Source: Escherichia phage Pollock
Strand: one strand, 5' to 3'
Sequence record: NC_027381.1
Length of the DNA: 64,000 nt
Made by a program: the position numbers and the translations under genes
Shown here: in pieces, positions 1 through 64,000 of the stretch
How positions within the stretch are numbered: position 1 is the first letter of the stretch
How the letters are laid out: the number at the start of each line of letters is the position of its first letter
Notes under the pieces: model-generated
What the model was told of the DNA's origin: nothing
Databases searched by the model: none
What the model saw: the letters and a program-made list of their open reading frames with translations, nothing else

Positions 1-15
1 CTTATTAAAATATTT

Positions 16-222
16 ATGAAAGATGAATTAATCATCATTTTAAATGAAATATGGTCATTACCAGAATACCAAAATATACGTGGTCCTAAGGAAGAATTAT
101 GTAGAAGAATAACATGTACCGGAGTTCACTGTACAAATTGTCCTCTTGGTTATTTCTTAAAAGACGAAGATTACGTCTCTCAAATCCATAAAATATTGGA
201 AGTCATTAATCATGAAATATGA
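16..222 (+). CDS. small Cys-rich protein, member of a 4-copy paralogue family (probable Zn-ribbon)
   Basis: 68 aa; N-terminal MKDELIIILNEI motif shared with ORFs 1367 and 1558; 4 Cys (C-x4-C-x4-C-x2-C); 3' end overlaps start of next ORF by 11 nt. Confidence 0.4.
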   Translation: MKDELIIILNEIWSLPEYQNIRGPKEELCRRITCTGVHCTNCPLGYFLKDEDYVSQIHKILEVINHEI

Positions 223-1135
223 AACTCAACTCCTGATTGAATCTATGTTCAACCGTCATCAAGAACGTGAACTCATTAGAAATGAATTAAGAAGTTCACC
301 TGAAATTATGGAGTTAGTTAATGCTGCTGTTAGTAAAGCATTGGAATGGGTTAAAGGAGATTACTTTGAAAGTAAGAATAAACGTTTAGCTTTATTAGAT
401 ACCAATATTTTAGAAGATTTTTATATTGATGTTGCTGGTTCATTGGCTCAGTTTGGTAAAGCTAAGTATACCCAAGTAGTAGGTATGGTGTCTGGGATGA
501 TAACTACTATGTCTCAGAAAGAGGCTATACGTACTGCTGGCGAGTTAATTTCATTAGCAGCTATGGTAGACCTAGTTGATGTGATTCCTGCGTCTATGAG
601 CATTACAGGCTCTATGGAATTGGTTTCTCGTATTCAACTTGAACCAAAAACATTAGAACTGATTGACCAGTATCAGTATCTTCCTCCAATGATTGTTCCA
701 CCTGAACCAGTTAAATCAAATACTGGTAGTGGATACCTGTCTATTAAATGGGATTCGTTAATTCTTAAAAAGAATCATCATGAACATGATATCTGTTTAG
801 ATAATATCAATAGATTCAATTCTGTAGCATTTTGTCTGAATGAACGAGTTATCCGTAATATTCGAGATAATCGTAAACATCTGGATAGTGCTAAAGCAGA
901 TGAGACTGCTGATGAGTTTAAAGCACGAGTAGAGTCATTCCTAAAAATGGAAAAAGAATCTATGAAAGTATTTGCAATGCTCATCAATGAAGGAAATAGA
1001 TTTTATCTAACTCATAAATATGACAAACGAGGACGTACTTACTGTCAAGGTTACCATGTCTCCTACCAAGGTAATACGTATCGTAAAGCTATTCTTGAAT
1101 TAGCTGATAAAGAAATAGTACCTATTGAGGAATAA
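212..1135 (+). CDS. T7-like RNA polymerase, N-terminal-half subunit (N4 RNAPII small-subunit-like)
   Basis: C-terminal HKYDKRGRTYCQGYHVSYQGNTYRKAILELADKE resembles T7 RNAP DWRGRVYAVSMFNPQGNDMTKGLLTLAKGK (recalled from memory); same operon as the catalytic half. Confidence 0.75.
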   Translation: MKYETQLLIESMFNRHQERELIRNELRSSPEIMELVNAAVSKALEWVKGDYFESKNKRLALLDTNILEDFYIDVAGSLAQFGKAKYTQVVGMVSGMITTMSQKEAIRTAGELISLAAMVDLVDVIPASMSITGSMELVSRIQLEPKTLELIDQYQYLPPMIVPPEPVKSNTGSGYLSIKWDSLILKKNHHEHDICLDNINRFNSVAFCLNERVIRNIRDNRKHLDSAKADETADEFKARVESFLKMEKESMKVFAMLINEGNRFYLTHKYDKRGRTYCQGYHVSYQGNTYRKAILELADKEIVPIEE

Positions 1136-1137
1136 TT

Positions 1138-1374
1138 ATGGCTGAATTATCTAAACCAGAACAACTCATTAAGATTACGTTATTACTCCGTAATATTCCA
1201 AATGAGTTAGATACGCATTTTTGTAGTACTCATCCTGCATGTGAAAAATTATGTGGACCTAAACATGATAAAAGTAAATGTGCTTTATTTACATGCTCTG
1301 AAGAAGAGATTAAGAAAACTATCTTTGGATTAGATGCAGCAGGGAGAATGTTAGGAATTATCCCTGATGAATAA
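1138..1374 (+). CDS. small Cys-rich protein (divergent member of paralogue family)
   Basis: 78 aa; 5 Cys incl. C-x5-C-x3-C; starts 3 nt after the RNAP small subunit stop; 3' end overlaps next ORF. Confidence 0.35.
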   Translation: MAELSKPEQLIKITLLLRNIPNELDTHFCSTHPACEKLCGPKHDKSKCALFTCSEEEIKKTIFGLDAAGRMLGIIPDE

Positions 1375-1561
1375 AGAATTAGTTTTAATCCTTAAAGAAA
1401 TAAAAAGAGTATCTGAAACTTCTAAACATGGATGTACTGGTAGTAAATTTAAAGAATTATTTCGTTGTTTAAATGTATCTTGTGGAGTATGTATATTAAA
1501 TAATATACAAAATCCAAAAAAGTATAATTATCAAATATTCTCTATTCCAATAAATCTATGA
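1367..1561 (+). CDS. small Cys-rich protein (paralogue family)
   Basis: 64 aa; MNKELVLILKEI N-terminus; Cys pattern ending C-x4-C-x2-C; overlapping start/stop with neighbours. Confidence 0.4.
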   Translation: MNKELVLILKEIKRVSETSKHGCTGSKFKELFRCLNVSCGVCILNNIQNPKKYNYQIFSIPINL

Positions 1562-1770
1562 ATAAACAATTTATTCTTATATTGGATTCAATTAGGGATT
1601 GGGCAAAATCAGAATTTTCTTGTAAGGGTGGACTGTTAACTATACGCGATACATATATAAATGAACATTTATGTGGGTATTTATGTACCTCATGCCCTAT
1701 TGTTCAAGTAAGAAGTAAACAACTTTATCCCGACCAAATCATTCAAACTTCCTCTCAACTAATTAAGTGA
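1558..1770 (+). CDS. small Cys-rich protein (paralogue family)
   Basis: 70 aa; MNKQFILILDSI N-terminus; Cys pattern ending C-x3-C-x2-C; stop overlaps start of RNAP large subunit. Confidence 0.4.
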   Translation: MNKQFILILDSIRDWAKSEFSCKGGLLTIRDTYINEHLCGYLCTSCPIVQVRSKQLYPDQIIQTSSQLIK

Positions 1771-3005
1771 GACTCAATATGCAACAGTTTACAGCTTTCC
1801 AATATATCAAATTAGATATTGCTAACTCTTTTGGTTTAGATAAAGAACTGTTTGATGACCGTATCAAATGGTTTGAAGAAAACAAAAATAATTTAGCTAA
1901 TTTGGTAAATGATGCAGATGAACCTGCTCAATTCTACGCAGGTATGTTGGCATACCAAGATGTACTGGAAGGTAAACCAATTGGTTATTTAGTAGGTATG
2001 GATGCTACTGCATCTGGATTGCAGTGTATGGCTGCATTAACTGGCTGTAAGACTACCGCTGAAACAGTAAATCTTATTGACCCTAATTGTCGTAAAGATG
2101 CTTATACCGATGGCTATAAAGTCATGGGAGAACTACTTAATGGCAAGATTGATAAGATTGACCGTAAGGATTTGAAGGGAGCTATTATGACTCACTTCTA
2201 TGGTTCTCAAGCAAATCCTAGAAGTGTATTTGGTGAAAATACTATAGAACTACAAAAGTTCTATGAAACTGTTCAAACCATTGCTCCCGGTGCAAATATG
2301 CTACGAGATGATTTAATCAATCTCTGGCAACCAAAAGCACTTCAACATTTATGGGAATTACCAGATGGCTTTACTGCTGTCGTTAAAGTAATGACCATGA
2401 AAGAAGAAAGCTTTGAAGTAAATGAATTAAATAGTTCCTTTACTCATCGTTATTGGGTTAATGAGGGTCAGGATTTTGGTTTATCACTTGCTGCTAATGT
2501 TGTTCACTCTGTAGATGGGATGGTAGTACGTGAGATGAATCGTCGTGCTAACTACGATGAAACCAAAATACAGCGTGTATATGAGCTTCTGACTGGTTCA
2601 AACAATACAGGTATTGTGGACTATACAGTAGATGATAAACAGCTTAAGAGAGCTATTGAGCTTGCTGAAAGACATCGTTTTGTTTCTACTGTGATGATTG
2701 AGTTCATTAACCATGAGAATGTACATATGATTCCTTTATGGATTAAGAACCAACTCATCGAAATTATTGAGAAGATGTTGGCTCATAAACCATATGCATT
2801 AATTGCAATTCATGATTGCTTTAAATGCCATCCTCTGTATATGAATAACGTGCGTCAGAACTACATTGATATCTTTGCTCAGATTGCAGATAGCACAATG
2901 CTTCAAGCAATTGCATCTCAAATCTCTGGTAAACGTATTCCAGTAACTAAACTGTCTAATGACCTTTCAACATACATTCGTAAATCCAACTACATGCTTA
3001 GTTAA
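1767..3005 (+). CDS. T7-like single-subunit RNA polymerase, catalytic C-terminal-half subunit (N4 RNAPII large-subunit-like)
   Basis: RIKWFEENKNNL (cf. T7 RIKFIEENHENI), GMDATASGLQ (motif A, cf. DGSCSGIQH), IMTHFYGSQ (motif B, cf. MTLAYGSK), IAIHDCF (motif C, cf. IHDSFGT); T7 sequences recalled from memory. Confidence 0.85.
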   Translation: MRLNMQQFTAFQYIKLDIANSFGLDKELFDDRIKWFEENKNNLANLVNDADEPAQFYAGMLAYQDVLEGKPIGYLVGMDATASGLQCMAALTGCKTTAETVNLIDPNCRKDAYTDGYKVMGELLNGKIDKIDRKDLKGAIMTHFYGSQANPRSVFGENTIELQKFYETVQTIAPGANMLRDDLINLWQPKALQHLWELPDGFTAVVKVMTMKEESFEVNELNSSFTHRYWVNEGQDFGLSLAANVVHSVDGMVVREMNRRANYDETKIQRVYELLTGSNNTGIVDYTVDDKQLKRAIELAERHRFVSTVMIEFINHENVHMIPLWIKNQLIEIIEKMLAHKPYALIAIHDCFKCHPLYMNNVRQNYIDIFAQIADSTMLQAIASQISGKRIPVTKLSNDLSTYIRKSNYMLS

Positions 3006-3014
3006 GGAACTTCT

Positions 3015-3395
3015 ATGTCCATTTTCACTAATGTAACTATTACCATTGACCCATTAGGTCATTACGTATCTATACCTCGTGACCGTATCCGTGATTCTTT
3101 AGGATACATTCCTCAAATTGTGGAACGTGGAGTACGTCAAGCCAAAGATGAAAAAGATGCTGGTTTCTGGATTTGGACAATTTATCAGTATGGTAATCCT
3201 CTAAATCCACCTGAAACCAAATTGAAATTTAAAGATGGTATTCTGACCTATCCAAAAGAAGAACCAAAATATCCAATAGCTGTTTATCACCTTAATAATG
3301 TTGCCGGATTAGATATCCGGTTTTGGCAATATGAACATGCTATGACTGTATATACAGTTAATGGTAAAGCAATTTTATTCGGGAGAATGGATTAA
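3015..3395 (+). CDS. hypothetical protein
   Basis: 126-aa ORF, co-directional and tightly packed. Confidence 0.4.
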   Translation: MSIFTNVTITIDPLGHYVSIPRDRIRDSLGYIPQIVERGVRQAKDEKDAGFWIWTIYQYGNPLNPPETKLKFKDGILTYPKEEPKYPIAVYHLNNVAGLDIRFWQYEHAMTVYTVNGKAILFGRMD

Positions 3396-3736
3396 TGATT
3401 AAAGTAGGTAATATGGTCAGAATGGTCTTTACTAAAGACCCAGAACAACATACATCCAATGTAATAATCAAAGGGTTATACATGGATAAAGCATGGGTAA
3501 TGTATGAACAGTCAGGTAAAGATGAAATTATTGATTTAGCTGACGTAAGCTTTGGCAACCCTATTCCAGAAGAACCTGCAAATCATTCTTTTGTAGCCAG
3601 AGACTATAGTGGTAATTGGCTATATTGGGACCATAAAAAAGGTTACTGGTATGAATGCAATGACCCAACACAACACGAAGAACAAGAAGTCTCTTTACCG
3701 ATTAATCAAAGCAAGCCAACTCAACCCATTTACTAA
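3395..3736 (+). CDS. hypothetical protein
   Basis: 113-aa ORF; start overlaps the upstream stop (ATGA-type). Confidence 0.4.
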   Translation: MIKVGNMVRMVFTKDPEQHTSNVIIKGLYMDKAWVMYEQSGKDEIIDLADVSFGNPIPEEPANHSFVARDYSGNWLYWDHKKGYWYECNDPTQHEEQEVSLPINQSKPTQPIY

Positions 3737-3893
3737 AATCTGGTTAAATGGGCGTCATTATGACGTCCATAATGTCTTTGATAAAGGGGAATATATTCAA
3801 GCTTACTTATGGACAGGCTGGGTATATTCCCCCTGCTTATTTAATAAAGAGGATTATATATGGCATTTAGTAAATTATGGAAAGCTATCCTAG
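3609..3893 (+). CDS. hypothetical protein (start uncertain; overlaps upstream ORF in another frame)
   Basis: 94-aa ORF overlapping 3395..3736 by 128 nt; no Met after the overlap. Confidence 0.25.
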   Translation: MVIGYIGTIKKVTGMNAMTQHNTKNKKSLYRLIKASQLNPFTKIWLNGRHYDVHNVFDKGEYIQAYLWTGWVYSPCLFNKEDYIWHLVNYGKLS

Positions 3894-4111
3894 TATTCAC
3901 TTTTTTGTTAATTGGTAGTGCTTATAGTAAGGAACACACATTAAATCCTATATCTGAAGAAATGGATGTTCAAAGAATCCATGATGATGAAGCAGGCGTT
4001 ACTTGCTGGATTTTATATGTTCCTAATACATCTAGATATCAAATGCCTGACCATTACAGTATGAGTTGTTTACCTAATACTGTAATCAAACCAGAAGCAA
4101 TTAAAAAATAA
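3860..4111 (+). CDS. hypothetical small protein with N-terminal signal-peptide-like segment
   Basis: 83 aa; hydrophobic N-terminus LVFTFLLIGSAYS; followed by a terminator. Confidence 0.35.
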   Translation: MAFSKLWKAILVFTFLLIGSAYSKEHTLNPISEEMDVQRIHDDEAGVTCWILYVPNTSRYQMPDHYSMSCLPNTVIKPEAIKK

Positions 4112-4137
4112 ATAATTAAAACTTATAACTTCATACT

Positions 4138-4168
4138 AAGCCTCCTTTTATGGAGGCTTTTAGTTTTA
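4138..4168 (+). terminator. rho-independent terminator
   Basis: aagcctcc-ttttat-ggaggctt hairpin followed by T-rich run. Confidence 0.55.
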
Positions 4169-4214
4169 TACAAATGCTTCTTATACAGGAGCATCTTTAT
4201 AAAACTATGTAGGA

Positions 4215-4670
4215 TTGGATATGAAAGTTAAACTGAAAGTACTTCCATTTAATAACACCAATATGAGCTTACCTAAACCAGCAACAGATGGTTCTGCTGG
4301 TATTGATTTACGAGCCAATACAGTTATGCCATTCGAACTTAAACCGGGAGAAACTACTCTGGTAAATACTGGTTTAGCTATCCATCTGGATGATGTTCAC
4401 TATGCAGGTATGATTTTACCTCGTTCTGGGTTAGGGCATAAACATGGTATTGTGCTTGGAAATCTTACAGGTCTCATTGATAGTGATTATCAAGGGGAAC
4501 TGATGGTAAGCCTCTGGAATCGCTCTACAAAGCCTTTTACTATTAATCCAGGTGACCGTATTGCTCAGTTAGTTATTGTGCCTGTAATGCAGCCTGAATT
4601 TGTTATAGTAGACTCTTTTGAAGCTACTGAAAGAGGCGAAGGTGGTTTCAACTCTACTGGAGTTAAGTGA
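4215..4670 (+). CDS. dut: dUTP diphosphatase (dUTPase)
   Basis: 151 aa; near-identical blocks to E. coli Dut as recalled: [59 protein letters not shown]. Confidence 0.92.
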
Positions 4671-4843
4671 TGACTGAACCAATGAGTAAGTTTGAGCTAG
4701 AAAGACATATCCATAATCTTAAGGAATATGATTCCAAGATTGCTGGTCATGAATCTGAAGTAGTTCGTCTACAAGAAGAACGTCGAGAGTACATTAATCG
4801 ACACAATCTTAACAAGATTGCAGAGAAGGTATTTCCTGCTTAA
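4670..4843 (+). CDS. hypothetical small protein (57 aa, coiled-coil-like)
   Basis: ATG overlaps dut stop (GTGATGA); not in ORF track because under 60 aa; translated by eye. Confidence 0.3.
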   Translation: MTEPMSKFELERHIHNLKEYDSKIAGHESEVVRLQEERREYINRHNLNKIAEKVFPA

Positions 4844-4865
4844 GCGCCTACGGCGCTCTCTTTGG
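4843..4865 (+). promoter_or_regulatory. recurrent motif: GC hairpin with 3-nt loop (aGCGCC-TAC-GGCGCt) followed by TCTCTTTGG
   Basis: one of four near-identical instances (4843, 5646, 13796, 59899); function unknown. Confidence 0.4.
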
Positions 4866-4869
4866 TTAT

Positions 4870-4898
4870 AGCTACCTTCGGGTAGCTTTTTATTTTTT
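4870..4898 (+). terminator. rho-independent terminator
   Basis: agctacc-ttcg-ggtagct hairpin followed by ttttatttttt. Confidence 0.6.
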
Positions 4899-4905
4899 GG
4901 GGAAA

Positions 4906-5217
4906 ATGATGGCTAAAGAACCAATCTCCAAACTATGTATTCCTATTGGAGATAAATATGAAATTACCTCTAATGGGTATTCATATGTATTAGTTGAGAA
5001 AAGAACTGTTCAATCAGGAGTTAAAGCTGGGACTACTGCTTCCAGTAATGTTGGTTATTTTCAGACTTTAGGTTCTCTTGCTAAACAGTTAATTAATAAA
5101 GAAGTATGTGAAACTAACATTACTTCTTTACAACAATTAAATGAGCGTATCGAAGAACTAGGTATTGGTATAGCTCAGTTACTTGAACAACTTGTTAAAC
5201 AAAATGAAGGTAAATGA
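4906..5217 (+). CDS. hypothetical protein
   Basis: ORF track gives 4897 (TTG); ATG at 4906/4909 after a GGGGA RBS is more likely. Confidence 0.4.
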   Translation: MMAKEPISKLCIPIGDKYEITSNGYSYVLVEKRTVQSGVKAGTTASSNVGYFQTLGSLAKQLINKEVCETNITSLQQLNERIEELGIGIAQLLEQLVKQNEGK

Positions 5218-5218
5218 A

Positions 5219-5641
5219 ATGGCACTAACCAATGAACAAAAGCAAGCACTTGAAATTGTAGCTGACTTGATTAAACAACAAGAGAATCCTCTAGTTGTTT
5301 CGGCTGGATTGGCTTTGCTGTTTAAATTGGAAATTTCCAATATGTCTCCTCGTGAAGTATTGGAACAGATTGGTAAAGAACTTAAAGCTGAACATGACCA
5401 TGATTCAGGATGTACTTGTCTTGAACGTCATCATTTCTTATTGAACGTTCTGAACAATCTGGAAAAACAGAAGTTCAATGATGAAGTTACTTATAAATTG
5501 TTGAGTACTGCTGAAGATGCTTGGGACACGTTTGAAGAACGTTATGAACGTATTCCTACTGTTACCTATACACCTTCGCAATTCACCATTCAAACTGGTG
5601 TACCGGGTATTTATTTTATTCACCCTGCTGTACAGAAGTAA
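5219..5641 (+). CDS. hypothetical protein
   Basis: ORF track start 5183 overlaps upstream gene; ATG at 5219 right after upstream stop with GAAGG RBS preferred. Confidence 0.4.
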   Translation: MALTNEQKQALEIVADLIKQQENPLVVSAGLALLFKLEISNMSPREVLEQIGKELKAEHDHDSGCTCLERHHFLLNVLNNLEKQKFNDEVTYKLLSTAEDAWDTFEERYERIPTVTYTPSQFTIQTGVPGIYFIHPAVQK

Positions 5642-5645
5642 TTCT

Positions 5646-5667
5646 CGCACTTCGTGCGTCTCTTAGG
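5646..5667 (+). promoter_or_regulatory. recurrent motif: hairpin CGCAC-TTC-GTGCG followed by TCTCTTAGG
   Basis: second instance of the hairpin + TCTCTT(T/A)GG motif; directly followed by a terminator hairpin. Confidence 0.4.
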
Positions 5668-5690
5668 AGTCATTTTGGCTCCTTTTTATT
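5664..5690 (+). terminator. rho-independent terminator
   Basis: aggagtc-atttt-ggctcct hairpin followed by ttttatt. Confidence 0.5.
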
Positions 5691-5713
5691 AACATCTGAA
5701 AGAGGAATTTATT

Positions 5714-6163
5714 ATGGGTTTATTTGGTTTTGGTAAGAAAAAAGTTAGTCAGAAAGTAGAACAAATGCGAGCTACCGCTGGAAAGATGGAAAATAAAGAT
5801 ATCGTTGAAGCAGGTATCGCTGTAATGGTTGGTGTAGCATTTGCAGATAAATCTTGCTCTGATGAAGAAATTGAAATTCTGGAAAATATCATTGAATCTG
5901 ATGACACCTTTGCAGAATGGCGTTCTGAAACTCAGGCAATGACTAATAAATGGATAAGCAAATTCCAGAAATTCCATCGTGGTGCAATGATGGATTTGGA
6001 AAAAGAATTTAACGACCTGAAAGGAGACCCTGCTGGTCAGAAACGTGCTTTGCTGTGTGGTATTGCCGTAGCAGAAGATGATGAAGGCATGGGTGCAGAA
6101 GAAAAAGCTTTTCTTGAAAAAGTTGCAGGTTGGGCAGGCATCCGTTTGGATACTTTACTGTAA
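5714..6163 (+). CDS. TerB-like protein (tellurite-resistance TerB domain family)
   Basis: 149 aa; two-part helical architecture with acidic blocks (SDEEIEILENII ... AEDDEGMGAEEKAFLEKVAGWAGI) recognised by eye as TerB-like; not database-verified. Confidence 0.45.
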   Translation: MGLFGFGKKKVSQKVEQMRATAGKMENKDIVEAGIAVMVGVAFADKSCSDEEIEILENIIESDDTFAEWRSETQAMTNKWISKFQKFHRGAMMDLEKEFNDLKGDPAGQKRALLCGIAVAEDDEGMGAEEKAFLEKVAGWAGIRLDTLL

Positions 6164-6317
6164 ATGGCACTGAAATTACGAGGAATAATAGTAGCCGTAT
6201 TATTGTTCCTTGTAGTTGCTATCGACTTCACTAGTAAGGTGATGTCGATACTAGCAGACGGTGTATTAGTTGCTGCTGTAATAGCAATAATGTGGCCTGT
6301 ATTTAAAAGGACTAACA

Positions 6318-6650
6318 ATGAGTAAACCAAAAATTGAAATTGAAAAGATTGATGCTTTACGTAATGCATTTAATGCAATGTACGTATCTCATCAAGAAAT
6401 ATCTGTAGGTGATATTGTTATTCTACACCCTTCAGTTCCGGGAATTTTTAAAGTTCCTACTGAAGAACGTCCGGGTATCGTTACTAAATTTCTACCAAAA
6501 CCAATGTATGCGTATGAAATGGCTGACGATACACGTCCAAGCCATCCTTCTTCAGCAATACAATATGATTGTGTAATCAATATCATTAATGACGATGGTG
6601 AAATTGTTCCATTCTTAATGGATTCTCGTCGCCTCCTTAAAGTTAATTAA
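6318..6650 (+). CDS. hypothetical protein
   Basis: 110-aa ORF followed by terminator. Confidence 0.4.
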   Translation: MSKPKIEIEKIDALRNAFNAMYVSHQEISVGDIVILHPSVPGIFKVPTEERPGIVTKFLPKPMYAYEMADDTRPSHPSSAIQYDCVINIINDDGEIVPFLMDSRRLLKVN

Positions 6651-6655
6651 TCTAT

Positions 6656-6690
6656 AAGCCTACTTAGTAGTAGGCTTTCATTTTTCATCT
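6656..6690 (+). terminator. rho-independent terminator
   Basis: aagcctac-ttagta-gtaggctt hairpin followed by tcatttttcat. Confidence 0.55.
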
Positions 6691-6704
6691 GTAAAGGTAA
6701 TCCT

Positions 6705-6788
6705 ATGCGTCCTACAGCTATTAAAAAAGCTATTGAAAGAGCTTTTGCAGCAGGACTTGTTCCTTTTATTAAAGGTAGTCCGGGTATT
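6705..6788 (+). CDS. MoxR-like AAA+ ATPase, exon 1 (ends inside Walker A: ...FIKGSPGI)
   Basis: ATG 6705; reading frame stops immediately after GSPGI (TGA at 6789); the GKS that completes the P-loop is at 7179. Confidence 0.55.
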
Positions 6789-7178
6789 TGATTTTACAAG
6801 ATACCCTAAGCAGTGATGCTTAGTAAAAAATCCCTTGAATTGCTGGAAACCCTTAAAGCTGAATTAACTACTGCGAGTTGAAAAACAAAGCCAATGTTTA
6901 AAAATAATTCAGATATGTAGGCAATCAGCAGCCAAGCTCCTAAGGTTTAGGATATTAAGCTATGGAGAAGGTTCAACGACTAGGCGTAAGCCGTACACTC
7001 AAGTGAGTGGAAGTGGGGGACTCTTTACAAACTTACCACCATGGAATACCTTTTGTATTTGCAAAGAAAGGTCTATGTCGTAAATGTAGTAAAGATGAAG
7101 ATATAGTCTCGTCTTATGTGAAAGCATAAGCTGTTTAATAAACAGAGGGTAGCTTAACGAACTACCCTGAAGATTACG
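6789..7178 (+). ncRNA. group I intron 1 (ORF-less), interrupting the AAA ATPase Walker A
   Basis: ~390 nt between exon end (last nt T) and exon 2 (preceded by G); contains AACGACTAGGCG...CTCAAGTGAGTGGAAG core-like element shared with intron 2; exact boundaries approximate. Confidence 0.5.
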
Positions 7179-7421
7179 GGTAAATCTGCAATTATTCGTC
7201 AAATTGCAAAAGAAGCTAAATTATTGGTTATTGACCTTCGTTTAGGTCAATGTGACCCAACTGATTTATTGGGATTTCCAAATATTGAGAATGGACGGTC
7301 TGTATATCATCCACCAAAAGATATTCCAATTATTGGGGATGAAATTCCTAAAGGATATAACGGTTGGCTGTTATTCCTTGATGAAATGAATACAGCACCT
7401 AAAGCTGTTCAGGCTGCTGCT
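7179..7421 (+). CDS. MoxR-like AAA+ ATPase, exon 2 (GKSAIIRQIAKEAKLLVIDLRLGQ ... Walker B LLFLDEMN)
   Basis: no start codon or RBS of its own; in-frame stop at 7155 upstream; ends with stop directly after AVQAAA. Confidence 0.55.
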
Positions 7422-8265
7422 TAAATTAATAGGCATTTATGGGGGAAACCTCATATCTAAAGCTACTTAAAACGGGGAACTCTTAGTAGTGTATATACAC
7501 TAAAGACAATCCGTTGCTAAATAGGAATTAAGATGCAAGAAGTTTGGAAAGCTATTCCCGGATATGAGAAAGAATATGAAATTTCTACTCATGGACGGAT
7601 TAAGAGTTTAGATAGAGTCGTTCCTTGTAAACATGGCACTCGCCTTGTTAAAGGAAAATTATTAAAAACCTATATTAATCGAAAAGGGTATTTAATTGTT
7701 ACTTTATCTAAAGAAAATAAACTGAAAACATATACCGTACATCAGTTAGTTGCTCTTACATTTATTCCAAATTTCATTAAAGGCACAGAAATTAATCATA
7801 AAGACGGTAATAAATCCAATCCAGTATTAGATAATTTAGAAATTAGCAACCCTAGCCATAACCAGTTACATGCTATAGCTACAGGTCTTAAAGCAAAGGT
7901 TGGTAAGAGTAAATACCACAATGTAACTTACATTAAAAACCCACGGGCTAAGAAAAAGTGGGCTGCAAGTATAAGTTATAATGGGGAAAAATCTTTTGGA
8001 TGGAAAACATTTATGACAGAAGAAGAAGCTGCAAGATATGTAGATAAACTTCTTGATGAAATAGGTGATACTTCCCGTTTAAGAAATTTCTAATTAATTC
8101 CTTAAATGCCCAACGACTAGTCGAAAGACGTAGGCTCAAGTGAGTCGAAAAAGTAGCTCCCCAAACAAGTAAAGTTGTGGGGATTGATATAGTCTGCTCT
8201 ATATAGAAATATATAGCTGGATTAATTATCCGGGTAATGATTAACGACCATTACTGAACATAAGG
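7422..8265 (+). mobile_element. group I intron 2 carrying an HNH homing endonuclease ORF (td-like)
   Basis: 7462-7530 CTTAAAACGGGGAACTCTTAGTAG...AGACAATCCGTTGCTAAATAGG closely matches the phage T4 td intron core as recalled; ORF begins right after this element; 3' part has CAACGACTAGTCG...CTCAAGTGAGTCG. Confidence 0.65.
7533..8093 (+). CDS. HNH homing endonuclease (intron-encoded)
   Basis: 186 aa; N-terminal WKAIPGYEKEYEISTHGRIKS, HNH core NHKDGNKSNPVLDNLEISNPSHNQLH, C-terminal AP2-like DNA-binding region. Confidence 0.8.
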   Translation: MQEVWKAIPGYEKEYEISTHGRIKSLDRVVPCKHGTRLVKGKLLKTYINRKGYLIVTLSKENKLKTYTVHQLVALTFIPNFIKGTEINHKDGNKSNPVLDNLEISNPSHNQLHAIATGLKAKVGKSKYHNVTYIKNPRAKKKWAASISYNGEKSFGWKTFMTEEEAARYVDKLLDEIGDTSRLRNF

Positions 8266-8955
8266 TATAAACTGTTGGACCGTATGGTAGGACAAACCAA
8301 ATTACATCCTAGTGTTTATATTGCTGCTGCTGGTAACAAAGATACAGATGGAGCAATTACTACTACTATGAGTAGTGCAACTCTATCTCGTATTGTTAGT
8401 ATGGAACTAGAAGTTAACTTTAATGATTGGGCTGTATGGGCATTAGCCAATAACATTGACCATCGCATCATGGGATATCTTCAGTTCAAACCAGAAGCAT
8501 TCCATAAATTTGACCCTAAAAATCTTAAAGAACCTTTTCCATGCCCACGTACATGGGAGTTCATTAACCGTGCTATTAATGGATTAGATGTATCTTTAAA
8601 TTCTGATTTGGGTTTATTGTCTGGAATTATTGGTAATGGCACTGCTCGTGAATTTATTGAGTATTGTGCTATCTATGGTGAGATTGCTTCCTTTGAAGAA
8701 ATTATGTCTAATCCAGAAAGCATTGTCATCAAAGACAGACCAGACATTAAGTATGCATATGCTGGTTTTGTAGCTTCTCGCATTACCCCTGAAAATGCAT
8801 CTCAATTAATGAAATTCATTAATCGACTGCCCGTTGAATTTCAGATTGTAACTTTGAGTAATGCTTTTAAAGCTAAACCTCTCATTTCTCAAGTTCCAGA
8901 AATAATGGAATGGATTACTCGTTATGCCAACGAGTCAGGTGAAGGGATGCTCTAA
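8266..8955 (+). CDS. MoxR-like AAA+ ATPase, exon 3 (C-terminal part)
   Basis: AVQAAA | (YKL)LDRMVGQTKLHPSVYIAAAGN continues the AAA fold after Walker B; ORF track start 8275 is a TTG; 5' boundary approximate. Confidence 0.5.
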   Translation, partial: YKLLDRMVGQTKLHPSVYIAAAGNKDTDGAITTTMSSATLSRIVSMELEVNFNDWAVWALANNIDHRIMGYLQFKPEAFHKFDPKNLKEPFPCPRTWEFINRAINGLDVSLNSDLGLLSGIIGNGTAREFIEYCAIYGEIASFEEIMSNPESIVIKDRPDIKYAYAGFVASRITPENASQLMKFINRLPVEFQIVTLSNAFKAKPLISQVPEIMEWITRYANESGEGML

Positions 8956-10069
8956 TAAGGAGTTTCCTATGGATAAGAATAAAGCACTGGATTTAGCCAA
9001 AGTAGATTTATTTGCCCGTAAACAAAATACTTTTATTTGTTCCATCTTTTGCTCACTTCAGCTTAAGTGGGACGATACCATCCCTACAGCTTGTACTGAT
9101 GGTTTGAGTATCTTGATAAATCCAGATTATTTTATGGATTTACCACGTCCAATGCGAGTGACACTTCTTGCTCATGAGACGTGGCATGTTGCTTTAAAAC
9201 ATGTCTTAAGGGTTACGGGAAGAAATCCAAAATTATGGAATTATGCTTGTGATTATTACATCAATAATATGCTTGATGATGCTAAGTATGTTATTGGTAC
9301 TGGTTGGCTATTAGACCATCAGTATGATGGCATGAGTGCTCCAGAAATCTATAACAAGCTACAAAAATCCAGTAAAAACCTGCCTCAAAATTTATTAGGT
9401 ATGGATATTAAACCCTGTCCTTCTTCATCAGAAGAAGCTATTGAATCACAAATTGATTCTATGCTTATTCGTGGCTCTATTGCTGCAAAGCAAGGAGGAC
9501 AAGCTGGAAGTATCCCCGGAGATATCCAAGCATATATTGATGAGCTTCTGAATCCTAAATTACCTTGGAACGATATTCTCAGAAATTTTATTAATGAGAT
9601 GACTCGTAATGACTACACTTGGGCTAAACCTAATAAACGGTATTTGCCTGATATTTATTTACCTTCTCTAAATTCTGAAGGTCTAGAACATATCATTTTT
9701 TATACTGATATTTCTGGTTCAGTATCTGATACACAATTTGGTGTGTATATCAGTGAAATTCATGCAATTAAAACAACATTGAATCCAAAACGAATTACAG
9801 TATGTACGTTCGATACAAAGATTCATGAAGTGTATGAATTAGAAGAAGGAGATGATATTAGTAAGTGTACGTTTACAGGTAGAGGAGGTACATCTCTTAC
9901 TTGTGTGTATGAACATGCTAAGAAAGAGAAACCAGAACTCATCGTAATATTTTCTGATTTGGATTGTGCTCCAATGAAGGAACAACCTACACCTAATGTC
10001 ATTTGGGTATGTTTGGACAATCCAACAAAAACAGTTGATTTTGGTCAACTGATTCATGTGAAAAGTTAA
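8924..10069 (+). CDS. HExxH metallopeptidase-like / von Willebrand factor A domain protein (MoxR partner)
   Basis: 381 aa; LLAHETWHVALKH (HExxH); MIDAS-like IIFYTDISGSVSD (DxSxS); overlaps ATPase 3' end. Confidence 0.6.
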   Translation: MPTSQVKGCSNKEFPMDKNKALDLAKVDLFARKQNTFICSIFCSLQLKWDDTIPTACTDGLSILINPDYFMDLPRPMRVTLLAHETWHVALKHVLRVTGRNPKLWNYACDYYINNMLDDAKYVIGTGWLLDHQYDGMSAPEIYNKLQKSSKNLPQNLLGMDIKPCPSSSEEAIESQIDSMLIRGSIAAKQGGQAGSIPGDIQAYIDELLNPKLPWNDILRNFINEMTRNDYTWAKPNKRYLPDIYLPSLNSEGLEHIIFYTDISGSVSDTQFGVYISEIHAIKTTLNPKRITVCTFDTKIHEVYELEEGDDISKCTFTGRGGTSLTCVYEHAKKEKPELIVIFSDLDCAPMKEQPTPNVIWVCLDNPTKTVDFGQLIHVKS

Positions 10070-10111
10070 TCTGCATGAGTAGGTAAATTTTAATTTACCT
10101 TTCAGATGTTT

Positions 10112-10142
10112 TTGCCCTCTTTGTGAGGGCATCTTTTTTTGG
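10112..10142 (+). terminator. rho-independent terminator
   Basis: gccctc-tttgt-gagggc hairpin followed by atcttttttt. Confidence 0.6.
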
Positions 10143-10151
10143 AGTTGTCTC

Positions 10152-10556
10152 ATGTTTAATATTCATAAAGCTGTACGTGATGCAGCTAATTCTATGTACC
10201 CAAAGAAAATTAAAATGGAAGTACCAAGTAATCTTCCTTTATCTAATAACCGTTGTCATTACAACGCTGTACAAGCAGTTAAAAATAATTTAGCTGCTGG
10301 AATATTAGAAGTAGTTATTATTTATAAAAATGACTGTACAGTTCATTATGTAAATGTATTACCTAATGGTACTTGTGTAGATTTCACATTAGGAGTCATG
10401 TGTATAAATGATGATTATCGTTTTATACGTCATGTTTCTCCTAATGAATATGACACCATTAATAAAACTTTAAAAAATGCTAAGGATAAGTTATATGCTT
10501 CAACCCCTTGGTACATACAGAAATTAATAAAACTTTCTGGTAAAGATTGGTGTTAA
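10152..10556 (+). CDS. hypothetical protein
   Basis: 134-aa ORF, Cys-containing. Confidence 0.35.
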   Translation: MFNIHKAVRDAANSMYPKKIKMEVPSNLPLSNNRCHYNAVQAVKNNLAAGILEVVIIYKNDCTVHYVNVLPNGTCVDFTLGVMCINDDYRFIRHVSPNEYDTINKTLKNAKDKLYASTPWYIQKLIKLSGKDWC

Positions 10557-11371
10557 TAATGAAAGAACAAGAACAACTTAGAAAAGATATTTCTCGTATC
10601 TTTTCAATCTTTAAAGCCAGTGAATGTAAATTACGTCCTCATTTCATTCTTACTGGAGAAAGTGGTACTGGAAAAACTTTCTTAATTAAGTCTTTAACTG
10701 AACAGCATAAAATGGATTATATTGAAATTAATGCTGCTCAGCTAACTAAAGAAGGTTTATCGGGAAATAGCTTAAGTAAGGCACTTGCTCCTTTACGCCA
10801 AGCTAATGGTAATCCTGTCATCTGTTTTGTAGATGAATTCGATAAATTATTTATCGCAGGGAATAACAATAGTGAATTAGCTCATGAATCTACCAATGGA
10901 GTTCAAAACGAATTCCTTAAGATTCTTGAATCTGAATGTACTTCTGTATTTGGTGATTATGGTAAATATGTAGATGTTCCTGTAAATAATGTTCTATTTG
11001 TATTTGCAGGAGCATTCAATGGTGAACCAAATATCACTTTAGATAAGCTACGTACTTTTGGTGTTAAAACTGAATTTTTAGGTCGTGTGGGTTTAGTTTA
11101 TAACACTGTCAAAATTAGCTTAGAAAGTCTTATTCAAGTCTTAAAAGATTCAGACACTCTCACTATGTATCTGGATTTATTTCCAGAAGTTAAACGAGAG
11201 AAAGCCATCAAAGATATCTCAGCATTTATCAAAGATAATTATGAGATGAATACTTTGGGTATTCGTATGGTTAATACGTTAATTACTCAATATTTCATTC
11301 AAGATGGAAAACTCACCCGAGATGAAGTTAAAACCAGTACTTTCCAAAATAAACTTAAATTTGGTGAGTAG
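10547..11371 (+). CDS. AAA+ ATPase (P-loop NTPase)
   Basis: 274 aa; Walker A ILTGESGTGKTFLIKSL; Walker B VICFVDEFDKLF. Confidence 0.5.
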   Translation: MVLIMKEQEQLRKDISRIFSIFKASECKLRPHFILTGESGTGKTFLIKSLTEQHKMDYIEINAAQLTKEGLSGNSLSKALAPLRQANGNPVICFVDEFDKLFIAGNNNSELAHESTNGVQNEFLKILESECTSVFGDYGKYVDVPVNNVLFVFAGAFNGEPNITLDKLRTFGVKTEFLGRVGLVYNTVKISLESLIQVLKDSDTLTMYLDLFPEVKREKAIKDISAFIKDNYEMNTLGIRMVNTLITQYFIQDGKLTRDEVKTSTFQNKLKFGE

Positions 11372-11508
11372 TACGTCTAAATCTCCTATTGCATGGGATA
11401 TCTTTCGTATCCCTTCAAAACATGTATGTCGAACCAAGAAACGCACTGTAGCCACTATTGCTCGTAATAAGGGTTATCGTGTGATTCCTGTGTTCGGAAG
11501 AAGTTAAA

Positions 11509-11523
11509 GCCCCTTCGGGGCTT
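11509..11523 (+). promoter_or_regulatory. GC hairpin with 3-nt loop (AGCCCC-TTC-GGGGCT)
   Basis: same hairpin architecture as the recurrent motif but without TCTCTTTGG; ~80 nt upstream of a highly codon-biased gene. Confidence 0.3.
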
Positions 11524-11601
11524 GCCTCGGAAAGAAAGAGGAATTAATCCTCTTCAAATTAAACTCTATTTTTAATCCCAATCTGAAAAGGTAAATGAAA
11601 A

Positions 11602-13044
11602 ATGGCTAAGACTCTTGAAAATGAAGAAAAGAAAGTTCACGTTGCTGACGTTGTTAAACACGGTGAGAAACTGATTCTCCCTGAAAACATGTCTATGTCT
11701 GATGCAATTGATTTGCTGAAGCGTCGTCAGAAGTACGAAGAAGAAGAAGTAATTGTTCGTCGTACTTATAACGTATTCCCATGGGATGGTGCTCATGCAC
11801 TGATGCTGGCTCTGACTGAACGTTATGGTTGGGCTGCTGCTGAAGCAACTCCGGGATTCTTTGGTTCTAACCCTCCGCAAATGCTGGATGTTCAGGTTGG
11901 TTATGGTCAAACCAAGAAAGTACCTTGGGGTCGTTTCTCTTTGCCTCAAGTAGATGGATTTGTTCAGTGCTCTGCACAGAAGAAAGATGGTCGTATTAGC
12001 TTTGAACTAGTTGGTAAAGTTCTGCGTAAAGACGAAAAGACCATCGAACTGCTATTTGATACTGTAGAAAAAACTCTGCGTACTAATTCCATTTATATGG
12101 GTCAGGCTATCAAAATTCGTTTCCGTGATAACGATGGTGAACTGTTGGAAATGCCTGAACCAGAATTTATGGATTTACGTGGTATCAGCCGTAATTCTCT
12201 GGTTTATTCTGATGATGTTCAAAATCTGATTGAAACTAATCTGTTTACTCCGATTGAGCGTGTAGCAGATTGCATCATCAATGAAATTCCAGTTAAACGT
12301 GGTGTACTGCTTGGTGGACCATATGGTACTGGTAAAACTATGGCTGCAACTGTTGCTGCTTCTCTGGCTACCAGCGTTGGTGTTACTTACGTATATGTAC
12401 CTCGTTGTGATGAACTGTCTGATGCAATTCAGTTTGCTAAGCAGTATAGCGATAAAGCGTGTGTAATCTTCTGCGAAGATATTGACCGTGCTGTATCTGG
12501 TGAACGTAGTGTTAAGATGGATGACATCCTGAATATTCTGGATGGTATTGATACTAAAACGTCTCGCATCATCACTGTTCTGACTACTAACCATCTGGAA
12601 AATATTAACCCAGCAATGCTGCGTCCGGGTCGTCTGGATGCAATCATTGATGTTACTCCGCCAGATGCTAAAGCAGTTGAAAAACTGGTACGTCTGTATG
12701 GTCGTGATACCATTGCTGCTGATGCAGACCTGACTCTGGTTGGTGAAGCTCTGGCAGGTACTATCCCTGCGGTAATTGCAGAAGTTGTTAAACGTGCTAA
12801 GTTGCACCAACTTCAGTATCAAGAGCCGGGTACTATGATTAAAGAAATCAGTGGTCAAGCTCTGCTGGATTCTGCTCTGACTATTCAAGCACAGCGTAAG
12901 CTGCTGGAAGAACAGTCTAAACCAAAAGTTAAAGAACCTACCTTTAACGAAACTATTGCTTCTGCCGTTGCTCCTGCAATTGAAGCTGCGGTAAGCAAAG
13001 TTACTAATCAGGTATCTGAACTGCACGAGCGCATCTGCGACTGA
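11602..13044 (+). CDS. classical AAA-family ATPase (FtsH/Cdc48-type AAA domain, no protease domain seen)
   Basis: 480 aa; Walker A LLGGPYGTGKTM; Walker B CVIFCEDIDR; ILDGIDTKTSRIITVLTTNHLENINPAMLRPGRLD; strongly CTG/CGT/GGT-biased codon usage unlike neighbours. Confidence 0.7.
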   Translation: MAKTLENEEKKVHVADVVKHGEKLILPENMSMSDAIDLLKRRQKYEEEEVIVRRTYNVFPWDGAHALMLALTERYGWAAAEATPGFFGSNPPQMLDVQVGYGQTKKVPWGRFSLPQVDGFVQCSAQKKDGRISFELVGKVLRKDEKTIELLFDTVEKTLRTNSIYMGQAIKIRFRDNDGELLEMPEPEFMDLRGISRNSLVYSDDVQNLIETNLFTPIERVADCIINEIPVKRGVLLGGPYGTGKTMAATVAASLATSVGVTYVYVPRCDELSDAIQFAKQYSDKACVIFCEDIDRAVSGERSVKMDDILNILDGIDTKTSRIITVLTTNHLENINPAMLRPGRLDAIIDVTPPDAKAVEKLVRLYGRDTIAADADLTLVGEALAGTIPAVIAEVVKRAKLHQLQYQEPGTMIKEISGQALLDSALTIQAQRKLLEEQSKPKVKEPTFNETIASAVAPAIEAAVSKVTNQVSELHERICD

Positions 13045-13070
13045 ATCATATTCGTTAAGTGATTCTCTAA

Positions 13071-13096
13071 TAGCCCTTCAATGAGGGGCTATTTTA
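13071..13096 (+). terminator. terminator-like hairpin
   Basis: tagccc-ttcaatgag-gggcta followed by ttttag. Confidence 0.4.
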
Positions 13097-13114
13097 GTTA
13101 TCACTGGAGGAATC

Positions 13115-13795
13115 ATGAAAAATCTTTATCAGAAGATTAATGGAAGCCAGTACAACCGAATCTTCGTTGTGGGAGATTTACATGGTTGTTTCGATGCTCT
13201 TCAAAAAGAAATGTGGGCTGTTCAATTTAATACTGAAACAGACCTTATTATATCTGTAGGTGATTTAATTGACCGTGGTACTCAAAACGTAGAGTGTTTA
13301 CGTCTATTAAAAGAACCTTGGTTTAAAGCTGTTTTAGGTAATCATGAAGTAATGGCATTGAATGCCTTATCTTCTGAACTTGACAGTGAAGAATCCAACT
13401 TAGCCTATTATAACTGGTTTAGTAATGGGGGTAGTTGGATTATGGATATTACGGAAGAACAGAAACCAGAAGTATTAGAGTTATTTGGTCTGGTAGCTGA
13501 ATTACCGGGAATCATCGAAATCTCTGTAGATGATAAAACTATTGTTGTTTGTCATGCAGACTACCCTTCAAATCAGTATGAATTCAATAAACCTATTGAT
13601 GAAAATACCCTTATTTGGGGAAGAGGACGTATTGTTCTAAACCAAAATAAAAAAGGTACTGTTATTGAAGGTGCTGATGAATTCTATTTTGGACATACCC
13701 CAGTTAAAGAACCTACTAAATTCTATAATCAAAACTATATTGATACAGGAGCAGTATTTCCTGTTGGTCAATTAAGTATGATTCAAATCAAATAA
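13115..13795 (+). CDS. Ser/Thr protein phosphatase (PPP / calcineurin-like metallophosphoesterase, lambda-PPase-like)
   Basis: 226 aa; GDLHGC (GDxHG), GDLIDRG (GDxxDRG), GNHE motifs in canonical order. Confidence 0.85.
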   Translation: MKNLYQKINGSQYNRIFVVGDLHGCFDALQKEMWAVQFNTETDLIISVGDLIDRGTQNVECLRLLKEPWFKAVLGNHEVMALNALSSELDSEESNLAYYNWFSNGGSWIMDITEEQKPEVLELFGLVAELPGIIEISVDDKTIVVCHADYPSNQYEFNKPIDENTLIWGRGRIVLNQNKKGTVIEGADEFYFGHTPVKEPTKFYNQNYIDTGAVFPVGQLSMIQIK

Positions 13796-13817
13796 CTGCC
13801 TACGGCAGTTTCTTTGG
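13796..13817 (+). promoter_or_regulatory. recurrent motif: hairpin CTGCC-TAC-GGCAG followed by TTTCTTTGG
   Basis: third instance; immediately after the phosphatase stop. Confidence 0.4.
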
Positions 13818-13837
13818 TTAATTTCACATCTGTATAG

Positions 13838-14152
13838 GTGCTCAATATGAATATTCAAAAATTTGGGGAGATTACATTTATTGGTAAATCTAATTTACCT
13901 GCAATGACTAACTTTGTTTTTGAAGTAGAAAACAAAGCAGAATCTGAAATGATTGAAAATCATCAAGTTAAAACATTGCTTATGTTAACTGCTGTACGAA
14001 ATCATTTCGATAGTGTAATCAGTATGGTTCAAAACAAGCTTGATAAAGCTTCTATAAGTGATTTTGAGGACTTTTCTGTACCAGTAGGTAAAAGTGATAA
14101 GTCTCCTAAAGAAATCGTATTAGAGAGCCTCTCACGAATTATGAATAAGTAG
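13838..14152 (+). CDS. hypothetical protein
   Basis: 104-aa ORF. Confidence 0.4.
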   Translation: MLNMNIQKFGEITFIGKSNLPAMTNFVFEVENKAESEMIENHQVKTLLMLTAVRNHFDSVISMVQNKLDKASISDFEDFSVPVGKSDKSPKEIVLESLSRIMNK

Positions 14153-14180
14153 TATTGAGCCTCTATAGTTAAGGGGGTTT

Positions 14181-14444
14181 ATGTCAGATTCTTCAAACAA
14201 TACATATCGTGGAAACATGATGTGTATTAAGTTTTCCTATGACTTTAAGATAATCCTCCCTATTGAAGATGGTAAAGCCTTACTAGAATTATTGAGTAAA
14301 GCTGAACTCTTCAAAGAAGAGTATCAAAAAGAACCTCATATTGAACCAATGGATAAAGACATTGATATTAGGTTCTTAGCAAGAACTACATATGAACGTC
14401 TTAAACTTAACTTTTTAAGGTCTGATAATAATGAGCCTGACTAG
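14181..14444 (+). CDS. hypothetical protein
   Basis: 87-aa ORF; 3' end overlaps helicase start. Confidence 0.4.
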   Translation: MSDSSNNTYRGNMMCIKFSYDFKIILPIEDGKALLELLSKAELFKEEYQKEPHIEPMDKDIDIRFLARTTYERLKLNFLRSDNNEPD

Positions 14445-15675
14445 TTGCCAAGAGCAAGCAGCTAAACAGTTCTTATCGTTTCTTTGTACTTCAGAGAAAC
14501 ATATGGTTATTTCAGGTCCTCCCGGAGTAGGCAAAACATTCATGCTTAATCACATGATTGAGATGTTGCCTAGTAGCAGGCGTATTACAACTATTATGGG
14601 AGCAGAACCTCTTCATAATATTGCTATAACAGCTACTACTAATAAAGCTGCTGAAGTACTTCAGGAAAGATTCCCTGATAGACAAGTAACAACAATTCAT
14701 TCAAAGCTAGGGCTTACAGTAAGAGATGATTACCGTACAGGTAAAACATTTACTGATAAGAGTAAAGGCTTTACACCTCTATCCGACACTCTCGTCTTAA
14801 TGGACGAATCTTCAATGGCGGATACTCAATTACTGAAATTGATTGATGAAGGTACTTCTAAAAACTGTAAGATAGTTTTTATTGGAGACCATTGTCAGTT
14901 AGCTCCAGTGTCAGAAACAATGAGTCCAGTCTTCAACTCGGGCTACATTACTTCATATCTAAATACCCAAATGCGTACTAGTAATAGTCCTGCATTAACT
15001 TTGCTGAATGAACAATTGCGTCAAACAGTAGAAACGGGTGTCTTCAGACCAATTACTCCTGTTCCCGGTACTATCGAATTCGTTGATGACGATACGATGA
15101 GACAATTGATGAATGCTAATTTCATCTCACAGGAAACTCCCGGTCACAAAATCCTTGCATACACAAACAATGGGGTTCAAGAATACAACACGTATATTCG
15201 AACCAAAAAGAATCTACCTCCGACATTAATAGTTGGTGATACTGTTGTATCAAACAATAGTATTGAGACTGCTGGTTCTCGAACAATTATTGAAAAAGCA
15301 TACAATGTATATCATGTATCTGAAATCCAATATGATGATGTAATTCCTTATTACTTAGTTGATATTGGAGTTGGTGGTTTAGTAAAACAACCAGTTAACT
15401 TTTCACAGCTACAAACTCATATCAGAGAAGAAGCCAGTGAAAAGAATTGGGTAGAGTATTTCCGTTTAAAGAATGAATTTGCTGACCTACGGTTTGCATA
15501 TGCATCAACGGTTCATAAATCTCAAGGTTCAACCTTTGATACTGTATATATAGATTTAACTGATTTATGTATCTGTAAAGACATGAATCAATTAGCCCGT
15601 ATGCTTTATGTAGCTGTAAGTCGTGCTACTACTCGTGTTGTGTTCTATGGTAATCCTCCTCATTTTATGAGGTGA
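14431..15675 (+). CDS. SF1 DNA helicase (Dda/RecD-like)
   Basis: 414 aa; Walker A ISGPPGVGKTF; Walker B LVLMDESSM; C-terminal YASTVHKSQGSTFDTVYID. Confidence 0.75.
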   Translation: MSLTSCQEQAAKQFLSFLCTSEKHMVISGPPGVGKTFMLNHMIEMLPSSRRITTIMGAEPLHNIAITATTNKAAEVLQERFPDRQVTTIHSKLGLTVRDDYRTGKTFTDKSKGFTPLSDTLVLMDESSMADTQLLKLIDEGTSKNCKIVFIGDHCQLAPVSETMSPVFNSGYITSYLNTQMRTSNSPALTLLNEQLRQTVETGVFRPITPVPGTIEFVDDDTMRQLMNANFISQETPGHKILAYTNNGVQEYNTYIRTKKNLPPTLIVGDTVVSNNSIETAGSRTIIEKAYNVYHVSEIQYDDVIPYYLVDIGVGGLVKQPVNFSQLQTHIREEASEKNWVEYFRLKNEFADLRFAYASTVHKSQGSTFDTVYIDLTDLCICKDMNQLARMLYVAVSRATTRVVFYGNPPHFMR

Positions 15676-16151
15676 TTATGTCTTCATATACAGAACCAAC
15701 AAAATTACAGAAAGAGATTCTTATAGATTGGTTATTAAACTCAATTACAGATAGTTTCTGTACTTTTGTTTATAACAGGGAAAAACAACTCTGTATTGAT
15801 AATGATGCTCCTAATGGATTTATGTTTAATAACATGGTCTTTAGGGAATCATCTAATATGGTTTTTTACTGTAAACCAGAATTAGTTGAAACAGCTAAAG
15901 AAGTGTGGAAACTCAAACAAAAAGTTAAAAGAGATTGGTTATATCTCGAAAACTATTTTAGAAAAGTTTTTGCACGAATAACTCACTACGGTCAGTTGTA
16001 TTGTTATGTTCCTTCATTCATGCATAAAAACTTAGATAAAGTATTCTCTACTACTGTTTTAGGGGAGAAGACTATTATCGAAGGATTAATGCCTGATGAA
16101 TCTATGCATAAGTTAATCTCTTTCTATGTAATGACACGATTGGTTATTTAA
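15672..16151 (+). CDS. hypothetical protein
   Basis: 159-aa ORF with overlapping start/stop. Confidence 0.4.
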   Translation: MIMSSYTEPTKLQKEILIDWLLNSITDSFCTFVYNREKQLCIDNDAPNGFMFNNMVFRESSNMVFYCKPELVETAKEVWKLKQKVKRDWLYLENYFRKVFARITHYGQLYCYVPSFMHKNLDKVFSTTVLGEKTIIEGLMPDESMHKLISFYVMTRLVI

Positions 16152-16396
16152 TGGATATCGCATTTGTAGTTTCCAAATTGATTGTTACAGAGTACACGTT
16201 GCTTAGACAATGGTGGCCTGAACAATTACGTCAATCCAGATATGTAGATAATGGAATGACTAGAACTTACTTCTTAGATACACATCCATCCCCTGAACTT
16301 CAAGAACTCATAGAAGAGTTACATAAGTTTGGGAGAGAGTATCGACTTATAGATTTAAGAGGAGTGGAAATAGATAATGCGTCATATAATCTTTGA
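16151..16396 (+). CDS. hypothetical protein
   Basis: 81-aa ORF. Confidence 0.35.
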   Translation: MDIAFVVSKLIVTEYTLLRQWWPEQLRQSRYVDNGMTRTYFLDTHPSPELQELIEELHKFGREYRLIDLRGVEIDNASYNL

Positions 16397-18323
16397 ACAA
16401 AATCAAAGATATCCAATCGCCATTCTTATTAAACCTCAACAACTAAAGAAGAAAGAGATATTAGAAGCTTATATCAATCCTACTGGAATCAAGCCAAATC
16501 AATTTATTGCATTTGACCTTGAGTACAATGGGAAAAAAGCTCCTGTATCTATGCAGAAAGACTATCTTAAAGTCTTACTACCAGAGCTTTGTAATTTAAG
16601 AACAGAATATATTCTGTGCTGTGATAGTGCATATTTCAAAACCTTAACCAAGCAATCTAAAGCAGAACCTCATTGTGGTTATGTATTGCCTTGTGTCATT
16701 CCTGGTTTTGAACATCTAAATATTATTTTCTGTCCTAATTATGCTCAGATTTTCTATGACCCTTCTGTACAGGATAAAGTTAATCTGGCTCTCAAAGTTC
16801 TAGTAGATAAGGTAAATGGTCAATACCAAGAGATTGGTAAGAACATTATCCATACTGCTTACTATCCTTCTACAGTTGAAGAAATTGAAGCTTGGCTTGA
16901 ATCTCTACATCAATATCCAATTCTAGCTTCAGATATAGAGGCATTTAGTCTTAAATTCTATAAAGCAGGTGTAGGTACTATTGGATTTGCATGGGACCAA
17001 CACAATGGAGGAGCATTCGCTGTTGATTATACGAATGAACCAGACAAGGCTGAAAGAATTAGGCAGGCTCTTAAGAAGTTTTTTGAAACTTATGAAGGCA
17101 AACTGATTTGGCATAACTCAAGTTATGACTTAACAGTGCTTATTTACCAGCTTTGGATGAATGGTTTAGTAGACCAAAAAGGATTGCTTAAGGGTTTGCA
17201 CATCATGTGTCGTAATTTTCACGATACTAAGATTGTGACATATCTGGCTACAAACTCTTGTGCAGGTAATGAGTTAGGGCTAAAAGCTCAAGCTCATGAA
17301 TTTGCAGGAAACTATGCACAAGAAGATATTGATGATATTACTAAAATCCCATTACCAGACCTTCTGGAGTACAACTTAATTGACTGTCTAAGTACTTGGT
17401 ATGTTGCAGACAAACATGCAGATACTATGGTATTGGATGAACAATGGGAAATTTATAATACTCTGATGTTACCTTCGCTGAAGAATATTATTCAGATGCA
17501 ATTAACTGGTATGCCTATTGATATGGCAGAGGTTAAGAAGGTTAAAGCAGAAATGATTAAAGAGCGAGATGGTTATCTTAGAGCCATCAAGTCATTTGCA
17601 GTAGTAGATTTGTTAGTTAACAACCTACGTAAACAACATGTTGCTACTAGAAATGCTACGCTCAAAACCAAGCAAATTACAATGTCTGATGAGGAGACAT
17701 TAGCAATAGAGTTTAATCCAAACTCTAACCCTCAAATGCAGGAACTTTTGTATGAAATTATGGGATTACCTGTAATTGATTTAACTGATTCTAAGCAGCC
17801 TGCTACTGGTGCAGATACTCTAGAAAAGTTAATTCATCATACAGATGATGATAGACAGAAAAAGATTCTTGAATGCCTTATTAAATATTCTAAGGTAGAA
17901 AAAATTCTTTCTGCATTTATACCTGCATTCGAAGAAGCACCTTTAGCTGAAGATGGTACTCATTATTTATTCGGAAGCTATAACTTAGGTGGTACTGTAT
18001 CTGGTCGTTTGAGTTCATCAAAACCAAACATGCAACAAATTCCTTCCTCTAAGAGTCCTTACGCCAAACCTATAAAACGATGTTTTAAAGCTGGTAAAGG
18101 TTGGCTTCTTATTGGATTAGATTTTGCATCTCTTGAAGACCGTATTTCTGCTCTAACAACCAAAGACCCTAATAAATTGAAAGTGTATATGGGGGTGAAT
18201 GTTTATACGGTTACTATAGAGGGGGTTGACCATCATATTCGAGATGACGATACAATCATTTATGATGGTAAAACTTACACTGGTGAAGAGTTCTATGATG
18301 CTTTTACCTGTGGCCTTCTATGA
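16377..18323 (+). CDS. family A DNA polymerase, N-terminal polypeptide (3'-5' exonuclease + pol motif A)
   Basis: 648 aa; exo motifs ASDIEAFSL, YNLIDC; SGRLSSSKPNMQQIP; motif A LDFASLEDRI; homology ends near KVYMG (~18194) then reads ~43 codons into the inserted HNH element. Confidence 0.8.
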   Translation: MRHIIFEQNQRYPIAILIKPQQLKKKEILEAYINPTGIKPNQFIAFDLEYNGKKAPVSMQKDYLKVLLPELCNLRTEYILCCDSAYFKTLTKQSKAEPHCGYVLPCVIPGFEHLNIIFCPNYAQIFYDPSVQDKVNLALKVLVDKVNGQYQEIGKNIIHTAYYPSTVEEIEAWLESLHQYPILASDIEAFSLKFYKAGVGTIGFAWDQHNGGAFAVDYTNEPDKAERIRQALKKFFETYEGKLIWHNSSYDLTVLIYQLWMNGLVDQKGLLKGLHIMCRNFHDTKIVTYLATNSCAGNELGLKAQAHEFAGNYAQEDIDDITKIPLPDLLEYNLIDCLSTWYVADKHADTMVLDEQWEIYNTLMLPSLKNIIQMQLTGMPIDMAEVKKVKAEMIKERDGYLRAIKSFAVVDLLVNNLRKQHVATRNATLKTKQITMSDEETLAIEFNPNSNPQMQELLYEIMGLPVIDLTDSKQPATGADTLEKLIHHTDDDRQKKILECLIKYSKVEKILSAFIPAFEEAPLAEDGTHYLFGSYNLGGTVSGRLSSSKPNMQQIPSSKSPYAKPIKRCFKAGKGWLLIGLDFASLEDRISALTTKDPNKLKVYMGVNVYTVTIEGVDHHIRDDDTIIYDGKTYTGEEFYDAFTCGLL

Positions 18324-18840
18324 ACAACGGTATAAGATTTTTGATGAAGGTTTCATCTTAAATCTTGCAAACAATCAACTCCTAAAACCAATTCTCAATT
18401 CTAATGGATACCTTAAAGTTGGATTAGCTAATGGTGATGGTACTCATCATCAAGAGCTACTTCATATTCTGGTAGCTAAACACTTCATTCTAAATCCTTA
18501 TGGCTACAAACAGGTAAACCATAAAGATGGTAATAAACTGCATTGCCATAAGGACAATCTGGAATTGTGTTCTGCTACTCAGAACGTCAAACATGCATTT
18601 AAAACAGGACTACGCCCCGGTTATATGTCTGCTGATGATAAAGAGAAATATCTCTTTGAGGTACTAGCAGGCAAGCAAGTTAAGGACATTGCTTTTGAAA
18701 TAGGCAGACGTCCTGAAACTCTGCACAAGATGCTTAGAATCACTGCTGACCGACTTGGTATCCGAAATGAATGGGACGATGTTATGAGGAGAAATAGAAA
18801 AGATGTTGCTTTACGACAGCTTGCCAAAATCAACTCATGA
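18226..18840 (+). CDS. HNH homing endonuclease inserted within the DNA polymerase gene
   Basis: 204 aa; HNH core VNHKDGNKLHCHKDNLELCSATQNVKH; different frame from both polymerase parts; true start may be an internal Met (~18295). Confidence 0.7.
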   Translation: MTIIFEMTIQSFMMVKLTLVKSSMMLLPVAFYEQRYKIFDEGFILNLANNQLLKPILNSNGYLKVGLANGDGTHHQELLHILVAKHFILNPYGYKQVNHKDGNKLHCHKDNLELCSATQNVKHAFKTGLRPGYMSADDKEKYLFEVLAGKQVKDIAFEIGRRPETLHKMLRITADRLGIRNEWDDVMRRNRKDVALRQLAKINS

Positions 18841-19663
18841 CTTCACTGGCAAGAAAATTGACAACGTAGTCAAGGCTGGTAATTCGTCAGGGTATGATGG
18901 TCATAGTTTGAGGGCATTTGCTTACTTTGGCGACCAGATGCCTGATATTGTAGATACTGTGGAAAGTATCAATAGTATTCAGGAATTATATAAGGACTTT
19001 AGACAAGACTCTAAAGCTCCTACTTTTGCATTAACTTATCAAGGTACTTATCACACATTAATGGCTAACTGTGGTTTCCCAGAGGATAAAGCCAAAATGG
19101 TTGAGAAGAGGTATCACGAACTCTACTTCGTATCTGACCAATGGGTAAACGCTAAATTAACTCAAGCCAGTAAAGATGGATATATCACTGCTGCATTTGG
19201 ATTAAGAATCCGTACTCCATTACTTAAAAATGTTGTCTGGGGAATTAAACAAACTCCTTATGAAGCTAAAGCTGAAGGCAGAACTGCTGGAAATGCTTTA
19301 GGTCAATCATGGTGTTTATTAAATAACAGGGCAGCAAATGAATTTATGGAACGAGTATGGAATTCTCCATACGCATATGTAATTAAACCATGTGCTCAAA
19401 TCCATGATGCTCAATATTATCTGGTTCCAGATAACATCGACATTGTTCATTGGGTTAATGAAAATTTAGTCGAATGTATTGAGTGGCAAAACCATCCTGA
19501 TATTTATCACGATAAAGTGAAATTAGGAGGGGAATTAAGCGTCTTTTATCCATCATGGGCTAATGATATTTCATTGAAAAATGGAGCCTCTAAAGAGGAA
19601 ATCTTAAGCACATGTGAAATTGGATTAGATAAGTATCTTTACCCGGAGAAATATAAAAAATGA
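18803..19663 (+). CDS. family A DNA polymerase, C-terminal polypeptide (motifs B and C)
   Basis: 286 aa; YDGHSLRAFAYFGD (cf. Pol I DIHRATAAEVFG), motif B-like RQDSKAPTFALTYQGTY, motif C QIHDAQYY; own ATG overlapping the HNH ORF 3' end. Confidence 0.8.
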   Translation: MLLYDSLPKSTHDFTGKKIDNVVKAGNSSGYDGHSLRAFAYFGDQMPDIVDTVESINSIQELYKDFRQDSKAPTFALTYQGTYHTLMANCGFPEDKAKMVEKRYHELYFVSDQWVNAKLTQASKDGYITAAFGLRIRTPLLKNVVWGIKQTPYEAKAEGRTAGNALGQSWCLLNNRAANEFMERVWNSPYAYVIKPCAQIHDAQYYLVPDNIDIVHWVNENLVECIEWQNHPDIYHDKVKLGGELSVFYPSWANDISLKNGASKEEILSTCEIGLDKYLYPEKYKK

Positions 19664-20037
19664 ATATCTTACAGTCACCTATTGATAATGCTCCTGCAAT
19701 TTTACAGGAAGCAAGTCGTTGTATTGCTGCCAGAGCACATGAACGAGATAAAGAATCTGAACGTTCAATGTCTCGTTGTGTAGCGGCTTTTAATGCCATG
19801 TATGATTTAAATTTAACAGAAGAACAAGGTTGGATGTTCATGGTTTTTTTGAAAGCTGCTAGAGCATCAGGAGGTGCATTTAAACTTGATGATTATGTTG
19901 ATGGTTCTGCTTACTTTGCATTAGCTGGTGAAGCTGCTATCCCACATCCTCAAATGAAATTATCTCTATCTACCTCAGAATTAGTTAAAAAACATATGGA
20001 ACATTTTGGTATTCCAGCAAGTAAGGAACAAATTTAA
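19660..20037 (+). CDS. hypothetical protein
   Basis: 125-aa ORF. Confidence 0.4.
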   Translation: MNILQSPIDNAPAILQEASRCIAARAHERDKESERSMSRCVAAFNAMYDLNLTEEQGWMFMVFLKAARASGGAFKLDDYVDGSAYFALAGEAAIPHPQMKLSLSTSELVKKHMEHFGIPASKEQI

Positions 20038-20669
20038 TGCAAGTTAAATTAATTACTGTAACTCCTGATGCAGAAAAAATCATTGGTTATATTGCTCGTG
20101 TATCCAATCCAGATAACCAAGATAATCCATCTGTAGCTGGTTTACTTCGTTACTGTATTAAACATGCTCATTGGAGTGTGTTTGAACAAGCAGACATGAC
20201 TCTTGAGATTGAAACTACTCGTGCTATTTCTGCACAAATTATTCGTCATCGTAGTTTTACTTTCCAAGAATTTAGTCAGCGATATGCAGAAGTTAAACAA
20301 ATTCCTGCTGTTTTTGATTTACGTTCTCAGGATGAAAAGAATCGTCAAAATTCTATCGACAATATTCCTGCCGATTTAAAAGCTGACCTTCAAACCAAGA
20401 TTCAAACTCACATTGTAGAAACTCAACGTTTGTATGAAGAGTTATTGGCTCAAGGTGTAGCTAAAGAATGTGCTCGTATGATTCTGCCAATGTGTACTCC
20501 AACTAAGATTTACATGAAAGGTAATATTCGTAGCTGGATTACATATATTCAATTACGTAGTGCAAATGGTACTCAGAAAGAACATATGGAAATTGCTTTA
20601 GCTGCTAAAGAAATTTTCAAAACACAATTCCCAATTATCTCTGAAGCCCTAGGATGGGATAAGGATTAA
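20037..20669 (+). CDS. thyX: flavin-dependent thymidylate synthase (ThyX)
   Basis: 210 aa; ThyX signature RHR-x7-S (IIRHRSFTFQEFSQRY). Confidence 0.8.
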   Translation: MQVKLITVTPDAEKIIGYIARVSNPDNQDNPSVAGLLRYCIKHAHWSVFEQADMTLEIETTRAISAQIIRHRSFTFQEFSQRYAEVKQIPAVFDLRSQDEKNRQNSIDNIPADLKADLQTKIQTHIVETQRLYEELLAQGVAKECARMILPMCTPTKIYMKGNIRSWITYIQLRSANGTQKEHMEIALAAKEIFKTQFPIISEALGWDKD

Positions 20670-20672
20670 TTT

Positions 20673-21305
20673 ATGTCTGTACGCTTAACTAATGCTGCTC
20701 GTGATGAAATTATAAAAGCTGCCCTAGATAAATCTGGTTTTCCTGAACGTCTCAAAGAAGCCCGAGATGAAGTAGAAAAAGTTAAAATGGAATGTCTGAT
20801 TGCATCTTTTGGTGGGTTAAAAGCATATCGTCGTATTTGCGATAAATTTAAAACTATTGAAGATAAAATTGATGCTCTCTCTAAAGAAGGAATCTTAGTT
20901 AAATCTTCTCGTGATTACAGTACTTGGAATGCAGATAAAATGAATTTGGGGGGTATGAATGTGTACTATCCAAATCATTCTGCATTAAGTGGTGAGTTTG
21001 AAGATTTGATGATAATCCATTTAAGTAATGGAGTAAAACCAACTTTACCTGCTGATAATTCTTTGGTTCAAAAATTTCTTGATGCAGAAGCAAAAGTAAA
21101 AGAACTGGATTCTAGTATTAAAACTATTAGAGAAAACGTAAGAGCAGTAGTTTATTCAGTAACTACTGTTAAACGTTTAATTGAAGTATGGCCTGAATCT
21201 GCGGAATTAATCCCAAAGGAAGTTGAAGTAGTCCGTGCAGGACTACCAGCAATTAATTTCGAAAGTCTTAATGCTGCTATCGGTATTCCCTCTAAAAAGG
21301 CTTAA
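20673..21305 (+). CDS. hypothetical protein
   Basis: 210-aa ORF. Confidence 0.4.
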   Translation: MSVRLTNAARDEIIKAALDKSGFPERLKEARDEVEKVKMECLIASFGGLKAYRRICDKFKTIEDKIDALSKEGILVKSSRDYSTWNADKMNLGGMNVYYPNHSALSGEFEDLMIIHLSNGVKPTLPADNSLVQKFLDAEAKVKELDSSIKTIRENVRAVVYSVTTVKRLIEVWPESAELIPKEVEVVRAGLPAINFESLNAAIGIPSKKA

Positions 21306-21307
21306 TC

Positions 21308-22294
21308 ATGAAGTTAACCAATAACACTAACATCGCATTGTCGATGGCAGTATGGTTAGCTCAAGATGATTATGACTATATTGAAAAACCTAACTACATC
21401 TCTGCTACCAGTCTATTAAAGAGTGTTCGACAGTTAGTTCTAATGAAACGTCTTACAAGCGTTTCTAACGCATCAACTGATGTAGCTGACCGAATCTCTA
21501 ATCGTATGGGTTCTGCCTTTCATGATGCGATTGAAAGAGCGTGGAAGGGTAATTATCAACAGTCTCTTAATGCTCTTGGTTATCCAAAAAGGGTTATTGA
21601 ATCAATTCGTATTAACCCAACTCCTGAAGAGTTAAATGAAGATGTAATTCCTATTTGGTTAGAACAGCGGGTTGAAAAGGAATTCAAAGGATGGATTATC
21701 GGAGGAAAGTTCGACATGGTTATGGAATATCGCTTAAGAGATGTTAAGTCTACTAGCGTATTCACATACATGAACAAATCCAATGATGAAAAATTCCGTA
21801 TACAAGGAAGTATTTATCGTTGGCTCAATCCAGAAAAAATCAAACATGATTACATGTACATAGATTATCTCTTTACTGATTGGTCAGCTAATCAAGCCAA
21901 AAGTAATAAGGATTACCCACAGCAGAAGATTTTAGAATACCCCTTACAGTTGAAATCAGTACATGAAACGGAGCAGTATATTGCCTCCAAACTTGCTGCT
22001 TTGGAGAAGTATAAAGACTCTCCTGAACCAGAGTTACCTGAATGTACAGAAGAAGAGTTATGGCGTGCTAAACCAGTTTATAAGTACTACAAAAATCCTA
22101 ATTCAACGGGACGTAGTACAAAGAACTTTGACAACCTGCACGATGCCAATTTGAGATTAGCTCAGGATGGTGGAGTAGGAATTGTTGTTACAGTTCCGGG
22201 TGAAGTTAAAGCTTGTAAACACTGTCCTGTCTATTCTCTTTGTACACAAAAAGATAGGTATCTGGCATCAGGAGAACTTGTCATTTCAGATTGA
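21308..22294 (+). CDS. PD-(D/E)XK-type nuclease with C-terminal Cys cluster (Cas4/RecB-like exonuclease)
   Basis: 328 aa; GKFDMVMEYRLRDVK (D...E...DxK-like); C-terminal four-Cys cluster PECTEEE ... CKHCPVYSLC. Confidence 0.45.
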   Translation: MKLTNNTNIALSMAVWLAQDDYDYIEKPNYISATSLLKSVRQLVLMKRLTSVSNASTDVADRISNRMGSAFHDAIERAWKGNYQQSLNALGYPKRVIESIRINPTPEELNEDVIPIWLEQRVEKEFKGWIIGGKFDMVMEYRLRDVKSTSVFTYMNKSNDEKFRIQGSIYRWLNPEKIKHDYMYIDYLFTDWSANQAKSNKDYPQQKILEYPLQLKSVHETEQYIASKLAALEKYKDSPEPELPECTEEELWRAKPVYKYYKNPNSTGRSTKNFDNLHDANLRLAQDGGVGIVVTVPGEVKACKHCPVYSLCTQKDRYLASGELVISD

Positions 22295-24465
22295 GGAATC
22301 CAATGTTTGACCTATCATCAGCCACATACCATCCAATCTCAGAAGAGATTGTAGATGTGCTATGTAAAAAAACCCTTAATAGTAATCGCTTGTTCTTTAG
22401 AGTTCAGGTTAGTTACTTTCTGGCTAAGATGGCATCCAGTATGCGTTGTACTCTGGATACATTAGACAGAGGAAAGATTCCTGTTAATGTTTATGCCCTT
22501 AACTTAGCTCCATCAGGTTCAGGTAAAGGGCATTCCACTAATATCATTGAAGGTCAGTTCCTGAATCAATTTAAGGGTACTTTCCTTCAGGATACATTTC
22601 CATATATAGCTAAACAGAATCTTATAGATGTAGCTGCTAAAAGAGCAGGTAAAAATGGTACAGACCCAGCAGATGAACTTGTTAAGGTAGAAAAGGAATT
22701 TGCTAGTACGGGTGCTTTAGCATTTTCGTTTGATAGTGGTACTGTTCCTGCCCTTAAACAATTACGTCATAAGTTACTTTTAGCAGGAATTGGTGCTGCA
22801 TCTTTTGAATGTGATGAGTTAGGTAAAAACTTAATTGCAAACATGGATTTGTTAACAGCTTTTTTAGAGTTGTATGACCAAGGACTTATCAAACAAAAGT
22901 TAACCAAAAATACAGCAGACTCTCAACGAATGGAGGAATTAGAGGGGAAAACCCCAACTAATATGCTTCTGTTTGGTACTCCAAATAGTTTGCTGAATGG
23001 TGGTAAAGAAGAAGATGAATTCTATGCATTGTTAATAGCAGGCTATGCAAGACGTTGTTTATTTGGATATTCTCGTAAAGAGGATTTTCAAAAAGACATG
23101 TCTCCTGAAGAAGTCTTCGATATGCTTACCGATTCTACGTCTAATGCTACTGTAGCTAGACTATCTCAGCATTTTGGTATGTTGGCTGATGTAGCCAAAT
23201 ATAACCAACATATAGCAGTTAACAGAGATGTAAGTATTAAACTTATTGCTTATAAACTTCACTGCGAACAAATAGCTGATAAGCTTCCTGACCATGAAGA
23301 AATTCGTAAAGCTGAATTACGACACCGTTATTTCAAAGCATTGAAGTTAGCAGGCGTATATGCATTTGTAGATGAAACTCCAGAAGTAACTGAAACTCAA
23401 TTACTATCTGCAATTAAATTAGTTGAAGAGTCTGGTGAAGCTTTTAATAAAATTCTCAGTCGTGAGAAGAATTATGTGAAGCTTGCTAATTATATTGCAG
23501 AAATAGGAAAAGAAGTTACTCATGTAGATTTGGTAGAAGACTTACCATTCTATAAAGGGAGTAATGCACAGAAGCAAGAGCTTATGAATTTGGCTATTGC
23601 TTATGGGTATAAGCATCACATTATTATTAAGAAAACATATATTGATGGTATTGAGTTCTTTAAAGGTGAAGCTCTTAAACCAACTGACCTCAATAAACTT
23701 ATTGTTTCTTATAGTAATCATATAGCCTATAACTATCTCTCAGAGACGATATCCTTTAGTAACCTAGAATCCTTATGCAAGATGGAAGACATGCATTGGA
23801 TTAATCATGCATTGGTTAAAGGTGCTAGTGGGGATGGTCACAGAGAAGGTGGAAATATCATTCCTGGTTTTAATGTTATCGTCATTGATGTTGATGGAGG
23901 AACATCTCTGGATGAAGTTAGAGTATTGATGAAAGACTATACGTATATCATCCATACTACTAAACGGCATCAAACAGAAGGATATGGCGATAGATTCAGA
24001 TTAATTATACCTATCAACTATCATCTAAAATTAGATGAGAATGAATTCAAAGAATTTATGTCAAATATCTTTGAATGGCTTCCATTTAAAGTAGATGAAC
24101 AGACTAGTCAACGTGCTCGTAAATGGGCAACACATCCGGGTATTTCATTTTCTAATGAAGGTGAAATCTTAGATGCTTTAGCTTTCATTCCAAAAACCAG
24201 TAAGAATGATGAGCTAAAGAAAACTATGGTTGATTTAGGTAATCTGGATAATCTTGAACGTTGGTTTGCTCAACGTATGGGCAACGGAAACCGAAACAAT
24301 CAACTGCTAAAATTTGCTATGATGCTTGCAGATACTGGTATGAATTATCAAGATATTCTGCATAAGGTAATTGATTTCAATTCTAAATTGAGTAATAGCC
24401 TTCCAGAGATTGAAATCCATAACACTATCATGCGTAGCGTCAGCAAAAAGTTATCAGAAAAATAA
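22291..24465 (+). CDS. large replication-associated protein (possible primase; function uncertain)
   Basis: 724 aa; P-loop-like APSGSGKGHS near N-terminus; acidic NVIVIDVDGG motif in C-terminal half; location between nuclease and ATPase/SSB-like genes. Confidence 0.35.
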   Translation: MRNPMFDLSSATYHPISEEIVDVLCKKTLNSNRLFFRVQVSYFLAKMASSMRCTLDTLDRGKIPVNVYALNLAPSGSGKGHSTNIIEGQFLNQFKGTFLQDTFPYIAKQNLIDVAAKRAGKNGTDPADELVKVEKEFASTGALAFSFDSGTVPALKQLRHKLLLAGIGAASFECDELGKNLIANMDLLTAFLELYDQGLIKQKLTKNTADSQRMEELEGKTPTNMLLFGTPNSLLNGGKEEDEFYALLIAGYARRCLFGYSRKEDFQKDMSPEEVFDMLTDSTSNATVARLSQHFGMLADVAKYNQHIAVNRDVSIKLIAYKLHCEQIADKLPDHEEIRKAELRHRYFKALKLAGVYAFVDETPEVTETQLLSAIKLVEESGEAFNKILSREKNYVKLANYIAEIGKEVTHVDLVEDLPFYKGSNAQKQELMNLAIAYGYKHHIIIKKTYIDGIEFFKGEALKPTDLNKLIVSYSNHIAYNYLSETISFSNLESLCKMEDMHWINHALVKGASGDGHREGGNIIPGFNVIVIDVDGGTSLDEVRVLMKDYTYIIHTTKRHQTEGYGDRFRLIIPINYHLKLDENEFKEFMSNIFEWLPFKVDEQTSQRARKWATHPGISFSNEGEILDALAFIPKTSKNDELKKTMVDLGNLDNLERWFAQRMGNGNRNNQLLKFAMMLADTGMNYQDILHKVIDFNSKLSNSLPEIEIHNTIMRSVSKKLSEK

Positions 24466-24490
24466 CCCCTTAATTGGGGTTTTCTTATTT
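24464..24490 (+). terminator. rho-independent terminator
   Basis: aacccc-ttaatt-ggggtt followed by ttcttattt. Confidence 0.5.
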
Positions 24491-24504
24491 AAGCAGGAGA
24501 TACA

Positions 24505-25233
24505 ATGTCAGAACCAATTAAAGATTTGGTATTGATTGCAGGTGCATCCTCTTCAGGTAAATCATCTTCATTGATGAATTTGCCAGACCATCCGGGAGTG
24601 ATGTATTTAAACTGTGAATCAGGTAAACGTCTGCCATTTCCAAACAAGTTTGATAAATATGTAATCACTGACCCACTTCAAGTATACGAAGCATTTGATG
24701 CTGCTGAACAGATGCCTCATATTCATACCATTGTTGTAGATTCACTTACATTCTTGATGGATATGTTTGAATCTCTTTATGTAGTTGGTTCTACCAATAC
24801 CATGAAGGGATGGGCAGATTATAACCAATATTTTAAAAACTTGATGCAGGATAAAGTAGCTAAGTCTACTAAACGTGTAATTTTCACTGCTCATACTCTA
24901 TCTCAATTAAATGAGAATGAGATGATTATTGAAACTAAAATTCCGATTAAAGGTGCTTTAAAGAACCAAGGAATTGAAGCGTATTTTACCTGCATTGTTT
25001 ATGCCAAGAAGATGCAGCTTAAGCATCTGAAACCATATGAAAATGACTTATTAGTCATTACTCCTGAAGAGGAAATTCTTGGCTATAAGCATGTATTTCA
25101 AACATGTATCACTAAAGATACTGTGCATGAACGTATTCGTTCTCCACGCTTTATGTGGAAGATGAATGAAAGTTTCATTGATAATGATGTAACTAAAGTA
25201 TTGGACCGTATTAAAGAATTCTACGAAGAGTAA
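24505..25233 (+). CDS. P-loop ATPase (RecA-like core; possible Sak4-type recombination ATPase)
   Basis: 242 aa; Walker A IAGASSSGKSS; Walker B-like IHTIVVDSLT. Confidence 0.4.
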   Translation: MSEPIKDLVLIAGASSSGKSSSLMNLPDHPGVMYLNCESGKRLPFPNKFDKYVITDPLQVYEAFDAAEQMPHIHTIVVDSLTFLMDMFESLYVVGSTNTMKGWADYNQYFKNLMQDKVAKSTKRVIFTAHTLSQLNENEMIIETKIPIKGALKNQGIEAYFTCIVYAKKMQLKHLKPYENDLLVITPEEEILGYKHVFQTCITKDTVHERIRSPRFMWKMNESFIDNDVTKVLDRIKEFYEE

Positions 25234-25242
25234 GGAATAAAT

Positions 25243-25983
25243 ATGTCTCTGTTAAAAAATCTGGAAACTAAAGCTGGTGTTGAAGGTGAAAAGGATACCC
25301 TAGGTGGAGGTGGTGTACTTGACTCTGGTCTGTATGACCTGATTGTAAAAGTAGCTTATATCTCTGCTTCTAGTGGTGGTGCTTTAGCTCTAAATACTAT
25401 CTTTGATTATGATGGTAAAGAAGTACGTCAGCAGTTCTGGATGACTTCTGGCAATGATAAAGGCAATAAGAACACCTATATCGGTAAAGATAATAAAGAA
25501 CATTATCTACCGGGTTTCTTAGCTGCTAATAGTTTGGCTCTTTTGACTGTTGGTAAAGAAATTAGCCAACTGGAATTGGAAGAGAAAACTATCAAGCTGT
25601 ATGACTATGAGGCTAAAGCTGAAGTACCTACTAAGGTACAGGTATTTGTTGAATTAACTGGTCAAAAAATTACTGCTGGTATTCAGAAACAGACCGTTGA
25701 TAAGAACATTGATTCTGGTCAGGTTGACGGTAATGGTAGAAAAATTTATGTAGCATCTGGTGAAACTCGTGATATTAACGAAGTAGTTAAATTCTTCCGT
25801 CACGATGATGGTTTGACTGTACCTGAAATTGAAGCTGGTAAAACTGAGGCTCAATTTAAAAATGATTGGGATGCTAAATTTACTGGTAAAACCATCAATA
25901 AAGCTAAAGGCTCTAAGGATGGTGTAACAGCAGGTGCTCCATCAGCAACAGCAAAACCAACTAAATCCCTATTTGCTAAATAA
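25243..25983 (+). CDS. abundant DNA-metabolism protein, candidate single-stranded DNA-binding protein
   Basis: 246 aa; highly biased codon usage; position just upstream of the late block; C-terminal tail KPTKSLFAK shared with ORF 26637..27068. Confidence 0.35.
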   Translation: MSLLKNLETKAGVEGEKDTLGGGGVLDSGLYDLIVKVAYISASSGGALALNTIFDYDGKEVRQQFWMTSGNDKGNKNTYIGKDNKEHYLPGFLAANSLALLTVGKEISQLELEEKTIKLYDYEAKAEVPTKVQVFVELTGQKITAGIQKQTVDKNIDSGQVDGNGRKIYVASGETRDINEVVKFFRHDDGLTVPEIEAGKTEAQFKNDWDAKFTGKTINKAKGSKDGVTAGAPSATAKPTKSLFAK

Positions 25984-25989
25984 AAAAGA

Positions 25990-26012
25990 AGCCCTCTACG
26001 GAGGGCTTTTTA
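25990..26012 (+). terminator. rho-independent terminator
   Basis: gccctc-tacg-gagggc followed by ttttt. Confidence 0.6.
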
Positions 26013-26024
26013 ATAGGTATTTTT

Positions 26025-26258
26025 ATGACAATCAAAGTAAGAATGTTCCAAAATGTCTCTGGTACAGCTTATCAGAAAGTGTCATATAAAATCATTCAAG
26101 GGATTATAGAAAATCCTAATGATAAAGAAATTGATGTTCTTCTTACTGGTTGGGAACATGCTAGTTCTAAATCAGTAATGAGAACTAAAATTTTACAACA
26201 ACTAGAGTGGTTTAAGTCTCAAGGGTACACTGTCATTTTTAATAATGAGAGACTTTAA
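26025..26258 (+). CDS. hypothetical protein
   Basis: 77-aa ORF. Confidence 0.35.
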   Translation: MTIKVRMFQNVSGTAYQKVSYKIIQGIIENPNDKEIDVLLTGWEHASSKSVMRTKILQQLEWFKSQGYTVIFNNERL

Positions 26259-26260
26259 TC

Positions 26261-26644
26261 ATGTATAAACTTATTGCCCCTCTTCGAGTACACAAATCTA
26301 AAAATAAGTTATTTAGTCTCAATTTGAATGCATACAGGAATGAGAATAGATTTGCTTTGGACAATGCCAAAGTTAATTTTAAAAAGGTTATGGAAGAACA
26401 AATTAGTGAGTTACCTGAGTTCACTAAAGTTCATATTACATATGTCTTTTATCCTGGAACCAAACATTTAAGTGATATTGGTAATGCGTGCTCGATAGTT
26501 GATAAGTTTTTTGCAGATGCTTTAGTTGAACTAGGGAAACTCCCAGATGACAATTATCTTTATATTCCTGAATTGGTTTTTCGGTTTGGGGCTGTAGACC
26601 AAAAAAATCCACGAGTAGAAATCTTTATTAAGGAAATTGAATAA
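26261..26644 (+). CDS. RusA-like Holliday junction resolvase (tentative)
   Basis: 127 aa; LSDIGNACSIVDKFFADALVELGKLPDDNYL resembles RusA D-x-D-N...D-A-L...DD pattern as recalled. Confidence 0.4.
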   Translation: MYKLIAPLRVHKSKNKLFSLNLNAYRNENRFALDNAKVNFKKVMEEQISELPEFTKVHITYVFYPGTKHLSDIGNACSIVDKFFADALVELGKLPDDNYLYIPELVFRFGAVDQKNPRVEIFIKEIE

Positions 26645-27068
26645 TATGCAAATTACTCTGAACCAAGATGAAATTCTTGAAGCTCTGAAGAACTATGCTT
26701 TCTCTGTTATCAACGTAGCTCCGGGTAATGATATTACTATCGACCTGAAAGCTGGTCGTGGTGAGAACGGATATTCTGCTACTTTAGAAATTACTCCTCA
26801 ACGTAAAGAAGTAAAAACTTCCAACGTACATACAGGTTCTACTGAAAATACTGTAGGACTTCGTACAGAAGTTGTAGAACGTACTGTTGAATCTGATAAA
26901 AGAGTTATGCATGAAGTAACTCCAGAACTTCCAGTAGAAGGAGTAGACATTATAGATACTGAAGCTAAAGACCCTGCTGCAGACATGACTGAAGAAGAAG
27001 TTGATGCAGAAGTAGATGCATTTATGGCTACCCAGAATCCAACTAAATCACTCTTCGCTCGTAATTAA
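26637..27068 (+). CDS. hypothetical acidic protein with C-terminal PTKSLFA tail
   Basis: 143 aa; biased codon usage; ends NPTKSLFARN, matching the C-terminus of ORF 25243..25983. Confidence 0.4.
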   Translation: MNNMQITLNQDEILEALKNYAFSVINVAPGNDITIDLKAGRGENGYSATLEITPQRKEVKTSNVHTGSTENTVGLRTEVVERTVESDKRVMHEVTPELPVEGVDIIDTEAKDPAADMTEEEVDAEVDAFMATQNPTKSLFARN

Positions 27069-27081
27069 TTAAGGAGCTAAA

Positions 27082-27231
27082 ATGAAAGCACTTAAAGCTG
27101 CTTTCATTACTGCTCTCATAGTAGGGGTCTTTTTTACATGGCCCCTAGTATTAACAGTAGCTGTGATAGCAGGATTATTTTGGTTTATCTATATGGCTCT
27201 GATTCAAACAGAAGAGGAAGAAGATAATTGA
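27082..27231 (+). CDS. small membrane protein (49 aa)
   Basis: AAGGAG RBS then ATG; single hydrophobic helix; acidic C-terminus EEEEDN; not in ORF track (<60 aa). Confidence 0.3.
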   Translation: MKALKAAFITALIVGVFFTWPLVLTVAVIAGLFWFIYMALIQTEEEEDN

Positions 27232-27458
27232 TTGTTTGGATTGTAATTGGATTAATTGTAGTCATTTGTCGTCTATCAATTTTTAGACAAAATGACCCAA
27301 AAGTAAAGAAAACTATGAGGAATGTTAAAATAGCCTTTGAAGATGAAAGACTTTATTGGGCTATCATTACTCCTTCTTTAATATTTTGGAGCATTATACT
27401 AGCTATATTTTGGCCTGTTGTAGTGTATACAAGATTTTTCTACAAACAGAAAAAATAA
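27228..27458 (+). CDS. small membrane protein
   Basis: 76 aa; two hydrophobic segments. Confidence 0.3.
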   Translation: MIVWIVIGLIVVICRLSIFRQNDPKVKKTMRNVKIAFEDERLYWAIITPSLIFWSIILAIFWPVVVYTRFFYKQKK

Positions 27459-27463
27459 ATAAT

Positions 27464-27483
27464 AAGCCTCTTCCATGAGGCTT
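27464..27483. terminator. bidirectional terminator between convergent plus and minus blocks
   Basis: aagcctc-ttccat-gaggctt hairpin with T-rich tracts on both strands; sits between + gene ending 27458 and - gene ending 27490. Confidence 0.6.
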
Positions 27484-27489
27484 TTTCTT

Positions 27490-30400
27490 TTAGTACAGAC
27501 TTACTAAAGGATGGATAGTAAATCCATTTAGTGCTGTACCCATTCCAACGTTATAACTTAAGCTACCTGTTGCTAAGTTTGCTTCCATGATATTAGGTAA
27601 TCCAGATTCAGCAGTATTACCAAACATAAGGAATAATGCTCTTAATGGGTTTTCCCTAATCGTTCTTAAGATAATTTTCTGAATACGAATCTTATAGTTT
27701 AAGAACCATGTTAAACCAATAGCATCCAAATAGAATCTGGTGCGACTAGGTAATATGTCATAGTTCACAAACTCATCCATTACTCTATTCAATGCACTAT
27801 CTTTATCCATTGGATTACGAGAACGAGTAGTTAAATGCTTATATAGAGAGTATTTAGCAACGAAGTCACCATACTGAATTGAACGATTCAATAAGAAGTA
27901 CACATTACTATCTCTAGATAAAGTGATTTCTTTAGCAACACGTTTAACACTATCTGGAATACCAGAAGTGTACTCATCCATTTTAGTAAGTAGTTTATCC
28001 TTCAAAGAGTAATCATCCTGCTGACCTAAATCTTCTGCGATAGTTGGTAACAAACCAGCTTTAATTAAATCAGCTACTGGGTTACGAGCTTGAGAATCTT
28101 TAAGTTCAGATATTTTTCTCTGATACTCTTCAGCCATTCTTGGATTATGGTTTACAGCCAGATAATGAGAATACTCGTTAATTAATTTCTCATTTCTTCT
28201 GTACTCCTCAGCAGCCAGTACAGCAGTAGACATATCTTTAGCCATAGTAATTGGGCTAATACCTACCGTAGCCAAATGTACCATGTTAGATAAGATATTC
28301 CCTGCGGATACAACTACTGAACGAACTACAATCCAGTCCTTCATTTCCTTCACAAATTCCATCAAACCACGTTCACCAAGTCTTAGATAGCGTGCAGCAT
28401 TCTTACCTAAGAATGTTTCTGCAATGTTTACAAATGCTTTCTGAAACTCTTTAGAGAAATTGGTTTGACCAGTCCATAGATTCAGTACAGAAGGTTCACG
28501 ATAACCAAATGCATTATTCAGTAAATCCTTACGTACTTTAATTTTCCCATTAGGCCAAATACGTTTGGCTGCTTCTTTCATCTCAATAGGCATCAGTTCA
28601 TAGATTTCTTTTAACTGATGGTCTGTAGAGTTTTCATCTATAGTGATGTATTGATATGCTTTTCCTTCTCTAGCATCCTTCTTATAGATTTCACCAAGTC
28701 TTTCTAAAAGCATCTCATTGTATTTGGCAGCCTGAATCTCTTCAGCAATACGACCTTCCCAAGCAGCTAATACTTTAGTGAAGTCATTATCTACATTTAA
28801 TTGAGCTTCTCTATTAGCTCTTGGCATTTGGTACGAGTATCCCATTATTGAACCAGCGCGGTTTAAAACAGGCTGCATCTGTCCATCATAGTTCTGAGGC
28901 ATTGGTTTAGAAGCATCAAATAAATCATTGATAGCAGCTTGTTTATTAGCTGATACCTTGTTCTTTTCTGATGTCTTCCATGCACCCGGGGTCATAGAAC
29001 CATTAACACTTCTGCCTGTAATTGGGTTTACTCCACCTACGGTGCTTTGCAGGGTACTCATTACACCAGCAATCCAACGAGGTTCACCACCATTGTTAGA
29101 ATGGTAGTAGTACATTGGAGTTTTATCTGTATCTGCTGGGTCACGTTTAACTTGAGCACCTCTGGTATAGCCTCTACGAGATAAGCTTGGTTCATCCTTA
29201 ATGGATGCAATAATTACTTTTTTGTTTGGGTCAGTGATAGTAGGAGTAAATCCTTTAACTGCTGCCAAAGAATAGTTATTACCAGATTTAGCTAACTCAG
29301 CGCCTTTAAGGCTTTCATAGTATTTGAGAGTAAAAGTCATACCATTATTATCTGGTTCACCTTTAGTCATCTCTCTACTGATTACATTACTTACTGTTTC
29401 TTTATCTGCTTGAGATAATTCAGTAAGAGCACTCAATGAAGCCAAGGTATCAATTAACTGAGTAGCTATTTCAACAGCATCATTTGATGGTCTTTCTCTA
29501 CCAGTACCAATCAAACGTGCAATAGCAGCAGCATTTGATAATTGGTATGCCAGTGGAGATACTCCATGCACCATCTGTTTAGCTAAACCATGAGCAGATT
29601 TAATATAGAATGCAGAGTTTTGAGCACCTGCTTTTTGTAACTGAGATTCTATTAAATCTATCTCTTTAGCTAACTCATTTGGATTAGTTAATAATTCATT
29701 TAAACGAACCAAGTCATACCCATTAGCAAACAGGTATGCCATATCTGTATTGGCAACTACTCTCTGAATAGCCTCTTTCTCATTTTGGTTTAAAGAAACA
29801 AACGTTTTTTCAATCATACCCGGAACCATCTCACGAATAATCTGACGTGCTCTATCAGCAGCCATATTTTTCTGAGTTAATAAGGTATGAATACTACTGT
29901 TGGTTTCATTAGAACCAATAAATTCATTAATGAGTTCAGCGATAGTACCTAGTTTTCCATCCTGATGAATGGTCATATAAATGTGAGTTATAGCCTCACG
30001 TACATCATGAGCATCTTGTTCATTAAATACTGCTGCTCCAACAGTAATACCAAATGCTACAGACTTAGGTACTTTCTTCTCTACTTTGCTTAACTGCTTA
30101 CGAATAGAGTTACCAAAAGCTCTCAACCTATCTTGAGTAGCTTCAGTGATTTCTTCTGTACCTCTACCAATTCTGGTAAAGAGATTATCTCTTGCCTGAC
30201 TATCTACATGACTAATGTTCTTAGCCAGTTTAGATAAACGAGAAGCAATATTTGTATCTCTTAAAGATTTAGTAGCTAAGCCAGATAACCAAGTAAGAAT
30301 CATATTAGTTAAATCACCAATACGTTCTCTAAGAGATGTAGCCTGATTCTGTCTGGTACGTTTAACACTAATTTGAGACAGCTTATTTCTTAATTGTTCA

Positions 30401-33400
30401 TTGGTTTCAGCCAATGCAATAAAGTTAGCAAGTCTGTTAGTACGACCAGTAGCATCAGTAGTAATAGCTGTATTGCCAAATACTGCATCATATCTTTGTT
30501 TAGCTAATGCCATTTCATTAGCAGAACGATTGTTAGGGTCAGTTAAGAAATCTTCTACTTTTAAGTTTTCTCTGGCTTGCGAGTACAAACTACGTGCAAC
30601 CAGAACACTTGGAGAAAAGTTCTCTAACCCATATTTCATAGATACTTGCAGCATCTTGAATACAAATGCTTCTTTCTCACTCATGTTAAAACCATGAGCA
30701 ATTAATGCATTTGGTGAGTCATCAATTTCTGGGTCAATGCTATCTACCAAAAGTTTATCTTGGTAATGCTCTAAACCAGATATTTGCTGACCAGTATTTT
30801 TAATTACTTTAATGATATTGGATTGTAAGTAATCCAGAGTATCTGTTAGATGATTTACATGTTCCTGAGATGCTTTACCTGCATCCAATTTATTAAATAA
30901 TGTTTCTGCATCTAATCTATTAATGTTGTTAGCATTTTGCTGAGCATAGCTTGTTGTATCTCTGGATTTAACAGGATTGGTAGCATCAGCCAAAGCAACG
31001 GTATGGCCTAACAAACGAGTCCAGTAAGAAGTAATGTCTGGATTAGAGCCAATAGCAAACAGACGTTTAATAGATTCAGCTAATTGCTTAAGTACCTTTG
31101 TTACAGTTCCTGTAATAGTTTTTTTAGTCATTGCATCAATCATCCTTGGGTTAACAAGACCCCATGCAATGAATTCAGCAGTAGCCTGAGCCATATCACC
31201 AGAAGCAATATGATTATTAATCAAGTCTACAACACTATCTGTTTCAGGATTCGTACTAGAATACTCATTAACAAATTTAGTCATGAGTGCTTCTATTGAA
31301 GCAATCTCTACTTTTTGAGCAGGAGTTAATGCTTCTGGATTACTGTAATAATTGTGAACAGCATTAGCAGTAGCAGCATGAATTAACTCATGCATTACAG
31401 TCTCAATAGACTGAGAACCAATATAGATATTCTGTCCCTGTGTAAGCCCTAAGAATGAGTTATTAAACTCAACCTTAGTATCAGGTGTCATTTCCTGTTG
31501 AACGGCTGAGAGAGCTTCTGGAGAGCCTACATACACATTAATATCTTCAGGAATAGAGTTAGCAATCTTATCTAATACGAAGCTAGTAATTCTATTTTGA
31601 CGAGAAGGTAAAGATTTAGCTGCTTCTTTAATAGCAGCAATCACATCACCTTTAGACAGTACTTTAATTCCATCATGTCCTGATACATTTCTTCCATTTT
31701 TAGCCAATGCTTCAATCATTTGACGAGTAGGAGGAATAGTTACTCTACCTTTAGGGAGAGATACTGATTCCATAGTAGGAAGTTCTGTATTAGCAATTAA
31801 CTGTTCTAAAGGAGTTCTGGTATCAATTGCTTCTTTATCAGTCTGCTTACCATTCTGAACATTGAATGGAATATTAGCCCCGGTCATTTGGTTAATAGAA
31901 GTAACTGCTTCTCCTCCTAATAAACCTTGTTTAATAGCAGTTTGAGTAGCAGCTTCTTTTTTAAGAAGTGTAGTAAATGCTTCTAACACTTCTGGGCTAG
32001 TAGGTGAATTGGTTTCATCTGCTCCAATCATTTCCATAATTCCACGGAAAGATTGTTCCAAACGTGTATCTGCATCTGGACCTAATTCTTCAGTTAGATT
32101 TACTCCTTCCATCGCTTGCTCAAAACGATTAGTAAAATCTTGAAGTAAATCAAATTCATTCCAACTTTGCAGAACACCTTGGTTAATAGCTTGAGAACCA
32201 GTATCTAAATGAGCTACAGCATTAATATAACCATCAAATACGTTAAGGGCATTGTTAGGGTTAATATCACGAGCAATAGCCTGCATAGCTGCTTCTACAG
32301 ATTGAACCAATAAAGGCATTACACGAGTACCTGGTTCAGTATAAGTAGGAGTATCTACACCAAAAGTAGCACGACGCATTTTACCATCCAGATTTCTACG
32401 TCCTCTGGATTCCATACGATAAATATCAAATGTGACTCTACCTTCTTCACTCAGAAGAATACCTTCATTTAATTTAGCTGCATCAGTATTACCAGCAGTA
32501 AACCAAGAGTTAAAGATAGGCATCTGAGTAATCAGTTCTCTCTTAATCTCGTTATATTGCTGCTGAGAAAGAGATTCATACTTAGATAATTTACCTGCTT
32601 CTCTAAGTTCTTTTTCTTTAGCTTCTACTACTTTATTCCAACGAGACATGAATACTTCATGCATTACAGCAGCAGCATAAACCATCATCTTGCCGCGATT
32701 GATTACAGTACCAAATTCATTAGCAATTGATTCATTTACTGCTGCACCAATACCAATTTTGATGTTTTGGGTAATTGCTTCAATCTGCTCGCTAGTAAAC
32801 TCAAATTTAGTTACATCTTTTCCTAAATTGATAGGAGCACCAATTTTTACCCAAGAACCATTACGAAATACTTGAGCAGTAGTTAATTCATTAGTTGTAT
32901 TGGTCAAATCATTAATATGAGCAATTGCAGCATCTCTATCTTCCTGATTAGTAGCTGAATCTACTGCTCTTAATGCTTCTGTGATTGCTTCGTAATAACC
33001 ATTAGCAATACCCATAGCAATCTTTCTATTGATTGCATTAGCACCACCAGAATAAACAGTAACTGTTACTGGATTTTTAAGTAATCCTCGACCTATTTGG
33101 ATTGGATGTTCTACATCCTCTCCTTCAACAATATTTACATCACCAATTAGTTTTGATGCAGCAAGAGTTACCCTTACCTGATTTTTCAAGCGTTCAATAT
33201 CTCTCATCTCTTTTTGTTGGAATTGTCGAGATTTATTTTTAAGGGCAGCTAACCTGTTAGGGATATTACTGTAAGCATCCATCATGTTGTTGATGTATTG
33301 CTGTGAGCCAGCAGCAGCAGTTTTATACAGGTCTAAGAATCCCGGTTCTTCAGCAGCATCATTGTATAGACGGTCTGATTGCCCATAGAACAAACCACCT

Positions 33401-36400
33401 TTCTCTAACTTATTCAGTAAATCTTGGTTCACGTCTTTTAAACCAAGCTGAACAATAGAGTTAAATGGTCCATTAGTTACACCATCAAGCTCCAGCATCA
33501 CATGAGTCTGGAATGAGGATTTACCTTGTTCTACTGCTAATTCATATTGAGCTTGTGCATATAAAGCATGGAGTGTTTTAGTTTTCTCCTTACCTGCTTT
33601 TACAGCTTCTAAAAGAACCTCTGCATCAGCATCACTAATTGAATCTTGGTTTTCAGCAGCTTTTAGAATATTGATAGCATCTCTAAATAAACCAGTACTG
33701 ATAGCTTTATTTAGCTTATCTCTGGCAGTCTCAGAAGAGAGTTTATCAACAGCAATATCCAATCCTTGAGCAATAGCATAATCAAGAAATGCACCATGTT
33801 GAGGATTGTTGAGTTCAATAGTAGAAGGTTCAACAGTAATTAATTCACGATGTAATTTAGCTGACTGAGGGTTTAAATCCCCTGAGTTAAGCATCATACG
33901 GAAGTTACTAATTACGTTATATGCAAAATAAATAGGTGTATTAGCCAGAGGTAATCCAGCTTCTGACATACGAGTTAAACCGTTAATCAGAGTATTAATA
34001 TCTCTTTCAATAGTACGGTTAGAACCTTGAATGGATTTCAGATGAGCACCATTAGCATTCTCTTCTGATTGAATGCCTAACATTCTACCAATCCATTCTG
34101 TACCTAATTTATCCAGCATAAGGTCATGAAGACCCATGTTGATATAATGAGGTTGTTTACTGGCTTTGTTACGTGCAGCAAGCATCTTTTCAGGAATATC
34201 CTGACCACCACCATTTTTAACTTTAGTGCTCTGACCTTTTGGTGGAGTACCAAAGTATGCTCCTGCTTTTTCTCTCTGAGGATTAGTTAATTGACCTAAG
34301 AGGTCATTGGAATCCTTCATTAAGTCTACTAAACGTTTAGCAGCTTCAGATTCTTCATTCATACGAATGAATATACGAGAGTTTTTAATGTTGGATTCAT
34401 TTACTTTAGTAGAACCAACAGCAGCTAATTCACTGTTTTTAACAACAGATTCTTGAACCAGATTAGCATTAATCATTACGTTCAATACTTCAGTTGCTAG
34501 TGCTTTAGATACAGCATCACGAACAGAGATAGGAGTATTAGGGTCAGCATTAATACCTAAGATTCCAAAAATCTCTCTGCTTAAATAATCAATAACATTT
34601 TGCCGGTCTGTACCTACATTACGTAATAAATCTGTTTGCTCTACAGTAGGTTTAGTTTTGTTATCTAAACCAAGAATATCCATTACTGTACGGTCATCAT
34701 TGAATGTAGTTTCAACTGCATTACGTACAAACCACTGCATCATACCAGCAGTCATTGCTTCAATTACTGGCTGAGGTAAGAAGTAAACATTTTCACCATT
34801 GATATTTCTTACTTCACTAAAATATTCGACAGGGTATGTTTCCCAGAAGATACGTTGACCTTCAGGAGTTAATTTACCCCAAGATTGAATTAACGATTGT
34901 TCAATAGCAGGGACTAAACCAGCAAATTGACGTAGTACTTTTACTTCTTTCTCTGTTACTTGTTCTGGTTTAATAAATCCTTTAAACAGATTTTGAATCT
35001 GAGTAATAGGATTAGAACCATTGGTAAAAATGTTATTAAGTCTTCCAGAGAAATTAGAAGTTCTCAGGAATGCAGAACGTTTACCTGTAGGTTTAAACCA
35101 TTTTTTAACTTGGTTAGTAGCCTGATAGTTCTTATCTGCTTCTGAAGTAGATTTAGCATCAGAACGTACAGTTTCTGATTGCAGACTACTCAGAATATCG
35201 AAATTAACACCTTTATCTAAACCAAGTTCTAATTGAGACTCATCCATTAAATCAGTCTCAACTTCAGTTGGTTTTTCCTGAATCTGAATTTCAGATTCAA
35301 CTACATCTGGTTTCTCAAATAGTTCTCCTTGAACTGGAGTACTAGTAGGAGCTTCTGTAACAGCTTCTGGCTGTGTTTCTACAGTCTCAGAAGGTGTTTG
35401 TACCTGTTCTTCAGAAACCTGTGCAGAAGCCTCTATAGGAGCTTCTGATTCTTGAGTTGAGACTAATTCCTCTGTAGCAACTGGAGCAGATTGTGCTGGC
35501 ACAGATACAGGTTTACCATCTACTAATTGACTAGTAATGGTATGTGCTTGACGAACAGCATTAGCATCATTACGAATTTCTTTGATTAATCCTTTAGAAC
35601 GTACCGGATGATACGTCATAGGATTTCCATCTAAAGATAAATATGGTTGTCCTGTAGTTGGATTAATTACTTCTACAGGTTGATTACCAGTAAAGTTTTG
35701 AGCAGCCTGTTCAAATGCATTAGCTTTAGTTTCCATGTGCTCTGCAAAACGGTTTAAATGGTCTAATAAACCTTGAGCACGAGCAGTATCCCCTAAAGAT
35801 AATGCACGGAAGATACCTTGCTGATACTGTTGAATACCAATAAATCCATCAGAACCTTTACGTACATCTTCTCCTACTTGGCTCATTGCTTTACCAGTAG
35901 CAGAGATAATTTTTAATTTATCTACATCCTGCTGGTTCAAACCAATGGTTTCTGCTGAATTAACTAAACGGTCAGCAACTTCTGGAGTAATAGAAGATGC
36001 ATCTAAATTCATTTGAGCCAGAACAGATTTAATGTTCTTTTGTACTTCAGGAGATTTATAAGTTTCTGGAGTAATTTCAGAAGGTAAAGACTCCATAATC
36101 TTATTCATTTCTTCTGGAGTCAGTCTGAAGCTTTCAGCAGTAGTTTTAACTGCTTGTACATCAGGATGGTTCAGCACAGCATTGATATTATCAATAGCTG
36201 TTTGATACTGAGCTTTCTCTTCTTCTGGTGCAACTTCCATCTGTGCTTGAATTTGAGGTAAAGCTTCCTCATAAGCAGAGATAACATTATTACCTACAAC
36301 AGCTAAATCTCTACGAGAAGCTTCATCCAAATTACGTTCTTTAATTGCACGGGAAATTCTCAAAATAGAATCTGGAGAACTAATTTCCTCTTCAGGAATA

Positions 36401-38103
36401 GCTTTAAATACTTCTTTAGCAGCAGGTTCAGTAACAGCATCAACAGCTTTAACTACAGTTGGTTCTGCTACTGCTTCAGCATCTGTTTGTTGTACTGTTT
36501 GTTTAACTGATTCATTAGCAGCAGATACAGTATTCCTAAAAGATTGTGCTCTGGATTCTGCTTTACGGGCTTCTCTTGCTTCAAATGCTTCACGACCTTG
36601 TTGAGCACCTTCTTGAATTGCTCTAGGTGTTTCACTGATAGCCGAGCCAAAAGCACCCATACCCGCACCAGCAATAGCAGACTCAACAGCGTTTGAACCA
36701 ATGTCTTCAGCAAGGGACTGAGATTCATCAGCAGAAGTCCGTATGCCGAGGTTAGAAGCAAATTGACCAGTAATCCCTTGGGAGGTTTCTTCAATAGTTT
36801 CTTTGAAAGCATTGTTAAGAACTCGTGAGGAAGCACTAAAGAATCCCGTACCTTCAAGTAAGGAAGGAGTGAATATACGAGATTCAAATGGAGCAGCAAC
36901 CTTACCAGTCAGAGCACCAAGAGTACCTGCTACCAAAGCAGTGACATTACCTGTTTGAGTACGTACTTGTCTTCTGGCTTGCTCTGGAGACATACCATCA
37001 GCAATTAAATCACGATACATAGGTGATTTTTCTGCTAATTGCTTATCAGTCATTCCATCAATCTGGTCTAATGTTTGTTGGGCATTAGAACCTGCTTCTT
37101 GGAAACCTACATAACCAACCAATGCTCTTTCAGCAGCATCCTGAAGACGTTTTCTACCATACTGAGTTGAAGCTAGCTTGGTAGCAAAATCTGCACCATA
37201 TTCTTCAGCTAATTGTTTAAATGCTCCACGAGAAGCAATCTTACCTACTAAACCACCAGTTAATATATCTGGAGCAGATTCAGCAATAAGTGTAGTTAAT
37301 GCTCCCGGAGCACCACCATATTGTTCAGCAGTATTAACAAACTGACGTAATTGTTCTTTAGCCCCTGCAACTAAAGGATTATCACCTTTAGCTATATCAG
37401 CAGCTTCACGAGCTTCAGCACCTTGTTTAAATCTCTCTTTTTCTGCTTCAATTACAGATTGTTCATATTGAACACGCGGAGAATATTGAGAACGTTGTTC
37501 TTCAACATACTGTTTTAATGGTACATCAATACCCACTTGTTCTAATAAAGTAGGTTGTCCTAATTGTTCTTCTTGACCAGTAACATTAGCAATTAAATCT
37601 TGAGTATTTTGTAATGCTAAGTTACCCAAACCAGTAACAAATCTAGCTGTATTACCTGCCCATATCTGTGCAGCATTACCTACATCAGATAATTCTATAG
37701 GAGCATTTTCAAATATATCTGTATTGGCTTGAGCAATATTTAAAGACAGTTTGTCTCTAGCTGCCTGAGGACCATATTTCTGCTGTAATGCAGATAAAGG
37801 CATATCTCTTAAATCAGCCAAATATTGCTCAGAAGGATTAGTTTGAGTAGCAGTAGTAGTAGTTCTTTGTCCAGATAGCATCTGATTCATCTGTTCTCTT
37901 GTATATTTAGGACCAGATTCTGCTAACTGGATTGCTTGCTGTGCTCTTTGATACTGTGGAGAACCTACAGCAAAGTCTATTTCTACCCCGGGTACTGGAG
38001 TACCTAACTCTAATTTCTTCTGTTGAGTAGCTATATTTAATTGTTGTGTTTTTTGTAAGGCAGCATTAGCTAATTCTTGCTGTTTCTCAAATCCGGTGGC
38101 CAT
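27490..38103 (-). CDS. giant virion-encapsidated RNA polymerase (N4 vRNAP-like)
   Basis: single uninterrupted 3,537-aa ORF; size and position at the head of the late structural block fit N4-type architecture; catalytic motifs not verified by eye. Confidence 0.8.
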   Translation of the reverse strand: MATGFEKQQELANAALQKTQQLNIATQQKKLELGTPVPGVEIDFAVGSPQYQRAQQAIQLAESGPKYTREQMNQMLSGQRTTTTATQTNPSEQYLADLRDMPLSALQQKYGPQAARDKLSLNIAQANTDIFENAPIELSDVGNAAQIWAGNTARFVTGLGNLALQNTQDLIANVTGQEEQLGQPTLLEQVGIDVPLKQYVEEQRSQYSPRVQYEQSVIEAEKERFKQGAEAREAADIAKGDNPLVAGAKEQLRQFVNTAEQYGGAPGALTTLIAESAPDILTGGLVGKIASRGAFKQLAEEYGADFATKLASTQYGRKRLQDAAERALVGYVGFQEAGSNAQQTLDQIDGMTDKQLAEKSPMYRDLIADGMSPEQARRQVRTQTGNVTALVAGTLGALTGKVAAPFESRIFTPSLLEGTGFFSASSRVLNNAFKETIEETSQGITGQFASNLGIRTSADESQSLAEDIGSNAVESAIAGAGMGAFGSAISETPRAIQEGAQQGREAFEAREARKAESRAQSFRNTVSAANESVKQTVQQTDAEAVAEPTVVKAVDAVTEPAAKEVFKAIPEEEISSPDSILRISRAIKERNLDEASRRDLAVVGNNVISAYEEALPQIQAQMEVAPEEEKAQYQTAIDNINAVLNHPDVQAVKTTAESFRLTPEEMNKIMESLPSEITPETYKSPEVQKNIKSVLAQMNLDASSITPEVADRLVNSAETIGLNQQDVDKLKIISATGKAMSQVGEDVRKGSDGFIGIQQYQQGIFRALSLGDTARAQGLLDHLNRFAEHMETKANAFEQAAQNFTGNQPVEVINPTTGQPYLSLDGNPMTYHPVRSKGLIKEIRNDANAVRQAHTITSQLVDGKPVSVPAQSAPVATEELVSTQESEAPIEASAQVSEEQVQTPSETVETQPEAVTEAPTSTPVQGELFEKPDVVESEIQIQEKPTEVETDLMDESQLELGLDKGVNFDILSSLQSETVRSDAKSTSEADKNYQATNQVKKWFKPTGKRSAFLRTSNFSGRLNNIFTNGSNPITQIQNLFKGFIKPEQVTEKEVKVLRQFAGLVPAIEQSLIQSWGKLTPEGQRIFWETYPVEYFSEVRNINGENVYFLPQPVIEAMTAGMMQWFVRNAVETTFNDDRTVMDILGLDNKTKPTVEQTDLLRNVGTDRQNVIDYLSREIFGILGINADPNTPISVRDAVSKALATEVLNVMINANLVQESVVKNSELAAVGSTKVNESNIKNSRIFIRMNEESEAAKRLVDLMKDSNDLLGQLTNPQREKAGAYFGTPPKGQSTKVKNGGGQDIPEKMLAARNKASKQPHYINMGLHDLMLDKLGTEWIGRMLGIQSEENANGAHLKSIQGSNRTIERDINTLINGLTRMSEAGLPLANTPIYFAYNVISNFRMMLNSGDLNPQSAKLHRELITVEPSTIELNNPQHGAFLDYAIAQGLDIAVDKLSSETARDKLNKAISTGLFRDAINILKAAENQDSISDADAEVLLEAVKAGKEKTKTLHALYAQAQYELAVEQGKSSFQTHVMLELDGVTNGPFNSIVQLGLKDVNQDLLNKLEKGGLFYGQSDRLYNDAAEEPGFLDLYKTAAAGSQQYINNMMDAYSNIPNRLAALKNKSRQFQQKEMRDIERLKNQVRVTLAASKLIGDVNIVEGEDVEHPIQIGRGLLKNPVTVTVYSGGANAINRKIAMGIANGYYEAITEALRAVDSATNQEDRDAAIAHINDLTNTTNELTTAQVFRNGSWVKIGAPINLGKDVTKFEFTSEQIEAITQNIKIGIGAAVNESIANEFGTVINRGKMMVYAAAVMHEVFMSRWNKVVEAKEKELREAGKLSKYESLSQQQYNEIKRELITQMPIFNSWFTAGNTDAAKLNEGILLSEEGRVTFDIYRMESRGRRNLDGKMRRATFGVDTPTYTEPGTRVMPLLVQSVEAAMQAIARDINPNNALNVFDGYINAVAHLDTGSQAINQGVLQSWNEFDLLQDFTNRFEQAMEGVNLTEELGPDADTRLEQSFRGIMEMIGADETNSPTSPEVLEAFTTLLKKEAATQTAIKQGLLGGEAVTSINQMTGANIPFNVQNGKQTDKEAIDTRTPLEQLIANTELPTMESVSLPKGRVTIPPTRQMIEALAKNGRNVSGHDGIKVLSKGDVIAAIKEAAKSLPSRQNRITSFVLDKIANSIPEDINVYVGSPEALSAVQQEMTPDTKVEFNNSFLGLTQGQNIYIGSQSIETVMHELIHAATANAVHNYYSNPEALTPAQKVEIASIEALMTKFVNEYSSTNPETDSVVDLINNHIASGDMAQATAEFIAWGLVNPRMIDAMTKKTITGTVTKVLKQLAESIKRLFAIGSNPDITSYWTRLLGHTVALADATNPVKSRDTTSYAQQNANNINRLDAETLFNKLDAGKASQEHVNHLTDTLDYLQSNIIKVIKNTGQQISGLEHYQDKLLVDSIDPEIDDSPNALIAHGFNMSEKEAFVFKMLQVSMKYGLENFSPSVLVARSLYSQARENLKVEDFLTDPNNRSANEMALAKQRYDAVFGNTAITTDATGRTNRLANFIALAETNEQLRNKLSQISVKRTRQNQATSLRERIGDLTNMILTWLSGLATKSLRDTNIASRLSKLAKNISHVDSQARDNLFTRIGRGTEEITEATQDRLRAFGNSIRKQLSKVEKKVPKSVAFGITVGAAVFNEQDAHDVREAITHIYMTIHQDGKLGTIAELINEFIGSNETNSSIHTLLTQKNMAADRARQIIREMVPGMIEKTFVSLNQNEKEAIQRVVANTDMAYLFANGYDLVRLNELLTNPNELAKEIDLIESQLQKAGAQNSAFYIKSAHGLAKQMVHGVSPLAYQLSNAAAIARLIGTGRERPSNDAVEIATQLIDTLASLSALTELSQADKETVSNVISREMTKGEPDNNGMTFTLKYYESLKGAELAKSGNNYSLAAVKGFTPTITDPNKKVIIASIKDEPSLSRRGYTRGAQVKRDPADTDKTPMYYYHSNNGGEPRWIAGVMSTLQSTVGGVNPITGRSVNGSMTPGAWKTSEKNKVSANKQAAINDLFDASKPMPQNYDGQMQPVLNRAGSIMGYSYQMPRANREAQLNVDNDFTKVLAAWEGRIAEEIQAAKYNEMLLERLGEIYKKDAREGKAYQYITIDENSTDHQLKEIYELMPIEMKEAAKRIWPNGKIKVRKDLLNNAFGYREPSVLNLWTGQTNFSKEFQKAFVNIAETFLGKNAARYLRLGERGLMEFVKEMKDWIVVRSVVVSAGNILSNMVHLATVGISPITMAKDMSTAVLAAEEYRRNEKLINEYSHYLAVNHNPRMAEEYQRKISELKDSQARNPVADLIKAGLLPTIAEDLGQQDDYSLKDKLLTKMDEYTSGIPDSVKRVAKEITLSRDSNVYFLLNRSIQYGDFVAKYSLYKHLTTRSRNPMDKDSALNRVMDEFVNYDILPSRTRFYLDAIGLTWFLNYKIRIQKIILRTIRENPLRALFLMFGNTAESGLPNIMEANLATGSLSYNVGMGTALNGFTIHPLVSLY

Positions 38104-38139
38104 TTGAAATCCTCTAAAGGAATGTAACTGGATAGGAGT

Positions 38140-38170
38140 GTACTAAAAGAAATCCCTCACTAGGAGGGAT
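38140..38170 (-). terminator. terminator-like hairpin (minus strand)
   Basis: atccctc-actag-gagggat with T-run on minus strand, between upstream structural gene and the giant ORF. Confidence 0.45.
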
Positions 38171-38177
38171 TTTGTCA

Positions 38178-39593
38178 TTATCTCGTAGATTTATTCACTT
38201 TTGGATTACCTAATGTATCCTCAAGGAACTTTCTTAACTGTTGTCGTTGTCCACTGTAATCAGGAACAACTGGTTGGAATGATTCCACAGGAGTACCAGA
38301 AATATTAGCTCTAGGTAGTTTTCTCTGAAACTCAATTAAAGGAGCATTTGCTTCTTTAAGAAGTGATTCTTGAGATTTATCTACCAGTCTTAATGCATCA
38401 GTTAAAGCTTGTTTAGCAGCAGCATTACTTGCTGTTTTCTTAGCTTGTTCTGCATTTCTTTCTACAGTACCAAATGAAATAGATACCCCATCTGTAAACC
38501 AATTAGGAGATAACGATTGTTCCATGATATACCCAACAGTGGCTGGCGTAGCATTGGGGTATTTTTTCTTAATACGAGTATATGCTTCTGTAGCTTCATC
38601 TGGGTCTGATAATCTAGACTGAAAGCTTTTGATAACATCATCTGCTTTAGTCTTCTTATCATCCTGTAGATTGAATACAGTAGGGTCAATACCAGAACTA
38701 AGAAATGCAGCATTAACTTCCTGTATTGCATCCTGCTTGTATTGGTCTGCTGCTTCTTTATTAAGAACACTTTGGTTCTGAATAATAGTTGCTTGTTCAG
38801 GAGTAGGAGCACCTAATGTACTAATGTTCTGGGATACAGCAGTAGCAACCTGATTACCAGTAACAGGGTTAACATTAAATTTCTTCTGCAATTCAGCAGC
38901 TTTAGCCCCAATAGGTTTATCTGGATTATCCAATACCCATTGGTTTAATTCCTGAGCATAATTTCTTAAACCAATACGTTCTTCAGCAGCAAGCTTTCTT
39001 TCTGCATTTGCAGATGCTCTGGTAGCACGAGATTCAGCTAGTTGTGCCTGTCTTAAACCAAGCTCTGCTAATTGCTGTCTACGATTAGTTAAATCACCAT
39101 ATAGTTGACGAGCATTAGCAAAATTAGCTTCATTTTGTCTAAGGAATGCTTCTGCCTGATTAGGATTACTAGCCAATAAAGAATAGAACTGGTTCTCATA
39201 TGGTTGAGATGCCTGTTCTTTCTGTAGATTCTCTAATTGAATCTGACCAGAAATATCTTGTCTTAACTGCCCCGGTCTTGTAGCTAAAATTTGGTTAATA
39301 GCTGATTGGTCTACAGCAGCACCAAATCTACTTCTTAAATTATCAGCAGCAAACTGTTGTCTGGCTGCTTCTAATGAAGCAGGGTCAGTAAAACCAAGTA
39401 ATTCATTTTGTAATGCAGCAGTGTTTTGAGTACGTGCAGTATTAAAATTGATATTACTTAGTTCTTGCTGTCGTTGGACAGGAGCCAATAAACCAGAAAG
39501 AGCATCTCTGATGCTTTGAGCACCTACTTGTTGGAGTCTTGCTATTCCTGTTAAATCAGGAGCATCAATATTTCTCCATGTTATCTGAGCCAT
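38178..39593 (-). CDS. virion structural protein (Q/A-rich, coiled-coil-like)
   Basis: 471 aa; low-complexity Q/A/N-rich sequence; late block. Confidence 0.4.
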   Translation of the reverse strand: MAQITWRNIDAPDLTGIARLQQVGAQSIRDALSGLLAPVQRQQELSNINFNTARTQNTAALQNELLGFTDPASLEAARQQFAADNLRSRFGAAVDQSAINQILATRPGQLRQDISGQIQLENLQKEQASQPYENQFYSLLASNPNQAEAFLRQNEANFANARQLYGDLTNRRQQLAELGLRQAQLAESRATRASANAERKLAAEERIGLRNYAQELNQWVLDNPDKPIGAKAAELQKKFNVNPVTGNQVATAVSQNISTLGAPTPEQATIIQNQSVLNKEAADQYKQDAIQEVNAAFLSSGIDPTVFNLQDDKKTKADDVIKSFQSRLSDPDEATEAYTRIKKKYPNATPATVGYIMEQSLSPNWFTDGVSISFGTVERNAEQAKKTASNAAAKQALTDALRLVDKSQESLLKEANAPLIEFQRKLPRANISGTPVESFQPVVPDYSGQRQQLRKFLEDTLGNPKVNKSTR

Positions 39594-39602
39594 GATTACT
39601 CC

Positions 39603-40067
39603 TTAGAGACGATTTTTATTTAAGTAGGCTTGAACGTCTTCTTCTTTACCAGCGTAATCAGAAGTACGTCCTCTGATTCTGTCTTCAAGGGCTGTGTTAT
39701 ATGCTTGTCTTTGGTTTGCTAGATTAGTGTTATATGCGTTTCTTTGGAAATTTAACTGGTCTTTAGCTAAACCAAGATTCTGCATACCTGACCATGCTTG
39801 GAATATAGAACCTAATCCTTGTAAGGTAGGGGAGATGATTCCTTGACTCTGAAATCCAGTTGACGGGTCAGTACCACCAAATAAAGTGCGTGCAGTATCC
39901 CCATTCAACCAATCAGAGAATGCAGAAAACATTCCTGAATTACCTAATGCAGAAGTATCTACAGTAGATAAAGGTGTGTTTAATATACTACTTTGTGTTG
40001 GATTATAGTTTTGGTAAACCAAAGGTAATTGCTGTTGGTTCATACCAAAGTTTAAATCAAAAGCCAT
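39603..40067 (-). CDS. virion-associated protein (hypothetical)
   Basis: 154-aa ORF in late block. Confidence 0.4.
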   Translation of the reverse strand: MAFDLNFGMNQQQLPLVYQNYNPTQSSILNTPLSTVDTSALGNSGMFSAFSDWLNGDTARTLFGGTDPSTGFQSQGIISPTLQGLGSIFQAWSGMQNLGLAKDQLNFQRNAYNTNLANQRQAYNTALEDRIRGRTSDYAGKEEDVQAYLNKNRL

Positions 40068-40069
40068 AG

Positions 40070-42445
40070 TTAACTCCTCATAGAATTTAAGTCAGTAGGT
40101 AATGTTAAAGCATAATCAACATAATTCTCTATACTTTCTAAGGTAACAACACCTGGATTTGTACTTAAAGTTCTAGTAAAGAATTCATCTGGCTGTTCAA
40201 ATAAATTAAAGAATGCAGAGTTAATTAATGCATCTATATCAATATTAGGATTTATAGTTCCTAAAGCATCCATAGCATCTTCAATCTCTTCCATCTGCTT
40301 CTTATAGTTTTCAGCATTCTTCTGCATCTCTTTAACGATATTTTGTAAATCTTGCTGTAGACGCATTTGAGCACCCTTAGCAACTGAAGGTACTAAATTC
40401 ATTACTTCAGTAGCATAAGGGAGTCCTTTGTTACCTGTAGTACCATACGATTGATATGCAGATACTGCTCCATAGGTAAGCATTGCAATAGTAGCAATGA
40501 ACATAATATTTGGACTAACAAACTTAGCTAAAATAGAAACACCAAAACTAATAGCTAAACCAATAGCTACTTGAGTAGTGATGTATACAGCTACAGCAGC
40601 AGCAACAGAAGTACCAGCAGCAGTAGCAGCACTTGCAGCAGCAGTAATACCAGCAGATAAAGTACCCAATGAATACACAGCAATTACTACAGCAATAGCT
40701 ATAGTAACTACTTTAAATATTCCAGATTGATACCACTTAGCTTTAGTAACTTGATATGAGTTAACTACAATATGTAAGCAGTCATATGTCATCTGAGTAC
40801 GATGAACAATTTGTTGTGCATCTACAATATTTGCACATAAGGGAATAAGAAATCCTTCATTATCTGGGTCAGATAAACTAGCTTCTCCAGTAATATTTAC
40901 TGAATGCCCTTTGTATATATAGTTGATATGTTCTAATCCACATATCTCTACTTCTTCATATTGAGTTTCAGATATCTGTTTTCTGAACAAGATAGTAGAA
41001 ACATCAGCAGTCATTTCTACTGATGCATTAAGTATGTTTACTACATTGATTGTAGCCTTATTACCTACGCTTCTAGTTACAGTACCAATACTGCCAATGC
41101 TTCCATTTTTTACAGTAAGGTCTGAATATTGATATGCAATGGTAATATCATAAGGGTCTTGTCTTAGGCTTAATCTGTTAACAGGAGGTTTGCTATCAGT
41201 GTTAGAAATAGTACCTTCTTCATTAACATTCTCTGTATACCATTTAATATAATTTTCTTTATCGTTAGGAGATACCTGAGCCAGATATTTAAAGAACTCA
41301 TGTAAGTAATCTATGGAAGATTCATACTTTGAATTTAAAGAAATACCCATTACAAAGAATGCATGGTCTATATCTTTAATATCTGGATTCTCATTTAAGG
41401 TATCCCCTAAATCTGTAAATCTGAGATTCAATTTATTAAGTAGAGTTTTACTGGTTTTGAATTGTTCTGCACTGACATTATTTGGGTCAGTTAAATCTGT
41501 ATTATTTACTCTTAAAGGTACAACAGGATAATAGGCAGAATCCCTAACTACATCAGTTAAGATTTTATCCAGTATAGGATAAGTTCCTGAACCAGCTTCA
41601 TAAATAAAATATTTTTTACGAGATAGAGTACTTACAACAACTGTAGTTGTAATAGTGGTTTCAGTCTTATCTTCATTAATAGTTGCCTGTACTGTAGTAA
41701 CAGTTGAAGTTATTAAACCAAAATTATTATTAATGGTTTCATCAGTAGTAGTACCTTCTTCATCTCCTTCTTCATATGCTCTGGTTTCTGTAGTTACTTC
41801 AGGAGTACCCGGAGTACGTACACGATAAATTACCTGATAGTATTCAGAACCATAGTTAATATCTGAGAAGGAAACTTGTTCTGTAAAATCAATTTCAGAA
41901 CCAGTACCCATTGTAATGGTGACTACACCATTATTATCAATAGACCAGTCAATGGTAGCTGTAGAAGCTACTCCTGCTGGTGGATTACCCATACCACCAT
42001 AGTCTGCATCCCAATCATATGTATTAGTCAGATACCGTTCTATCCAATAAGATAGGTCAGCTACGTTATAATCTGACATTACAATAGATACTTCTTTTCC
42101 TTCATTTAATGAAGAAAGTACAGTCATCAAATCATCGTAGTTAGGTACAACATAAAAAATAGAACCATCTGGTAATCCTAATGAATAATAATCTCTACCA
42201 TATCTATATGCTTGTCTAATCTGAGTACCCATACCATTCAAGTATGCTTGGTTTAAAGTACTTCCAATACCACTACCATTCATAACAGCAGTGGTAATAG
42301 TTTTCTGTAAAAAGTTTTCAGCATCATCTCCAGCTAAATTAACTGTAACTGAAGATACTGAAATAATTTTCTTTCTACTAAATAATCCCATATACATTAA
42401 AGGGGGCTTTCGCCCCCTCTCCTTAATATGTAACACTAACTCCAT
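40070..42445 (-). CDS. large virion protein with C-terminal hydrophobic segments
   Basis: 791 aa; long hydrophobic region near C-terminus; true start may be an internal Met (~42397/42391) because a hairpin overlaps the first 16 codons. Confidence 0.45.
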   Translation of the reverse strand: MELVLHIKERGRKPPLMYMGLFSRKKIISVSSVTVNLAGDDAENFLQKTITTAVMNGSGIGSTLNQAYLNGMGTQIRQAYRYGRDYYSLGLPDGSIFYVVPNYDDLMTVLSSLNEGKEVSIVMSDYNVADLSYWIERYLTNTYDWDADYGGMGNPPAGVASTATIDWSIDNNGVVTITMGTGSEIDFTEQVSFSDINYGSEYYQVIYRVRTPGTPEVTTETRAYEEGDEEGTTTDETINNNFGLITSTVTTVQATINEDKTETTITTTVVVSTLSRKKYFIYEAGSGTYPILDKILTDVVRDSAYYPVVPLRVNNTDLTDPNNVSAEQFKTSKTLLNKLNLRFTDLGDTLNENPDIKDIDHAFFVMGISLNSKYESSIDYLHEFFKYLAQVSPNDKENYIKWYTENVNEEGTISNTDSKPPVNRLSLRQDPYDITIAYQYSDLTVKNGSIGSIGTVTRSVGNKATINVVNILNASVEMTADVSTILFRKQISETQYEEVEICGLEHINYIYKGHSVNITGEASLSDPDNEGFLIPLCANIVDAQQIVHRTQMTYDCLHIVVNSYQVTKAKWYQSGIFKVVTIAIAVVIAVYSLGTLSAGITAAASAATAAGTSVAAAVAVYITTQVAIGLAISFGVSILAKFVSPNIMFIATIAMLTYGAVSAYQSYGTTGNKGLPYATEVMNLVPSVAKGAQMRLQQDLQNIVKEMQKNAENYKKQMEEIEDAMDALGTINPNIDIDALINSAFFNLFEQPDEFFTRTLSTNPGVVTLESIENYVDYALTLPTDLNSMRS
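42395..42419 (-). terminator. hairpin (possible weak terminator/attenuator, minus strand)
   Basis: gggggc-gaaa-gccccc on minus strand just after stop of ORF 42423..43067. Confidence 0.3.
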
Positions 42446-43067
42446 CCGCTACCTTTTTGGTAAATGCATCAACTGCACTTGTATCAAATCCTGTAGGTAG
42501 AGGAGTGCCATCATCAACCGTCTTACGAGTAATCCAAGTATCAGCAATTATCTTCAGAGCTTTCTGTTCAGCATCTCGTAAGAAACCTTCTTTCTGCTGT
42601 TTATATAAAGCTACCTGAGCACCAATAATTCCTGTTACTGAAGTACCATCAACTGTATCAGATATTTGAGCTATCTCAGTTTTAACCTTTTGAGCAATAA
42701 GGTCAGCATTAAGCTGTTGAAGTTCAATTTGTTTATCTAACAATTGAAGTTCTTTATCTGCTTTCTCAAGTTCTTTATCTGCTAATTCAATTTGTTTATT
42801 AGCCAGATTAATTTGAGATTCAACTAAAAGGTTATTGAGATAGGTCTTATCCTTTTCAATAAGAAAAGTGACAGCTTGAGCTAGTACTGCTGTTAACTGG
42901 CCTAAATATACTTCTGCATATTGAGTACCAGTAATTCTGTCTTTATCCCACTGGTTATCTAGATGAGCATTGGCTGCTGACATCAACTCATCAAAGATAC
43001 CAGAACCACCAACTACCTTAGTAGTTAGGTCTTCATTTGTAATTGGATTGATAACAACAGCCATCAT
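42423..43067 (-). CDS. coiled-coil protein (hypothetical)
   Basis: 214 aa; heptad-like LxxKxxE repeats. Confidence 0.4.
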   Translation of the reverse strand: MMAVVINPITNEDLTTKVVGGSGIFDELMSAANAHLDNQWDKDRITGTQYAEVYLGQLTAVLAQAVTFLIEKDKTYLNNLLVESQINLANKQIELADKELEKADKELQLLDKQIELQQLNADLIAQKVKTEIAQISDTVDGTSVTGIIGAQVALYKQQKEGFLRDAEQKALKIIADTWITRKTVDDGTPLPTGFDTSAVDAFTKKVADGVSVTY

Positions 43068-43074
43068 CTATTCC

Positions 43075-43626
43075 TTAGTCAATAGACTTAGCAGCAGCTT
43101 GTTTAGCTTTAAGGTCAGCAAGCTCTTGTGCAGTCAGTTGAGGGAGTACCTGAATGCTGTATGCATTGGCTTGGATGTTCTGTTGAGTATCACCTTTAGG
43201 ACCTTTAATGGTTTTAATAGATGAATACTTACGGTCTCTCAGGAATTTATAAATGATGTTTGGTACATGGTAACCATCTTCATAGAACTCTTCACGATAC
43301 GGTACAAAGACTTTAACGTTACCTACTACGTCATTACCTACAGTAATGATTTCACCATGATAATCAGCTTTAGATGGGTCCATACAGGTAAGACGAATAC
43401 GTACAAGCTTCATAGCTTCACTATAGGCTTCAGCACGTAATTGAGAAGCAGTTTTAGCTTTAGTAATAAACTCAGAATTATCAGCTTCTTCTGTTACATT
43501 GGCTTGACCTGACAATTTAGCTTGTACTTTTTCACGTAATTTATCTACACCAATATTTGGATGGTAAGAAATACCTAATTGGTCAGCACGTTGTTTCAGT
43601 AAATCAAGTTCATTTAATTCGGACAT
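43075..43626 (-). CDS. hypothetical virion protein
   Basis: 183-aa ORF. Confidence 0.4.
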   Translation of the reverse strand: MSELNELDLLKQRADQLGISYHPNIGVDKLREKVQAKLSGQANVTEEADNSEFITKAKTASQLRAEAYSEAMKLVRIRLTCMDPSKADYHGEIITVGNDVVGNVKVFVPYREEFYEDGYHVPNIIYKFLRDRKYSSIKTIKGPKGDTQQNIQANAYSIQVLPQLTAQELADLKAKQAAAKSID

Positions 43627-43698
43627 AAATATTTTCCTTTTAACTTTCTGGGTGGAACCAGTTTTATATGGTCTCGGTAAGTTTACCGTATTTTAAGG

Positions 43699-43725
43699 AT
43701 AAAAAAAGAGTGGGTTTCCCCACTC
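43699..43725 (-). terminator. strong rho-independent terminator after capsid gene (minus strand)
   Basis: gagtggg-gaaa-cccactc followed by 7 T on minus strand. Confidence 0.65.
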
Positions 43726-43742
43726 TCTTTGCACTTACTGCA

Positions 43743-44930
43743 TTACATCTGAGCTACAGTTTTGTACAAACCAATCCACTCAGGACGCAGAATCAGAGAA
43801 CCGTAGTACCACTTGATAGAAGTGAAACCTAATTCACCGAATGGGTCAGAGTAAGATGCAGTAGCTTCACCCGGTTTTTTAGTGTAGGTAACAAACTTAA
43901 CAGTCTTACCATCAGTCTGGAAGCCAATAGTAGTAAAGGAACCAGAACCAACACACAGCATTGGGAATACGTCATACTTATCATCAGTAGCGTAGTAACC
44001 CGGATTGATAGTTACAGAATCACCTGCACCTGCCCATTTCATCATCTTAGGTACAACGATGATACGGAAAGAAGCAATAGAACCAATCTCACCTTTTAAC
44101 AGATTACCTGCATCTGCATAATGCTGTACTGGAATGAATGCTGCATTACCAAATGGGTCTTGCATCTTACGTAACATCAGTTCCAGTTCAGAACCAATAT
44201 ACAGAGCACGAGCACCTGGGATAACACGAGTATCAGTCATTAGAGAACCTTTAATCATCTTCGTCTGAAGAGGACACAGGTTATCGTTTAAAGTGATACC
44301 TAACTTAACCAGACCATCATAGGTAACTACGTTAGGAGAATTACCTTCACCAGTCATTTCACTGTTTTCTGTAGCTGTACCCGGATAGCGGATAACACCA
44401 GCACCATTCAACAGGTCAATCTGTAACTGGTCTTCAGTGATTTCATTAGCACCTTTAACAGCTTCCTGAATCAAATGCATATCCAATTCTTCATCAGAAT
44501 CGAAATCCATTGATTCTTGGGTCCATTCATAGAAGAAACCAAATTTCTTAATAGTGCCTTCTAATTGAATACGTGTAAAACCAACACGGTTAACACGACC
44601 ACCATTCTCAGTCAGAGTTGGTAGTTTACCCGGAATAGTACCAATGTCTTTACTAGAGCCGTACAGGTTACCTTTATTATCAGAGGTAGTACCATCAGCA
44701 TTAATACCTTGGTCATTCATGTTACGGTCATCCAGTAACGGAACATAATGGTACATCTTAATTTTTTTACCCATATGCTTTGGCATAGCAGTGACATCAG
44801 CAAGCTGGCTGAAGTACATTTCTTTTGCTGCATCTACCAAAGCCTTCTTATAGTAATAATCCAGACGAATCTGAGGACCAATGGTAGAAGCCTTTGGACT
44901 GGAATCAGCTCCGGGGGTATTGTACTGCAT
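43743..44930 (-). CDS. major capsid protein (putative)
   Basis: 395 aa; strongly biased codon usage; follows scaffold-like gene and is followed by a strong terminator; no motif verification. Confidence 0.6.
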   Translation of the reverse strand: MQYNTPGADSSPKASTIGPQIRLDYYYKKALVDAAKEMYFSQLADVTAMPKHMGKKIKMYHYVPLLDDRNMNDQGINADGTTSDNKGNLYGSSKDIGTIPGKLPTLTENGGRVNRVGFTRIQLEGTIKKFGFFYEWTQESMDFDSDEELDMHLIQEAVKGANEITEDQLQIDLLNGAGVIRYPGTATENSEMTGEGNSPNVVTYDGLVKLGITLNDNLCPLQTKMIKGSLMTDTRVIPGARALYIGSELELMLRKMQDPFGNAAFIPVQHYADAGNLLKGEIGSIASFRIIVVPKMMKWAGAGDSVTINPGYYATDDKYDVFPMLCVGSGSFTTIGFQTDGKTVKFVTYTKKPGEATASYSDPFGELGFTSIKWYYGSLILRPEWIGLYKTVAQM

Positions 44931-44946
44931 AGATTATCATCCTATT

Positions 44947-46020
44947 TTAACGAAATTTTAATTTAAACGTTTTTTCAAACTCTTCATCATCCATAGCCAA
45001 AGGACTTACTTCTTGCTCTTTAGCTTTGTTTGAAGGTTTGGTTGGACTTGCAGCTTTACGCTTTGCAGCCCTCTCAGAGTCTTCTTGCGTTGGAATACGA
45101 GGTTTAACTTCTACAGGTTGTTTAGGAGTTGCTTTATTAAAGGCTCCTTTAGCTGCTAGTTCTTTACCTACATATTCATACGCTTGTAAATCTGAAAGAC
45201 CACTCAAATTACCCAATGCTCTTTGCTTCGTTATTTCCGTAGCGATTGTATCAAAGATTCCATTTGCTACATGCTCGTTAATAAGTGGAATAAGAGTTGG
45301 TTCATTTGCAAGTGCACGTTTACTATTATCATCCCATTCGTCAAGAATGACGGTCATTGTCCGATTGTATGTTGGAGTATGTTCAATACTATCCAACACC
45401 ATATCTAGATTAACCTGTGCATCTGGAACAGAATAATCTCTAGGTGTGTACTTTGGTTCTTCCTGAGTATTTACATCTAGTGGGTCAATCCCACTTTCAC
45501 GAATAAGTTTACTAATTGCTTCAGGATTCTTCTTATCTAAATCTATTAAATAAGAAAGTTTCTGTTCATCTAATAAACCATTATTTTCAAGCATCTTAAG
45601 AACTTTCAAAGATGGTTTCAAGGCTTCCATCTTCTTATTATAGTTTGCTCCTTTTTGCATGAGCTTAATAGCGTCATCAACATTATCAATTTGAATGTCT
45701 CGACCATTAGCTTTAAAAGGAGAAAACAGTTTCTTAAGCTGTTCCTCTGCATTAGTAATTTTTACTTCTTCAGTCTGATTTTCTTCAGACTCTTCAGTAG
45801 ATTCTGTTTCTTTATTTTCTTCTACTGATTCATCAGAAGTATTAATTTCTTCTTCAGAAGTATTTTCTTCAGTAGTTAATGCTTCTTCTTCAGTATCTTG
45901 TTCCTGAGTATTTTCCTGTTGCTCAAATGAAGATGCCGACTCGAAAGTCGGCATTGGAGCATTCAGGAAATCAGCATCAGACATACCAAGAATAGATTGT
46001 TCAACACTGTTTCCAGACAT
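44947..46020 (-). CDS. scaffolding-like protein (acidic, low complexity)
   Basis: 357 aa; Glu/Thr/Ser-rich N-terminal half; lies between portal and capsid genes. Confidence 0.4.
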   Translation of the reverse strand: MSGNSVEQSILGMSDADFLNAPMPTFESASSFEQQENTQEQDTEEEALTTEENTSEEEINTSDESVEENKETESTEESEENQTEEVKITNAEEQLKKLFSPFKANGRDIQIDNVDDAIKLMQKGANYNKKMEALKPSLKVLKMLENNGLLDEQKLSYLIDLDKKNPEAISKLIRESGIDPLDVNTQEEPKYTPRDYSVPDAQVNLDMVLDSIEHTPTYNRTMTVILDEWDDNSKRALANEPTLIPLINEHVANGIFDTIATEITKQRALGNLSGLSDLQAYEYVGKELAAKGAFNKATPKQPVEVKPRIPTQEDSERAAKRKAASPTKPSNKAKEQEVSPLAMDDEEFEKTFKLKFR

Positions 46021-46026
46021 AAGCTA

Positions 46027-46365
46027 TTACTCCTGTACTTCTTCTTCTAACAGTTCGACCTGAGTCTCTTCATCTGCTGGCAAGGAATTACGTGCCTGTT
46101 CAGCAAACATTTCAGTACGACCTAAGAAGTTACGGAAATATGCAATAGCTAACATCTGATTGCGAATTTCAGTCTGGGAAACTTCATCCTGCATATTTGG
46201 ATGAGCCAACAGAGATACAAGACGCTTAGGTTCATTCTCAAAGAACTCAGTATCAATTAGACGTTTCCAATCACGGTTCTTAGTGAGACGTGATACAGAA
46301 TCACCTAAAGCAATCATCTCTTTTTTTTGTTCGATAGTAATACGAATTTGTTCAATCTGACTCAT
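46027..46365 (-). CDS. hypothetical protein
   Basis: 112-aa ORF. Confidence 0.4.
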   Translation of the reverse strand: MSQIEQIRITIEQKKEMIALGDSVSRLTKNRDWKRLIDTEFFENEPKRLVSLLAHPNMQDEVSQTEIRNQMLAIAYFRNFLGRTEMFAEQARNSLPADEETQVELLEEEVQE

Positions 46366-46388
46366 ACGTGTGTCCTCATAATGAGATA

Positions 46389-48509
46389 TTAAATTTCACT
46401 TAATGGCTTACCAGATTTAAGAATGTAATCAACAATCTTAGTTTGAGTTTGACTTTCAGCTTGTGCAGAAATCTTCTCAACATCTCTGGCTTGTTTAACC
46501 CCAGACTCTTGTTCAATATAATCCAAGTTTTTAAGGTCTGTATCACTTTGAACATTTTGAGCTTGGGTAGCTTTATACCCTGCATTAGCTCTGTTTTCAA
46601 TTGCTTTAGATTGCTTCTCAGCGATTTCAGCTTCTAAAAGTGCAATTTCTAGTTCAGCTTTACGTTGTGCTAATGGGTCAGGTTGTGGCTGATAGGATTC
46701 AATTCTTTTAGCTAAGTCAGGCATATTTCTTAAACGAGCAATATCACTTAATACCATTTGAGTCATTTCAAAAGGCATACTATTACCCATTGTTTGTAGC
46801 ATAAATGCCAATTCTTGAGCTTTTTGGTTATCAGCTTCAGCAGTAGAGATACTTAGTTTAAGGTCAAAATCACCAGCTAATTCATCTCTTCGTACTCTAA
46901 CAAATTCATCATTAGTAATACGTACTACTTCTTCCTCAGATAAGAACTCAGCATTCATAGAAACAAACTTACGTCCAATTTCTATAATACCTTGAGCCAA
47001 TCTACGTAAAATTCCTAATTCACGTTTAGAAGCTGCATCTAATGCACCACGAATACCAGCAGCAACATCACCTAATGCTTGTGATGCAATACCTTGAGAG
47101 AAGGATTTAACACCTGTAAGAGATTCTGCTTCATTATTCTGATACTGAATCATTACAGCAGCAGATTGAGGAATCTCAGGGGCTGTATGCATGTAGATAC
47201 CTTGTCTTGGGTCTACGTTAGCATTGAACTCATAATCCTCACCCTTATCAAACTTACGTCTGTTGGTAATATCCAGCATGTCTTTACGAATACCAGTTTG
47301 ACCGTTAGCACTACGAGCCAAGATATCAATCATTGCTCTAGTAGTAGCTCCAATAATCTTCTGGTTATCTTCCAGTAATGCACCATCTGGTTCACCATAT
47401 ACAGAACGAGTAACAGGTAAATATGGAACCACAATAAATGGAATTTGTTTATCTGGATAAGGATTCTCTTCAAGACGAATCATAGTATTACCTACAAAAG
47501 TAGCTACTATAGGTACAGTCTTACCATTACCTGAAATATCCCACCAACCCCAATACTCATAAGCTACAAATTTCTTACGAGGTTCATCTTTAAAATTAAA
47601 ACCAGATGAATCTTCAGTTTCATGGTCAGGGGTATTTAAAGGGCTAGTTGAAGATACAGAAATCTTATCCAGATTCTTATATCTACCATCTTTCTCTAAA
47701 TCGGATTTAGAAGTTTCAAAACTATAGATAACAAACTGTGCCTGAGAAATATCACCATTACATGTTGGGTCAATTACTACGTTTTGAGGATTAACTACTT
47801 CAACAGTAGGATGGTTTTTAATAACTTTCTCATACTCAATTTCTTCAGTACCAGTTTGTACTGCTACATATGCACCATTGTTCTCATATGAGTAATCTAC
47901 TGAAGCAATAATATCATCAGGAAGATTATGATATTCATTTGGATTATTAACTTTAAGTTGTAGAGCTTCTTGAATAGCCTGTACTTGGTCTTCATTCTCA
48001 GCAGGATAATAAGCATATACAGGTACAGTTTCTTTAACTGTTTCTGTTTGACTTACCCAACCAACTCTAGCAATAACAGTCCCTTCATTAACAGCAGCAC
48101 GTACATACTCATCAATGAAACGAACCTTATTTATCTTTATATTGAATTGGTAATTAAGAACTAACTGGTTTTGAATAGCAGCATCTCTGTCTTCCCATGT
48201 AGCAGGAGAAACAGTAAATAATTCATCAGTACTTAAGAAGGGTTCTGTAAGAGCAGAGTATCTCCACTCAGCTTGCTTACGAATAAGCATAGGTTGAACA
48301 GAAGAACGTCCCGGACTTTTCTTTGGTTTGGCTGAACCTTCAATCTTTAGGTTATTAAGCCAAGTAGTGATTTGGGACATCTGAGCACTATGAGAGCTAT
48401 ATGCAGCATTATAGTCTGCCCTCAAATCTGAGACTGTAGGTTCATTTTTCCAGTCTGTTAGATTGCTGGTTTCTTCTGGGTTTACTATACGTAAATCGTC
48501 TTTAGACAT
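46389..48509 (-). CDS. portal protein (putative)
   Basis: 706 aa; first large gene of the morphogenesis block upstream of scaffold and capsid; assignment by size and order only. Confidence 0.55.
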   Translation of the reverse strand: MSKDDLRIVNPEETSNLTDWKNEPTVSDLRADYNAAYSSHSAQMSQITTWLNNLKIEGSAKPKKSPGRSSVQPMLIRKQAEWRYSALTEPFLSTDELFTVSPATWEDRDAAIQNQLVLNYQFNIKINKVRFIDEYVRAAVNEGTVIARVGWVSQTETVKETVPVYAYYPAENEDQVQAIQEALQLKVNNPNEYHNLPDDIIASVDYSYENNGAYVAVQTGTEEIEYEKVIKNHPTVEVVNPQNVVIDPTCNGDISQAQFVIYSFETSKSDLEKDGRYKNLDKISVSSTSPLNTPDHETEDSSGFNFKDEPRKKFVAYEYWGWWDISGNGKTVPIVATFVGNTMIRLEENPYPDKQIPFIVVPYLPVTRSVYGEPDGALLEDNQKIIGATTRAMIDILARSANGQTGIRKDMLDITNRRKFDKGEDYEFNANVDPRQGIYMHTAPEIPQSAAVMIQYQNNEAESLTGVKSFSQGIASQALGDVAAGIRGALDAASKRELGILRRLAQGIIEIGRKFVSMNAEFLSEEEVVRITNDEFVRVRRDELAGDFDLKLSISTAEADNQKAQELAFMLQTMGNSMPFEMTQMVLSDIARLRNMPDLAKRIESYQPQPDPLAQRKAELEIALLEAEIAEKQSKAIENRANAGYKATQAQNVQSDTDLKNLDYIEQESGVKQARDVEKISAQAESQTQTKIVDYILKSGKPLSEI

Positions 48510-48670
48510 TTCAAATATCCTTTAGTTACTTTGCAAGCAGTATATATGTTTATCCTCTTTCTAAACATACTTTGTCTTCTTGCGTAAGAATTATCTAATA
48601 TTTCTTTGGATTTCTATTGTATTCTTGACGAACTTCTAGAGAAGTATTTCTTATTTACTGGAGGATTCTT

Positions 48671-49045
48671 ATGCATGAACCAGTTTCTGGTACAGCTATT
48701 ACATCAGGACTATGGGCTACTACTCTACTATCCTATTGGGCTGGTATACCTTCTGGGGTAATCATTGGTTCTTTTGCAGGTGCAGTTGTCTATGTGTTAA
48801 CTAACTCTGATGTTCCTATCTTTAAGAGATTAACTTTTTTCTTAATTTCTTTTCTTGTAGGGATAATAGGAGCAGGATATACAGCTAAAGTTATTGAGGG
48901 ATTTACTCGTGTATGGACTCAATCAGATGTTCATGTAGACCACTCTATAGGGGCACTCATAGCAGCAGCACTAGCTATTAAAGTACTATTCAATTTAATA
49001 GCTAAAGCTAAGGTTCCCAATGTTTCAGCAGGGGGAAACCAGTAA
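48671..49045 (+). CDS. holin-like membrane protein
   Basis: 124 aa; multiple hydrophobic helices; first gene of lysis cassette. Confidence 0.45.
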   Translation: MHEPVSGTAITSGLWATTLLSYWAGIPSGVIIGSFAGAVVYVLTNSDVPIFKRLTFFLISFLVGIIGAGYTAKVIEGFTRVWTQSDVHVDHSIGALIAAALAIKVLFNLIAKAKVPNVSAGGNQ

Positions 49046-49335
49046 TGACAATCATAGAGTATTTTGCTTCTTTTTCTCCAATGGAGTTAGTCAATGCATT
49101 TGTCTGTATAAGCATTGCTCTAAGATTAATGGTATTTAGACAAGGAAATGCCAAACATAAACTAAGTTATTCAATTTTTGCTTATGTTCTTACAGTATCA
49201 TCTGTTGCAATTGCTATACGTATAATTATGAAGCACTATACAAATATTGACCCTTGGGAAGTATTTCTCAACTCGTCAATTTTAATTGGTGTATTTTGTG
49301 CTAAAGGTAATGTAGCAAAGTTACTAAGGGTATAA
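49045..49335 (+). CDS. small membrane protein (holin/antiholin-like)
   Basis: 96 aa; hydrophobic segments. Confidence 0.4.
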   Translation: MTIIEYFASFSPMELVNAFVCISIALRLMVFRQGNAKHKLSYSIFAYVLTVSSVAIAIRIIMKHYTNIDPWEVFLNSSILIGVFCAKGNVAKLLRV

Positions 49336-49337
49336 GT

Positions 49338-49838
49338 ATGTCTCGTGATATTTCAAATAATGGATTGAAATTTACTGCTGCTTGGGAACAGTTAAGAACC
49401 AAAGCATATAGAGCTACACAAAATGAGAAGTACCTAACGATAGGGTATGGTCACTACGGTCCTGATGTTAAACCGGGTGACACTATCACTGCTGATGGTG
49501 CTTTAAATTTACTGTACAAGGATATGGCTAAAGCTGTTCGTAAAGCATCAGAATTAGTTCATCCATCTTTTAATCAAGCTCAATTCGATGCCATTGTAGA
49601 CCTATGTTTTAACGTAGGTATTGGTGTTATCGAAAAAGATAATGTTCTTGGTGATTTCGATGATGCTGTTCGTTTAGGGGATATTCCCAAAGCCAGAGAA
49701 ATCATGGGGCAATTTATCTATCAAAATAAAAAACCATTATTAGGATTAAAAAGACGAGCAGTAGGACGTATTGCTCTGTTTGATGGTAAGTCTTGGTTAG
49801 AAGCAGAAGCTATCGGGAGAGGAGTTAAATCTCTATGA
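49338..49838 (+). CDS. endolysin, GH24 lysozyme family (P22 gp19-like)
   Basis: 166 aa; WEQLR...AY...LTIGYGH, TITA, NQAQFDAIVDLCFNVG, RRAVGRIALF match phage lysozyme blocks as recalled. Confidence 0.8.
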   Translation: MSRDISNNGLKFTAAWEQLRTKAYRATQNEKYLTIGYGHYGPDVKPGDTITADGALNLLYKDMAKAVRKASELVHPSFNQAQFDAIVDLCFNVGIGVIEKDNVLGDFDDAVRLGDIPKAREIMGQFIYQNKKPLLGLKRRAVGRIALFDGKSWLEAEAIGRGVKSL

Positions 49839-50383
49839 TAAATAAAACCAAGTTATTAATGCTTGGTTTGACTGCTATAGCTCTCACTTCGGTGGGAGCT
49901 TTTTTATCTTGGTATATAGCCAGTAATAAGTATGAATATGAAATAGCTATATTAAAGTCAGATTACAGTCTGAAATTAAAAGCTATATCAGATGAAGCAG
50001 CATTCAAACTAGGTAATGAAATAGTACGTAATAACCAACTACAACAAGAATTGAATGAATTAGATTCTAAATATTATAGAGATTTAGAGTATGAAAAAGA
50101 ACGTAATAAACAACTTAGCATTGATGTTAGTAATGGTACTCGTAGGGTGCAATTCGCAGAAACAAGTCTTGCAACCTGTAAGCAATCCAGAAATACAGGA
50201 ACAATCTCCCCCAGCATGGGTAATGGAACCACCATCGAACTCTCTCCAATTGCTGGACAAAACATTCTCAATATCCGAGAAGGAATTATTGCAGACCAAA
50301 TTAAATTGAGATATTTACAAGATTACATTCGTAAAGTAGAGGCATCCAGATATGGCAAAACTAACATCCAAACAAAGAAATAA
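49835..50383 (+). CDS. i-spanin (Rz-like)
   Basis: 182 aa; N-terminal TM helix then coiled coil; contains embedded +1-frame ORF. Confidence 0.55.
   Translation: MINKTKLLMLGLTAIALTSVGAFLSWYIASNKYEYEIAILKSDYSLKLKAISDEAAFKLGNEIVRNNQLQQELNELDSKYYRDLEYEKERNKQLSIDVSNGTRRVQFAETSLATCKQSRNTGTISPSMGNGTTIELSPIAGQNILNIREGIIADQIKLRYLQDYIRKVEASRYGKTNIQTKK
50091..50309 (+). CDS. o-spanin (Rz1-like lipoprotein), embedded in the i-spanin gene
   Basis: 72 aa; signal peptide with lipobox LVGC; Pro-rich mature part. Confidence 0.5.
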   Translation: MKKNVINNLALMLVMVLVGCNSQKQVLQPVSNPEIQEQSPPAWVMEPPSNSLQLLDKTFSISEKELLQTKLN

Positions 50384-50552
50384 ACTTCCTGATTCAGCTT
50401 TTGCTGGTCCAGATAGGAGTTATCCGGTACATGATAAAGCTCATGCAGCTAATGCTAAAGCTAGAGCAACACAGCAATATGAAGCAGGTAATCTCTCTAA
50501 GTCACAAAGAGATAAGATTCGAGCCAGAGCTAATAAAGTTTTATATGGTTAA
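50352..50552 (+). CDS. hypothetical small basic protein
   Basis: 66-aa ORF followed by terminator. Confidence 0.35.
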   Translation: MAKLTSKQRNKLPDSAFAGPDRSYPVHDKAHAANAKARATQQYEAGNLSKSQRDKIRARANKVLYG

Positions 50553-50556
50553 AATA

Positions 50557-50582
50557 AGCCCCCAAATAAGGGGGCTTTTTAT
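50557..50582. terminator. terminator between convergent lysis (+) and tail (-) genes
   Basis: agccccc-aaataa-gggggct hairpin followed by tttttatt. Confidence 0.6.
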
Positions 50583-50585
50583 TAC

Positions 50586-53441
50586 TTACTTATTCTCAAG
50601 TGCATCTATTCTACTAACCAATACATTAACAGTTTCTGCTAATGAATCAATTTGATTAATAGTAGCTCTCAGACACCACCAAAGAAGTTCTTCTTTTCTA
50701 AAGCGATATCGAGTACCTGCTTCTAATGCAGGACGTACTAGAACTTTTTGAGATTCTCTTACAAGTACTAAGGTTGTACCACTTAATAGCTCTCCTTCAT
50801 CAGAGTAGATAGCAGGTTGTACAGGTACTTCTTCATACTCTGCTGGAATCTCTTCATATTCTGCTTCAACAGCATCCCAAGAATCTAAACAGAAAGCACT
50901 GTATTTTCTCCAATCCAGTCCATGTTTAGTCATGATATCAATTGCTGCTTGCACAGTAGGACCAGAATGTAATCTGGCATCATCACCTTCTTCTTCAATT
51001 CGTTGTAACCATCTCCATACAGAAGGTAAACGAGCTATTTCTGCAAATGCAGCAATCTCTGATGAATTGATATCTCTTGGTTCATCTTTCAATGTTGCAT
51101 CAGATACAACAGTCGGTGAATTATTAAAGTAAGCATTACTGAATGCTTTACTAGAAGAACCAATATTATAGGTATTGTTAGTTGAAGGTAAGAAGTTACC
51201 TTTAATATCTGTATCCATCTGCATGAATGCAGTGCCGTTACTACGGGCTGCAATTACATAAGCGTCAGCAGAATCGTCATAAATACCCAGATTCCCGGAT
51301 GTTGATACCTGGAAAGCTCCCGCCTTCAGCGTGGTACTGATAGTCATGCGCTTCTGGGTTTTGTCATCCGATTTAATATTCACGCCCTGCAGGTATGCCA
51401 CATTCCAGCGATTTGGCGATGACCCCAGATTCATTGCCTTGTCCTGGTCGGGATGAAATGACGGCGAGACCGGACTCAATAATACAGACCAGGTCTCGCT
51501 GCCATCGGTACAATAAAGCCTTGTGCGCCCCGCCGACTGAGTATCGTTCATTGAGTAAAGGTTAATCCCGCCACCGCTCAACAAATTCACGTCAGCGCGT
51601 ATTTCCAGACAATCGTGCACGGCGTTCAGGCGGTGTTTCCACTGAACGAAGCGGCCTGTGTATTCTCCGGTTCGGAACGCATCCCCGAACAAACGAAAAA
51701 CAGCAGCAGAAGTGTCTGTATCCGGAGCCTCCTTTCTGACCTCAAATAACGGGCGATGCGAGCGCAGATTCTGCTCATAGGCTGCCACCTGGAAGTCTTC
51801 ATTGGGTGACAGGGCAATATTTACAGCATTGGGACATAGAAAAAGACTGGCATGACTATCAGGATAAGCTACACCAAAAATTGAATACCCAGTACCATCA
51901 TAAGGTTCTACAGAGACAATAGCTTTAGTACGCTTTGTTCTTGTACCACGAGTATAAGTCTTTGTTGAATCCCATTGACTTGCATTACTTGTTCCATAAG
52001 TAGTAGGTGTCCAATAAGTTGGGTTTACTGGAGAATACCCGGAAAAATTAGCTGTTCTTGCAGCAAAGTATTTTCCTTCAAATAAAACAACATCTGCTGT
52101 GGCATACCAAAAATCCATATCAAGCAGATATAGTTTACCTTTATATAAAGCTAATCCTTCTGGTTCTTGTAAACATGGATAACCTAATTCTGCATTACCA
52201 AGCATTTTCTCACGTCCATACTTAGCACGCACACCATCTACATTAAACCATCTAATAATCTCACCTGTGAATAAATTATAAATAACAATACGGTGGGTTA
52301 AGAAAACACCATTGTATCCATAATATACATATAGATATTGGTCATCACTTGCCATCCCTTGGAAAGATTGAGCCACCATAGGGATATTATTTATATGAAA
52401 TCTATATTTAAATGTTAAAGAAACACGGTCAAATACATAAATTATACGGTGGTCATCTCTGTTATACTGTACGTGAACAGGCTCACCTATAGTTTCAATA
52501 ACTAATGTTTTACCACTTTCAGATAATGCAAGTGTGATAATTTCATCGTTGTTATAGAAGTCTGATTTAAATACTTCTACTCTAGTAATATTTGATGTAG
52601 TAGTATCTCTTCCTTTCCAATTAATTATATTGATACCTTTACTGTCTTCAGTAGGTAAATACAAAATTACACCACCATTCTCATATATAGCCCCGATACT
52701 CTGATGACCTATATCTTCAAATACTGGAGAGAAAGAAATAACAGTAGGGTTTTCATTGTCCCCTTCTGGATTAAATGTTGTTTCAACAATTCTAACTCCA
52801 CCTGTTACTGGTTGATGGATAAACATACGTAAACCATCTGGAGTTTCACAAATACAGAATCCCTGACTTAAATTTTCTGCACCTTCAAAAATTCCTGAAT
52901 AATCAATATCATGTACAACTTTATGTTGTAGAGCTATATTATCAACAATAGGGTTATGTGTTGCTAAAGTTCCTACAGGAACCCATGCACCAACATGAAT
53001 ACCTCCACTTTTTTCTGGAGTAGAATCTGGTTCAACTACTTTAGGTAGTTCTCCATCCCATCTATATAAACCAGAAATACTTGTAAGTACTTCATTCTTA
53101 GTAGTTATAGTAGTTCCTGTAGTAAATGAACCAGGTACAGTTATAAACTCTTCTCGTTGTGCCCCTAATTCACCTAAATCTACAGAACCTTGTGAATGTA
53201 CAAGTACAGCATCAGTACCAAGACTGATGGCAGTAGTACCAGAAGAAATGTCAGTAGGTAAGGAATAAGCTCTTTGTGTTGTCTTATCATAAATAACCTT
53301 ATAACCACCTAAATCTACTCCTTCTGAGAAGTAGACTACTTCACTCTGTTTAACACCAAACTTACGAGCAATAGCTTGTTTGTTGGTTAAGATTCCAGTT
53401 GAACCTCTACCACCTTGGCTGAACATTTCGTTCATATACAC
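50586..53441 (-). CDS. tail fibre protein with C-terminal intramolecular chaperone domain
   Basis: 951 aa; C-terminal SDATLKDE ... IAAFAEIARLPSVWRW ... coiled-coil end; contains GC-rich segment 51240-51860. Confidence 0.65.
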   Translation of the reverse strand: MYMNEMFSQGGRGSTGILTNKQAIARKFGVKQSEVVYFSEGVDLGGYKVIYDKTTQRAYSLPTDISSGTTAISLGTDAVLVHSQGSVDLGELGAQREEFITVPGSFTTGTTITTKNEVLTSISGLYRWDGELPKVVEPDSTPEKSGGIHVGAWVPVGTLATHNPIVDNIALQHKVVHDIDYSGIFEGAENLSQGFCICETPDGLRMFIHQPVTGGVRIVETTFNPEGDNENPTVISFSPVFEDIGHQSIGAIYENGGVILYLPTEDSKGINIINWKGRDTTTSNITRVEVFKSDFYNNDEIITLALSESGKTLVIETIGEPVHVQYNRDDHRIIYVFDRVSLTFKYRFHINNIPMVAQSFQGMASDDQYLYVYYGYNGVFLTHRIVIYNLFTGEIIRWFNVDGVRAKYGREKMLGNAELGYPCLQEPEGLALYKGKLYLLDMDFWYATADVVLFEGKYFAARTANFSGYSPVNPTYWTPTTYGTSNASQWDSTKTYTRGTRTKRTKAIVSVEPYDGTGYSIFGVAYPDSHASLFLCPNAVNIALSPNEDFQVAAYEQNLRSHRPLFEVRKEAPDTDTSAAVFRLFGDAFRTGEYTGRFVQWKHRLNAVHDCLEIRADVNLLSGGGINLYSMNDTQSAGRTRLYCTDGSETWSVLLSPVSPSFHPDQDKAMNLGSSPNRWNVAYLQGVNIKSDDKTQKRMTISTTLKAGAFQVSTSGNLGIYDDSADAYVIAARSNGTAFMQMDTDIKGNFLPSTNNTYNIGSSSKAFSNAYFNNSPTVVSDATLKDEPRDINSSEIAAFAEIARLPSVWRWLQRIEEEGDDARLHSGPTVQAAIDIMTKHGLDWRKYSAFCLDSWDAVEAEYEEIPAEYEEVPVQPAIYSDEGELLSGTTLVLVRESQKVLVRPALEAGTRYRFRKEELLWWCLRATINQIDSLAETVNVLVSRIDALENK

Positions 53442-53451
53442 CTCTTTGTTT

Positions 53452-53481
53452 TTCTAAAAAAATCCCCTCCGAAGAGGGGAG
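53452..53481 (-). terminator. rho-independent terminator (minus strand)
   Basis: tcccctc-cgaa-gagggga hairpin followed by 7 T on minus strand. Confidence 0.6.
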
Positions 53482-53487
53482 TAAAGC

Positions 53488-56400
53488 TTAGTAAAATTTC
53501 TTTTCAGTAGAAGATTCTAAAACAGAAAGACGTTCTTCTATTCTTTCTAATCTTCTGCGTAGATAAGCAGCCTCAAGCCATAAGCATTGGTCTGCACGTA
53601 TTCCCCAACGATTACCAGCCTCTCTTACGAGAACTTTTTCACCAGTATCATATTCTTCCTCTACTTCTGTTTCCACACCATCAATAATGGTAGATACTTT
53701 TCTAGTTGCTAATACTGGCTCATAAGAGTCTTCCCATTCGTCATAACAAAGAAGACCAAATTTAGTTCCATCTAAACCATGAGCAAGGAAAGCATCTCTT
53801 ACCTGTTGAGCTATTACACCAAAATGCCAACGAGCATCATCATTTTTAAGTTTGATAGCAGAGAGCCAACGGAAAGCTATGATTCTTACATCTTCCCAAG
53901 CATCCAGAATTGCATCTCCATCATATTCTGAAGACAGAGATGAGCTAAGTTCACTGGTAGTTACTGGCTCTGTTTTCTCTCTTTCATCAGATGTATTTAT
54001 TGTTCCAGATACAGCATAAACCTGAGTAGGTCTATTATCTGCAACACCAAGACTATAGGAGTTATCCAGATAAGGATGCCAATGACCATTTGGACTTACT
54101 TTCCATCTCCATGTGTCATTACTTCCCAAATGTAAATCAGCTCCATTTGCAGCCATTAAAGCTACATTGGAAGTGCTCATGTACATCTGGAAATAACCAA
54201 CGCCTTTTCTCTGCCATTCATAAAGCAAGCCTGTTTCCTGTTCGTTGTTGAACTTTAATGCTTTTATAGGTGAATTTTCTCCCCATGTTGTATCACCCGA
54301 ATAAATTACATGAGGAACCACCTCAGGATTATCAGAGATACATATTTCTTTAGATGGTAGAGATAGCGTTCTTTTATCTCCTGCACCAAGCGCATAAATC
54401 AGAATGGTGCGTCTGGTTGCCCCCATAACATCAGAATGCTCAGATACTATTGTTACCGATGGATATAGAACACCATCGTAATCAACAAAATGCATTCCTT
54501 CTGATTCACGGAATGTAGGAGTAGAACCAATGATTCTAGGTAAATCAGTATCACCTAAATCAGAGATAGCTTTCCGTACATCATTACCTAACAAGTCACA
54601 ACTGGATAAGTACTGGGTTTGTCCAAATGTAATATTCCCGCAATACATATACAGATGCGAGCCATCAGAACAAAATCCACTAAGTGATGTGGTTTCATCA
54701 CCACCGACTTGTGAAAGTTGAAGAGTAAACTCATGAGTACACATAGATGAATAATCACCTTGTGTATCAAAAATATCTGTAGAGAAAATGCGGAATGTTT
54801 GATTGTTGTAGTCAGCATTATCAGTAAATCTAACAATCAACCATTTACCATCAAGAGAAATAGTAGGTGTAGTTGAGCTACCTGCTGTACGAGTTTCTTC
54901 TACAACTCTAAACAATTCAGGCGCATCAATTTCACCGTCTGTGTTACTTCTCCAAGAAAATCTAACAATCCCGTGAGAACCGCCTACAGAAAAATCAAAA
55001 TCAGTATGGGTAGTAGAACCTGCTGGTGTATCTGGTGCTGTAGTCCATAACTTAATTGCATTATTTAAATTCTGTACTGCTATACCCTGATGACCCAATC
55101 TGTCTTCAGGTAACATAAAGTCAGTAGAACTATTAATAATTCTTGAGTCAGCAGAATACTTATTCCAGATAGAAACAGTAGTGGCATTACCATCTATTTC
55201 TGTATTGTGGTTAGAGTAATAAGCCCTATCTACAGGGTCATATGTGAATGTCTGTAGTGTTCTTATTTGTCCACGACCCTGAGCAATAGGAATGAATCTT
55301 ACTGCTGAATTAGATTCTCGACCTATAGTATAAACATCCCATGCTGGCTTCTTATTAGTAAGAAGCTCCCCATTCATAGGAATGGATTTTCCGTTTATAA
55401 GCCAAGTACCATTAATATAGATATTTTTAAAGAAGGTTTTAGTAGTGGCATATACTTTGCCATCCATATCTATAACCTTGGATGTAACATCTGATTCTAG
55501 TTGCTCAAATGCACTAGTATCATCAGTAACACCATTACCTACTATTCCCCATGCACGAGGGTCATACTCATCTTTCCAACGAGCTATCTGTAAATCAGGA
55601 TATAAAGTAGCACCATCAGGATTACTAATTTTATCCTGAAGGTCTAAACCAGTAATTACTTCATCTAAGATAACTACTACGTTACCGGGAGTATAAGTAA
55701 GTTTTCCATCTGCTACTGTAGAGATATAAACATTTCTTAAAGCAGTAGGTAACCTATAGATTTTCTGTTCATCTACAGAATAGATAATAGTTTTATTATC
55801 TAATGCCTGACTGGTATTAGTACTTAAAATTACTTCTGAATTTTTTACATTAGTGGCTCTTGCTACCTCTTGAATAGTACGGTCAGCAATCTCAATAACT
55901 TCTTGCTCACCTCCAATCTGAATAATCAAACGGTCATTAGCAACCAATGGTTCAGTAAGAGTAATGGTTTGAGCATTAGCATCTACAAAGTAGGATTGAG
56001 TTTGTAATCCCTTATAGAATCTCAAACCATTCTTAAATACCGCAGGAATATCCTGAAAGGTATATGGAATATTGATAGTAGTTTCACCACCAACAGCAGC
56101 ACCTTCATTGTATAACCAGTTAAAAATAGTCCAGTTATCAATATTTGGATTATCAGGTACAGCAGGAGTACCACTAAGAAGTAAAACTACTTCATCTCCT
56201 TCCTCTAAAGCTTGAGATAATGTAACCAAGTTATTGGAAATAGAGAATTGAAATCCATAACCAACAGATTGCATGTAGCCATTAACAATAATAAATGGAA
56301 CACTTACAGTTCCATTGGGTACTGTAATAGTAGTTTCTCCACCTAAAGCAAAGCCACTCTTATAAACATAAGGAATGTAGGAACCACCACCATTTCCACC

Positions 56401-56754
56401 AGACGAGGATGTACCTACAACAATCCAACTACCTGTAGCTCCAGATTCATTAGGAATGATTCCAGAAGTATCGTTTTCTACATACAAATAATCTGTATAG
56501 ATTATGTAACTAGAATCAAAAGTATTATAGATACGTGCATACTTGACAGATACAGGAAGTGCTTTTAATTCATCTTCTGAAGTAACACAAATAAGTACTC
56601 CATACTTATTTAGAAATTCATAGATAAAGTGAATTTCTCCTAAGCTATCATATACAGCTTTAACTACGTCATATGCTGTACCAATAAACTTTTCTACTAA
56701 TGGAGCATTGTTACCACAACAAGTATTAGTAGTTCTGATTGACATTATACCCAT
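53488..56754 (-). CDS. large tail / receptor-binding protein with C-terminal intramolecular chaperone domain
   Basis: 1088 aa; C-terminal SDEREK (S-D-x-R-x-K-like) ... ILDAWEDVRIIAFRW ... LERIEERLSVLE. Confidence 0.6.
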   Translation of the reverse strand: MGIMSIRTTNTCCGNNAPLVEKFIGTAYDVVKAVYDSLGEIHFIYEFLNKYGVLICVTSEDELKALPVSVKYARIYNTFDSSYIIYTDYLYVENDTSGIIPNESGATGSWIVVGTSSSGGNGGGSYIPYVYKSGFALGGETTITVPNGTVSVPFIIVNGYMQSVGYGFQFSISNNLVTLSQALEEGDEVVLLLSGTPAVPDNPNIDNWTIFNWLYNEGAAVGGETTINIPYTFQDIPAVFKNGLRFYKGLQTQSYFVDANAQTITLTEPLVANDRLIIQIGGEQEVIEIADRTIQEVARATNVKNSEVILSTNTSQALDNKTIIYSVDEQKIYRLPTALRNVYISTVADGKLTYTPGNVVVILDEVITGLDLQDKISNPDGATLYPDLQIARWKDEYDPRAWGIVGNGVTDDTSAFEQLESDVTSKVIDMDGKVYATTKTFFKNIYINGTWLINGKSIPMNGELLTNKKPAWDVYTIGRESNSAVRFIPIAQGRGQIRTLQTFTYDPVDRAYYSNHNTEIDGNATTVSIWNKYSADSRIINSSTDFMLPEDRLGHQGIAVQNLNNAIKLWTTAPDTPAGSTTHTDFDFSVGGSHGIVRFSWRSNTDGEIDAPELFRVVEETRTAGSSTTPTISLDGKWLIVRFTDNADYNNQTFRIFSTDIFDTQGDYSSMCTHEFTLQLSQVGGDETTSLSGFCSDGSHLYMYCGNITFGQTQYLSSCDLLGNDVRKAISDLGDTDLPRIIGSTPTFRESEGMHFVDYDGVLYPSVTIVSEHSDVMGATRRTILIYALGAGDKRTLSLPSKEICISDNPEVVPHVIYSGDTTWGENSPIKALKFNNEQETGLLYEWQRKGVGYFQMYMSTSNVALMAANGADLHLGSNDTWRWKVSPNGHWHPYLDNSYSLGVADNRPTQVYAVSGTINTSDEREKTEPVTTSELSSSLSSEYDGDAILDAWEDVRIIAFRWLSAIKLKNDDARWHFGVIAQQVRDAFLAHGLDGTKFGLLCYDEWEDSYEPVLATRKVSTIIDGVETEVEEEYDTGEKVLVREAGNRWGIRADQCLWLEAAYLRRRLERIEERLSVLESSTEKKFY

Positions 56755-57449
56755 CCTCTCATTTCAGGCTTCATATTAGATTGACCAATGTAAGCATTGT
56801 TCAAATCCAAATCCTCTATTCTCTTACACTCTGCTTCATATCTTTGAGACCATTCAACACCTTTAGCAGCAGTCTCTTGATTTGGTGAGTTAGAGTACAG
56901 TTGAGATGCAATGTAATAAGTAAGAGCTTTTTCATGACTAGCAGGAATACGAATATCAGTATTTAAATCTGTAGTATCCAAAGGAATCTTTGGATGATTG
57001 GCTCTATACGTAACAAACAATGCATTAGTTTCGATAGGAGATACTATCTGAATACAATCAAATGATGGAGTCATGATTGAACCACATTGAGGTTCATCAT
57101 TTAAATAGAGGCAACAACCTACTTCACTAAAAACACTCTCTACTCTAATTACATCCTCAGAGAATCTGTCAAAAGGAGTATCTTTAATGTATTTATATGG
57201 TTCAGTAGATTCAGTATTCATTTCAGCATACTGAACTCTTAGATAGTATTTACTAATGTGTTCATACTGCTGAATGATTACTTCCTTTTCTAGTAAAGGA
57301 AATCTTGTATGTAATGCAGTTAAGCCTGCATTAAGTTGAGCAATAATTTTAGGATAATCTTGTTCACGAATACCCTCTCCATTATTACCTACCCTAATCA
57401 GGCTTAACTCACCTACAGACAGCATCTGGAATAGTTCAGATAATTTCAT
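56745..57449 (-). CDS. hypothetical virion/tail-associated protein
   Basis: 234-aa ORF overlapping the tail gene start. Confidence 0.4.
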   Translation of the reverse strand: MKLSELFQMLSVGELSLIRVGNNGEGIREQDYPKIIAQLNAGLTALHTRFPLLEKEVIIQQYEHISKYYLRVQYAEMNTESTEPYKYIKDTPFDRFSEDVIRVESVFSEVGCCLYLNDEPQCGSIMTPSFDCIQIVSPIETNALFVTYRANHPKIPLDTTDLNTDIRIPASHEKALTYYIASQLYSNSPNQETAAKGVEWSQRYEAECKRIEDLDLNNAYIGQSNMKPEMRGWV

Positions 57450-57492
57450 AATGTAGTCCCATAAATTAATGTCGCTACATTATATGCTTAAC

Positions 57493-59115
57493 CTAAACCA
57501 GATAACTATCAATTCCATTGGTTTGATGAGGTGTAGACATATCCCATATACTATCTTCTTGTACGGCTCCTGAGATGCCCTGAGATGGTTTCCACACCTT
57601 CAAACAAGACAACATACTGATGGTATCAATGAAGTCATCATGCTTACTTTTAAAGCCTTCTACAGTAGCCATACGAAGTTCATCCATAGCTTCAAGCATG
57701 ATTTTTTCTTCCTTCATTTCTTCAGGGAAGTAAAACTTACCTGTTTTAAACCAAGGAAGTACTGTATTGAATCTCACCATCTTATTGGTATTAGGTCTAA
57801 TACCCGGTCTATTGTTATTGCCTTCAGAAGCAAAGTTAAACCAGATATTACGTCTCATCATCTCATCCTGAAGTAGAGGGATGAATCCACCTTGTTGACC
57901 TGTAACTTCAATACCTACAGATTGAGGTTGGTATTCAACTACCAATCTAAATAAATCATCGAAGTTTTTATCCATAAGCTGACGTCTACAGATACCATCA
58001 ACCCAGAACCAGTCACCATTACTATTGATAGCCCATACAGATATTACAGAGAAGTCTGCTGATTGCTTATCAGAGGTAGCAAAGTCAGTAGTGATATAAA
58101 AATTAAAATGCCCTCTATTCAGTAGTAGAGATTTACGTTTATACCACTGAATATCTGACTCAAGAATTAGTCGTTCTTCATCAGAAGTAATACGTAACAT
58201 CAATTCTTGGTTAAATGCAGCTACCTGTCCTGTAGATACAGCAAGGTCATACTGACCTTTAACAAAGTCATAAGAGAATCTGTCTTCCCATGCTCCTACA
58301 AATTCTTCTCTCGTACATGGGAATTTCTCACATATTGGGAATACGTTGACGTACCAACCCCCAGACTCAACAGCTTCATAAAGAATATCGTTCTTGTTAA
58401 AGGGTGTGCCACTGAAAACAATTTTTCTACGAGTAGGGTCAAGAGCATAGTCTACTCCTTTATACACAGTATCTTTAATTGCCTGCATTGTGCTCTTAGA
58501 TTTAGCATCATCATCACTAACCAAATCATCAAGCACAGCTAAAACAGGACGTTTACCAAAGATTTTAGTACCACGTAAACCAGTTTTAGCACCAAACATA
58601 CGAACACCTAACTTATGTCCATCAGCATTAGTAAATTCTAAGTAGGCATCAGTGAATTTAGCTTCAGGAATGTACTTCTGAAGAAATTCAGAGTTGTTAT
58701 AGCGATATTCGATGTTTTTTCTTAATGATTTAACCCCGTTTTCCATAGAATCCGAGATATAAATCATACCCTCGATTTCACCAAATCCATCAATTTCACC
58801 ATAAAGTGCTATGTATAAAACTAGATACTCACCAAATAGAGTAGTTTTAGCCATACCACGAGAACATAGATTAGCTAATCGAGTACGTTTACCTGCTAAT
58901 TCATCTAACATCTTAAGATGAACTACAGGAGTTAGATTTGACTCTCCTGCTTCACCATTAACTAACTTAATAAAGTTAACGTAATTAAGTGCGAATACAG
59001 AAGGAACATAATTTCCAGAGTTCAAGGAAGCATAATCGACAGAATTAAGCCATTCCTCTACTGTCTTTTTAACCATTGGGTCTTCTTTAATCGACACGTT
59101 CTGATTCCCCATCAA
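57493..59115 (-). CDS. terminase large subunit
   Basis: 540 aa; Walker B-like VLAVLDD; C-terminal nuclease-like FYITTDFATSDKQSADFSVISVWA. Confidence 0.7.
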   Translation of the reverse strand: MMGNQNVSIKEDPMVKKTVEEWLNSVDYASLNSGNYVPSVFALNYVNFIKLVNGEAGESNLTPVVHLKMLDELAGKRTRLANLCSRGMAKTTLFGEYLVLYIALYGEIDGFGEIEGMIYISDSMENGVKSLRKNIEYRYNNSEFLQKYIPEAKFTDAYLEFTNADGHKLGVRMFGAKTGLRGTKIFGKRPVLAVLDDLVSDDDAKSKSTMQAIKDTVYKGVDYALDPTRRKIVFSGTPFNKNDILYEAVESGGWYVNVFPICEKFPCTREEFVGAWEDRFSYDFVKGQYDLAVSTGQVAAFNQELMLRITSDEERLILESDIQWYKRKSLLLNRGHFNFYITTDFATSDKQSADFSVISVWAINSNGDWFWVDGICRRQLMDKNFDDLFRLVVEYQPQSVGIEVTGQQGGFIPLLQDEMMRRNIWFNFASEGNNNRPGIRPNTNKMVRFNTVLPWFKTGKFYFPEEMKEEKIMLEAMDELRMATVEGFKSKHDDFIDTISMLSCLKVWKPSQGISGAVQEDSIWDMSTPHQTNGIDSYLV

Positions 59116-59788
59116 TTATTAGTTTAGTATGAGCAACTTCTTTAGCGGAATACAAACCACCTTCAATGAGTTGTTGCTGCTTCGCAGCTAATCTTGAAGT
59201 TATTTCTCTTAATTCATTAATAACTCCACCTTCCTGAATACCAACATTGAGTTCAATCTTACTGGCTTCAGGACGTTTAAGATGATTAAGCAATGAGTTG
59301 GCTGCATCACATCTAACTTTTTCACTTTTAGCTGTCAACATTAAATCAGCTTGTACATTAATAGCTTTCTGGAATATGTCAGCATTAAGTACATGAGTTG
59401 GAACCAAAGTTTGCTCATAAATTAAATTAACTAATTTATTTTTATTATATGCAGATACATAACAATGAATGTCCTTAGTAGGAGTATTGTTATTTAAGAA
59501 GTTCTGATATCTATCAGGGAATGTTTTTATGTAAGCTTCAAAGTTAGTGTGTCCCATCAGTTTAAAACTTACGTACTTAACAGCAGAGATATAGTCTTCA
59601 ATCTTAAACCTACCTTCTTTCATGACATGGGTATAAGACATTAAGTTATCTCTAAGTACTTCACCCATATTAGGGTCAGACAGAATCTTATTGATTTTAT
59701 CCATCAATTCTTGATTGATGTTGCCTTTATGATTAGTAGGCATTACAGCTTTAAATTGTTCTACGGTTAATTGAGTAGACATGAGCAC
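59087..59788 (-). CDS. hypothetical protein (possible terminase small subunit by position)
   Basis: 233-aa ORF immediately upstream of terminase large subunit on minus strand. Confidence 0.35.
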   Translation of the reverse strand: MLMSTQLTVEQFKAVMPTNHKGNINQELMDKINKILSDPNMGEVLRDNLMSYTHVMKEGRFKIEDYISAVKYVSFKLMGHTNFEAYIKTFPDRYQNFLNNNTPTKDIHCYVSAYNKNKLVNLIYEQTLVPTHVLNADIFQKAINVQADLMLTAKSEKVRCDAANSLLNHLKRPEASKIELNVGIQEGGVINELREITSRLAAKQQQLIEGGLYSAKEVAHTKLIIDGESERVD

Positions 59789-59898
59789 TCCAATAGCATC
59801 TATAGTTAGTCTATAGGTACTATATAGTACTTTTTAATAAAAATAGAAGATACTTAAGAAAGGAAGCTATAGAAGTGTTACTGATACATCTTTTGTTT

Positions 59899-59922
59899 AA
59901 GCACCTTCGGTGCTTTTCTTGG
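59899..59922 (+). promoter_or_regulatory. recurrent motif: hairpin AAGCACC-TTC-GGTGCTT followed by TTCTTGG
   Basis: fourth instance; in divergent region at the start of the plus-strand block. Confidence 0.4.
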
Positions 59923-60086
59923 AAAAATATAAAGGTGAAAACCAGAGGATAAGAGCTTTCTTATCCAGAGGTTGGCAAAAGAGTCATATCAGTCATAATG
60001 TATTCCTTGAGTGAGATACGAACAGAATGTTCGTTTCAGCAGTTTGATTGAATTCTCACTTGTTATCACTCTTTTAAGGAAATGTT

Positions 60087-60239
60087 ATGGATAGGCGCTA
60101 CTGTTCGTCTTGCGGTACATTGCAATATAAGTGCCCTGAATGTGGTGAATGGTTTACTAAAAAGAGAAGTGACCAAGTTTTATGTAGGCCGAGTTGTAGA
60201 CAAAGAAAGTCTAGAAGAAAGAAAAAAGAGCAAGAATAA
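60087..60239 (+). CDS. small zinc-ribbon protein (50 aa)
   Basis: AAGGA RBS 6 nt upstream; CSSC...CPEC...CRPSC Cys pairs; basic C-terminus; followed by terminator; not in ORF track (<60 aa). Confidence 0.35.
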   Translation: MDRRYCSSCGTLQYKCPECGEWFTKKRSDQVLCRPSCRQRKSRRKKKEQE

Positions 60240-60247
60240 TGAAAAAT

Positions 60248-60272
60248 AAGCCTCTATTTGAGGCTTTTTATT
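60248..60272 (+). terminator. rho-independent terminator
   Basis: aagcctc-tattt-gaggctt followed by tttatt. Confidence 0.55.
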
Positions 60273-60307
60273 GAATTAAACATTTAATCTAATGTATAAA
60301 GCATTCA

Positions 60308-60384
60308 CGGAATGTAGCACAGCCGGGTAGTGCATCTGCTTTGGGAGCAGAGGGTCATAGGTTCAAATCCTATCATTCCGACCA
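60308..60384 (+). tRNA. tRNA-Pro (anticodon UGG)
   Basis: hand-folded cloverleaf: acceptor CGGAATG/CATTCCG, anticodon loop TTTGGGA, T-loop TTCAAAT, encoded CCA. Confidence 0.75.
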
Positions 60385-60389
60385 AATTA

Positions 60390-60467
60390 TTCCCGTTTAG
60401 CTTAATTGGTTAAAGCACCCGACTCATAATCGGATGATTACAGGTTCGAATCCTGTCACGGGAACCA
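60390..60467 (+). tRNA. tRNA-Met or Ile2 (anticodon CAU)
   Basis: hand-folded: anticodon loop CTCATAA, T-arm ACAGG-TTCGAAT-CCTGT, encoded CCA; exact 5' end ambiguous by 1 nt. Confidence 0.65.
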
Positions 60468-60471
60468 AAAT

Positions 60472-60547
60472 GCATCCTTAGCTCAATGGATAGAGCAGTA
60501 GCCTTCTAAGCTATTGGTTACAGGTTCGAATCCTGTAGGATGCACCA
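60472..60547 (+). tRNA. tRNA-Arg (anticodon UCU)
   Basis: hand-folded: acceptor GCATCCT/AGGATGC, anticodon loop CTTCTAA, T-loop TTCGAAT, encoded CCA. Confidence 0.75.
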
Positions 60548-60552
60548 TATTA

Positions 60553-60637
60553 GGGAGTATGGTGAAATTGGTAAACACAAGGGATTTAAAATCCCTCGCT
60601 TAATTGCTTACGAGTTCGAGTCTCGTTACTCCCACCA
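60553..60637 (+). tRNA. tRNA-Leu (anticodon UAA)
   Basis: hand-folded: acceptor GGGAGTA/TACTCCC, anticodon loop TTTAAAA, long variable arm, T-loop TTCGAGT, encoded CCA. Confidence 0.75.
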
Positions 60638-61491
60638 AATTAGTGCTCTGGTATATTATGTTTAACTCTTAGGTTATGCACAGTATTACAACAGATTGGG
60701 TCATCTGAAATCAGAGCACTAATCCTATATGAACCAGGTATGAACAACTTACTTAGTATTAACAATTCCGCATAGGGGTATGTTTGGGTTGTTGGTGGTA
60801 AGTAGCTGGTTAGAATCCAGCATGGTTCATTAATTAATTGCCATTCTCTTATGGCGATTGGGATAGCACGCTGGCTCTGCTTAAACCAGCATACAACAGG
60901 TAAGAGCACTGAATGTTGACTGGCTTAGCATACCAAATCCAACATTGTTGCCGCAGTGCTCTTACCGTTGTAGCGACCCTGCAACACCGAAGACCGAAGC
61001 TTTTCCTTCCCTGCTTTTTGGGAATAGCACTTCAAACAGGTATATCCTGTATATGTATCAAAGGCGTAAAAACTGGAGATACCAGAGTACTAGAACTCTG
61101 TTACCAAACTCAGGGAGTGATTGGCCTAACCAATCCAACATCCTATCAATGAGTGTACTGAGATAACGTGCGGAGGTTTACACTGTAGCCGGTGTAAATA
61201 GAGAAGACGGCAAGATAGCTACTTGTTCTTAGTGCACTCTTTGATAGTTTTCGTGAGCGACTTTGCGGACTTTTTAGAAACTGACCTCAAAGATAAATGC
61301 AAACGATGATGTTGTTCTGATGGCGGCGTAATAGCCTATAAATCAGCAAGGTCTTCCGATTCCTTGTAAACAAATTCGGCGCACTGGCCCGGTGTGATTA
61401 ATAATGGGCAACTACATCCCTCTAAGGGTATTTAATTAAGTATTCTTAAAGGGATGGGTACTCTCTATCTCCGTAAACATGTCAACTCTTT
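60638..61491 (+). other. ~0.85 kb apparently non-coding, structure-rich region (candidate structured RNA or cis-acting DNA element)
   Basis: no convincing ORF; multiple long inverted repeats (13-bp perfect GGTAAGAGCACTG/CAGTGCTCTTACC at 60899-60965); visibly more GC-rich than flanks; bounded by tRNA-Leu and a strong terminator. Confidence 0.3.
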
Positions 61492-61520
61492 GCCTCTATT
61501 AATTAGAGGCTTTTTTTTTT
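61492..61520 (+). terminator. strong rho-independent terminator
   Basis: gcctcta-ttaat-tagaggc hairpin followed by T10. Confidence 0.7.
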
Positions 61521-61534
61521 ATCCCAATTACTGC

Positions 61535-61588
61535 CTTACGCTTACGCGCTTCCATCGCTCACTACGTTCGCTTGGAGCGCCCGCTTCA
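61535..61588 (+). promoter_or_regulatory. GC-rich CGCTT-repeat cluster upstream of early gene (candidate promoter/operator)
   Basis: CGCTT occurs four times in ~55 nt (cttacgcttacgcgcttcc...cgttcgcttggagcgcccgcttcagg) in an otherwise AT-rich genome. Confidence 0.25.
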
Positions 61589-61612
61589 GGCATTATTGTA
61601 GGAGATTTTATA

Positions 61613-62641
61613 ATGGCTTCCCCTTGCGAAATGCTAGGTTATGAAGAAGGAATGAGATTTGTTGTAGTTAGTCCTAATGAGGAGTTCTCAGTAGGAGATA
61701 CTATATGGCTACATCATGATGATAAATCTCATTGTCCTCTCTTCCGAGATACTGAAGAAGATAATGAAGATGCTAATACCGATTACTGTTATTTAAATAA
61801 TGTAGCTCCTTATTCAGAATCTCATACTCTTGCTTATAACCGTGGATTCAGAAAAGGTGATATTTTATTAGTTACCGAAGATGATGAAGATGAAGATGCA
61901 TTAGCAGGAGATATTGTTACCTTCATCCATGATGATGGTGATACTTGTCCTAAATTTAAAGTACATAGAACTGGTACTGAAGAATATCTCTATCTAGGCT
62001 GTATTGATAGTCTGAAACCAAAAGTTGGCCGTAAAGTTCGTATCATTTATAACTGTACTGCAGGTCATCCATCTGGTTCAGAAGGCATCATCGAAAAAAT
62101 AGATGCAGATGGTGATTTAATGATAAATGTTGATGGTACGTGTTGCTTTCATCATCCATATTCTTGTGTTGTATTTGGTTATTCAGAAGATGAATTATCA
62201 GACAATACAAAATCTGAACCAAAAACAGAATGGACTACTAAACCAGCTTCTGAATGGAAAAAAGGTGATAAAGGAATTGTTCGAGGACAACAGAAATCTG
62301 ACCAACACAATTTCAATATTGGTGCAGAAGTAACCTTTATATCTCATGCTTGGGAAAACAGAGGTCGCTTTGAATCCCCCTCATTCCATCGTTCTCAGAC
62401 AGTTGAATATGATTTGATTGAACCAATTGAATCAAATAAACCATCTGAAACCAAACCAACAGTAGTAGCTGTTGATGAACTTACGGATGTCTCTGGTAAG
62501 TACAAATACTTTATTGATGGTGATTCTATTGAAGTAACTTTAGTTGGTTACTTTGAAGGGGAACCTATCTGTGCATATAAAGACAGATGGGGAGATACTC
62601 AAGTATTCGTTGCTAAGCCTTCTCTACTAGTAAAAGAATAA
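61613..62641 (+). CDS. hypothetical acidic protein (early)
   Basis: ORF track start 61454 rejected because the terminator lies inside the extension; ATG 61613 preceded by GGAG RBS; DEDEDA-type acidic stretches. Confidence 0.45.
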   Translation: MASPCEMLGYEEGMRFVVVSPNEEFSVGDTIWLHHDDKSHCPLFRDTEEDNEDANTDYCYLNNVAPYSESHTLAYNRGFRKGDILLVTEDDEDEDALAGDIVTFIHDDGDTCPKFKVHRTGTEEYLYLGCIDSLKPKVGRKVRIIYNCTAGHPSGSEGIIEKIDADGDLMINVDGTCCFHHPYSCVVFGYSEDELSDNTKSEPKTEWTTKPASEWKKGDKGIVRGQQKSDQHNFNIGAEVTFISHAWENRGRFESPSFHRSQTVEYDLIEPIESNKPSETKPTVVAVDELTDVSGKYKYFIDGDSIEVTLVGYFEGEPICAYKDRWGDTQVFVAKPSLLVKE

Positions 62642-62645
62642 ACCA

Positions 62646-62888
62646 ATGGTACAAGACCAATTAGCTTTATCCTTAGAAGAACGTAAGCTTTGGAGAAGGG
62701 CAGCTACTAGATGGTCTGATTTACTCTTATCCGGTGATTTATCTAATTCAGAGATGGATTGGGTATTAGCCAGAAAAGAATATTGTCTAAGACAAGCAAA
62801 GAGAACAGTACCTTATTCTGATTCTAGTAGTTTACAAGGTAATGTTAATGCATCTCTATATACTTACTTAGGTTCTTTAAGTAAATAG
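62646..62888 (+). CDS. hypothetical protein
   Basis: 80-aa ORF followed by terminator-like hairpin ggggtac-atcta-gtacccc. Confidence 0.35.
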   Translation: MVQDQLALSLEERKLWRRAATRWSDLLLSGDLSNSEMDWVLARKEYCLRQAKRTVPYSDSSSLQGNVNASLYTYLGSLSK

Positions 62889-62996
62889 TAATAAGGGGTA
62901 CATCTAGTACCCCATTTCATAAATTACTATTAAACCAATAGTAAATACCTCTATTAACCACCATCTCATATCCCAATCTCCATTAGGAATAAACCA

Positions 62997-63287
62997 ATGA
63001 ATTTAGATTTATACATACTGATATTAACCAGTATTGGATTTATCTTTGGTTGGATTGTAGGAAGATTTAACTATAAAAAGAAATTACTTAAATGTATTGA
63101 AGGAATAGAATTTAAAGGTACTTCTAATAATGAATATTTTACTGCTAGTATGTATAAGGGAATTGATGCTCTAAAGATATACTTGAAAAGTATTATACTA
63201 GATAACAAAGTAGGTAAATCTTATCTATTAGAATTACATTCTAACAAAGATTTATTATCTAAATCCTCTAAAAAGAATAATAAATAA
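62997..63287 (+). CDS. hypothetical small membrane protein
   Basis: 96 aa; N-terminal hydrophobic helix; very AT-rich. Confidence 0.3.
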   Translation: MNLDLYILILTSIGFIFGWIVGRFNYKKKLLKCIEGIEFKGTSNNEYFTASMYKGIDALKIYLKSIILDNKVGKSYLLELHSNKDLLSKSSKKNNK

Positions 63288-63422
63288 TAAAGTATTACTG
63301 TCAATATGTAATTTAATACAGTATGTATATTTATCTATTATTTTTAAGAGGGTTTAGATTTTTACTATAATTTTGTCTCATGTTAGTAATAATGCACACA
63401 ATCATTCTGTAAGCAAAGTACT

Positions 63423-63433
63423 CCCCCCCCCCC
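63423..63433. repeat. homopolymeric C11 tract
   Basis: 11 consecutive C in an AT-rich intergenic region upstream of ORF 63509. Confidence 0.9.
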
Positions 63434-63508
63434 ATACTTCACACATTGATGAGTCTTCGACTCTAGTGGAGCAATGGTGCTCTACTTAATCATGATTAGG
63501 AGTATGTT

Positions 63509-63844
63509 ATGAAACCTGTTAACTCTATCGGTATCTTTGGTGCTGTATCTTCCTCTACTGTATCTGCATTGAATGCAATTGAACGTGGTGCAGTAGCTGT
63601 AGCTAATACTGCTAACATGGCAGTAGCTCTTACTGAATGGGGTAATGAGGAGATTGAGAACCTTCGTCATCATCGTGCTATGAAGCGTGAAGTAGAAGGT
63701 GAAATCTTCCGAACCAAGTATGTAATGGAAGCAGCTAAAGAAGTAGCTGAAGTACATGCAGAAGCCAATAAAGCTATGGAGAGTGCATCTCCCGAAGTTA
63801 AAGCAGTATTTGATGCATTAGTAGCTAAGCATCTCAACAAGTAA
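63509..63844 (+). CDS. hypothetical protein (Ala-rich, helical)
   Basis: 111-aa ORF; biased codon usage; followed by hairpin aagcctactc-ttcg-gagtaggttt. Confidence 0.4.
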   Translation: MKPVNSIGIFGAVSSSTVSALNAIERGAVAVANTANMAVALTEWGNEEIENLRHHRAMKREVEGEIFRTKYVMEAAKEVAEVHAEANKAMESASPEVKAVFDALVAKHLNK

Positions 63845-63850
63845 TTACTA

Positions 63851-63873
63851 AGCCTACTCTTCGGAGTAGGTTT
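63851..63873 (+). terminator. terminator-like hairpin
   Basis: cctactc-ttcg-gagtagg followed by tttaaaaatt. Confidence 0.4.
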
Positions 63874-64000
63874 AAAAATTCTAATTCACACATTACACAT
63901 CAGATAGATAGTATGTACATAAACACATGTGTATCCATACATATCGCTATAACGCTCTAGGAAGCTCTACAATGAGATTAAGGGTAGAGGTAATAGGGTA

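Follow-up and report, generated by a model that had tools for sequence, protein, structure and literature searches.

Small cysteine-containing proteins encoded around the split RNA polymerase II genes in N4-like phage Pollock: two candidate classes

RNA polymerase II genes and the small genes interleaved with them

The window analysed here is a stretch of 64,000 nucleotides (NC_027381.1) from Escherichia phage Pollock, an N4-like coliphage (Schitoviridae, Humphriesvirinae). It starts at the first of the genes described below, and approximately 4 kb between its end and its start are missing. The six open reading frames that had been predicted in this region were all found on the + strand, and only the start of the last one had to be revised. 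Two of them encode the subunits of an RNA polymerase, RNAP1 and RNAP2, and the other four encode small proteins, called A to D in their order along the DNA.

RNAP1 (212..1135, 307 aa; phrog_2166, 8e-116) is the small N-terminal subunit of an N4-type heterodimeric RNAPII. Its residues 150-303 align with residues 116-268 of the 269 residues of N4 RNAP1 (PDB 6DT7_A, E 3.9e-43), and this alignment takes in the YDKRGRTY (T/DxxGR) block. RNAP2 (1779..3005, 408 aa from ATG 1779; phrog_2051, 1e-167) is the large catalytic subunit. It matches the Pfam RNA_pol family (PF00940, 1e-19) and aligns end-to-end, over residues 1-404, with N4 RNAP2 (6DT7_B, E 7.3e-85); its catalytic motifs are aligned with those of N4 gp16, DATASGLQ being motif A, RKDLKGAIMTHFYGS motif B and IHDCF motif C. 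The GTG start at 1767 is probably four codons too long, the start aligned with that of N4 being ATG 1779 (MQQFT...). The position of the split is also the one known from N4: the C-terminus of RNAP1 aligns as far as residue 268 of the 269 of gp15 and the first residue of RNAP2 to the first residue of gp16, so that the break falls after the T/DxxGR block and before the RIxWFxxN helix of the T7-like fold. The original prediction that a single-subunit polymerase of the T7 type is encoded here in two halves, as in N4 RNAPII, is borne out by the profile matches, the 6DT7 matches and the identical split. At the sequence level, RNAP1 and RNAP2 are orthologues of N4 gp15 and gp16, an arrangement already known, and by the same alignments the split is the ancestral gp15/gp16 split.

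The polymerase of Pollock thus resembles that of N4 (gp15 RNAP1 plus gp16 RNAP2; 6DT7/6DT8/6DTA) in being made of two polypeptides, divided at the identical residue, with the catalytic motifs kept. The difference lies in the surroundings. In N4 the two RNAPII genes are adjacent, separated by an empty gap of 47 nt, whereas in Pollock B, C and D are inserted between them and A lies over the start of RNAP1. N4 furthermore encodes no member of either of the small-protein families described below, as judged by profile search. The idea that the small genes are polymerase fragments lost at the split was rejected, RNAP1 and RNAP2 aligning to gp15 and gp16 with no residues missing.

The genes are tightly packed. 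A overlaps RNAP1 by 11 nt, B overlaps C by 8 nt, and C overlaps D by 4 nt (ATGA). The claim that all six reading frames overlap did not hold: the stop of RNAP1 and the start of B are 2 nt apart, and the stop of D is followed by 8 nt before ATG 1779, an overlap between D and RNAP2 being obtained only with the GTG at 1767. No terminator-like site was found on the + strand upstream of position 3748. This layout of stop/start overlaps with no terminator indicates that the small proteins and the polymerase subunits are translated as a chain.

In N4, gp1 acts with gp2 and is needed for middle transcription by RNAPII. A homologue of gp1 was found by jackhmmer at the opposite end of the window (63509..63844, + strand, E 2.7e-19). 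A gp2 homologue (PF26984) is present at positions 3907-4320 of L090, a contig 96.7% identical to the window that also served as the closest pair for the comparison of rates; this part of L090 corresponds to the segment missing from the window. Jackhmmer searches started from N4 gp1 to gp14 placed the homologues of gp1 and gp2 elsewhere and none at A to D. B was therefore rejected as a replacement for gp1 or gp2, both homologues being present in the lineage. The small proteins may be compared with LUZ7 Drc (gp14) and N4 gp2, two phage proteins of small size by which ssDNA is bound and RNAPII recruited (PMC7145618). Like them, A to D are small early proteins that accompany an N4-type RNAPII and are specific to their lineage, and Drc and gp2 set a precedent for RNAPII cofactors that vary between N4-like clades. 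However, their sequences are unrelated to A to D, they are not Cys-rich (the words 'cysteine' and 'zinc' have no occurrence in PMC7145618, which deals with Drc and gp2), and the gp2 homologue is here a separate gene.

Two families of small proteins

A (16..222, 68 aa), C (1367..1561, 64 aa, 100% identical to CPT_Pollock18) and D (1558..1770, 70 aa), all on the + strand, are helix-Cys4-helix mini-proteins. They match phrog_16571 with E-values of 2.5e-30, 2.2e-28 and 8.5e-4, respectively, and the family profile with E-values of 6e-20, 1e-23 and 1.6e-16, which makes them, on profile evidence, true paralogues of one family. The cysteines of A are spaced C29-x4-C34-x4-C39-x2-C42. In the family as a whole, C23, C39 and C42 show no variation, C34 is conserved in at least 90% of the members, an MN.ELI.IL helix is kept with them, and the core reads C...C-x4-C-x2-C(P)L. 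The four cysteines would probably form a metal knuckle. The isoelectric points range from 4.2 to 9.9, with no charge in common.

The family comprises 59 members recovered by jackhmmer, every one on the + strand and in early regions, and its range across the database is restricted to N4-like contigs of about 70 kb or short fragments. Individual phages carry 5 to 12 copies across the early region. The Pollock lineage has eight, of which the window holds three, the five others being located in L090 within about 4 kb directly upstream of A. Conservation along the codons of the family shows a 1-2-3 periodicity with free third positions, so selection acts at the protein level; the same periodicity led to the rejection of the conserved N-terminus as a DNA-level element.

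B (1138..1374, + strand, 78 aa) is a different protein, a conserved all-alpha orphan that matches phrog_22821 over its full length (6e-54). Its cysteines C29, C35, C39 and C48 are spaced C-x5-C-x3-C-x8-C, with no terminal CxxC. The prediction of four Cys-rich paralogues with a four-Cys pattern ending in CxxC was right for A, C and D; by ordinary tests it is not supported for B, which ends in C-x8-C, belongs to another PHROG and was not recruited as a phrog_16571-type member by PHROG, jackhmmer or hmmsearch. B may nevertheless be distantly related to A, C and D. An hhalign comparison of the extended alignments gave a probability of 28% (P = 6e-4) and a score of 20.2, with the four cysteines in register; column-shuffled controls scored 7.9 +/- 1.6 and none of the 100 attained the value of B. 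Two independent contigs carry, between their RNAP1 and RNAP2 genes, a natural fusion in which a domain of the A/C/D type is joined to a B domain. Two further candidates returned by the exhaustive search for B (P0071 and P0073) were discarded as low-complexity repeat artefacts.

Both PHROGs were already clustered publicly, and neither carries an annotation. Scans of A to D against Pfam, NCBIfam and PADLOC returned no match, and a member-by-member Pfam scan of 55 proteins of the A/C/D family gave no consistent one. The profiles of both families found nothing below E 0.2 among PDB sequences, and A to D matched none of the curated zinc-ribbon, zinc-finger and Fe-S models of Pfam and PDB. HNH, GIY-YIG and LAGLIDADG domains were likewise absent from A to D (Pfam, NCBIfam, PHROG); relatives do have HNH genes in the vicinity, gp20 of phage Pylas being one. 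The AlphaFold2 model of B is confident (pLDDT 86) and has no neighbour in a fold search, while that of C, built from a 55-sequence alignment, is unusable (pLDDT 54). No indexed contig contains the exact sequence of A or C. In the literature searched, there is no description of the small genes A to D, nor any record of the copy expansion, the dichotomy of rates, the slot structure or the synteny of B. The original remark that no homologues had been described was accurate, only PHROGs of 'unknown function' having been found across Pfam, NCBIfam, PADLOC, PDB and this literature. The small genes are conserved in related phages, and their orthologues number in the dozens among phages and metagenomic contigs; absence from related phages had been named beforehand as an outcome that would contradict the prediction.

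Gene order and rates of evolution in N4-like phages

The interval between the two RNAPII genes was surveyed in 80 N4-like loci. At least one open reading frame lies between RNAP1 and RNAP2 in 72 of them, the gap ranging from -4 to 4191 nt with a median of 624, and its contents are unrelated between lineages; that of N4 is empty. The junction is a permissive insertion site across the Schitoviridae. In the lineages infecting Enterobacterales, the junction and the region upstream are filled by mini-proteins of the helix-Cys4-helix type, each of some 8 kDa. The gap of Pantoea phage G19 also carries a MazF/AbrB toxin-antitoxin pair and a UmuD-like gene.

In the comparison of gene order with other N4-like genomes, which had been proposed as a check, the gap otherwise holds unrelated genes. 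Wherever B occurs in a lineage whose gene context was resolved, it lies between RNAP1 and RNAP2, Erwinia S6/Pastis-like phages included. These lineages infect Escherichia, Salmonella, Klebsiella, Enterobacter, Pantoea and Erwinia. The position is kept down to 36-39% identity of RNAP1, and B abuts the RNAP1 stop in several lineages, while around it the contents of the gap turn over, with A/C/D copies, HNH-sized open reading frames and a toxin-antitoxin pair. The identity of B follows that of the polymerase subunits (82-87% in Ithacavirus/Pylasvirus, 64% in TR2, 38-46% in EcP1/G19). Its rate of evolution matches the polymerase, with a dN/dS of 0.03-0.24; that of RNAP1 in pairwise genome comparisons is 0.02-0.10. 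B has no counterpart in N4 and in 74 of the 80 surveyed loci, which have functional-looking RNAPII genes. A link between B and a longer RNAP1 (307 vs 269 aa) was rejected, since an Erwinia-type locus combines a 269-aa RNAP1 with B.

Positional conservation is also visible for some of the A/C/D copies. Among the eight phages compared, Pylas alone has no A-type copy overlapping the start of RNAP1, an HNH gene being inserted there, and D-type copies with the C-terminal residues SQL(N/I)K adjoin RNAP2 in a Pollock-like contig, SP-058, SP-076, Pylas and MY01. An open reading frame with the A/C/D motif comes after RNAP1 in distant Vibrio N4-like phages too.

The sequences occupying these positions change rapidly. 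Between the window and L090, 40 of the 202 residues of A, C and D differ, against 12 of the 715 residues of RNAP1 and RNAP2 (Fisher P = 4e-18). The fraction of changed residues is 20.6% for A, 18.8% for C and 20% for D, compared with 1.3-2.0% for the polymerase subunits, and dN is about 0.10 versus about 0.007, so that the small proteins evolve some 15 times faster than the polymerase proteins. In this pair, no cysteine of A, C and D is changed, and neither is their N-terminal helix. The dN/dS values are 0.54 for A, 1.25 for C and 0.69 for D, exceeding 1 in only one of three short genes, and are about 0.5 in other genome pairs. In the D slot, the proteins of SP-058 and SP-076 share 54% identity with a dN/dS of 1.16, while the RNAP1 proteins of these phages are 100% identical; C and the orthologues at its position in the same two phages share only 49% identity. 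The dS of A, C and D is raised as well (0.08-0.18 vs 0.05-0.06), so that part of their divergence could be due to recombination or gene conversion among paralogues, without positive selection.

Candidate roles of the small proteins

The explanation favored here, with middling confidence, sorts the small proteins into two classes: A, C and D would be early effectors directed at the host, and B a protein with a conserved phage-internal role. A, C and D are three of the eight copies of a multi-copy early-gene family, in which the scaffold made of the amphipathic N-terminal helix and the four cysteines stays fixed and the surface around and after the putative knuckle changes very fast. Each copy would then expose another binding surface, most likely serving host takeover or counter-defence, and duplication, replacement of paralogues and diversifying selection would keep the set. 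The case for a host-directed role is drawn only from the number of copies, their early location and their rate of evolution. The situation recalls the expanded, fast-evolving viral host-interaction families, whether 'gene accordion' families of large DNA viruses or small early takeover ORFans of the N4 gp8 type: the family of A, C and D likewise has many tandem paralogues in the early, host-takeover region, a conserved scaffold with hypervariable surfaces, a copy number that varies among close relatives (5-12) and apparent replacement of paralogues. The likeness is a functional analogy, with no PADLOC match and no claim of homology. The conserved A and D positions, the Vibrio gene and the A/C/D-B fusion speak against the effector reading and may keep a role in RNAPII alive for some copies.

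B, slowly evolving and strictly syntenic, would have a conserved phage-internal role, the best guess being a partner, an assembly factor or a regulator of RNAPII that would act alongside gp1 and gp2, not instead of them. It is the only credible candidate for an RNAPII partner among the four. Its position may also be inherited gene order, and the most serious alternative, somewhat unlikely even so, is that B is unrelated to RNAPII, an early protein with some other essential role. Such a role would agree with the lack of any homology or fold match to a transcription factor, with the many loci whose RNAPII genes look functional in the absence of B, and with the lengths and split point of RNAP1 and RNAP2, which are as in N4 and leave nothing missing for B to supply. 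It accounts poorly for a gene that holds its place between two diverging polymerase genes when all else there turns over, that abuts the RNAP1 stop in several lineages and that evolves at the rate of the polymerase.

A more ambitious and rather unlikely proposal derives all four proteins from one helix-Cys4-helix ancestor and would make the RNAPII of Enterobacterales-infecting Schitoviridae more than a plain heterodimer. B would then bind metal and be either a third subunit or an assembly factor, placed between the polymerase halves in the protein as in the genome, and the A-type and D-type copies, fixed in position, would be rapidly diversifying adaptors coupling the polymerase to host or phage targets.

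The original prediction made all four proteins RNAPII accessory factors; spelled out, they would be subunits, specificity or assembly factors, encoded along with the polymerase for stoichiometric co-expression. In this general form it now appears improbable, even if the translational chaining with RNAP1 and RNAP2, the A-type, C-type and D-type slots and the B position kept across genera, the Vibrio gene, the fusion and the possible deep kinship of B with the A/C/D family all agree with it. Five further family copies of the lineage lie away from the polymerase genes, and a change of about 20% in A, C and D is hard to fit with a polymerase surface that is nearly invariant, at 1-2%. N4 RNAPII, a gp15/gp16 heterodimer with gp1 and gp2, works without these proteins (PMC7145618); homologues of gp1 and gp2 are present in the lineage, and the unrelated genes in the gap of 72 of the 80 loci make insertion there a general feature. 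As a model of four accessory factors the idea is accordingly not supported; it survives for B and, to a lesser degree, for the slots of the A and D type, whose position at the RNAP1 and RNAP2 starts is kept.

It is very unlikely that the small genes act mainly in cis, as translational couplers or spacers setting the ratio of RNAP1 to RNAP2 with peptides of little importance. The overlaps at A/RNAP1, B/C and C/D, the proximity of D to RNAP2, and slots at the polymerase starts that are filled in all relatives despite sequence turnover would suit this mechanism, but a helix and four cysteines kept in about 60 divergent copies with free third positions, dN/dS values mostly below 1, family copies that are not beside the polymerase genes, and the low dN/dS and confident fold of B all argue for functional proteins. 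Finally, spurious frames in AT-rich DNA, suggested by lengths of 64-78 aa, a GC content of 32-36% and the poor model of C, are effectively refuted by PHROG and profile matches of E 1e-16 to 1e-54, codon-periodic conservation, invariant cysteines and the many orthologues.

Phage therapy makes use of N4-like phages, whose early genes have hardly any annotation. The split polymerase of Pollock is itself textbook N4 biology, and genes interleaved between RNAP1 and RNAP2 are the norm, so annotators should not call the separation of the subunit genes unusual. B, which has kept its place between the RNAPII genes in phages of at least six host genera as its surroundings turned over, is a cheap-to-test candidate for an unrecognised component or regulator of this minimal heterodimeric T7-like polymerase, whose cofactors are diverse, as illustrated by gp2 versus Drc (PMC7145618). 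A, C and D are compact and easy to synthesise, and their Cys4 scaffold with a hypervariable surface is the signature that would be expected of takeover or counter-defence effectors.

The split polymerase and its genomic setting

The ORF listing places six genes at the start of the window, all on the + strand: A (16-222, 68 aa), R1 (212-1135, 307 aa), B (1138-1374, 78 aa), C (1367-1561, 64 aa), D (1558-1770, 70 aa) and R2 (1767/1779-3005, 412/408 aa), where R1 designates the small subunit of RNAPII and R2 the large, catalytic one. CPT_Pollock18 of Escherichia phage Pollock corresponds to C at 100% identity. The original prediction of a T7-like RNA polymerase encoded as two polypeptides, in the manner of N4 RNAPII, is borne out by PHROG and Pfam matches and by alignment to solved structures. 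R1, which carries the T/DxxGR block, matches the N4-like RNAP PHROG (8e-116), and R2, which carries motifs A, B and C, matches the RNAP PHROG (1e-167) and Pfam RNA_pol (1e-19). Residues 150-303 of R1 align with residues 116-268 of 269 of N4 RNAP1 (6DT7_A), and residues 1-408 of R2 with residues 1-404 of N4 RNAP2 (6DT7_B); the protein is therefore split at the exact N4 residue, with no part missing. This part of the finding was known already. The Pollock genome announcement names RNAPII and makes no mention of the small ORFs (PMC4319500). Since the N4 alignment begins at MQQFT, the R2 start is most likely ATG 1779 rather than GTG 1767.

It had also been claimed that all six ORFs overlap. This is the case for A/R1 (11 nt), B/C (8 nt) and C/D (a shared ATGA), but R1 and B are spaced by 2 nt, and ATG 1779 of R2 begins 8 nt past the D stop. 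No terminator-like hairpin is found on the + strand upstream of 3748. Sigma-70-like sites are strongly depleted in window 1-4300 (7 observed vs 22.3 +/- 4.9 in shuffled sequence), and of these promoter-like sites a single one lies on the coding strand; this is consistent with a region that phage RNAPs, instead of the host enzyme, transcribe. The six ORFs could plausibly form one co-translated early transcription unit.

The DNA of the window is ~81% identical to the Salmonella phages FSL SP-058 and SP-076 (Ithacavirus) and ~76% identical to the Klebsiella phages Pylas and KpCHEMY26 (Pylasvirus), all Schitoviridae of the Humphriesvirinae. A closer relative, the Logan contig L090 (96.7% identical), whose positions 1-2632 correspond to window 61381-64000, fills the ~4 kb between window end and window start. 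This early segment comprises gp2, a gp8-like gene and five additional relatives of A, C and D. The window runs on past the right end of the genome into the early region on the left, and its stretch 61454-63844 includes, on the + strand, a 395-aa ORF (61454-62641), an 80-aa ORF (62646-62888) whose L090 orthologue has Pfam PerC, and a 96-aa ORF. Four tRNA genes (Pro-TGG, Met-CAT, Arg-TCT, Leu-TAA) are clustered at 60308-60637 (+), in agreement with the four reported for this phage (PMC4319500). Directly upstream, a 50-aa ORF (60087-60239, +) combines two CxxC pairs with a basic tail (MDRRYCSSCGTLQYKCPECGEWF...KSRRKKKEQE); it resembles a classic zinc ribbon and has no kinship to the A/C/D family. 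The 149-aa ORF at 5714-6163 (+) is the TerB/TciA homologue mentioned in the announcement (PMC4319500), and its L090 orthologue gives a weak match to PF05099 TerB. The sign of the GC skew changes at ~28000, ~48000-50000 and ~60000, as expected for an N4-like layout, in which early/middle genes on the + strand give way to late genes on the - strand before a return to the + strand.

Two families of small cysteine-rich proteins

The four small proteins were originally described as paralogues, which is clear for A, C and D. These three belong to phrog_16571 and B to phrog_22821, both labelled 'unknown function', and A-D are without matches in Pfam, NCBIfam, PADLOC and PDB sequences. An iterative profile search seeded with C, run over every ORF of the window and of seven related phage loci, recovered 59 members, all on the + strand of early regions, and did not recruit B. 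Their alignment yields the consensus MN.ELI.IL ... C ... C-x4-C-x2-C(P)L ... Y..QII, in which three Cys are invariant and the fourth is at least 90% conserved; from their Cys patterns, the small proteins would be predicted to bind a metal (Zn or Fe-S). Family conservation follows a codon periodicity with free third positions, so that the target of selection is the protein rather than a DNA element. The pI ranges from 4.2 to 9.9, and the AF2 model of C is unreliable (pLDDT 54). Only three members are present in the window because it begins at A; with the five of L090, the Pollock lineage has eight copies. Other phages contain 5-12 copies each, counted within the fetched regions, and N4 has none. 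Database-wide, the family (53 clusters) and B (15 clusters) are confined to N4-like contigs of ~70 kb or to fragments. In the Erwinia Pastis/S6-like contig L094, the early region upstream of RNAP1 (177-3591) contains ~18 successive ORFs of 45-71 aa, none matching the A/C/D profile at E < 0.01, which may constitute a different expanded small-ORF set.

B is confidently modelled by AF2 as a five-helix mini-protein (pLDDT 86, pTM 0.66). Once its alignment is extended with remote members obtained by exhaustive HMMER search, conservation extends to C29, C35, C39, C48 and the (A/P)L that comes next, and not to H27. An hhalign comparison of the extended B and family alignments places the four Cys in register (P = 6e-4, probability 28%, score 20.2), a score reached by 0/100 column-shuffled controls (7.9 +/- 1.6); the probability had been 8% with smaller alignments. 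The designation of B as a fourth paralogue may thus hold at a deep level, B being perhaps anciently related to the A/C/D family. The 136-aa protein P0075, encoded in the RNAP1-RNAP2 gap of two independent metagenomic contigs (L091 1349-1759, L092 279-689), joins an A/C/D-type helix-Cys4 domain in frame to a B-type domain.

Occupants of the gap between the polymerase genes

R1 and R2 were located in 80 diverse N4-like loci, fetched with an RNAP2 alignment. The gap between them ranges from -4 to 4191 nt (median 624 nt) and contains one or more ORFs of >=35 aa in 72/80 loci, so that interleaved ORFs are normal at the RNAPII genes of Schitoviridae and the adjacency seen in N4 (47 nt) is a minority state. 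The contents are unrelated across lineages, with 0-10 Cys and some HNH-sized ORFs, and proximity to the RNAP is therefore weak functional evidence by itself. Stretches between N4-like core genes are already considered recombination hot spots in the literature (PMC4193335). In Pantoea phage G19, the gap has an insertion (2584-3518 of locus L006) made up of a SpoVT/AbrB antitoxin and PemK/MazF toxin pair and, on the other strand, a UmuD-like gene, adjacent to family copies and B.

The gene-order comparison suggested with the original prediction finds small ORFs around R1 and R2 in related phages as well. The start of R1 is overlapped by an A-type copy in all of the eight phages save Pylas, where an annotated HNH gene (L002 1948-2460) lies between the two; a C-type copy comes after B, and a D-type copy adjoins R2 in most of the eight. 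An Ithacavirus-like IMG/VR contig has a 165-aa, 7-Cys ORF between B and the C-type copy; such homing-endonuclease-type insertions occur near the RNAPII genes of relatives. B itself is flanked by R1 and R2 in each lineage with visible context (Pollock, SP-058, SP-076, Pylas, MY01, TR2, EcP1 and G19), likewise in Erwinia Pastis/S6-like contigs, where it adjoins the R1 stop, and in a further metagenomic lineage whose R1 is just 36% identical; it is absent from the other 74 of the 80 surveyed loci. In Vibrio splendidus N4-like phages (L085-L087), the ORF directly after R1 has an LC-x4-C-x4-C-x2-CPF core, as in the family. Two more proteins are encoded in the same gap, one of 84 aa (helix-CxxC...CxxC-helix) and one of 70 aa that is zinc-ribbon-like, so that an unrelated lineage again has small Cys4 proteins at this place.

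Unequal rates of change and possible roles

With respect to SP-058, SP-076, Pylas, MY01, TR2, EcP1 and G19, respectively, amino acid identity is 92, 92, 83, 82, 77, 45 and 43% for R1, 87, 86, 82, 83, 64, 46 and 38% for B, and 86, 83, 76, 79, 71, 49 and 45% for R2; that of A, C and D is 42-52% even vs the nearest relatives. Between the window and L090, for which dS is unsaturated, 1.3% of residues differ in R1 (dN/dS 0.10), 2.0% in R2 (0.13), 6.4% in B (0.24), 20.6% in A (0.54), 18.8% in C (1.25) and 20.0% in D (0.69), these being pairwise NG86 values that cannot separate positive selection from gene conversion. The changes affect 40/202 residues of A/C/D and 12/715 of R1+R2 (Fisher P = 4e-18), sparing the N-terminal helix and every Cys of A/C/D. 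As dS is also somewhat raised in these genes, recombination among copies may contribute to their divergence. The D-slot proteins of SP-058 and SP-076 are 54% identical (dN/dS 1.16) though R1 is 100% identical, which suggests diversifying selection or paralogue replacement.

Only B stands as a credible candidate for a novel factor associated with RNAPII. Pointers to the polymerase are the constant place of B between R1 and R2, the positionally stable slots of the family, the Vibrio core, the fusion found in the gap and the alignment of B to the family with its Cys in register. For B, an RNAPII-linked role is possible, if tentative, and a role unrelated to RNAPII is slightly less likely. The extension of an accessory role to A, C and D, as first proposed, could draw on those stable slots and on the Vibrio core, but is not supported in that form: most copies lie away from the RNAP genes, the rate of change of their surfaces is about 15-fold that of the polymerase, and N4 RNAPII works as a heterodimer with gp1 and gp2 (PMC7145618), homologues of which are both present in the Pollock lineage (gp1 at window 63509-63844, +; gp2, PF26984, in L090). 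For A, C and D, the likeliest reading, at about even odds, is that of host-directed early effectors that would diversify on a fixed Cys4 scaffold. Uncharacterised families set the Pollock locus apart as a variant of the known N4 RNAPII operon.

What the first reader, a model, noticed from the sequence alone, without database searches (positions are those of the whole stretch)
4843..59922. Recurring regulatory motif: GC hairpin with 3-nt loop followed by TCTCTTTGG
Four plus-strand intergenic sites share one architecture: aGCGCC-TAC-GGCGCt TCTCTTTGG (4843), CGCAC-TTC-GTGCG TCTCTTAGG (5646), CTGCC-TAC-GGCAG TTTCTTTGG (13796) and AAGCACC-TTC-GGTGCTT TTCTTGG (59899). At 4843 and 5646 a conventional terminator hairpin follows within ~10 nt. 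The 5-7 bp stem with a 3-nt loop recalls the DNA-hairpin promoters described for N4 virion RNAP, but three sites sit just after stop codons, so a phage-RNAP terminator or RNA processing site is equally possible.
Basis: partly seen in the sequence, partly recalled or inferred. Interest (0 to 1): 0.55.

Follow-up and report, generated by a model that had tools for sequence, protein, structure and literature searches.

The report
Second class of phage hairpin promoters
The recurring GC hairpin is real, has five copies rather than four, and is conserved in related N4-like phages; it most likely marks a second class of DNA-hairpin promoters that switch on the phage's middle genes and its tRNA genes, and is unlikely to be a terminator.

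Summary
The window is the last 64 kb of a 68,365-bp N4-like phage genome (Schitoviridae, near Salmonella FSL SP-058 and Klebsiella Pylas).

**Observation.** All four sites exist as described. A fifth lies at 11507. The T-rich tail alone occurs at chance frequency. The real invariant is a GC-rich stem, a T-N-C loop closed by C:G, and GG exactly 14 nt after the loop centre, whatever the stem length. Five such sites are seen on the + strand against 0.13 expected (0 of 300 shuffles). A covariance model separates them cleanly: 30-40 bits against 17 for the next hit.

**Conservation.** Four of the five sites recur at orthologous positions in all or most of eight relatives, the fifth in two, with compensatory stem changes and a variable spacer.

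**Two classes.** The same genomes carry a separate class at the left end: loop always TTC, GG at +11 as in N4 P1-P3, five copies, all upstream of the RNAPII genes. These are the virion-RNAP early promoters. The +14 class lies only downstream of the RNAPII genes and before the tRNA array.

**Verdict.** Most likely these are middle-stage hairpin promoters, probably read by RNAPII with its gp2 cofactor, as proposed for LUZ7. No transcript data exist. Two sites sit immediately upstream of conserved terminators, which is unexplained. This is a new variant of a known kind.

The parts
4843..4865 (+). Class II hairpin site A: stem 4843-4848/4852-4857 (AGCGCC/GGCGCT), loop TAC centred at 4850, spacer CTCTTT, GG at 4864-4865 (proposed start). 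The stop codon of ORF 4667-4843 overlaps the stem.
   Evidence: (39.7 bits). Orthologues in all 8 relatives, with the compensatory change AGCGCC/GGCGCT <-> AACGCC/GGCGTT.
5646..5667 (+). Class II site B: stem CGCAC/GTGCG (5 bp), loop TTC centred at 5652, GG at 5666-5667. This is the weakest and least conserved member.
   Evidence: 29.6 bits. Orthologue with a 7-bp stem and spacer GTATA in Pylas and KpCHEMY26 only. It is absent at the same gene junction in SP-058, L005, L006 and L014.
11507..11530 (+). It lies upstream of the FtsH-like gene 11602-13044.
   Evidence: 36.4 bits. Orthologues in 8 of 8 relatives with compensatory changes AAGCCCC / AAGCGCC / AACCGCC.
13794..13817 (+). Class II site D: stem AACTGCC/GGCAGTT, loop TAC centred at 13802, GG at 13816-13817. 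It heads the 13.8-27.4 kb replication-gene block.
   Evidence: 39.9 bits. The central loop base varies among orthologues (TAC, TCC, TTC). L005/L006 have ACCACC-TTC-GGTGGT with G kept at +14.
59899..59922 (+). Class II site E: stem AAGCACC/GGTGCTT, loop TTC centred at 59907, GG at 59921-59922. It lies in the divergent gap between the late operon (first gene 59788-59087, - strand) and the right-end + strand unit.
   Evidence: 40.3 bits. Conserved in all 9 related loci, including a variant GCCCC-TGC-GGGGC. It is 16 nt before the first tRNA in SP-058.
4870..4899 (+). Conventional intrinsic terminator (AGCTACC-TTCG-GGTAGCT + TTTTTATTTTTT) beginning 5 nt after the GG of site A. It lies inside the 5' leader of ORF 4906-5217.
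   Evidence: Conserved with compensatory stem changes and a T-tract in all 8 relatives.
5665..5691 (+). Conventional terminator (AGGAGTC-ATT-TTGGCTCCT + TTTTATTA) that includes the GG of site B.
63451..63469 (+). Class I (N4-type) hairpin promoter: GAGTC-TTC-GACTC, GG at +11 (63468-63469), 40 nt before the first ORF (63509). This is the copy in the right terminal repeat of the leftmost early promoter.
   Evidence: Same architecture and position as N4 P1.
212..3005 (+). RNAPII genes: small subunit 212-1135 and large subunit 1767-3005. All class I sites lie upstream of them and all class II sites lie downstream.
   Evidence: Pylas annotation; small subunit 36% identical to N4 gp15 and 34% to LUZ7 gp20.
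27490..38103 (-). Virion RNA polymerase gene (3537 aa), the hallmark of N4-like phages.
   Evidence: ORF size. Relatives identified.
60308..60637 (+). tRNA array (Pro, Met, Arg, Leu) downstream of site E.

Best explanation
The five sites are a second class of single-stranded DNA-hairpin promoters for a phage-encoded T7-like RNA polymerase.

Proposed mechanism (inferred, not shown):
1. Under negative supercoiling the inverted repeat extrudes.
2. The template (-) strand forms a hairpin with a G-N-A triloop closed by C:G.
3. The polymerase binds the hairpin and uses the single-stranded spacer as a ruler.
4. It starts RNA at the GG 14 nt from the loop centre.

The class serves the transcription units that follow the RNAPII genes: the block with a gene matching a replication-initiation protein family, the TerB block, the FtsH-like/phosphatase block, the 13.8-27 kb replication block, and the right-end tRNA unit. 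These are middle-stage units by analogy with N4.

The most likely reader is the middle polymerase RNAPII with its ssDNA-binding cofactor gp2, not the virion polymerase. The virion polymerase has its own, separate class: loop TTC, GG at +11, left 3.9 kb only.

Shown here: the motif, its significance, its conservation and covariation, the two classes and their separate locations. Inferred: that transcription starts at the GG, and which polymerase reads the sites.
For: 1. Architecture matches N4 P1-P3. In N4 the hairpin has a 3-nt loop T(T/C)C and is followed by GG, at +11. Here the GG sits at a fixed +14 from the loop centre although stems are 5, 6 or 7 bp.
2. Conservation pattern. Invariant are the loop's T and C, the closing C:G pair, a T two bases before GG, and GG. 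The spacer varies (ctcttt, attttt, atcctt, gcctc, gcctt, gtata) and so does the central loop base (A/T/C/G).
3. Stem covariation: 25 double-sided changes, 0 single-sided; 0 of 500 shuffles reach the observed score.
4. On the template strand the loops read G-N-A closed by C:G. This is the same sheared G:A arrangement that the N4 review gives as the basis of promoter-hairpin stability (PMC4496689). The template strands fold as predicted.
5. Two classes with separate territories, seen in 7-8 genomes. Class I has loop TTC in essentially all unique sequences and GG at +11. Its five sites all lie before the RNAPII genes, including a tandem pair before the gp2 homologue. Class II lies only after the RNAPII genes and at the right end.
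6. Site E has no + strand gene upstream. It directly precedes the tRNA array in all relatives, 16 nt before the first tRNA in SP-058.
7. Published context. N4 vRNAP promoters are constrained to the left end, and vRNAP needs a purine at -11. Class II has a pyrimidine there at A and D. In LUZ7, ONT-cappable-seq mapped middle-stage starts at G about 15 nt after GC-rich hairpins with 3-4-nt loops, and middle transcripts reach the right end.
8. The RNAPII small subunit shares a roughly 24-aa N-terminal segment with LUZ7 that N4 lacks. This is only suggestive, from three genomes.
Against: - There are no transcript 5' ends for this phage or any close relative.
- Sites A and B are followed within 0-5 nt of the proposed start by conserved intrinsic terminators. 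A transcript starting there would have to read through them.
- This phage has an N4-type gp2 (37% identity). N4 RNAPII is described as using AT-rich non-hairpin promoters, so hairpin recognition by RNAPII is not the N4 precedent.
- The LUZ7 assignment of hairpins to RNAPII rests on timing, not biochemistry.
- Several + strand gene blocks after terminators (7.2-10 kb, 10.1-11.5 kb, 13.1-13.8 kb) have no class II site. The class therefore cannot be the only middle promoter type.
- Site B is missing from five of eight relatives.
Confidence: 0.55

Rival explanations
1. They are hairpin promoters, but read by the virion RNA polymerase itself. On this view they are a second tier of vRNAP promoters that become available as more DNA enters the cell, with a different start spacing.
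For: Hairpin recognition is the biochemically established property of vRNAP, not of N4 RNAPII. Classes I and II share the C:G-closed T-N-C loop and the GG start. vRNAP transcription is said to pull in 10-40 kb of the genome, so sites A-D would be reachable. Other N4-like clades have early hairpins with GG or G at about +13-14.
Against: Within this clade the left-end promoters keep GG at +11 and loop TTC with essentially no exception. Class II differs by a fixed 3 nt and lets the central loop base vary, including to a pyrimidine on the template strand. One enzyme with a fixed ruler would not be expected to use both. Site E is 64 kb from the left end, and in N4 that DNA enters only after middle transcription.
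Confidence: 0.2
2. They are terminators, or 3'-end stabilising hairpins, for phage RNA polymerases. The RNA hairpin plus a U-rich tail would end the upstream gene's transcript.
For: Four of the five sit immediately after a stop codon. In this genome the tails of A, D and E are T-rich, and a simple terminator scan flags 4843 and 13794. Tandem terminators are common, which would explain the adjacent conventional terminators at A and B.
Against: The U-tract is not conserved: GCCTCGG at C, GTATAGG at B in Pylas. GG at a fixed distance from the loop is conserved instead. That distance is measured from the loop, not from the stem base. The loop and closing-pair rule fits a DNA triloop on the opposite strand, whereas the genome's clear terminators use TTCG, TACG, TTAA or longer loops. 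No G:U pairs appear among 25 covarying cells. Site E precedes a tRNA array and has no + strand gene upstream. C and D would leave the large downstream blocks without any recognisable promoter.
Confidence: 0.12
3. They act at the RNA or protein-binding level. Possibilities are a processing site (for example RNase E next to a stem-loop), a 5'/3' stability element, or the operator of a phage regulator.
For: The position is intergenic and conserved. Small conserved hairpins also follow sites C and E inside the putative leaders.
Against: A 5-7 bp stem is too short for RNase III. Nothing in Rfam matches the sites. The fixed loop-to-GG distance and the parallel with the class I/N4 promoters are not predicted by this reading.
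Confidence: 0.06
4. Sites A and B make short terminated RNAs of about 25-35 nt that prime DNA replication. This would be an origin like the promoter-driven primary origin of T7.
For: Each of the two promoter-like sites is followed at once by a terminator and an AT-rich tract. The gene after A matches a PHROG annotated as replication initiation protein.
Against: This is purely circumstantial. Sites C, D and E lack the terminator, and no origin data exist for this clade.
Confidence: 0.05

Closest known systems
Bacteriophage N4 virion-RNAP early promoters P1-P3 (DNA-hairpin promoters)
   Same: Inverted repeat of 5-7 bp with a 3-nt loop. On the template strand the loop is G-N-A closed by C:G. A single-stranded spacer leads to a GG start. 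The sites are on the coding strand of rightward genes.
   Different: The start is at +14 rather than +11 from the loop centre. The central loop base is free, whereas N4 needs a purine at -11. The base at the N4 '-8 G' position is C on the template. The sites lie 9-18 kb and 64 kb from the left end rather than within the first few kb. The genome has a separate true N4-type set with GG at +11. The class II model finds nothing in the first 30 kb of N4 beyond a 14-bit partial hit on P3.
LUZ7 middle-stage hairpin promoters (ONT-cappable-seq, PMC9163698)
   Same: GC-rich hairpin with a stem of at least 6 bp and a 3-4-nt loop, about 15 nt upstream of a G start. They are located after the RNAPII genes and resemble the early promoters while being distinct from them. 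My scan of LUZ7 finds GCGTTC-TCC-GAACGC hairpins at 8238 and 9521 with G at +14. The first is followed 20 nt later by a terminator, the same order as window sites A and B.
   Different: There is no sequence-level match. LUZ7 uses the unrelated cofactor Drc, whereas this phage has an N4-type gp2. LUZ7 early and middle spacings differ by about 1-2 nt, against 3 nt here.
Intrinsic (rho-independent) terminators
   Same: GC-rich stem-loop after a stop codon, with a T-rich tail in three of the five sites in this genome.
   Different: The T-tract is not conserved. GG is conserved at a fixed distance from the loop. The loop is a triloop obeying a DNA-hairpin rule. One site precedes a tRNA array.

Membership tests
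N4 vRNAP early hairpin promoters | Inverted repeat forming a 5-7 bp stem with a 3-nt loop | tested here: met
   all five sites.
N4 vRNAP early hairpin promoters | Purine at the loop centre (-11) of the template strand | tested here: not met
   Template loops are GTA at A and D (pyrimidine centre) and GAA at B, C and E. Orthologues show GTA, GAA, GGA and GCA at the same site. The requirement is taken from PMC4496689.
N4 vRNAP early hairpin promoters | Template -10 G (C at the third loop position on the coding strand) | tested here: met
   Invariant column C12 in alignment A1.
N4 vRNAP early hairpin promoters | Template -8 G | tested here: not met
   The coding strand has G (T at site B) at that position, so the template has C or A.
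N4 vRNAP early hairpin promoters | Start (template C, RNA G) 11 nt from the loop centre | tested here: not met
   GG is at +14 in all five sites and their orthologues. Position +11 is T or C. The start site itself was not measured.
N4 vRNAP early hairpin promoters | Location at the left genome end, upstream of early genes | tested here: not met
   The sites are at contig positions 9.2, 10.0, 15.9, 18.2 and 64.3 kb of 68.4 kb. The left-end set is the separate class I.
N4 vRNAP early hairpin promoters | Initiation by vRNAP on single-stranded or supercoiled template | not testable with these tools
   Needs in vitro transcription.
LUZ7-type middle hairpin promoters | GC-rich hairpin, stem of at least 6 bp, loop of 3-4 nt | tested here: met
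   Four of five sites have 6-7 bp. Site B has 5 bp here and 7 bp in Pylas.
LUZ7-type middle hairpin promoters | Transcription start at G about 15 nt downstream of the hairpin | tested here: inconclusive
   A conserved GG lies 14 nt from the loop centre, but no 5' ends are available.
LUZ7-type middle hairpin promoters | Activity appears at the middle stage and depends on RNAPII | not testable with these tools
   Only the position downstream of the RNAPII genes supports it.
Intrinsic terminators | U-rich tract immediately 3' of the stem, conserved | tested here: not met
   Present at A, D and E in the window. Absent at C (GCCTCGG) and at B in Pylas (GTATAGG). The spacer is the least conserved part.
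Intrinsic terminators | Located at the 3' end of a transcription unit | tested here: inconclusive
   True for A-D, which lie after stop codons. Site E has no + strand gene upstream and sits just before tRNA genes. Antisense read-through from the late region cannot be excluded.

The most novel reading that the evidence does not exclude
Enterobacterial N4-like phages of this clade would use two polymerase-specific DNA-hairpin promoter codes that differ mainly by a 3-nt ruler and by loop stringency. The +11/TTC code would serve the injected virion polymerase. The +14/T-N-C code would serve the small heterodimeric RNAPII with gp2. This contradicts the N4 paradigm that RNAPII promoters are AT-rich and unstructured. 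In addition, a middle promoter would be deliberately nested just upstream of a terminator (sites A and B, and LUZ7 8238). One RNA hairpin would then end early transcripts and cap the 5' end of middle transcripts that read through it.
Probability: 0.35. Interest if true: 0.65.

Novelty: new variant of a known kind. Interest (0 to 1): 0.5.

Why it matters
Middle promoters of N4-like phages are poorly defined outside N4 itself, and in LUZ7 only four have been mapped.

- A cleanly separable second hairpin class sits beside the classical early class in the same genomes. It gives a direct, testable handle on how two very different T7-like polymerases, or one with two modes, read DNA hairpins and measure the distance to the start site.
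- It supplies operon boundaries for annotating this phage clade, which includes therapeutic candidates against Salmonella, Klebsiella and Shigella.
- It provides compact, orthogonal promoter parts for single-subunit polymerases.
- The promoter-then-terminator cassette, if functional, would be an unusual way of switching a region from early to middle control.

Tried and rejected
- **T-rich word as the motif.** TYTCTTWGG with up to 1 mismatch occurs at chance frequency (91 vs 78 +/- 8). It is not the defining feature.
- **Loop+GG without a stem.** CTNCG-N11-GG is not enriched (7 vs 4.5).
- **More members.** A covariance-model search with filters off found none on either strand of the window or in the missing 4.4 kb of the genome. 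The 17-bit hit at 53450-53484 (-) is an ordinary late terminator. The TTTCTTTGG at 48601 has no hairpin.
- **Known RNA families.** Rfam at gathering thresholds finds only a group I intron and four tRNAs, and nothing at the sites.
- **Same element in N4 or LUZ7.** The class II model finds nothing in N4 1-30 kb or LUZ7 1-36 kb.
- **Other N4-like clades.** A scan of 35 further loci around RNAPII genes shows mostly left-end hairpins with GG at +11, and one clade at about +14. There is no clear second class downstream of RNAPII by the same loop rule. One possible analogue lies before the FtsH-like gene of an Erwinia-type phage.
- **LUZ7 coordinates.** The supplementary tables with promoter coordinates are not held, so the comparison rests on the paper's text and my own scan.
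- **N4 middle-promoter consensus.** I could not retrieve it from the library and did not rely on memory for it.
- **Linkage of site B to a flanking gene.** I tested whether site B travels with its upstream or its downstream gene. Both flanks differ between the window and Pylas, and the site is absent at the same junction in five relatives, so this was uninformative.

Full report
**What the window is.** The window carries a 3537-aa ORF on the - strand (27490-38103). Its nearest relatives at about 80% nucleotide identity are N4-like phages: Salmonella FSL SP-058/SP-076, UTK0001, Shigella B2 and Klebsiella Pylas/KpCHEMY26. These are Schitoviridae, with Pylas placed in Humphriesvirinae. The window is the last 64,000 nt of a 68,365-nt viral contig. 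Window 63391-64000 is identical to contig 1-610, so this is a 610-bp direct terminal repeat. Window position 1 is therefore 4.4 kb into the genome. By comparison with Pylas and N4, the RNAPII subunit genes are window 212-1135 and 1767-3005. The + strand block 1-27.4 kb is the end of the early region plus the middle region. The - strand block is the late region. The + strand right end (59.9-63.4 kb) holds four tRNA genes.

**Checking the observation.** The four sites read as described. Conventional terminators follow the first two. A list of all perfect 3-nt-loop hairpins shows only six GC-rich ones on the + strand. Five of them have GG exactly 14 nt 3' of the loop centre, although their stems are 5, 6 or 7 bp. 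These are the four reported sites plus a fifth at 11507, AAGCCCC-TTC-GGGGCTT-GCCTC-GG. No other offset from 9 to 20 is occupied. Dinucleotide shuffles give 0.13 such sites per genome, and 0 of 300 shuffles reach five.

The T-rich word on its own is at chance frequency, and so is the loop+GG pattern without a stem. A covariance model built from the sites and their orthologues was run with filters off over the window and the missing left end. It returns exactly these five at 29.6-40.3 bits, and the next hit scores 17 bits. The invariant is hairpin + triloop + fixed distance to GG, not TCTCTTTGG.

**Conservation.** I fetched 20-kb neighbourhoods from related viral contigs.
- Sites A (4843) and C (11507) are present at the orthologous position in all eight close relatives.
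- Site D (13794) is present in all relatives that cover it, with a variant keeping G at +14 in two.
- Site E (59899) is present in all nine right-end loci.
- Site B (5646) is present only in Pylas and KpCHEMY26.

Stems change by compensatory substitutions: AGCGCC/AACGCC at A, AAGCCCC/AAGCGCC/AACCGCC at C, and AAGCACC/GCCCC at E. On a 20-sequence alignment there are 25 double-sided changes and no single-sided ones, and no shuffle reaches the covariation score. One caveat applies: members were collected by requiring at least 5 perfect pairs, so the percentage paired is partly by construction.

The invariant columns are the loop's first T and last C, the closing C:G pair, a T two bases before the GG, and the GG. 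The spacer varies (ctcttt, attttt, atcctt, gtcttt, gcctc, gcctt, gcttt, gtata). So does the central loop base (A, T, C, G), even at one orthologous site.

**A second, separate class in the same genomes.** N4's own promoters are visible in its sequence:
- position 90: GTTGC-TTC-GCAAC-ttatGG
- position 557: AAGAAGC-TCC-GCTTCTT-ttGG
- position 4546: AAGCTGC-TCC-GCAGCTT-ttGG

All three have GG at +11 from the loop centre. The review PMC4496689 gives -11 as the loop centre and +1 as a template C.

In this phage's left end there are five hairpins of exactly that kind, at contig 61, 682, 1499, 1552 and 3828. All have loop TTC and GG at +11, and all lie upstream of the RNAPII genes at 4577. They are conserved with compensatory changes in seven genomes, and loop TTC is seen in essentially every unique sequence. 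The first one recurs at window 63451 in the right terminal repeat. The tandem pair sits just before a protein 37% identical to N4 gp2, the RNAPII cofactor. This parallels the tandem early promoters before Drc in LUZ7.

I call these class I and take them to be the virion-RNAP early promoters. The five sites of the finding form class II. They have the same general plan but a 3-nt longer spacing and a relaxed loop. They occur only downstream of the RNAPII genes (contig 9.2, 10.0, 15.9 and 18.2 kb) and at the right end (64.3 kb).

**Why a promoter rather than a terminator.**
1. What is conserved is what a start-site ruler needs: the loop, the closing pair, a fixed distance and GG. What a terminator needs, the U-tract, is the least conserved part. 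It is absent at C and at B in Pylas.
2. The distance is constant from the loop, not from the base of the stem.
3. On the template strand every loop is G-N-A closed by C:G. The N4 review attributes the stability of the promoter hairpin to a sheared G:A pair in just such a loop. That GNA triloops closed by C:G are unusually stable DNA mini-hairpins is, as far as I recall, established knowledge; I did not test it here. The clear terminators of this genome use TTCG, TACG, TTAA or longer loops.
4. Site E lies in the divergent gap between the late operon and the right-end unit, with no + strand gene before it. In every relative it directly precedes the tRNA array, 16 nt before tRNA-Lys in SP-058.
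5. Sites C and D are the only recognisable signals in the short gaps before the FtsH-like gene and before the 13.6-kb replication block.

The template strands fold into the predicted hairpins at -5.9 to -6.9 kcal/mol.

**Which polymerase.** This step is inference. The evidence for RNAPII is as follows.
- Class I and class II occupy strictly separate territories on either side of the RNAPII genes.
- Class I is rigid while class II differs by a fixed 3 nt and tolerates a template pyrimidine at the loop centre. N4 vRNAP needs a purine at -11 and uses the spacer as a ruler.
- N4 vRNAP promoters are constrained to the left end, and the rest of the genome enters only after middle transcription. This matters most for site E.
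- In LUZ7, middle-stage starts map to G about 15 nt after GC-rich hairpins, and middle transcripts cover the right end.
- The RNAPII small subunit here shares with LUZ7 an N-terminal segment of about 24 aa that N4 gp15 lacks. This comes from three genomes and is suggestive only.

The evidence against RNAPII is as follows.
- N4 RNAPII uses AT-rich, unstructured promoters, and this phage has an N4-type gp2.
- The LUZ7 assignment rests on timing, not biochemistry.
- Several gene blocks that follow terminators have no class II site, so another promoter type must also exist.

Sequences such as CTTTTAGTT directly after the terminators at 4138 and 13069 resemble what follows terminators in N4's middle region. 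They may be that other promoter type.

**The unexplained part.** At A and B the proposed start is followed at once by a conventional terminator. That terminator is conserved, with covariation and a T-tract, in all relatives that have the site. It is followed directly by the ribosome-binding site of the next gene. LUZ7 shows the same order just after its RNAPII genes: hairpin at 8238, terminator at 8273.

Three readings are possible. The terminator may stop early transcripts while polymerases that start at the hairpin read through; LUZ7 terminators are mostly leaky and stage-dependent. One RNA hairpin may serve both as 3' end of early RNA and as 5' cap of middle RNA. Or short primer-like RNAs may be made. 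None of these was testable here.

**Comparison with known systems and novelty.** The sites work like N4-type DNA-hairpin promoters but fail four of N4's defining features: the -11 purine, the -8 G, the +11 start and the left-end location. They fit the published description of LUZ7 middle hairpin promoters in form and position, but they share no sequence with them and pair with a different cofactor family. I am not aware of a description of two co-existing hairpin classes with different rulers in enterobacterial N4-like phages, and library searches found none. I rate this as a new variant of a known kind, of moderate interest, resting entirely on comparative sequence evidence.

Noticed in passing
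window 6690-8955: The MoxR-like ATPase gene appears to be split by group I introns. There is a strong Rfam Intron_gpI match at 6778-7130 (101 bits). Weaker group-I-like matches at 7412-7638 and 8057-8216 flank an HNH/NUMOD4 homing-endonuclease ORF (7533-8093). A shared stretch CAACGACTAG..CTCAAGTGAGT occurs in both. Pylas annotates its NTPase as intron-split.
   Followed up: partly
window 5694, 6687, 11581, 13828: A conserved leader motif ATCTG-W-A-W-AGG(T) lies 8-15 nt before the start codons of four middle genes. It is kept in relatives even where site B is absent, and similar tATCT..AGG strings precede N4 genes. It could be an extended ribosome-binding or translational-operator element, or part of another promoter type.
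   Followed up: partly
window 4138-4170 and 13069-13105: The terminators are followed directly by CTTTTAGTT. This resembles 'ttttttagta' and 'ctttttagta' after terminators upstream of N4 gp17 and gp18. These are candidate N4-type AT-rich middle promoters embedded in terminator T-tracts.
   Followed up: no
window 1-20000: Sigma-70-like promoter matches are strongly depleted: 27 found against 81 +/- 8.5 in shuffles. Terminator-like sites are enriched: 27 against 8.8.
   Followed up: no
window 63391-64000 (= contig 1-610): A 610-bp direct terminal repeat with a run of 11 C about 30 nt from the terminus. The repeat contains the first early hairpin promoter and most of the first ORF.
   Followed up: partly
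L033 1499-1576 (contig coordinates, outside the window): Two class I hairpin promoters sit in tandem 53 nt apart, directly upstream of the N4 gp2 homologue (L033 1607-2020). This is the same layout as the tandem early promoters before Drc in LUZ7.
   Followed up: partly
window 212-1135: The RNAPII small subunit (307 aa) has an N-terminal segment (..EWVKGDYFESKNKRL..) shared with LUZ7 gp20 and missing from N4 gp15.
   Followed up: partly
L121 (LUZ7) 8238-8305: The hairpin GCGTTC-TCC-GAACGC, with G at +14, is followed 20 nt later by a canonical terminator just after the RNAPII large-subunit gene. A near-identical hairpin lies at 9521.
   Followed up: partly
window 5642-5713 vs L004 (Pylas) 4806-4880: The intergenic cassette of site B (hairpin + terminator + leader) is conserved between the window and Pylas, although the genes on both sides differ. 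This suggests the cassette marks a recombination junction.
   Followed up: partly
window 27462-27490: The hairpin AAGCCTC-TTCCAT-GAGGCTT has T-tracts on both sides, at the convergence of the middle (+) and late (-) blocks. It is a likely bidirectional terminator.
   Followed up: no

Follow-up and report, generated by a model that had tools for sequence, protein, structure and literature searches.

Layout of the TerB locus

The locus lies in a 64,000-nucleotide stretch of phage DNA, referred to here as the window, and is centred on an open reading frame (ORF) of 149 codons with an ATG start, which we assign to the TerB family (Table 1). A GAGG ribosome-binding core can be read from the sequence at 5702-5705, 8 nt 5' of this ATG. 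The stop codon of the TerB gene directly abuts the start codon of a TciB-like ORF (gap 0 nt), which in turn runs into a gene of the phage backbone, ORF 6318..6650. The three genes are bracketed as one unit by terminator-like hairpins (5665-5683 and 6656-6677), and the backbone ORF is probably co-transcribed with the other two. Around them lie genes for a dUTPase, a DUF5405 protein, proteins of unknown kind and a MoxR-like ATPase.

Table 1 Features of the TerB locus, with positions in the window.
Feature	Position	Strand	Evidence or remark
Short hairpin CGCAC-TTC-GTGCG in the intergenic leader 5' of TerB	5646..5658	+	RNA fold, intergenic alignment
Terminator-like G+C hairpin followed by a T run	5665..5688	+	Terminator scan; fold z-score -2.3
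Ribosome-binding region GAAAGAGGAA within the conserved block CATCTGAAAGAGG	5698..5707	+	Sequence, alignment
TerB-family protein (TciA-like), 149 aa, soluble, acidic, all-helical, paired D...E motifs	5714..6163	+	
TciB-like DUF3927 miniprotein, 53 aa	6164..6325	+	Pfam PF13064 E 1e-14, PHROG 1470 E 4e-24
Backbone gene, 110 aa, PHROG 22456	6318..6650	+	Overlaps the TciB stop by 8 nt
Terminator-like hairpin closing the three-gene unit	6656..6677	+	Terminator scan

The sequence-only reading of this DNA had taken the carrier for a lytic phage, and this holds: the window belongs to an N4-like schitovirus with a 3537-aa ORF of the size of a virion RNA polymerase. Over ~77% of its first 25 kb, the window is ~83% identical in DNA to the Salmonella phages FSL SP-058 (SP-058 below) and vB_SenP_UTK0001 (UTK0001), both members of the genus Ithacavirus (Humphriesvirinae, Schitoviridae). 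Between positions 3000 and 9000 of the window, sigma-70-like promoters were strongly depleted (4 vs 23.1 ± 3.7 in shuffled sequences) and terminator-like hairpins, mostly intergenic and on the + strand, were enriched (12 vs 3.7), both of which are consistent with transcription by phage-encoded polymerases. The TerB orthologue of SP-058 is located ~4.4 kb 3' of two RNAPII-subunit genes, amid replication genes, and from the synteny with N4 (PMC4496689) we infer that the TerB genes would be of the middle class, read by the middle RNA polymerase of the phage. Elsewhere in the window, four tRNA genes (Pro-TGG, Met-CAT, Arg-TCT and Leu-TAA) are tightly clustered at 60308-60637 (+).

Two hairpins precede the TerB gene in its leader. 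The one followed by a T run (5665..5688) is kept in all five phages aligned and is predicted to end the upstream transcript or to attenuate read-through into the TerB unit. The shorter one (5646..5658), with a 5-bp stem and a 3-nt loop, is kept in Klebsiella phage Pylas, which represents a sister genus, and is deleted in SP-058, Salmonella phage FSL SP-076 (SP-076) and Shigella phage B2. On the template strand its loop reads GAA, a resemblance to N4-type promoter hairpins, and it is located far from the left genome end, to which the N4 hairpin promoters are confined.

The neighbouring gene for the MoxR-like AAA ATPase (6705-8952, +) is divided into three exons, 6705-6788, 7179-7421 and 8266-8952, with the intact 338-aa gene of SP-058 as the reference; the SP-058 and SP-076 genes are both annotated as single uninterrupted coding sequences. 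The Walker A motif (GSPGI|GKS) is split by the first of the two introns, a group I intron without an ORF that exceeded the gathering score of Rfam RF00028 (101 bits, 6778-7130). The second intron (7422-8265) gave two sub-threshold group I matches around an HNH/NUMOD4 homing-endonuclease ORF (7533..8093). The ATPase gene of Pylas carries one annotated HNH intron, and two introns within one ATPase gene look unusual for this group.

Assignment of the product to the TerB family

By eye, the 149-aa product had been given the length and the two-part acidic helical pattern of TerB-family proteins, and the profile searches bear out this family identity. The Pfam TerB profile (PF05099) matched residues 33-143 significantly, scoring 32.4 bits where the curated cut-off is 24.4 (E 1.3e-7), and the same profile was matched by 72 of the 74 TerB homologues that we aligned. 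PHROG 632, labelled 'tellurite resistance', matched with E 2e-43. The solved structure of Klebsiella TerB (2JXU, 153 aa) aligned with the phage protein nearly end to end, its residues 10-142 with residues 10-141 (E 8e-6), and the E value reached 7e-30 when 2JXU was compared with a family profile built from the homologues. When 1.8 billion representatives were searched exhaustively, 81 relatives were found, nearly all of them stand-alone proteins of 140-155 aa. We thus identify 5714..6163, from these profile matches, as the gene of a full-length TerB-family protein (COG3793).

The predicted structure is all-helical. An AlphaFold2 model built from the 74-sequence alignment has six helices, a mean pLDDT of 89.4 and a pTM of 0.81, with the uncertainty confined to the first ~25 residues. 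A Foldseek search of the PDB returned the TerB-like entries 2H5N and 2OU3 as the top matches with probabilities of 1.0 and 0.9, at weak E values of 0.05-0.6 and TM scores of 0.46-0.54; 2JXU itself was absent among the PDB matches listed. The product is acidic (pI 4.8; 28 D+E vs 20 K+R), and hydropathy analysis gave no transmembrane segment. The two-part acidic pattern first seen by eye is borne out: each half is a helix-loop-helix unit in which an Asp is followed by a Glu at a distance of seven residues, D45/E52 in one and D123/E130 in the other. In the 74-member alignment, the column of D45 contains Asp in 66 of 74 sequences and that of E52 contains Glu in 72 of 74, and D123 and E130 are conserved in 52 of the 63 non-gap rows and in 73 of 74, respectively. 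The Glu columns of the AD[G]x6E motifs are thus at least 97% conserved, and the Gly that follows the Asp is replaced in this clade, by K46 and E124. Comparison with the orthologue of Shigella phage B2 gave a dN/dS of 0.036 at a dS of 0.67, implying that strong purifying selection acts on the ORF and that it is no chance ORF but a working gene.

Two further observations concern sequence motifs. A Cys at +3 from the Asp of the first motif ('ADxxC', C48), which this TerB clade has, is present in 20 of the 74 members and co-occurs above expectation with a Cys in helix 5 (C115; Fisher p = 0.02, uncorrected for relatedness); in the phage protein, C48 and C115 may provide an added thiol ligand. We also considered the N-terminal motif MGLFGFGKK as a mark of the TerB proteins that are paired with TciB and rejected it, because TerC-linked and classical TerB proteins have it too.

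A TciB-like gene adjoins TerB

The TerB gene does not stand alone, a point that the sequence-only reading had missed: a TciB-like gene directly adjoins it. Residues 7-46 of the TciB-like miniprotein are hydrophobic and, from their hydropathy, would make up either a single long membrane helix or two short ones, and the alignment revealed a conserved polar stripe, D21-S28-D32. From their homology and order, we identify 5714..6163 and 6164..6325 as a bicistronic accessory cassette of the tciA-tciB type of phage P1.

The pairing is widespread. A TciB-like ORF lies 3' of TerB in 8 of 11 annotated phage loci, which took in N4-like, P1, lambdoid, jumbo and Pantoea phages; one of these ORFs is unannotated. 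Among distant homologues from metagenomes, the same was found in 6 of 8 distinct contexts, where the gene finder had twice left the ORF uncalled. In IMG/VR, 78 of 80 loci have it, a figure that is phylogenetically biased as the set consists mostly of P1-like near-duplicates; of the remaining two, one is truncated by the locus end. The junctions between the two genes measure 0, -1, -4 or -8 nt across phages, suggesting translational coupling. Where TciB is missing, other arrangements are seen: in two loci TerD-TerC lies upstream of TerB, in Pseudomonas phage AF a different ORF with one transmembrane segment overlaps the TerB stop, and in Pseudomonas phage PMBT3 TerB has neither TciB nor another such neighbour. 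A membrane protein is thus nearly always found beside a phage TerB gene.

The partner gene is systematically under-annotated. The locus from KY271399 contains a TciB/DUF3927-like ORF that overlaps the TerB stop and is absent from the deposited annotation (locus coordinates 2429-2584), and two further uncalled ORFs of this kind overlap a TerB stop at locus coordinates 3440-3613 and 1803-1970. DUF3927 is hardly mentioned in the literature that we searched, and the genome papers (PMC3728262 and the PMBT3 paper) describe a lone TerB gene, TciB having been overlooked.

TciB also occurs apart from TerB. In phage 434 (locus 1112-2344), a DUF3927/TciB gene is located 3' of Q, between genes for predicted membrane proteins of 247 and 62 aa; no TerB was found in this locus, and the 247-aa neighbour has no similarity to the TerB profile. 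This TerB-less TciB weakens the idea that TciB is an obligate partner of TerB. We also co-folded the two proteins in AlphaFold2 as a TerB-(GGGGS)5-TciB fusion with a paired alignment. The pTM fell from 0.81 to 0.60 in this crude test, which has no inter-chain error map, TciB was modelled as one long helix, and the N-terminus of TerB was still disordered; for a direct TerB-TciB complex, the fused model is uninformative or at best weakly negative.

Insertion of the cassette and exchange of TerB

Comparison with Pylas indicates how the cassette entered the genome. Pylas shares the gene order of dUTPase, DUF5405 protein, an unknown and then the ATPase, and its gp33 directly adjoins gp34, with neither TerB nor TciB between them. 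Pylas gp34 is 58% identical to ORF 6318..6650, and the gp33-gp34 spacer is homologous to the leader 5' of TerB, including the two hairpins and the block CATCTGAAAGAGG, which in Pylas serves the homologue of ORF 6318..6650. As the same flanks occur there without TerB and TciB, the pair is a clean two-gene insertion of about 5714-6317 into a conserved transcription unit. By the alignment, it separates an older ribosome-binding site from the backbone start codon that had followed it. ORF 6318..6650 is rejected as a third, tciC-like cassette gene by its homologue in the cassette-less Pylas, and a tblastn search of the window with P1 TciC gave no match. A search of E. coli genomes for a source of the cassette yielded only two prophages, in which the TciB part was weakly similar in DNA.

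Within the ithacaviruses, TciB is 76-100% identical and TerB occurs in two types that are 35% identical. The TerB of SP-076 is 35% identical to the type of the window and SP-058, and its closest relative, at 66% identity, is the TerB of a lambdoid Klebsiella prophage; the TciB proteins of SP-076 and SP-058 are 94% identical, and TciB identity across the swap is 77-94%. The megablast match between SP-076 and the window begins at the TerB/TciB boundary. These identities indicate that the TerB allele has been exchanged on a conserved TciB in SP-076 (locus 2001-2591) relative to the window (5714-6325). In P1-like elements, tciABC has been described as hypervariable (PMC9603915). Together, the swap and this hypervariability resemble the behaviour of conflict genes, which would be circumstantial evidence for such a role.

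The sequence-only reading had noted that TerB domains are better known from bacterial loci linked to stress and defence. Phage copies are common and already annotated, with homologues in 53 phage records, 484 plasmid records (mostly non-mobilizable) and more than 500 IMG/VR stretches. The size and the P1-type annotation of the plasmid records suggest that they may be phage-plasmids. TerB of an Ithacavirus was published in 2013 (PMC3728262), and RefSeq and PHROGs label both TerB and TciB, so this kind of gene is already known. Our additions are modest: the finding that the pairing is almost universal and often unannotated, the exact point of insertion by comparison with Pylas, and the swap of TerB on a constant TciB.

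Possible functions of the TerB-TciB pair

It is reasonable to regard the phage TerB as a putative host-manipulation factor, as had been suggested from the sequence. Because a membrane protein nearly always adjoins the phage TerB genes, we favour a membrane-associated TerB-TciB module, which by analogy with ter operons might protect the inner membrane of the infected cell against rival phages, colicins or pore-forming suicide defences; we put this forward tentatively, as plausible and somewhat short of probable. In this proposal, TerB would be a cytoplasmic acidic helical bundle that binds a ligand or metal and works on the cytoplasmic side of the inner membrane, and TciB would be its membrane partner, in the role that the multi-pass TerC has in classical ter operons. 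The two together would condition the inner membrane against pore-forming or DNA-translocating attack, and superinfecting phages and colicins would then be excluded, which corresponds to the Phi and PacB phenotypes that the bacterial ter operon confers, and the cell would be left to the resident phage.

Several published results agree with this proposal. Bacteria with a ter operon inhibit phages and resist pore-forming colicins, and TerC and TerB are reported to form a membrane complex (PMC12054061). The defence systems Bunzi, Shango and Dionysus contain TerB, which has been described as associated with membranes, and superinfection exclusion has been proposed for phage Ter genes (PMC7824862). 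Against exclusion, P1 can form plaques without tciA, tciB or tciC (PMC10695390), and a transposon study of the ter operon, as quoted in PMC12054061, links phage inhibition to terZ, terC, terD and terA, with terB absent from this list. The occurrence of TciB without TerB in phage 434 and of TerB without TciB in PMBT3 also speaks against it, and the co-fold, with its pTM of 0.60, lends a direct complex no support.

A stronger form of the proposal is that TerB and TciB are a minimal, self-sufficient Ter membrane machinery, in which a pore-lining or pore-blocking helix would be governed by a cytoplasmic TerB sensor. We consider this form rather unlikely. If it were true, many kinds of phages would use the machinery to shut the inner membrane to rivals, colicins or suicide pores, and the TerB swap between SP-076 and SP-058 or the window would mark an ongoing arms race over TerB sensing.

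The pair could instead serve in counter-defence, with TerB-TciB shielding the membrane from pore-forming or depolarising abortive-infection effectors or jamming the TerB-domain membrane sensors of host defence systems and so letting the phage complete its cycle. Bunzi, Shango and Dionysus contain TerB domains, with membrane surveillance proposed there, the cassette is found in both virulent and temperate phages, and the replacement of TerB with TciB kept, as well as the hypervariable region of the P1-like elements, is as expected for arms-race genes. However, a PADLOC search with TerB and TciB gave a best E of 0.027, to an unrelated model, and left the TerB-bearing defence models unmatched, so that a specific resemblance to a host sensor that could be mimicked is absent, and our literature searches yielded zero experimental reports of anti-defence activity. 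On balance we doubt that this is the function.

The position of the cassette in lambdoid prophages, directly between the late antiterminator gene Q and the holin/endolysin genes, suggests late expression, and a lysis-related role fits this position at least as well as exclusion does. Here, a TciB oligomer would act as a small channel or holin modulator in membrane energetics or the timing of lysis, and TerB would be its ion- or ligand-sensing regulator. TciB has a 40-residue hydrophobic stretch, and D21, S28 and D32, spaced i, i+7 and i+11, would share one helical face, as in pore-lining helices; moreover, TciB of phage 434 accompanies other membrane proteins without TerB. However, lysis genes were neither annotated nor detected beside the cassette in the window, P1 and Pantoea phage LIET2, holin and antiholin families gave no match, and the idea of a channel comes from the sequence pattern alone. 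We consider this role improbable.

Tellurite or metal resistance given to the host by the phage TerB, as the family name and database annotation imply and as the induction of the ter operon by Zn, Mn and Te would allow (PMC12054061), is very unlikely because the window lacks TerC, TerD and other ter genes by tblastn with phage TerC and TerD and by neighbour annotation, TerC-TerD being the minimal resistance unit (PMC12054061), because a lytic phage kills its host within a single cycle, and because the authors of the SP-058/SP-076 (PMC3728262) and PMBT3 genome papers likewise doubted such a role.

The role of the TerB domain has been puzzling for ~30 years, though the domain is widespread, with occurrences in ter operons, DjlA and, as recognised lately, several anti-phage systems. 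This TerB gene is nothing new in kind. The two-gene phage form, which spans ~600 bp, is dispensable and occurs in phages that are easy to handle, such as P1 and N4-like phages, offers the simplest setting for finding that role. 'Tellurite resistance' labels on the genomes of therapeutic phages are probably misleading, and the TciB gene next to TerB often goes unannotated.

Comparison with known systems

The TerB domain is common to the phage protein and to Bunzi (BnzA), Shango (SngA) and Dionysus (DinB), and for all of them an action at the cytoplasmic membrane has been proposed. Those systems differ in being host-encoded and multi-gene or multidomain, with helicase, ATPase or pore-forming partners, and no partner of these types was seen among the cassette neighbours examined. 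Compared with TerB of the Klebsiella pneumoniae terZABCDE operon (2JXU), the phage protein has a similar length, a co-linear alignment and the same paired D...E motifs. However, the two sequences are only distantly similar (E 8e-6 for the single sequence), both 'DG' motifs have another residue in place of Gly (K46, E124), and the partners are different: TerC, TerD, TerZ, TerA and TerE for Klebsiella TerB, and the 53-aa TciB for the phage TerB.

The Ithacavirus genomes (SP-058, Shigella B2 and UTK0001) carry the cassette at the same position, with TerB 73-95% and TciB 76% identical, and the window differs from them in the extra leader hairpin that it has in common with Pylas. The P1 proteins are more distant (TerB 30% and TciB 41% identical), and P1 is a temperate phage-plasmid, whereas the window comes from a virulent N4-like phage with the cassette in a phage-RNA-polymerase block and tciC not found. 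The P1 tciA-tciB(-tciC) genes are nevertheless alike in plan, with a ~145-aa TerB homologue followed without a gap by a ~54-aa DUF3927 miniprotein, and they too are accessory and variable.

Follow-up and report, generated by a model that had tools for sequence, protein, structure and literature searches.

How does Escherichia phage Pollock produce an AAA+ ATPase whose reading frame is broken twice, the first time in the middle of the Walker A motif? The window, i.e. the whole 64,000-nt stretch analysed here (NC_027381.1), comes from an N4-like phage of the Schitoviridae with approximately 82% nucleotide identity to Ithacavirus. The original prediction was of an ATPase gene interrupted by two introns, and our results indicate that its gp24-like ATPase gene very probably consists of three exons and two group I introns of subgroup IA type, carried on one pre-mRNA (Table 1).

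The frame that opens at 6705 meets a TGA (6789–6791) directly after GSPGI and reopens at 7179 with GGT AAA TCT, encoding GKS; an in-frame TAA lies at 7155–7157, with zero start codons between it and 7179. From there the frame runs past Walker B (LLFLDEMN) to VQAAA, is closed by a TAA (7422–7424), and reopens at 8266 with TAT AAA CTG (YKL) to end at 8953–8955. Reading of the sequence bore out what had been claimed of this arrangement, namely the stop after GSPGI, the startless resumption at 7179 behind the stop at 7155, and the second stop after Walker B with a resumption near 8266. The proposed borders, GSPGI/GKS at 6788/7179 and 8266 (slashes mark junctions), were exact to the base. Homology to intron-less relatives breaks at 6788/7179 and at approximately 7420 (megablast), and at megablast level zero phage records covered at least 80% of the 2.4-kb region.

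Table 1. Coordinates of the features at the ATPase locus of phage Pollock (window positions).
Feature	Position	Strand	Description and basis
Terminator-like hairpin with T-run, putative	6656–6677	+	3′ of the upstream gene; consensus scan
Exon 1	6705–6788	+	28 codons from ATG 6705, ending in GSPGI, the first Walker A half
Intron 1	6789–7178	+	390-nt group I intron without endonuclease gene; opens with in-frame TGA, terminal G 7178
Intron 1 P1	6782–6806	+	exon GGGUAUU 6782–6788 with guide GAUACCC 6800–6806; sequence and Rfam alignment
HNH gene remnant	7054–7129	+	last 24 codons plus stop (VFAKKGLCRKCSKDEDIVSSYVKA, then stop); alignment with L011
Exon 2	7179–7421	+	81 codons; GKS (second Walker A half), Walker B LLFLDEMN, to VQAAA; own start codon absent
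Intron 2	7422–8265	+	844-nt group I intron with endonuclease gene; opens with in-frame TAA, terminal G 8265
Intron 2 5′ ribozyme half	7418–7531	+	MFE fold, RNAalifold, pair counts
Intron 2 P1	7418–7423 with 7430–7435	+	U7421–G7432 wobble; outermost pair 7418–7435 from Rfam alignment
Intron 2 P2	7438–7444 with 7449–7455	+	MFE fold
Intron 2 P3	7461–7468 (5′ strand), 8151–8158 (3′ strand)	+	MFE fold
Intron 2 P4	7471–7476 with 7510–7515	+	MFE fold
Intron 2 P5/P5a	7481–7492 with 7497–7506	+	MFE fold
Intron 2 P6	7516–7517 (5′ strand), 8108–8109 (3′ strand)	+	
Intron 2 P6a	7523–7531 (5′ strand), 8094–8102 (3′ strand)	+	perfect 9-bp helix flanking the ORF
HNH homing endonuclease gene	7533–8093	+	186 AA; in the P6a loop of intron 2; I-HmuI-related
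Intron 2 3′ ribozyme half	8094–8265	+	Rfam, RNAalifold, pair counts, MFE fold
Intron 2 P7	8115–8119 (5′ strand, GACUA), 8190–8194 (3′ strand, UAGUC)	+	
Intron 2 P7.1; P7.2	8120–8129; 8133–8146	+	
Intron 2 P8	8159–8182	+	
Intron 2 P9; P9.1; P9.2	8199–8216; 8217–8233; 8234–8254	+	
Exon 3	8266–8955	+	229 codons plus stop; YKLLDRMVG, sensor and lid regions, C-terminus
Partner gene	8924–10069	+	metallopeptidase-like and VWA-like domains; overlaps the end of the ATPase gene

Conceptual splicing ligates the exons into a 1,017-nt reading frame encoding 338 AA with zero frame problems, and restores Walker A (GSPGIGKS) at the first junction. The predicted junctions read ...GGTATT/GGTAAATC... between exons 1 and 2 and ...GCTGCT/TATAAACT... 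between exons 2 and 3. The spliced protein aligns as a single piece (residues 1–338, 85–86% identity) to uninterrupted 338-AA ATPases of Salmonella phages SP154, S5, FSL SP-076 and SP-058 and Shigella phage B2. The exons are under purifying selection: dN/dS was 0.09–0.10 vs. four intact homologues for the whole spliced gene, and 0.03–0.13 when exons 1+2 and exon 3 were computed apart, values that sum divergence which may be older than the gain of the introns. The ATPase gene is kept across 805 phage records.

The protein had been described as MoxR-like, which held at the level of the superfamily, with a match to Pfam AAA_5 of 26.2 bits (cut-off 22), but not at that of the family, as a search of NCBIfam at E ≤ 0.01 returned no match to any model, those curated for the MoxR family included. 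The spliced product contains an AAA+ module with Walker A (GSPGIGKS), Walker B (LLFLDEMN) and sensor 1, and its nearest solved chain is a midasin AAA domain. The SP-076 homologue is annotated COG0714, and PHROG 1297 (‘ATPase’) matches the spliced protein over residues 1–332 with E = 1e-121. As in MoxR-type systems, a gene for a VWA-domain partner adjoins the ATPase gene; its product (8924–10069) matched Pfam DUF2201_N with E = 7.6e-43 and the DUF2201 VWA-like domain with E = 7.3e-25. Because of the missing NCBIfam match and the PHROG 1297 membership, we file the predicted spliced ATPase in the AAA_5 clade (MoxR/CobS/midasin) as N4 gp24-like, and not as MoxR proper.

The intervening segments had been said to carry group I core-like sequences, and Rfam model RF00028 (gathering score 50 bits) indeed matched both, far beyond chance. 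Intron 1 scored 101.4 bits (E = 4e-25 in the whole window) with model positions 1–253 complete, and its MFE fold had a z of −2.9. Intron 2 was recognised as two halves, 7412–7638 and 8057–8216, with 33.5 and 28.9 bits (E = 2.5e-6 and 6.4e-5 in a 1.9-kb search), each below the gathering score because a 561-nt ORF occupies P6a. A scan at the gathering threshold thus returned intron 1 alone and a permissive one was needed for intron 2; the permissive scan of the whole window revealed no further group I signal. Both introns combine the catalytic core with a U–G pair at the 5′ splice site, a terminal G and an intact frame after excision.

At the 5′ splice site of intron 1, U6788 forms a wobble with G6800 in P1, and a possible P10 pairs 6790–6797 with 7180–7186. 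Exon and guide covary, with GGAAUU facing GAUUCC in the IMG/VR sequence L011 and GGUGUU facing GACACC in Vibrio phage JA-1; in the three phages, guide changes track synonymous and conservative exon changes, in a compensatory-change test that for intron 1 covered P1. In introns of subgroup IA, two extra helices, P7.1 and P7.2, separate the 5′ strand of P7 from the 3′ strand of P3, and P9.1/P9.2 are added as an extension. Features of this type in intron 1 are an insert at 6983–7011 (Rfam alignment) and P9.1/P9.2 hairpins at 7131–7168. Intron 2 possesses P7.1, P7.2, P9.1 and P9.2, all of them with compensatory changes.

After removal of the ORF, intron 2 gave the full core by both RNAalifold and MFE folding (MFE z = −4.6). 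Unguided, RNAalifold recovered P1 to P9.2, with 41 of 72 pairs compensated. By pair counts, 96.8% of cells were paired and both partners had changed in 42 of 74 pairs; none of 500 shuffles scored as high, in an alignment (A3) of six sequences whose kinship can inflate this control, and slid controls were 36–45% paired. The row of pVco-5 was misplaced by MAFFT between P7.2 and P8, since pVco-5 and JA-1 have an extra hairpin there, and was kept, so the pairing figures are conservative if anything. The alignment excludes JA-1 and the metagenome sequence L032, since in both the ORF is placed in P5 and shares sequence with the 3′ strands of P5 and P4.

The original prediction mentioned neither the homing endonuclease gene in intron 2 nor the endonuclease remnant in intron 1. 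The Shine-Dalgarno sequence of the former (AGGA, 7524–7527) falls within the 5′ strand of P6a. Its product matched Pfam NUMOD4 (60.9 bits, E = 1.4e-16) and HNH_3 (28.1 bits, E = 1.5e-6), both above cut-offs, and belongs to PHROG 59 (HNH endonuclease); a search of NCBIfam with it gave no match, and an exact-sequence search of public assemblies returned zero records. The match to I-HmuI (PDB 1U3E) spans residues 5–136 with E = 4e-12, and the equivalents of His75, Asn87 and Asn96 are kept; Asp74 of I-HmuI is replaced by Asn, the whole subfamily having NH at that position. Together, HNH_3, the N-terminal NUMOD4-type motif and this similarity place the protein among the I-HmuI-like HNH enzymes. Elsewhere in the window, the DNA polymerase gene is apparently split by an HNH element at approximately 18189–18883, in which no ribozyme was detected, and the downstream polymerase piece has its own start signal. 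The polymerase would thus be made either as a single protein of 863 AA or as two chains of 648 and 286 AA.

The remnant in intron 1 overlaps the 3′ strand of P8, J8/7, the 3′ strand of P7 and P9. Homologous introns occupy the same site in L011 and JA-1. That of L011 is 888 nt long, approximately 89–91% identical, and contains an intact HNH ORF of approximately 185 AA; by comparison, exactly 498 nt are missing from Pollock, in frame and within the P8 loop, at the junction 7053/7054. By this alignment, intron 1 descends from an endonuclease-bearing intron whose HNH gene was removed by a clean in-frame deletion.

In the mechanism that we propose, each intron would fold into a ribozyme. Free guanosine would first attack the 5′ splice site, directly behind the U of the P1 U–G pair (after 6788 and after 7421); the freed exon end would then attack at the 3′ splice site, just past the terminal G (7178 and 8265, respectively). 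Ribosomes that reach either intron would be stopped there by the in-frame stop codon with which it opens (TGA and TAA, respectively). The two introns would stand at different stages of the homing cycle. The HNH enzyme of intron 2 would presumably cut or nick intron-less alleles in co-infecting relatives, with the intron then being copied in; intron 1 would be at a stage at which the HNH gene has been lost and only the 24 codons overlapping the ribozyme core are retained.

Relatives show how often the two positions, site A (intron 1) and site B (intron 2), are filled. An intron at site B, QAAA/YK, was found in seven other phage or metagenome sequences. Eight lineages, with ATPases 35–92% identical, thus share this single position, which bears indirectly on homing. 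All intron-bearing site-B alleles have U at −1 (GCU/), four of them having been found independently of that pattern; the intron-less relatives (6 of 6) have GCA or GCG. In the intron-less FSL SP-076 ATPase gene, the site reads ...GCTGCTGCA/TACAAA.... A pattern scan of metagenomes returned 14 loci, four of which are real site-B introns (L022 is the L014 contig again); the remaining loci lie in unrelated sequence and matched by chance. The 3′ tails of site-A vs. site-B introns did not split into two clean lineages, with 60–73% identity across groups.

We consider it quite improbable that the two introns are linked as a single mobile unit and that exon skipping adds a side product at the RNA level. 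Under such linkage, intron 1, which lies 243 bp from intron 2, would be co-converted when site B is cut, and one enzyme would keep both. Skipping from the 5′ site of intron 1 to the 3′ site of intron 2 would keep the frame and yield a protein of 257 AA devoid of the P-loop lysine and Walker B, which could serve as a regulatory or dominant-negative isoform. The length of exon 2, exactly 81 codons, and the very similar 3′ tails of both introns are the basis for this skipping. Yet occupancy looks independent, with site A alone filled in L011 and site B alone in six lineages, which argues against obligatory linkage.

Homing-endonuclease insertions split some phage genes into separately made polypeptides, and the Pollock inserts might likewise stay in the RNA, the ATPase being assembled from separate chains. 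The HNH gene between exons 2 and 3 would fit such an arrangement, as would the apparently divided DNA polymerase of the same window, whose HNH element has no detectable ribozyme and whose downstream piece has a start signal. What makes it hardly credible is the lack of usable starts: exon 2 has none between the TAA at 7155 and 7179, the first in-frame start (TTG 7224) loses GKS, and the first start in exon 3 (TTG 8275) has no upstream signal and lies three codons into conserved sequence. A 28-AA exon 1 peptide with half a P-loop is implausible as well, and both inserts have complete, covariation-supported folds with correct U–G and terminal-G borders. It is also very unlikely that one or both introns, especially intron 1, no longer splice and that the ATPase is a decaying pseudogene. 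The 498-nt deletion in the P8 loop of intron 1 could be taken as a sign of decay, and splicing is itself a prediction; however, the deletion removed loop and ORF only, leaving the full Rfam model (1–253) at 101 bits, the 24 ORF codons over P8, P7 and P9, and the guide pairing. The exons are free of frameshifts and stops with a dN/dS of approximately 0.09, and the conservation of the gene in 805 phage records likewise speaks against decay. In view of the folds, the borders, the absent starts and dN/dS, both readings were rejected. An intein was also considered and rejected.

Another explanation accepts both elements as genuine group I introns that do not self-splice but rely in vivo on assistance by host or phage proteins or on folding that depends on ribosomes. 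We regard this as possible, if on balance unlikely. No point was found against it; the P7.1/P7.2 and P9.1/P9.2 elements resemble those of the self-splicing T4 td and Twort introns. In its favour, of eight Bastillevirinae introns reported to splice, four did so in infected cells but not in vitro (PMC11878797).

Gene callers will split this essential-looking ATPase into two or three fragments or call it a pseudogene. Intron 2 is missed by annotation because the default Rfam threshold fails when an ORF lies inside the ribozyme. Exactly this mis-annotation has occurred in the JA-1 and VCO139 records, and correct joins matter for therapy phages and comparative genomics. The locus displays two stages of the homing cycle side by side, an intact endonuclease gene and a clean loss that spared the codons in the ribozyme core. 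Depending on the phage, the site-B ribozyme hosts one or the other of two HNH genes, each in a loop of its own, which indicates that introns recur at the most conserved motifs of the N4 gp24-like ATPase gene; across the Schitoviridae there are three such sites in this gene. As tools, the locus offers a new I-HmuI-related enzyme of putative activity with a defined, highly conserved target, and two compact IA-type ribozymes.

Among known systems, I-HmuI, the nicking enzyme from the DNA polymerase intron of Bacillus phage SPO1, shares the N-terminal WK.I.GYE..Y.VS motif with the intron 2 ORF. The Pollock enzyme differs in its C-terminal DNA-binding region, which is unrelated in sequence and AP2-like by eye, and resides in a different target gene and phage family. 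The T4 td and nrdB and Twort orf142 introns (subgroup IA2) have P7.1/P7.2 and P9.1/P9.2 and are inserted at highly conserved codons; the endonuclease ORF of td is looped out of P6a and encodes I-TevI, a GIY-YIG enzyme. In comparison, the Pollock introns interrupt another host gene, the enzyme is HNH and not GIY-YIG as is I-TevI of td, and self-splicing is predicted.

In Klebsiella phage Pylas (NC_049444, HYP73_gp35/gp36), an ‘HNH intron’ lies in the same gene at the same codon boundary, QAAA/YK, with a homologous core (near-identical P3–P4, P7 and P9) and a homologous NUMOD4 and HNH_3 ORF in the P6a loop. The record already carries the GenBank annotation ‘ATPase split by intron’; a literature search returned no Pylas paper mentioning the intron. 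Pylas has one intron only, at site B, and its ORF, with approximately 65% nucleotide identity to that of intron 2, continues across the 3′ strand of P6a and reaches into P7, whereas that of Pollock stops before P6a. Vibrio phages JA-1, VCO139 and JSF3 (Pacinivirus) have both sites filled (GSPGV/GKS and QAAA/YK) in a gp24-homologue ATPase 35–38% identical to the spliced Pollock protein. The first intron of JA-1 (Rfam, 52 bits) retains its HNH gene, unlike intron 1, and the HNH gene of its site-B intron is another, shorter one (128 AA) located in the P5 loop. These Vibrio phage records annotate ATPase fragments, not introns, and Fouts et al. (2013) remarked on the splitting of gp24 by HNH genes, which in their words ‘may be carried on an intron’ (PMC3670811).

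The view that two introns in one gene are unusual was therefore overstated: JA-1 and VCO139 have both sites filled, Pylas has site B, and multi-intron phage genes are documented. Twort nrdE contains two introns (Landthaler 2002, PMC113830), and Weglewska (2025, PMC11878797) gives 45 intervening sequences in 37 genes of Bastillevirinae. Single protein-coding genes with at least two group I introns and short exons between them occur there, as in Pollock; those phages belong to the Herelleviridae, other genes are involved, and splicing was shown experimentally. The Pollock locus is a familiar kind of selfish element, already known in the same gene of related phages.

The original prediction held that a MoxR-like ATPase gene is interrupted twice, with its Walker A motif split between exons. 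Inspection of the listed ORFs and of the sequence itself bears out these reading frames: the ATG at 6705 reads MRPTAIKK...FIKGSPGI and is followed by TGA at 6789; GKSAIIRQ... resumes from 7179, with an in-frame TAA at 7155 and no start codon in between; and the frame of exon 2 passes through LLFLDEMNTAPKAVQAAA to a TAA at 7422 and reopens at 8266 with YKLLDRMVGQ..., ending in the stop at 8953-8955. When 6705-6788, 7179-7421 and 8266-8955 are joined, the frame stays intact over 1,017 nt (338 codons). The joined protein matched 805 phage records in tblastn and, in the ten closest of them, aligned over residues 1-338 in a single piece with the products of uninterrupted 1,014-nt genes (85-86% identity); the intact homologue of Salmonella phage FSL SP-076 is annotated 'ATPase, COG0714 MoxR-like'. 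Megablast of the genomic region against relatives showed breaks at query positions 189, 580 and 821, corresponding to window positions 6788, 7179 and 7420. The joined protein matches PHROG 1297 'ATPase' over residues 1-332 (E = 1e-121), slightly exceeds the cut-offs of Pfam AAA_5 and AAA, matched no NCBIfam model, and has a midasin AAA domain as its sole match among solved structures. Its dN/dS (Nei-Gojobori) is 0.09-0.10 against four intact homologues, and 0.03-0.13 when exons 1+2 and exon 3 are analysed apart. Low dN/dS together with colinear homology therefore indicates that the three exons are selected as one gene.

Both intervening segments had been proposed to carry a group I core. For intron 1 this was confirmed by Rfam, whose group I model RF00028 is matched in full at 6778-7130 (101.4 bits, E = 4e-25). 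P1 pairs exon GGGUAUU (6782-6788) with GAUACCC (6800-6806), placing U6788-G6800 at the splice site, and a possible P10 can be read from the sequence, with 6790-6797 able to pair with 7180-7186 of exon 2. We found an intron 1 homologue at the same site (site A, GSPGI/GKS) in L011, an IMG/VR contig of a 73-kb N4-like phage with a 71% identical ATPase (intron core ~89-91% identical), and a more distant relative at GSPGV/GKS in Vibrio phage JA-1. The exon strand and guide of P1 co-vary in the three phages (window GGGUAUU/GAUACCC, L011 GGAAUU/GAUUCC, JA-1 GGUGUU/GACACC), so that the 5′ splice site is defined without recourse to the protein alignment.

The L011 intron is 888 nt long and carries an HNH endonuclease ORF (~185 aa) in the P8 loop; the end of this ORF (SKDEDIVSSYVKA, then stop) doubles as J8/7, P9 and the 3′ strands of P8 and P7. 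Relative to L011, an in-frame deletion (junction 7053/7054) has taken exactly 498 nt of the ORF out of the window, which keeps the 24 terminal HNH codons that overlap the ribozyme core; thus intron 1 is a derivative bereft of its endonuclease gene. Intron 1-like cores, which share 73% identity over ~200 nt and match fully across a 24-nt P3-P4 segment, also occur in IMGVR_UViG_3300043399_000301 (~600-824) and IMGVR_UViG_3300005470_000024 (~7314-7505). These contigs do not encode the ATPase, and the subfamily would therefore sit in other genes too.

For intron 2 the Rfam check held in part: nothing was reported at the default threshold, and a permissive threshold gave two half-matches to the same RF00028 model, 7412-7638 (P1-P6) and 8057-8216 (P7-P9), separated by the endonuclease ORF. 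Around this ORF, AGGAAUUAA (7523-7531) and UUAAUUCCU (8094-8102) form P6a, a perfect 9-bp helix. With the ORF swapped for a tetraloop, the single-sequence MFE fold contains P1, P2, P3, P4, P5/P5a, P6/P6a, P7.1, P7.2, P8, P9, P9.1 and P9.2 (z = -4.6); P1 puts U7421-G7432 at the 5′ splice site. Intron 2 is a homologue, inserted at an identical codon boundary, of the Klebsiella phage Pylas intron that GenBank annotates as 'ATPase split by intron; HNH homing endonuclease encoded in intron'. Pattern scans located homologues at this site (site B, QAAA/YK) in L014/L022 (IMG/VR/GenBank contig), Vibrio phages VCO139/JA-1, pVco-5, and metagenome contigs L024, L031 and L032.

In an alignment of six sequences with ORFs removed, RNAalifold without guidance returned the canonical group I structure, with 41 of 72 pairs compensated. 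Pairs were counted on this structure with P7 added as a pseudoknot: 96.8% of cells were paired and both partners had changed in 42 of 74 pairs, a level reached by none of 500 shuffles, and pairing was 36-45% when partners were slid by 1-3 columns. Neither P1 nor P7 varies in the alignment, and both are hence uninformative either way. We take this covariation as proof that intron 2 is a ribozyme. The exon flank of site B reads GCU in every intron-bearing allele and GCA or GCG in six intron-less relatives; four of the intron-bearing alleles (window, Pylas, L014, JA-1) did not come from a search that used this pattern. The contrast fits either a splicing need for U at -1 or flank co-conversion in homing.

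The intron 2 ORF matches HNH-endonuclease PHROGs and aligns (E = 4e-12) with I-HmuI (PDB 1U3E), the nicking enzyme of the SPO1 DNA polymerase intron; equivalents of His75, Asn87 and Asn96 are kept, whereas Asn replaces Asp74. Its Shine-Dalgarno sequence lies within the 5′ strand of P6a, so the folded ribozyme should mask the start signal. The site-B ribozyme of JA-1 and L032 differs in carrying another, shorter HNH ORF (128-142 aa) in the P5 loop. Two HNH ORFs in two loops imply that ribozyme and endonuclease gene were combined more than once.

We consider it very probable that both introns are removed from one pre-mRNA by ordinary group I splicing; the small remainder of this estimate covers non-splicing decay and help-dependent splicing. 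Splicing of intron 1 would restore the P-loop at junction 1. The endonuclease of intron 2 would make that intron mobile, and intron 1 alone would be immobile. An in-frame stop opens each intron (TGA in intron 1, TAA in intron 2) and likewise all homologues seen; going by the known behaviour of T4 introns, it would keep ribosomes out of the ribozyme. A gene translated in pieces was also considered and rejected, since exon 2 lacks a start signal of its own and each insert makes up a complete ribozyme. The doubly interrupted gene is real, and its reading as an intron-split ATPase correct.

The best matches to a 25-kb part of the window are Salmonella phages FSL SP-076, SP-058, S5 and SP154 and Shigella phage B2 (Schitoviridae, Humphriesvirinae, Ithacavirus), at 81-100% coverage and ~82-83% identity, followed by Pylas at ~80%; these matches mark the window phage as N4-like. 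Its G+C content is 36%. In the phage collection searched, no record covered the ATPase region at high identity. Small ORFs 5′ of the ATPase (5714-6163, 6164-6325) have FSL SP-076 counterparts annotated as tellurite-resistance (TerB-like) and 'TciB-like' small membrane protein, and the order dUTPase, ATPase, VWA-like gene is common to both phages.

Coordinates of the introns and other features in the window
Feature	Position	Size	Strand	Description
Intron 1	6789-7178	390 nt		Group I intron, ends in G7178
Intron 2	7422-8265	844 nt		Group I intron, ends in G8265
Endonuclease ORF	7533-8093	186 aa		NUMOD4 + HNH_3 (Pfam)
VWA-like gene 3′ of ATPase	8924-10069			DUF2201_N + DUF2201 VWA-like protein (Pfam)
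tRNA cluster (4)	60308-60637		+	Pro (tgg), Met (cat), Arg (tct), Leu (taa)

The DNA polymerase gene (family A, N4 gp39-like; 16377-19663) is also interrupted, by an insert of ~695 nt (~18189-18883) with an HNH ORF within 18226-18840. Residues 1-604 (...KLKVY, to 18188) and 605-863 (from 18884) align colinearly with the uninterrupted polymerase of FSL SP-076. GenBank records treat the insert as an intron, joining both parts; no group I signal was found in the 861 nt searched, even at E <= 10. The insert opens with an ATG in frame with the upstream part, giving a 44-aa tail (MGVNVYTVTIEGVDHHIRDDDTIIYDGKTYTGEEFYDAFTCGLL, then stop) that matched no Pfam family, and the downstream part has its own Shine-Dalgarno and ATG at 18803. 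The element recurs in Pylas (tail 74% identical) and, near-identical, in E. coli N4-like phages AlfredRasser, PMBT57 and VEc25 (tail 93% identical), whose polymerases are just 50-66% identical to that of FSL SP-076. Rather than an intron, the insert is more likely a mobile endonuclease element that divides the polymerase into two polypeptides.

Across phages, site A alone is occupied in L011, site B alone in Pylas, L014, pVco-5, L031, L032 and the fragment L024, and both in the window and JA-1/VCO139/JSF3; both introns are missing from the phages closest to the window. A third ATPase site, near residue 204-214, is annotated as a join in Pseudoalteromonas phage pYD6-A. Records of JA-1 (NC_021540, 1098-3893), VCO139 and JSF3 give two 'ATPase' fragments plus a pair of 'HNH endonuclease' genes where there is in fact a single gene of three exons, its group I introns lying at both window sites; JA-1 exon 1 (33 codons, ...GSPGV) is absent from the annotation. 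In Pseudomonas phage YH6 (NC_027388), a group I intron at 1949-2214 (Rfam, 82.7 bits) lies between two CDS annotated 'RNA polymerase, N4 gp16-like', so in this Litunavirus the gene for the RNAP II subunit appears to be intron-split too; the record lacks an intron annotation, and Pa_WF01 labels the equivalent spot 'Intron_gpI'.

New here are the exact intron borders, the covariation proof for intron 2 and the endonuclease-loss history of intron 1, together with the picture of a gp24-like ATPase that is a hot spot for introns. The Pylas annotation already covers the site-B intron family, and the two-site arrangement is present, unrecognised, in JA-1/VCO139. Fouts et al. (2013, PMC3670811) noted for JA-1 that gp24, DNA polymerase and gp43 are split by HNH genes, which 'may be carried on an intron'. 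Other phages offer parallels: Twort nrdE has two introns in one gene (PMC113830), and in Bastillevirinae 37 genes hold 45 intervening sequences (PMC11878797).
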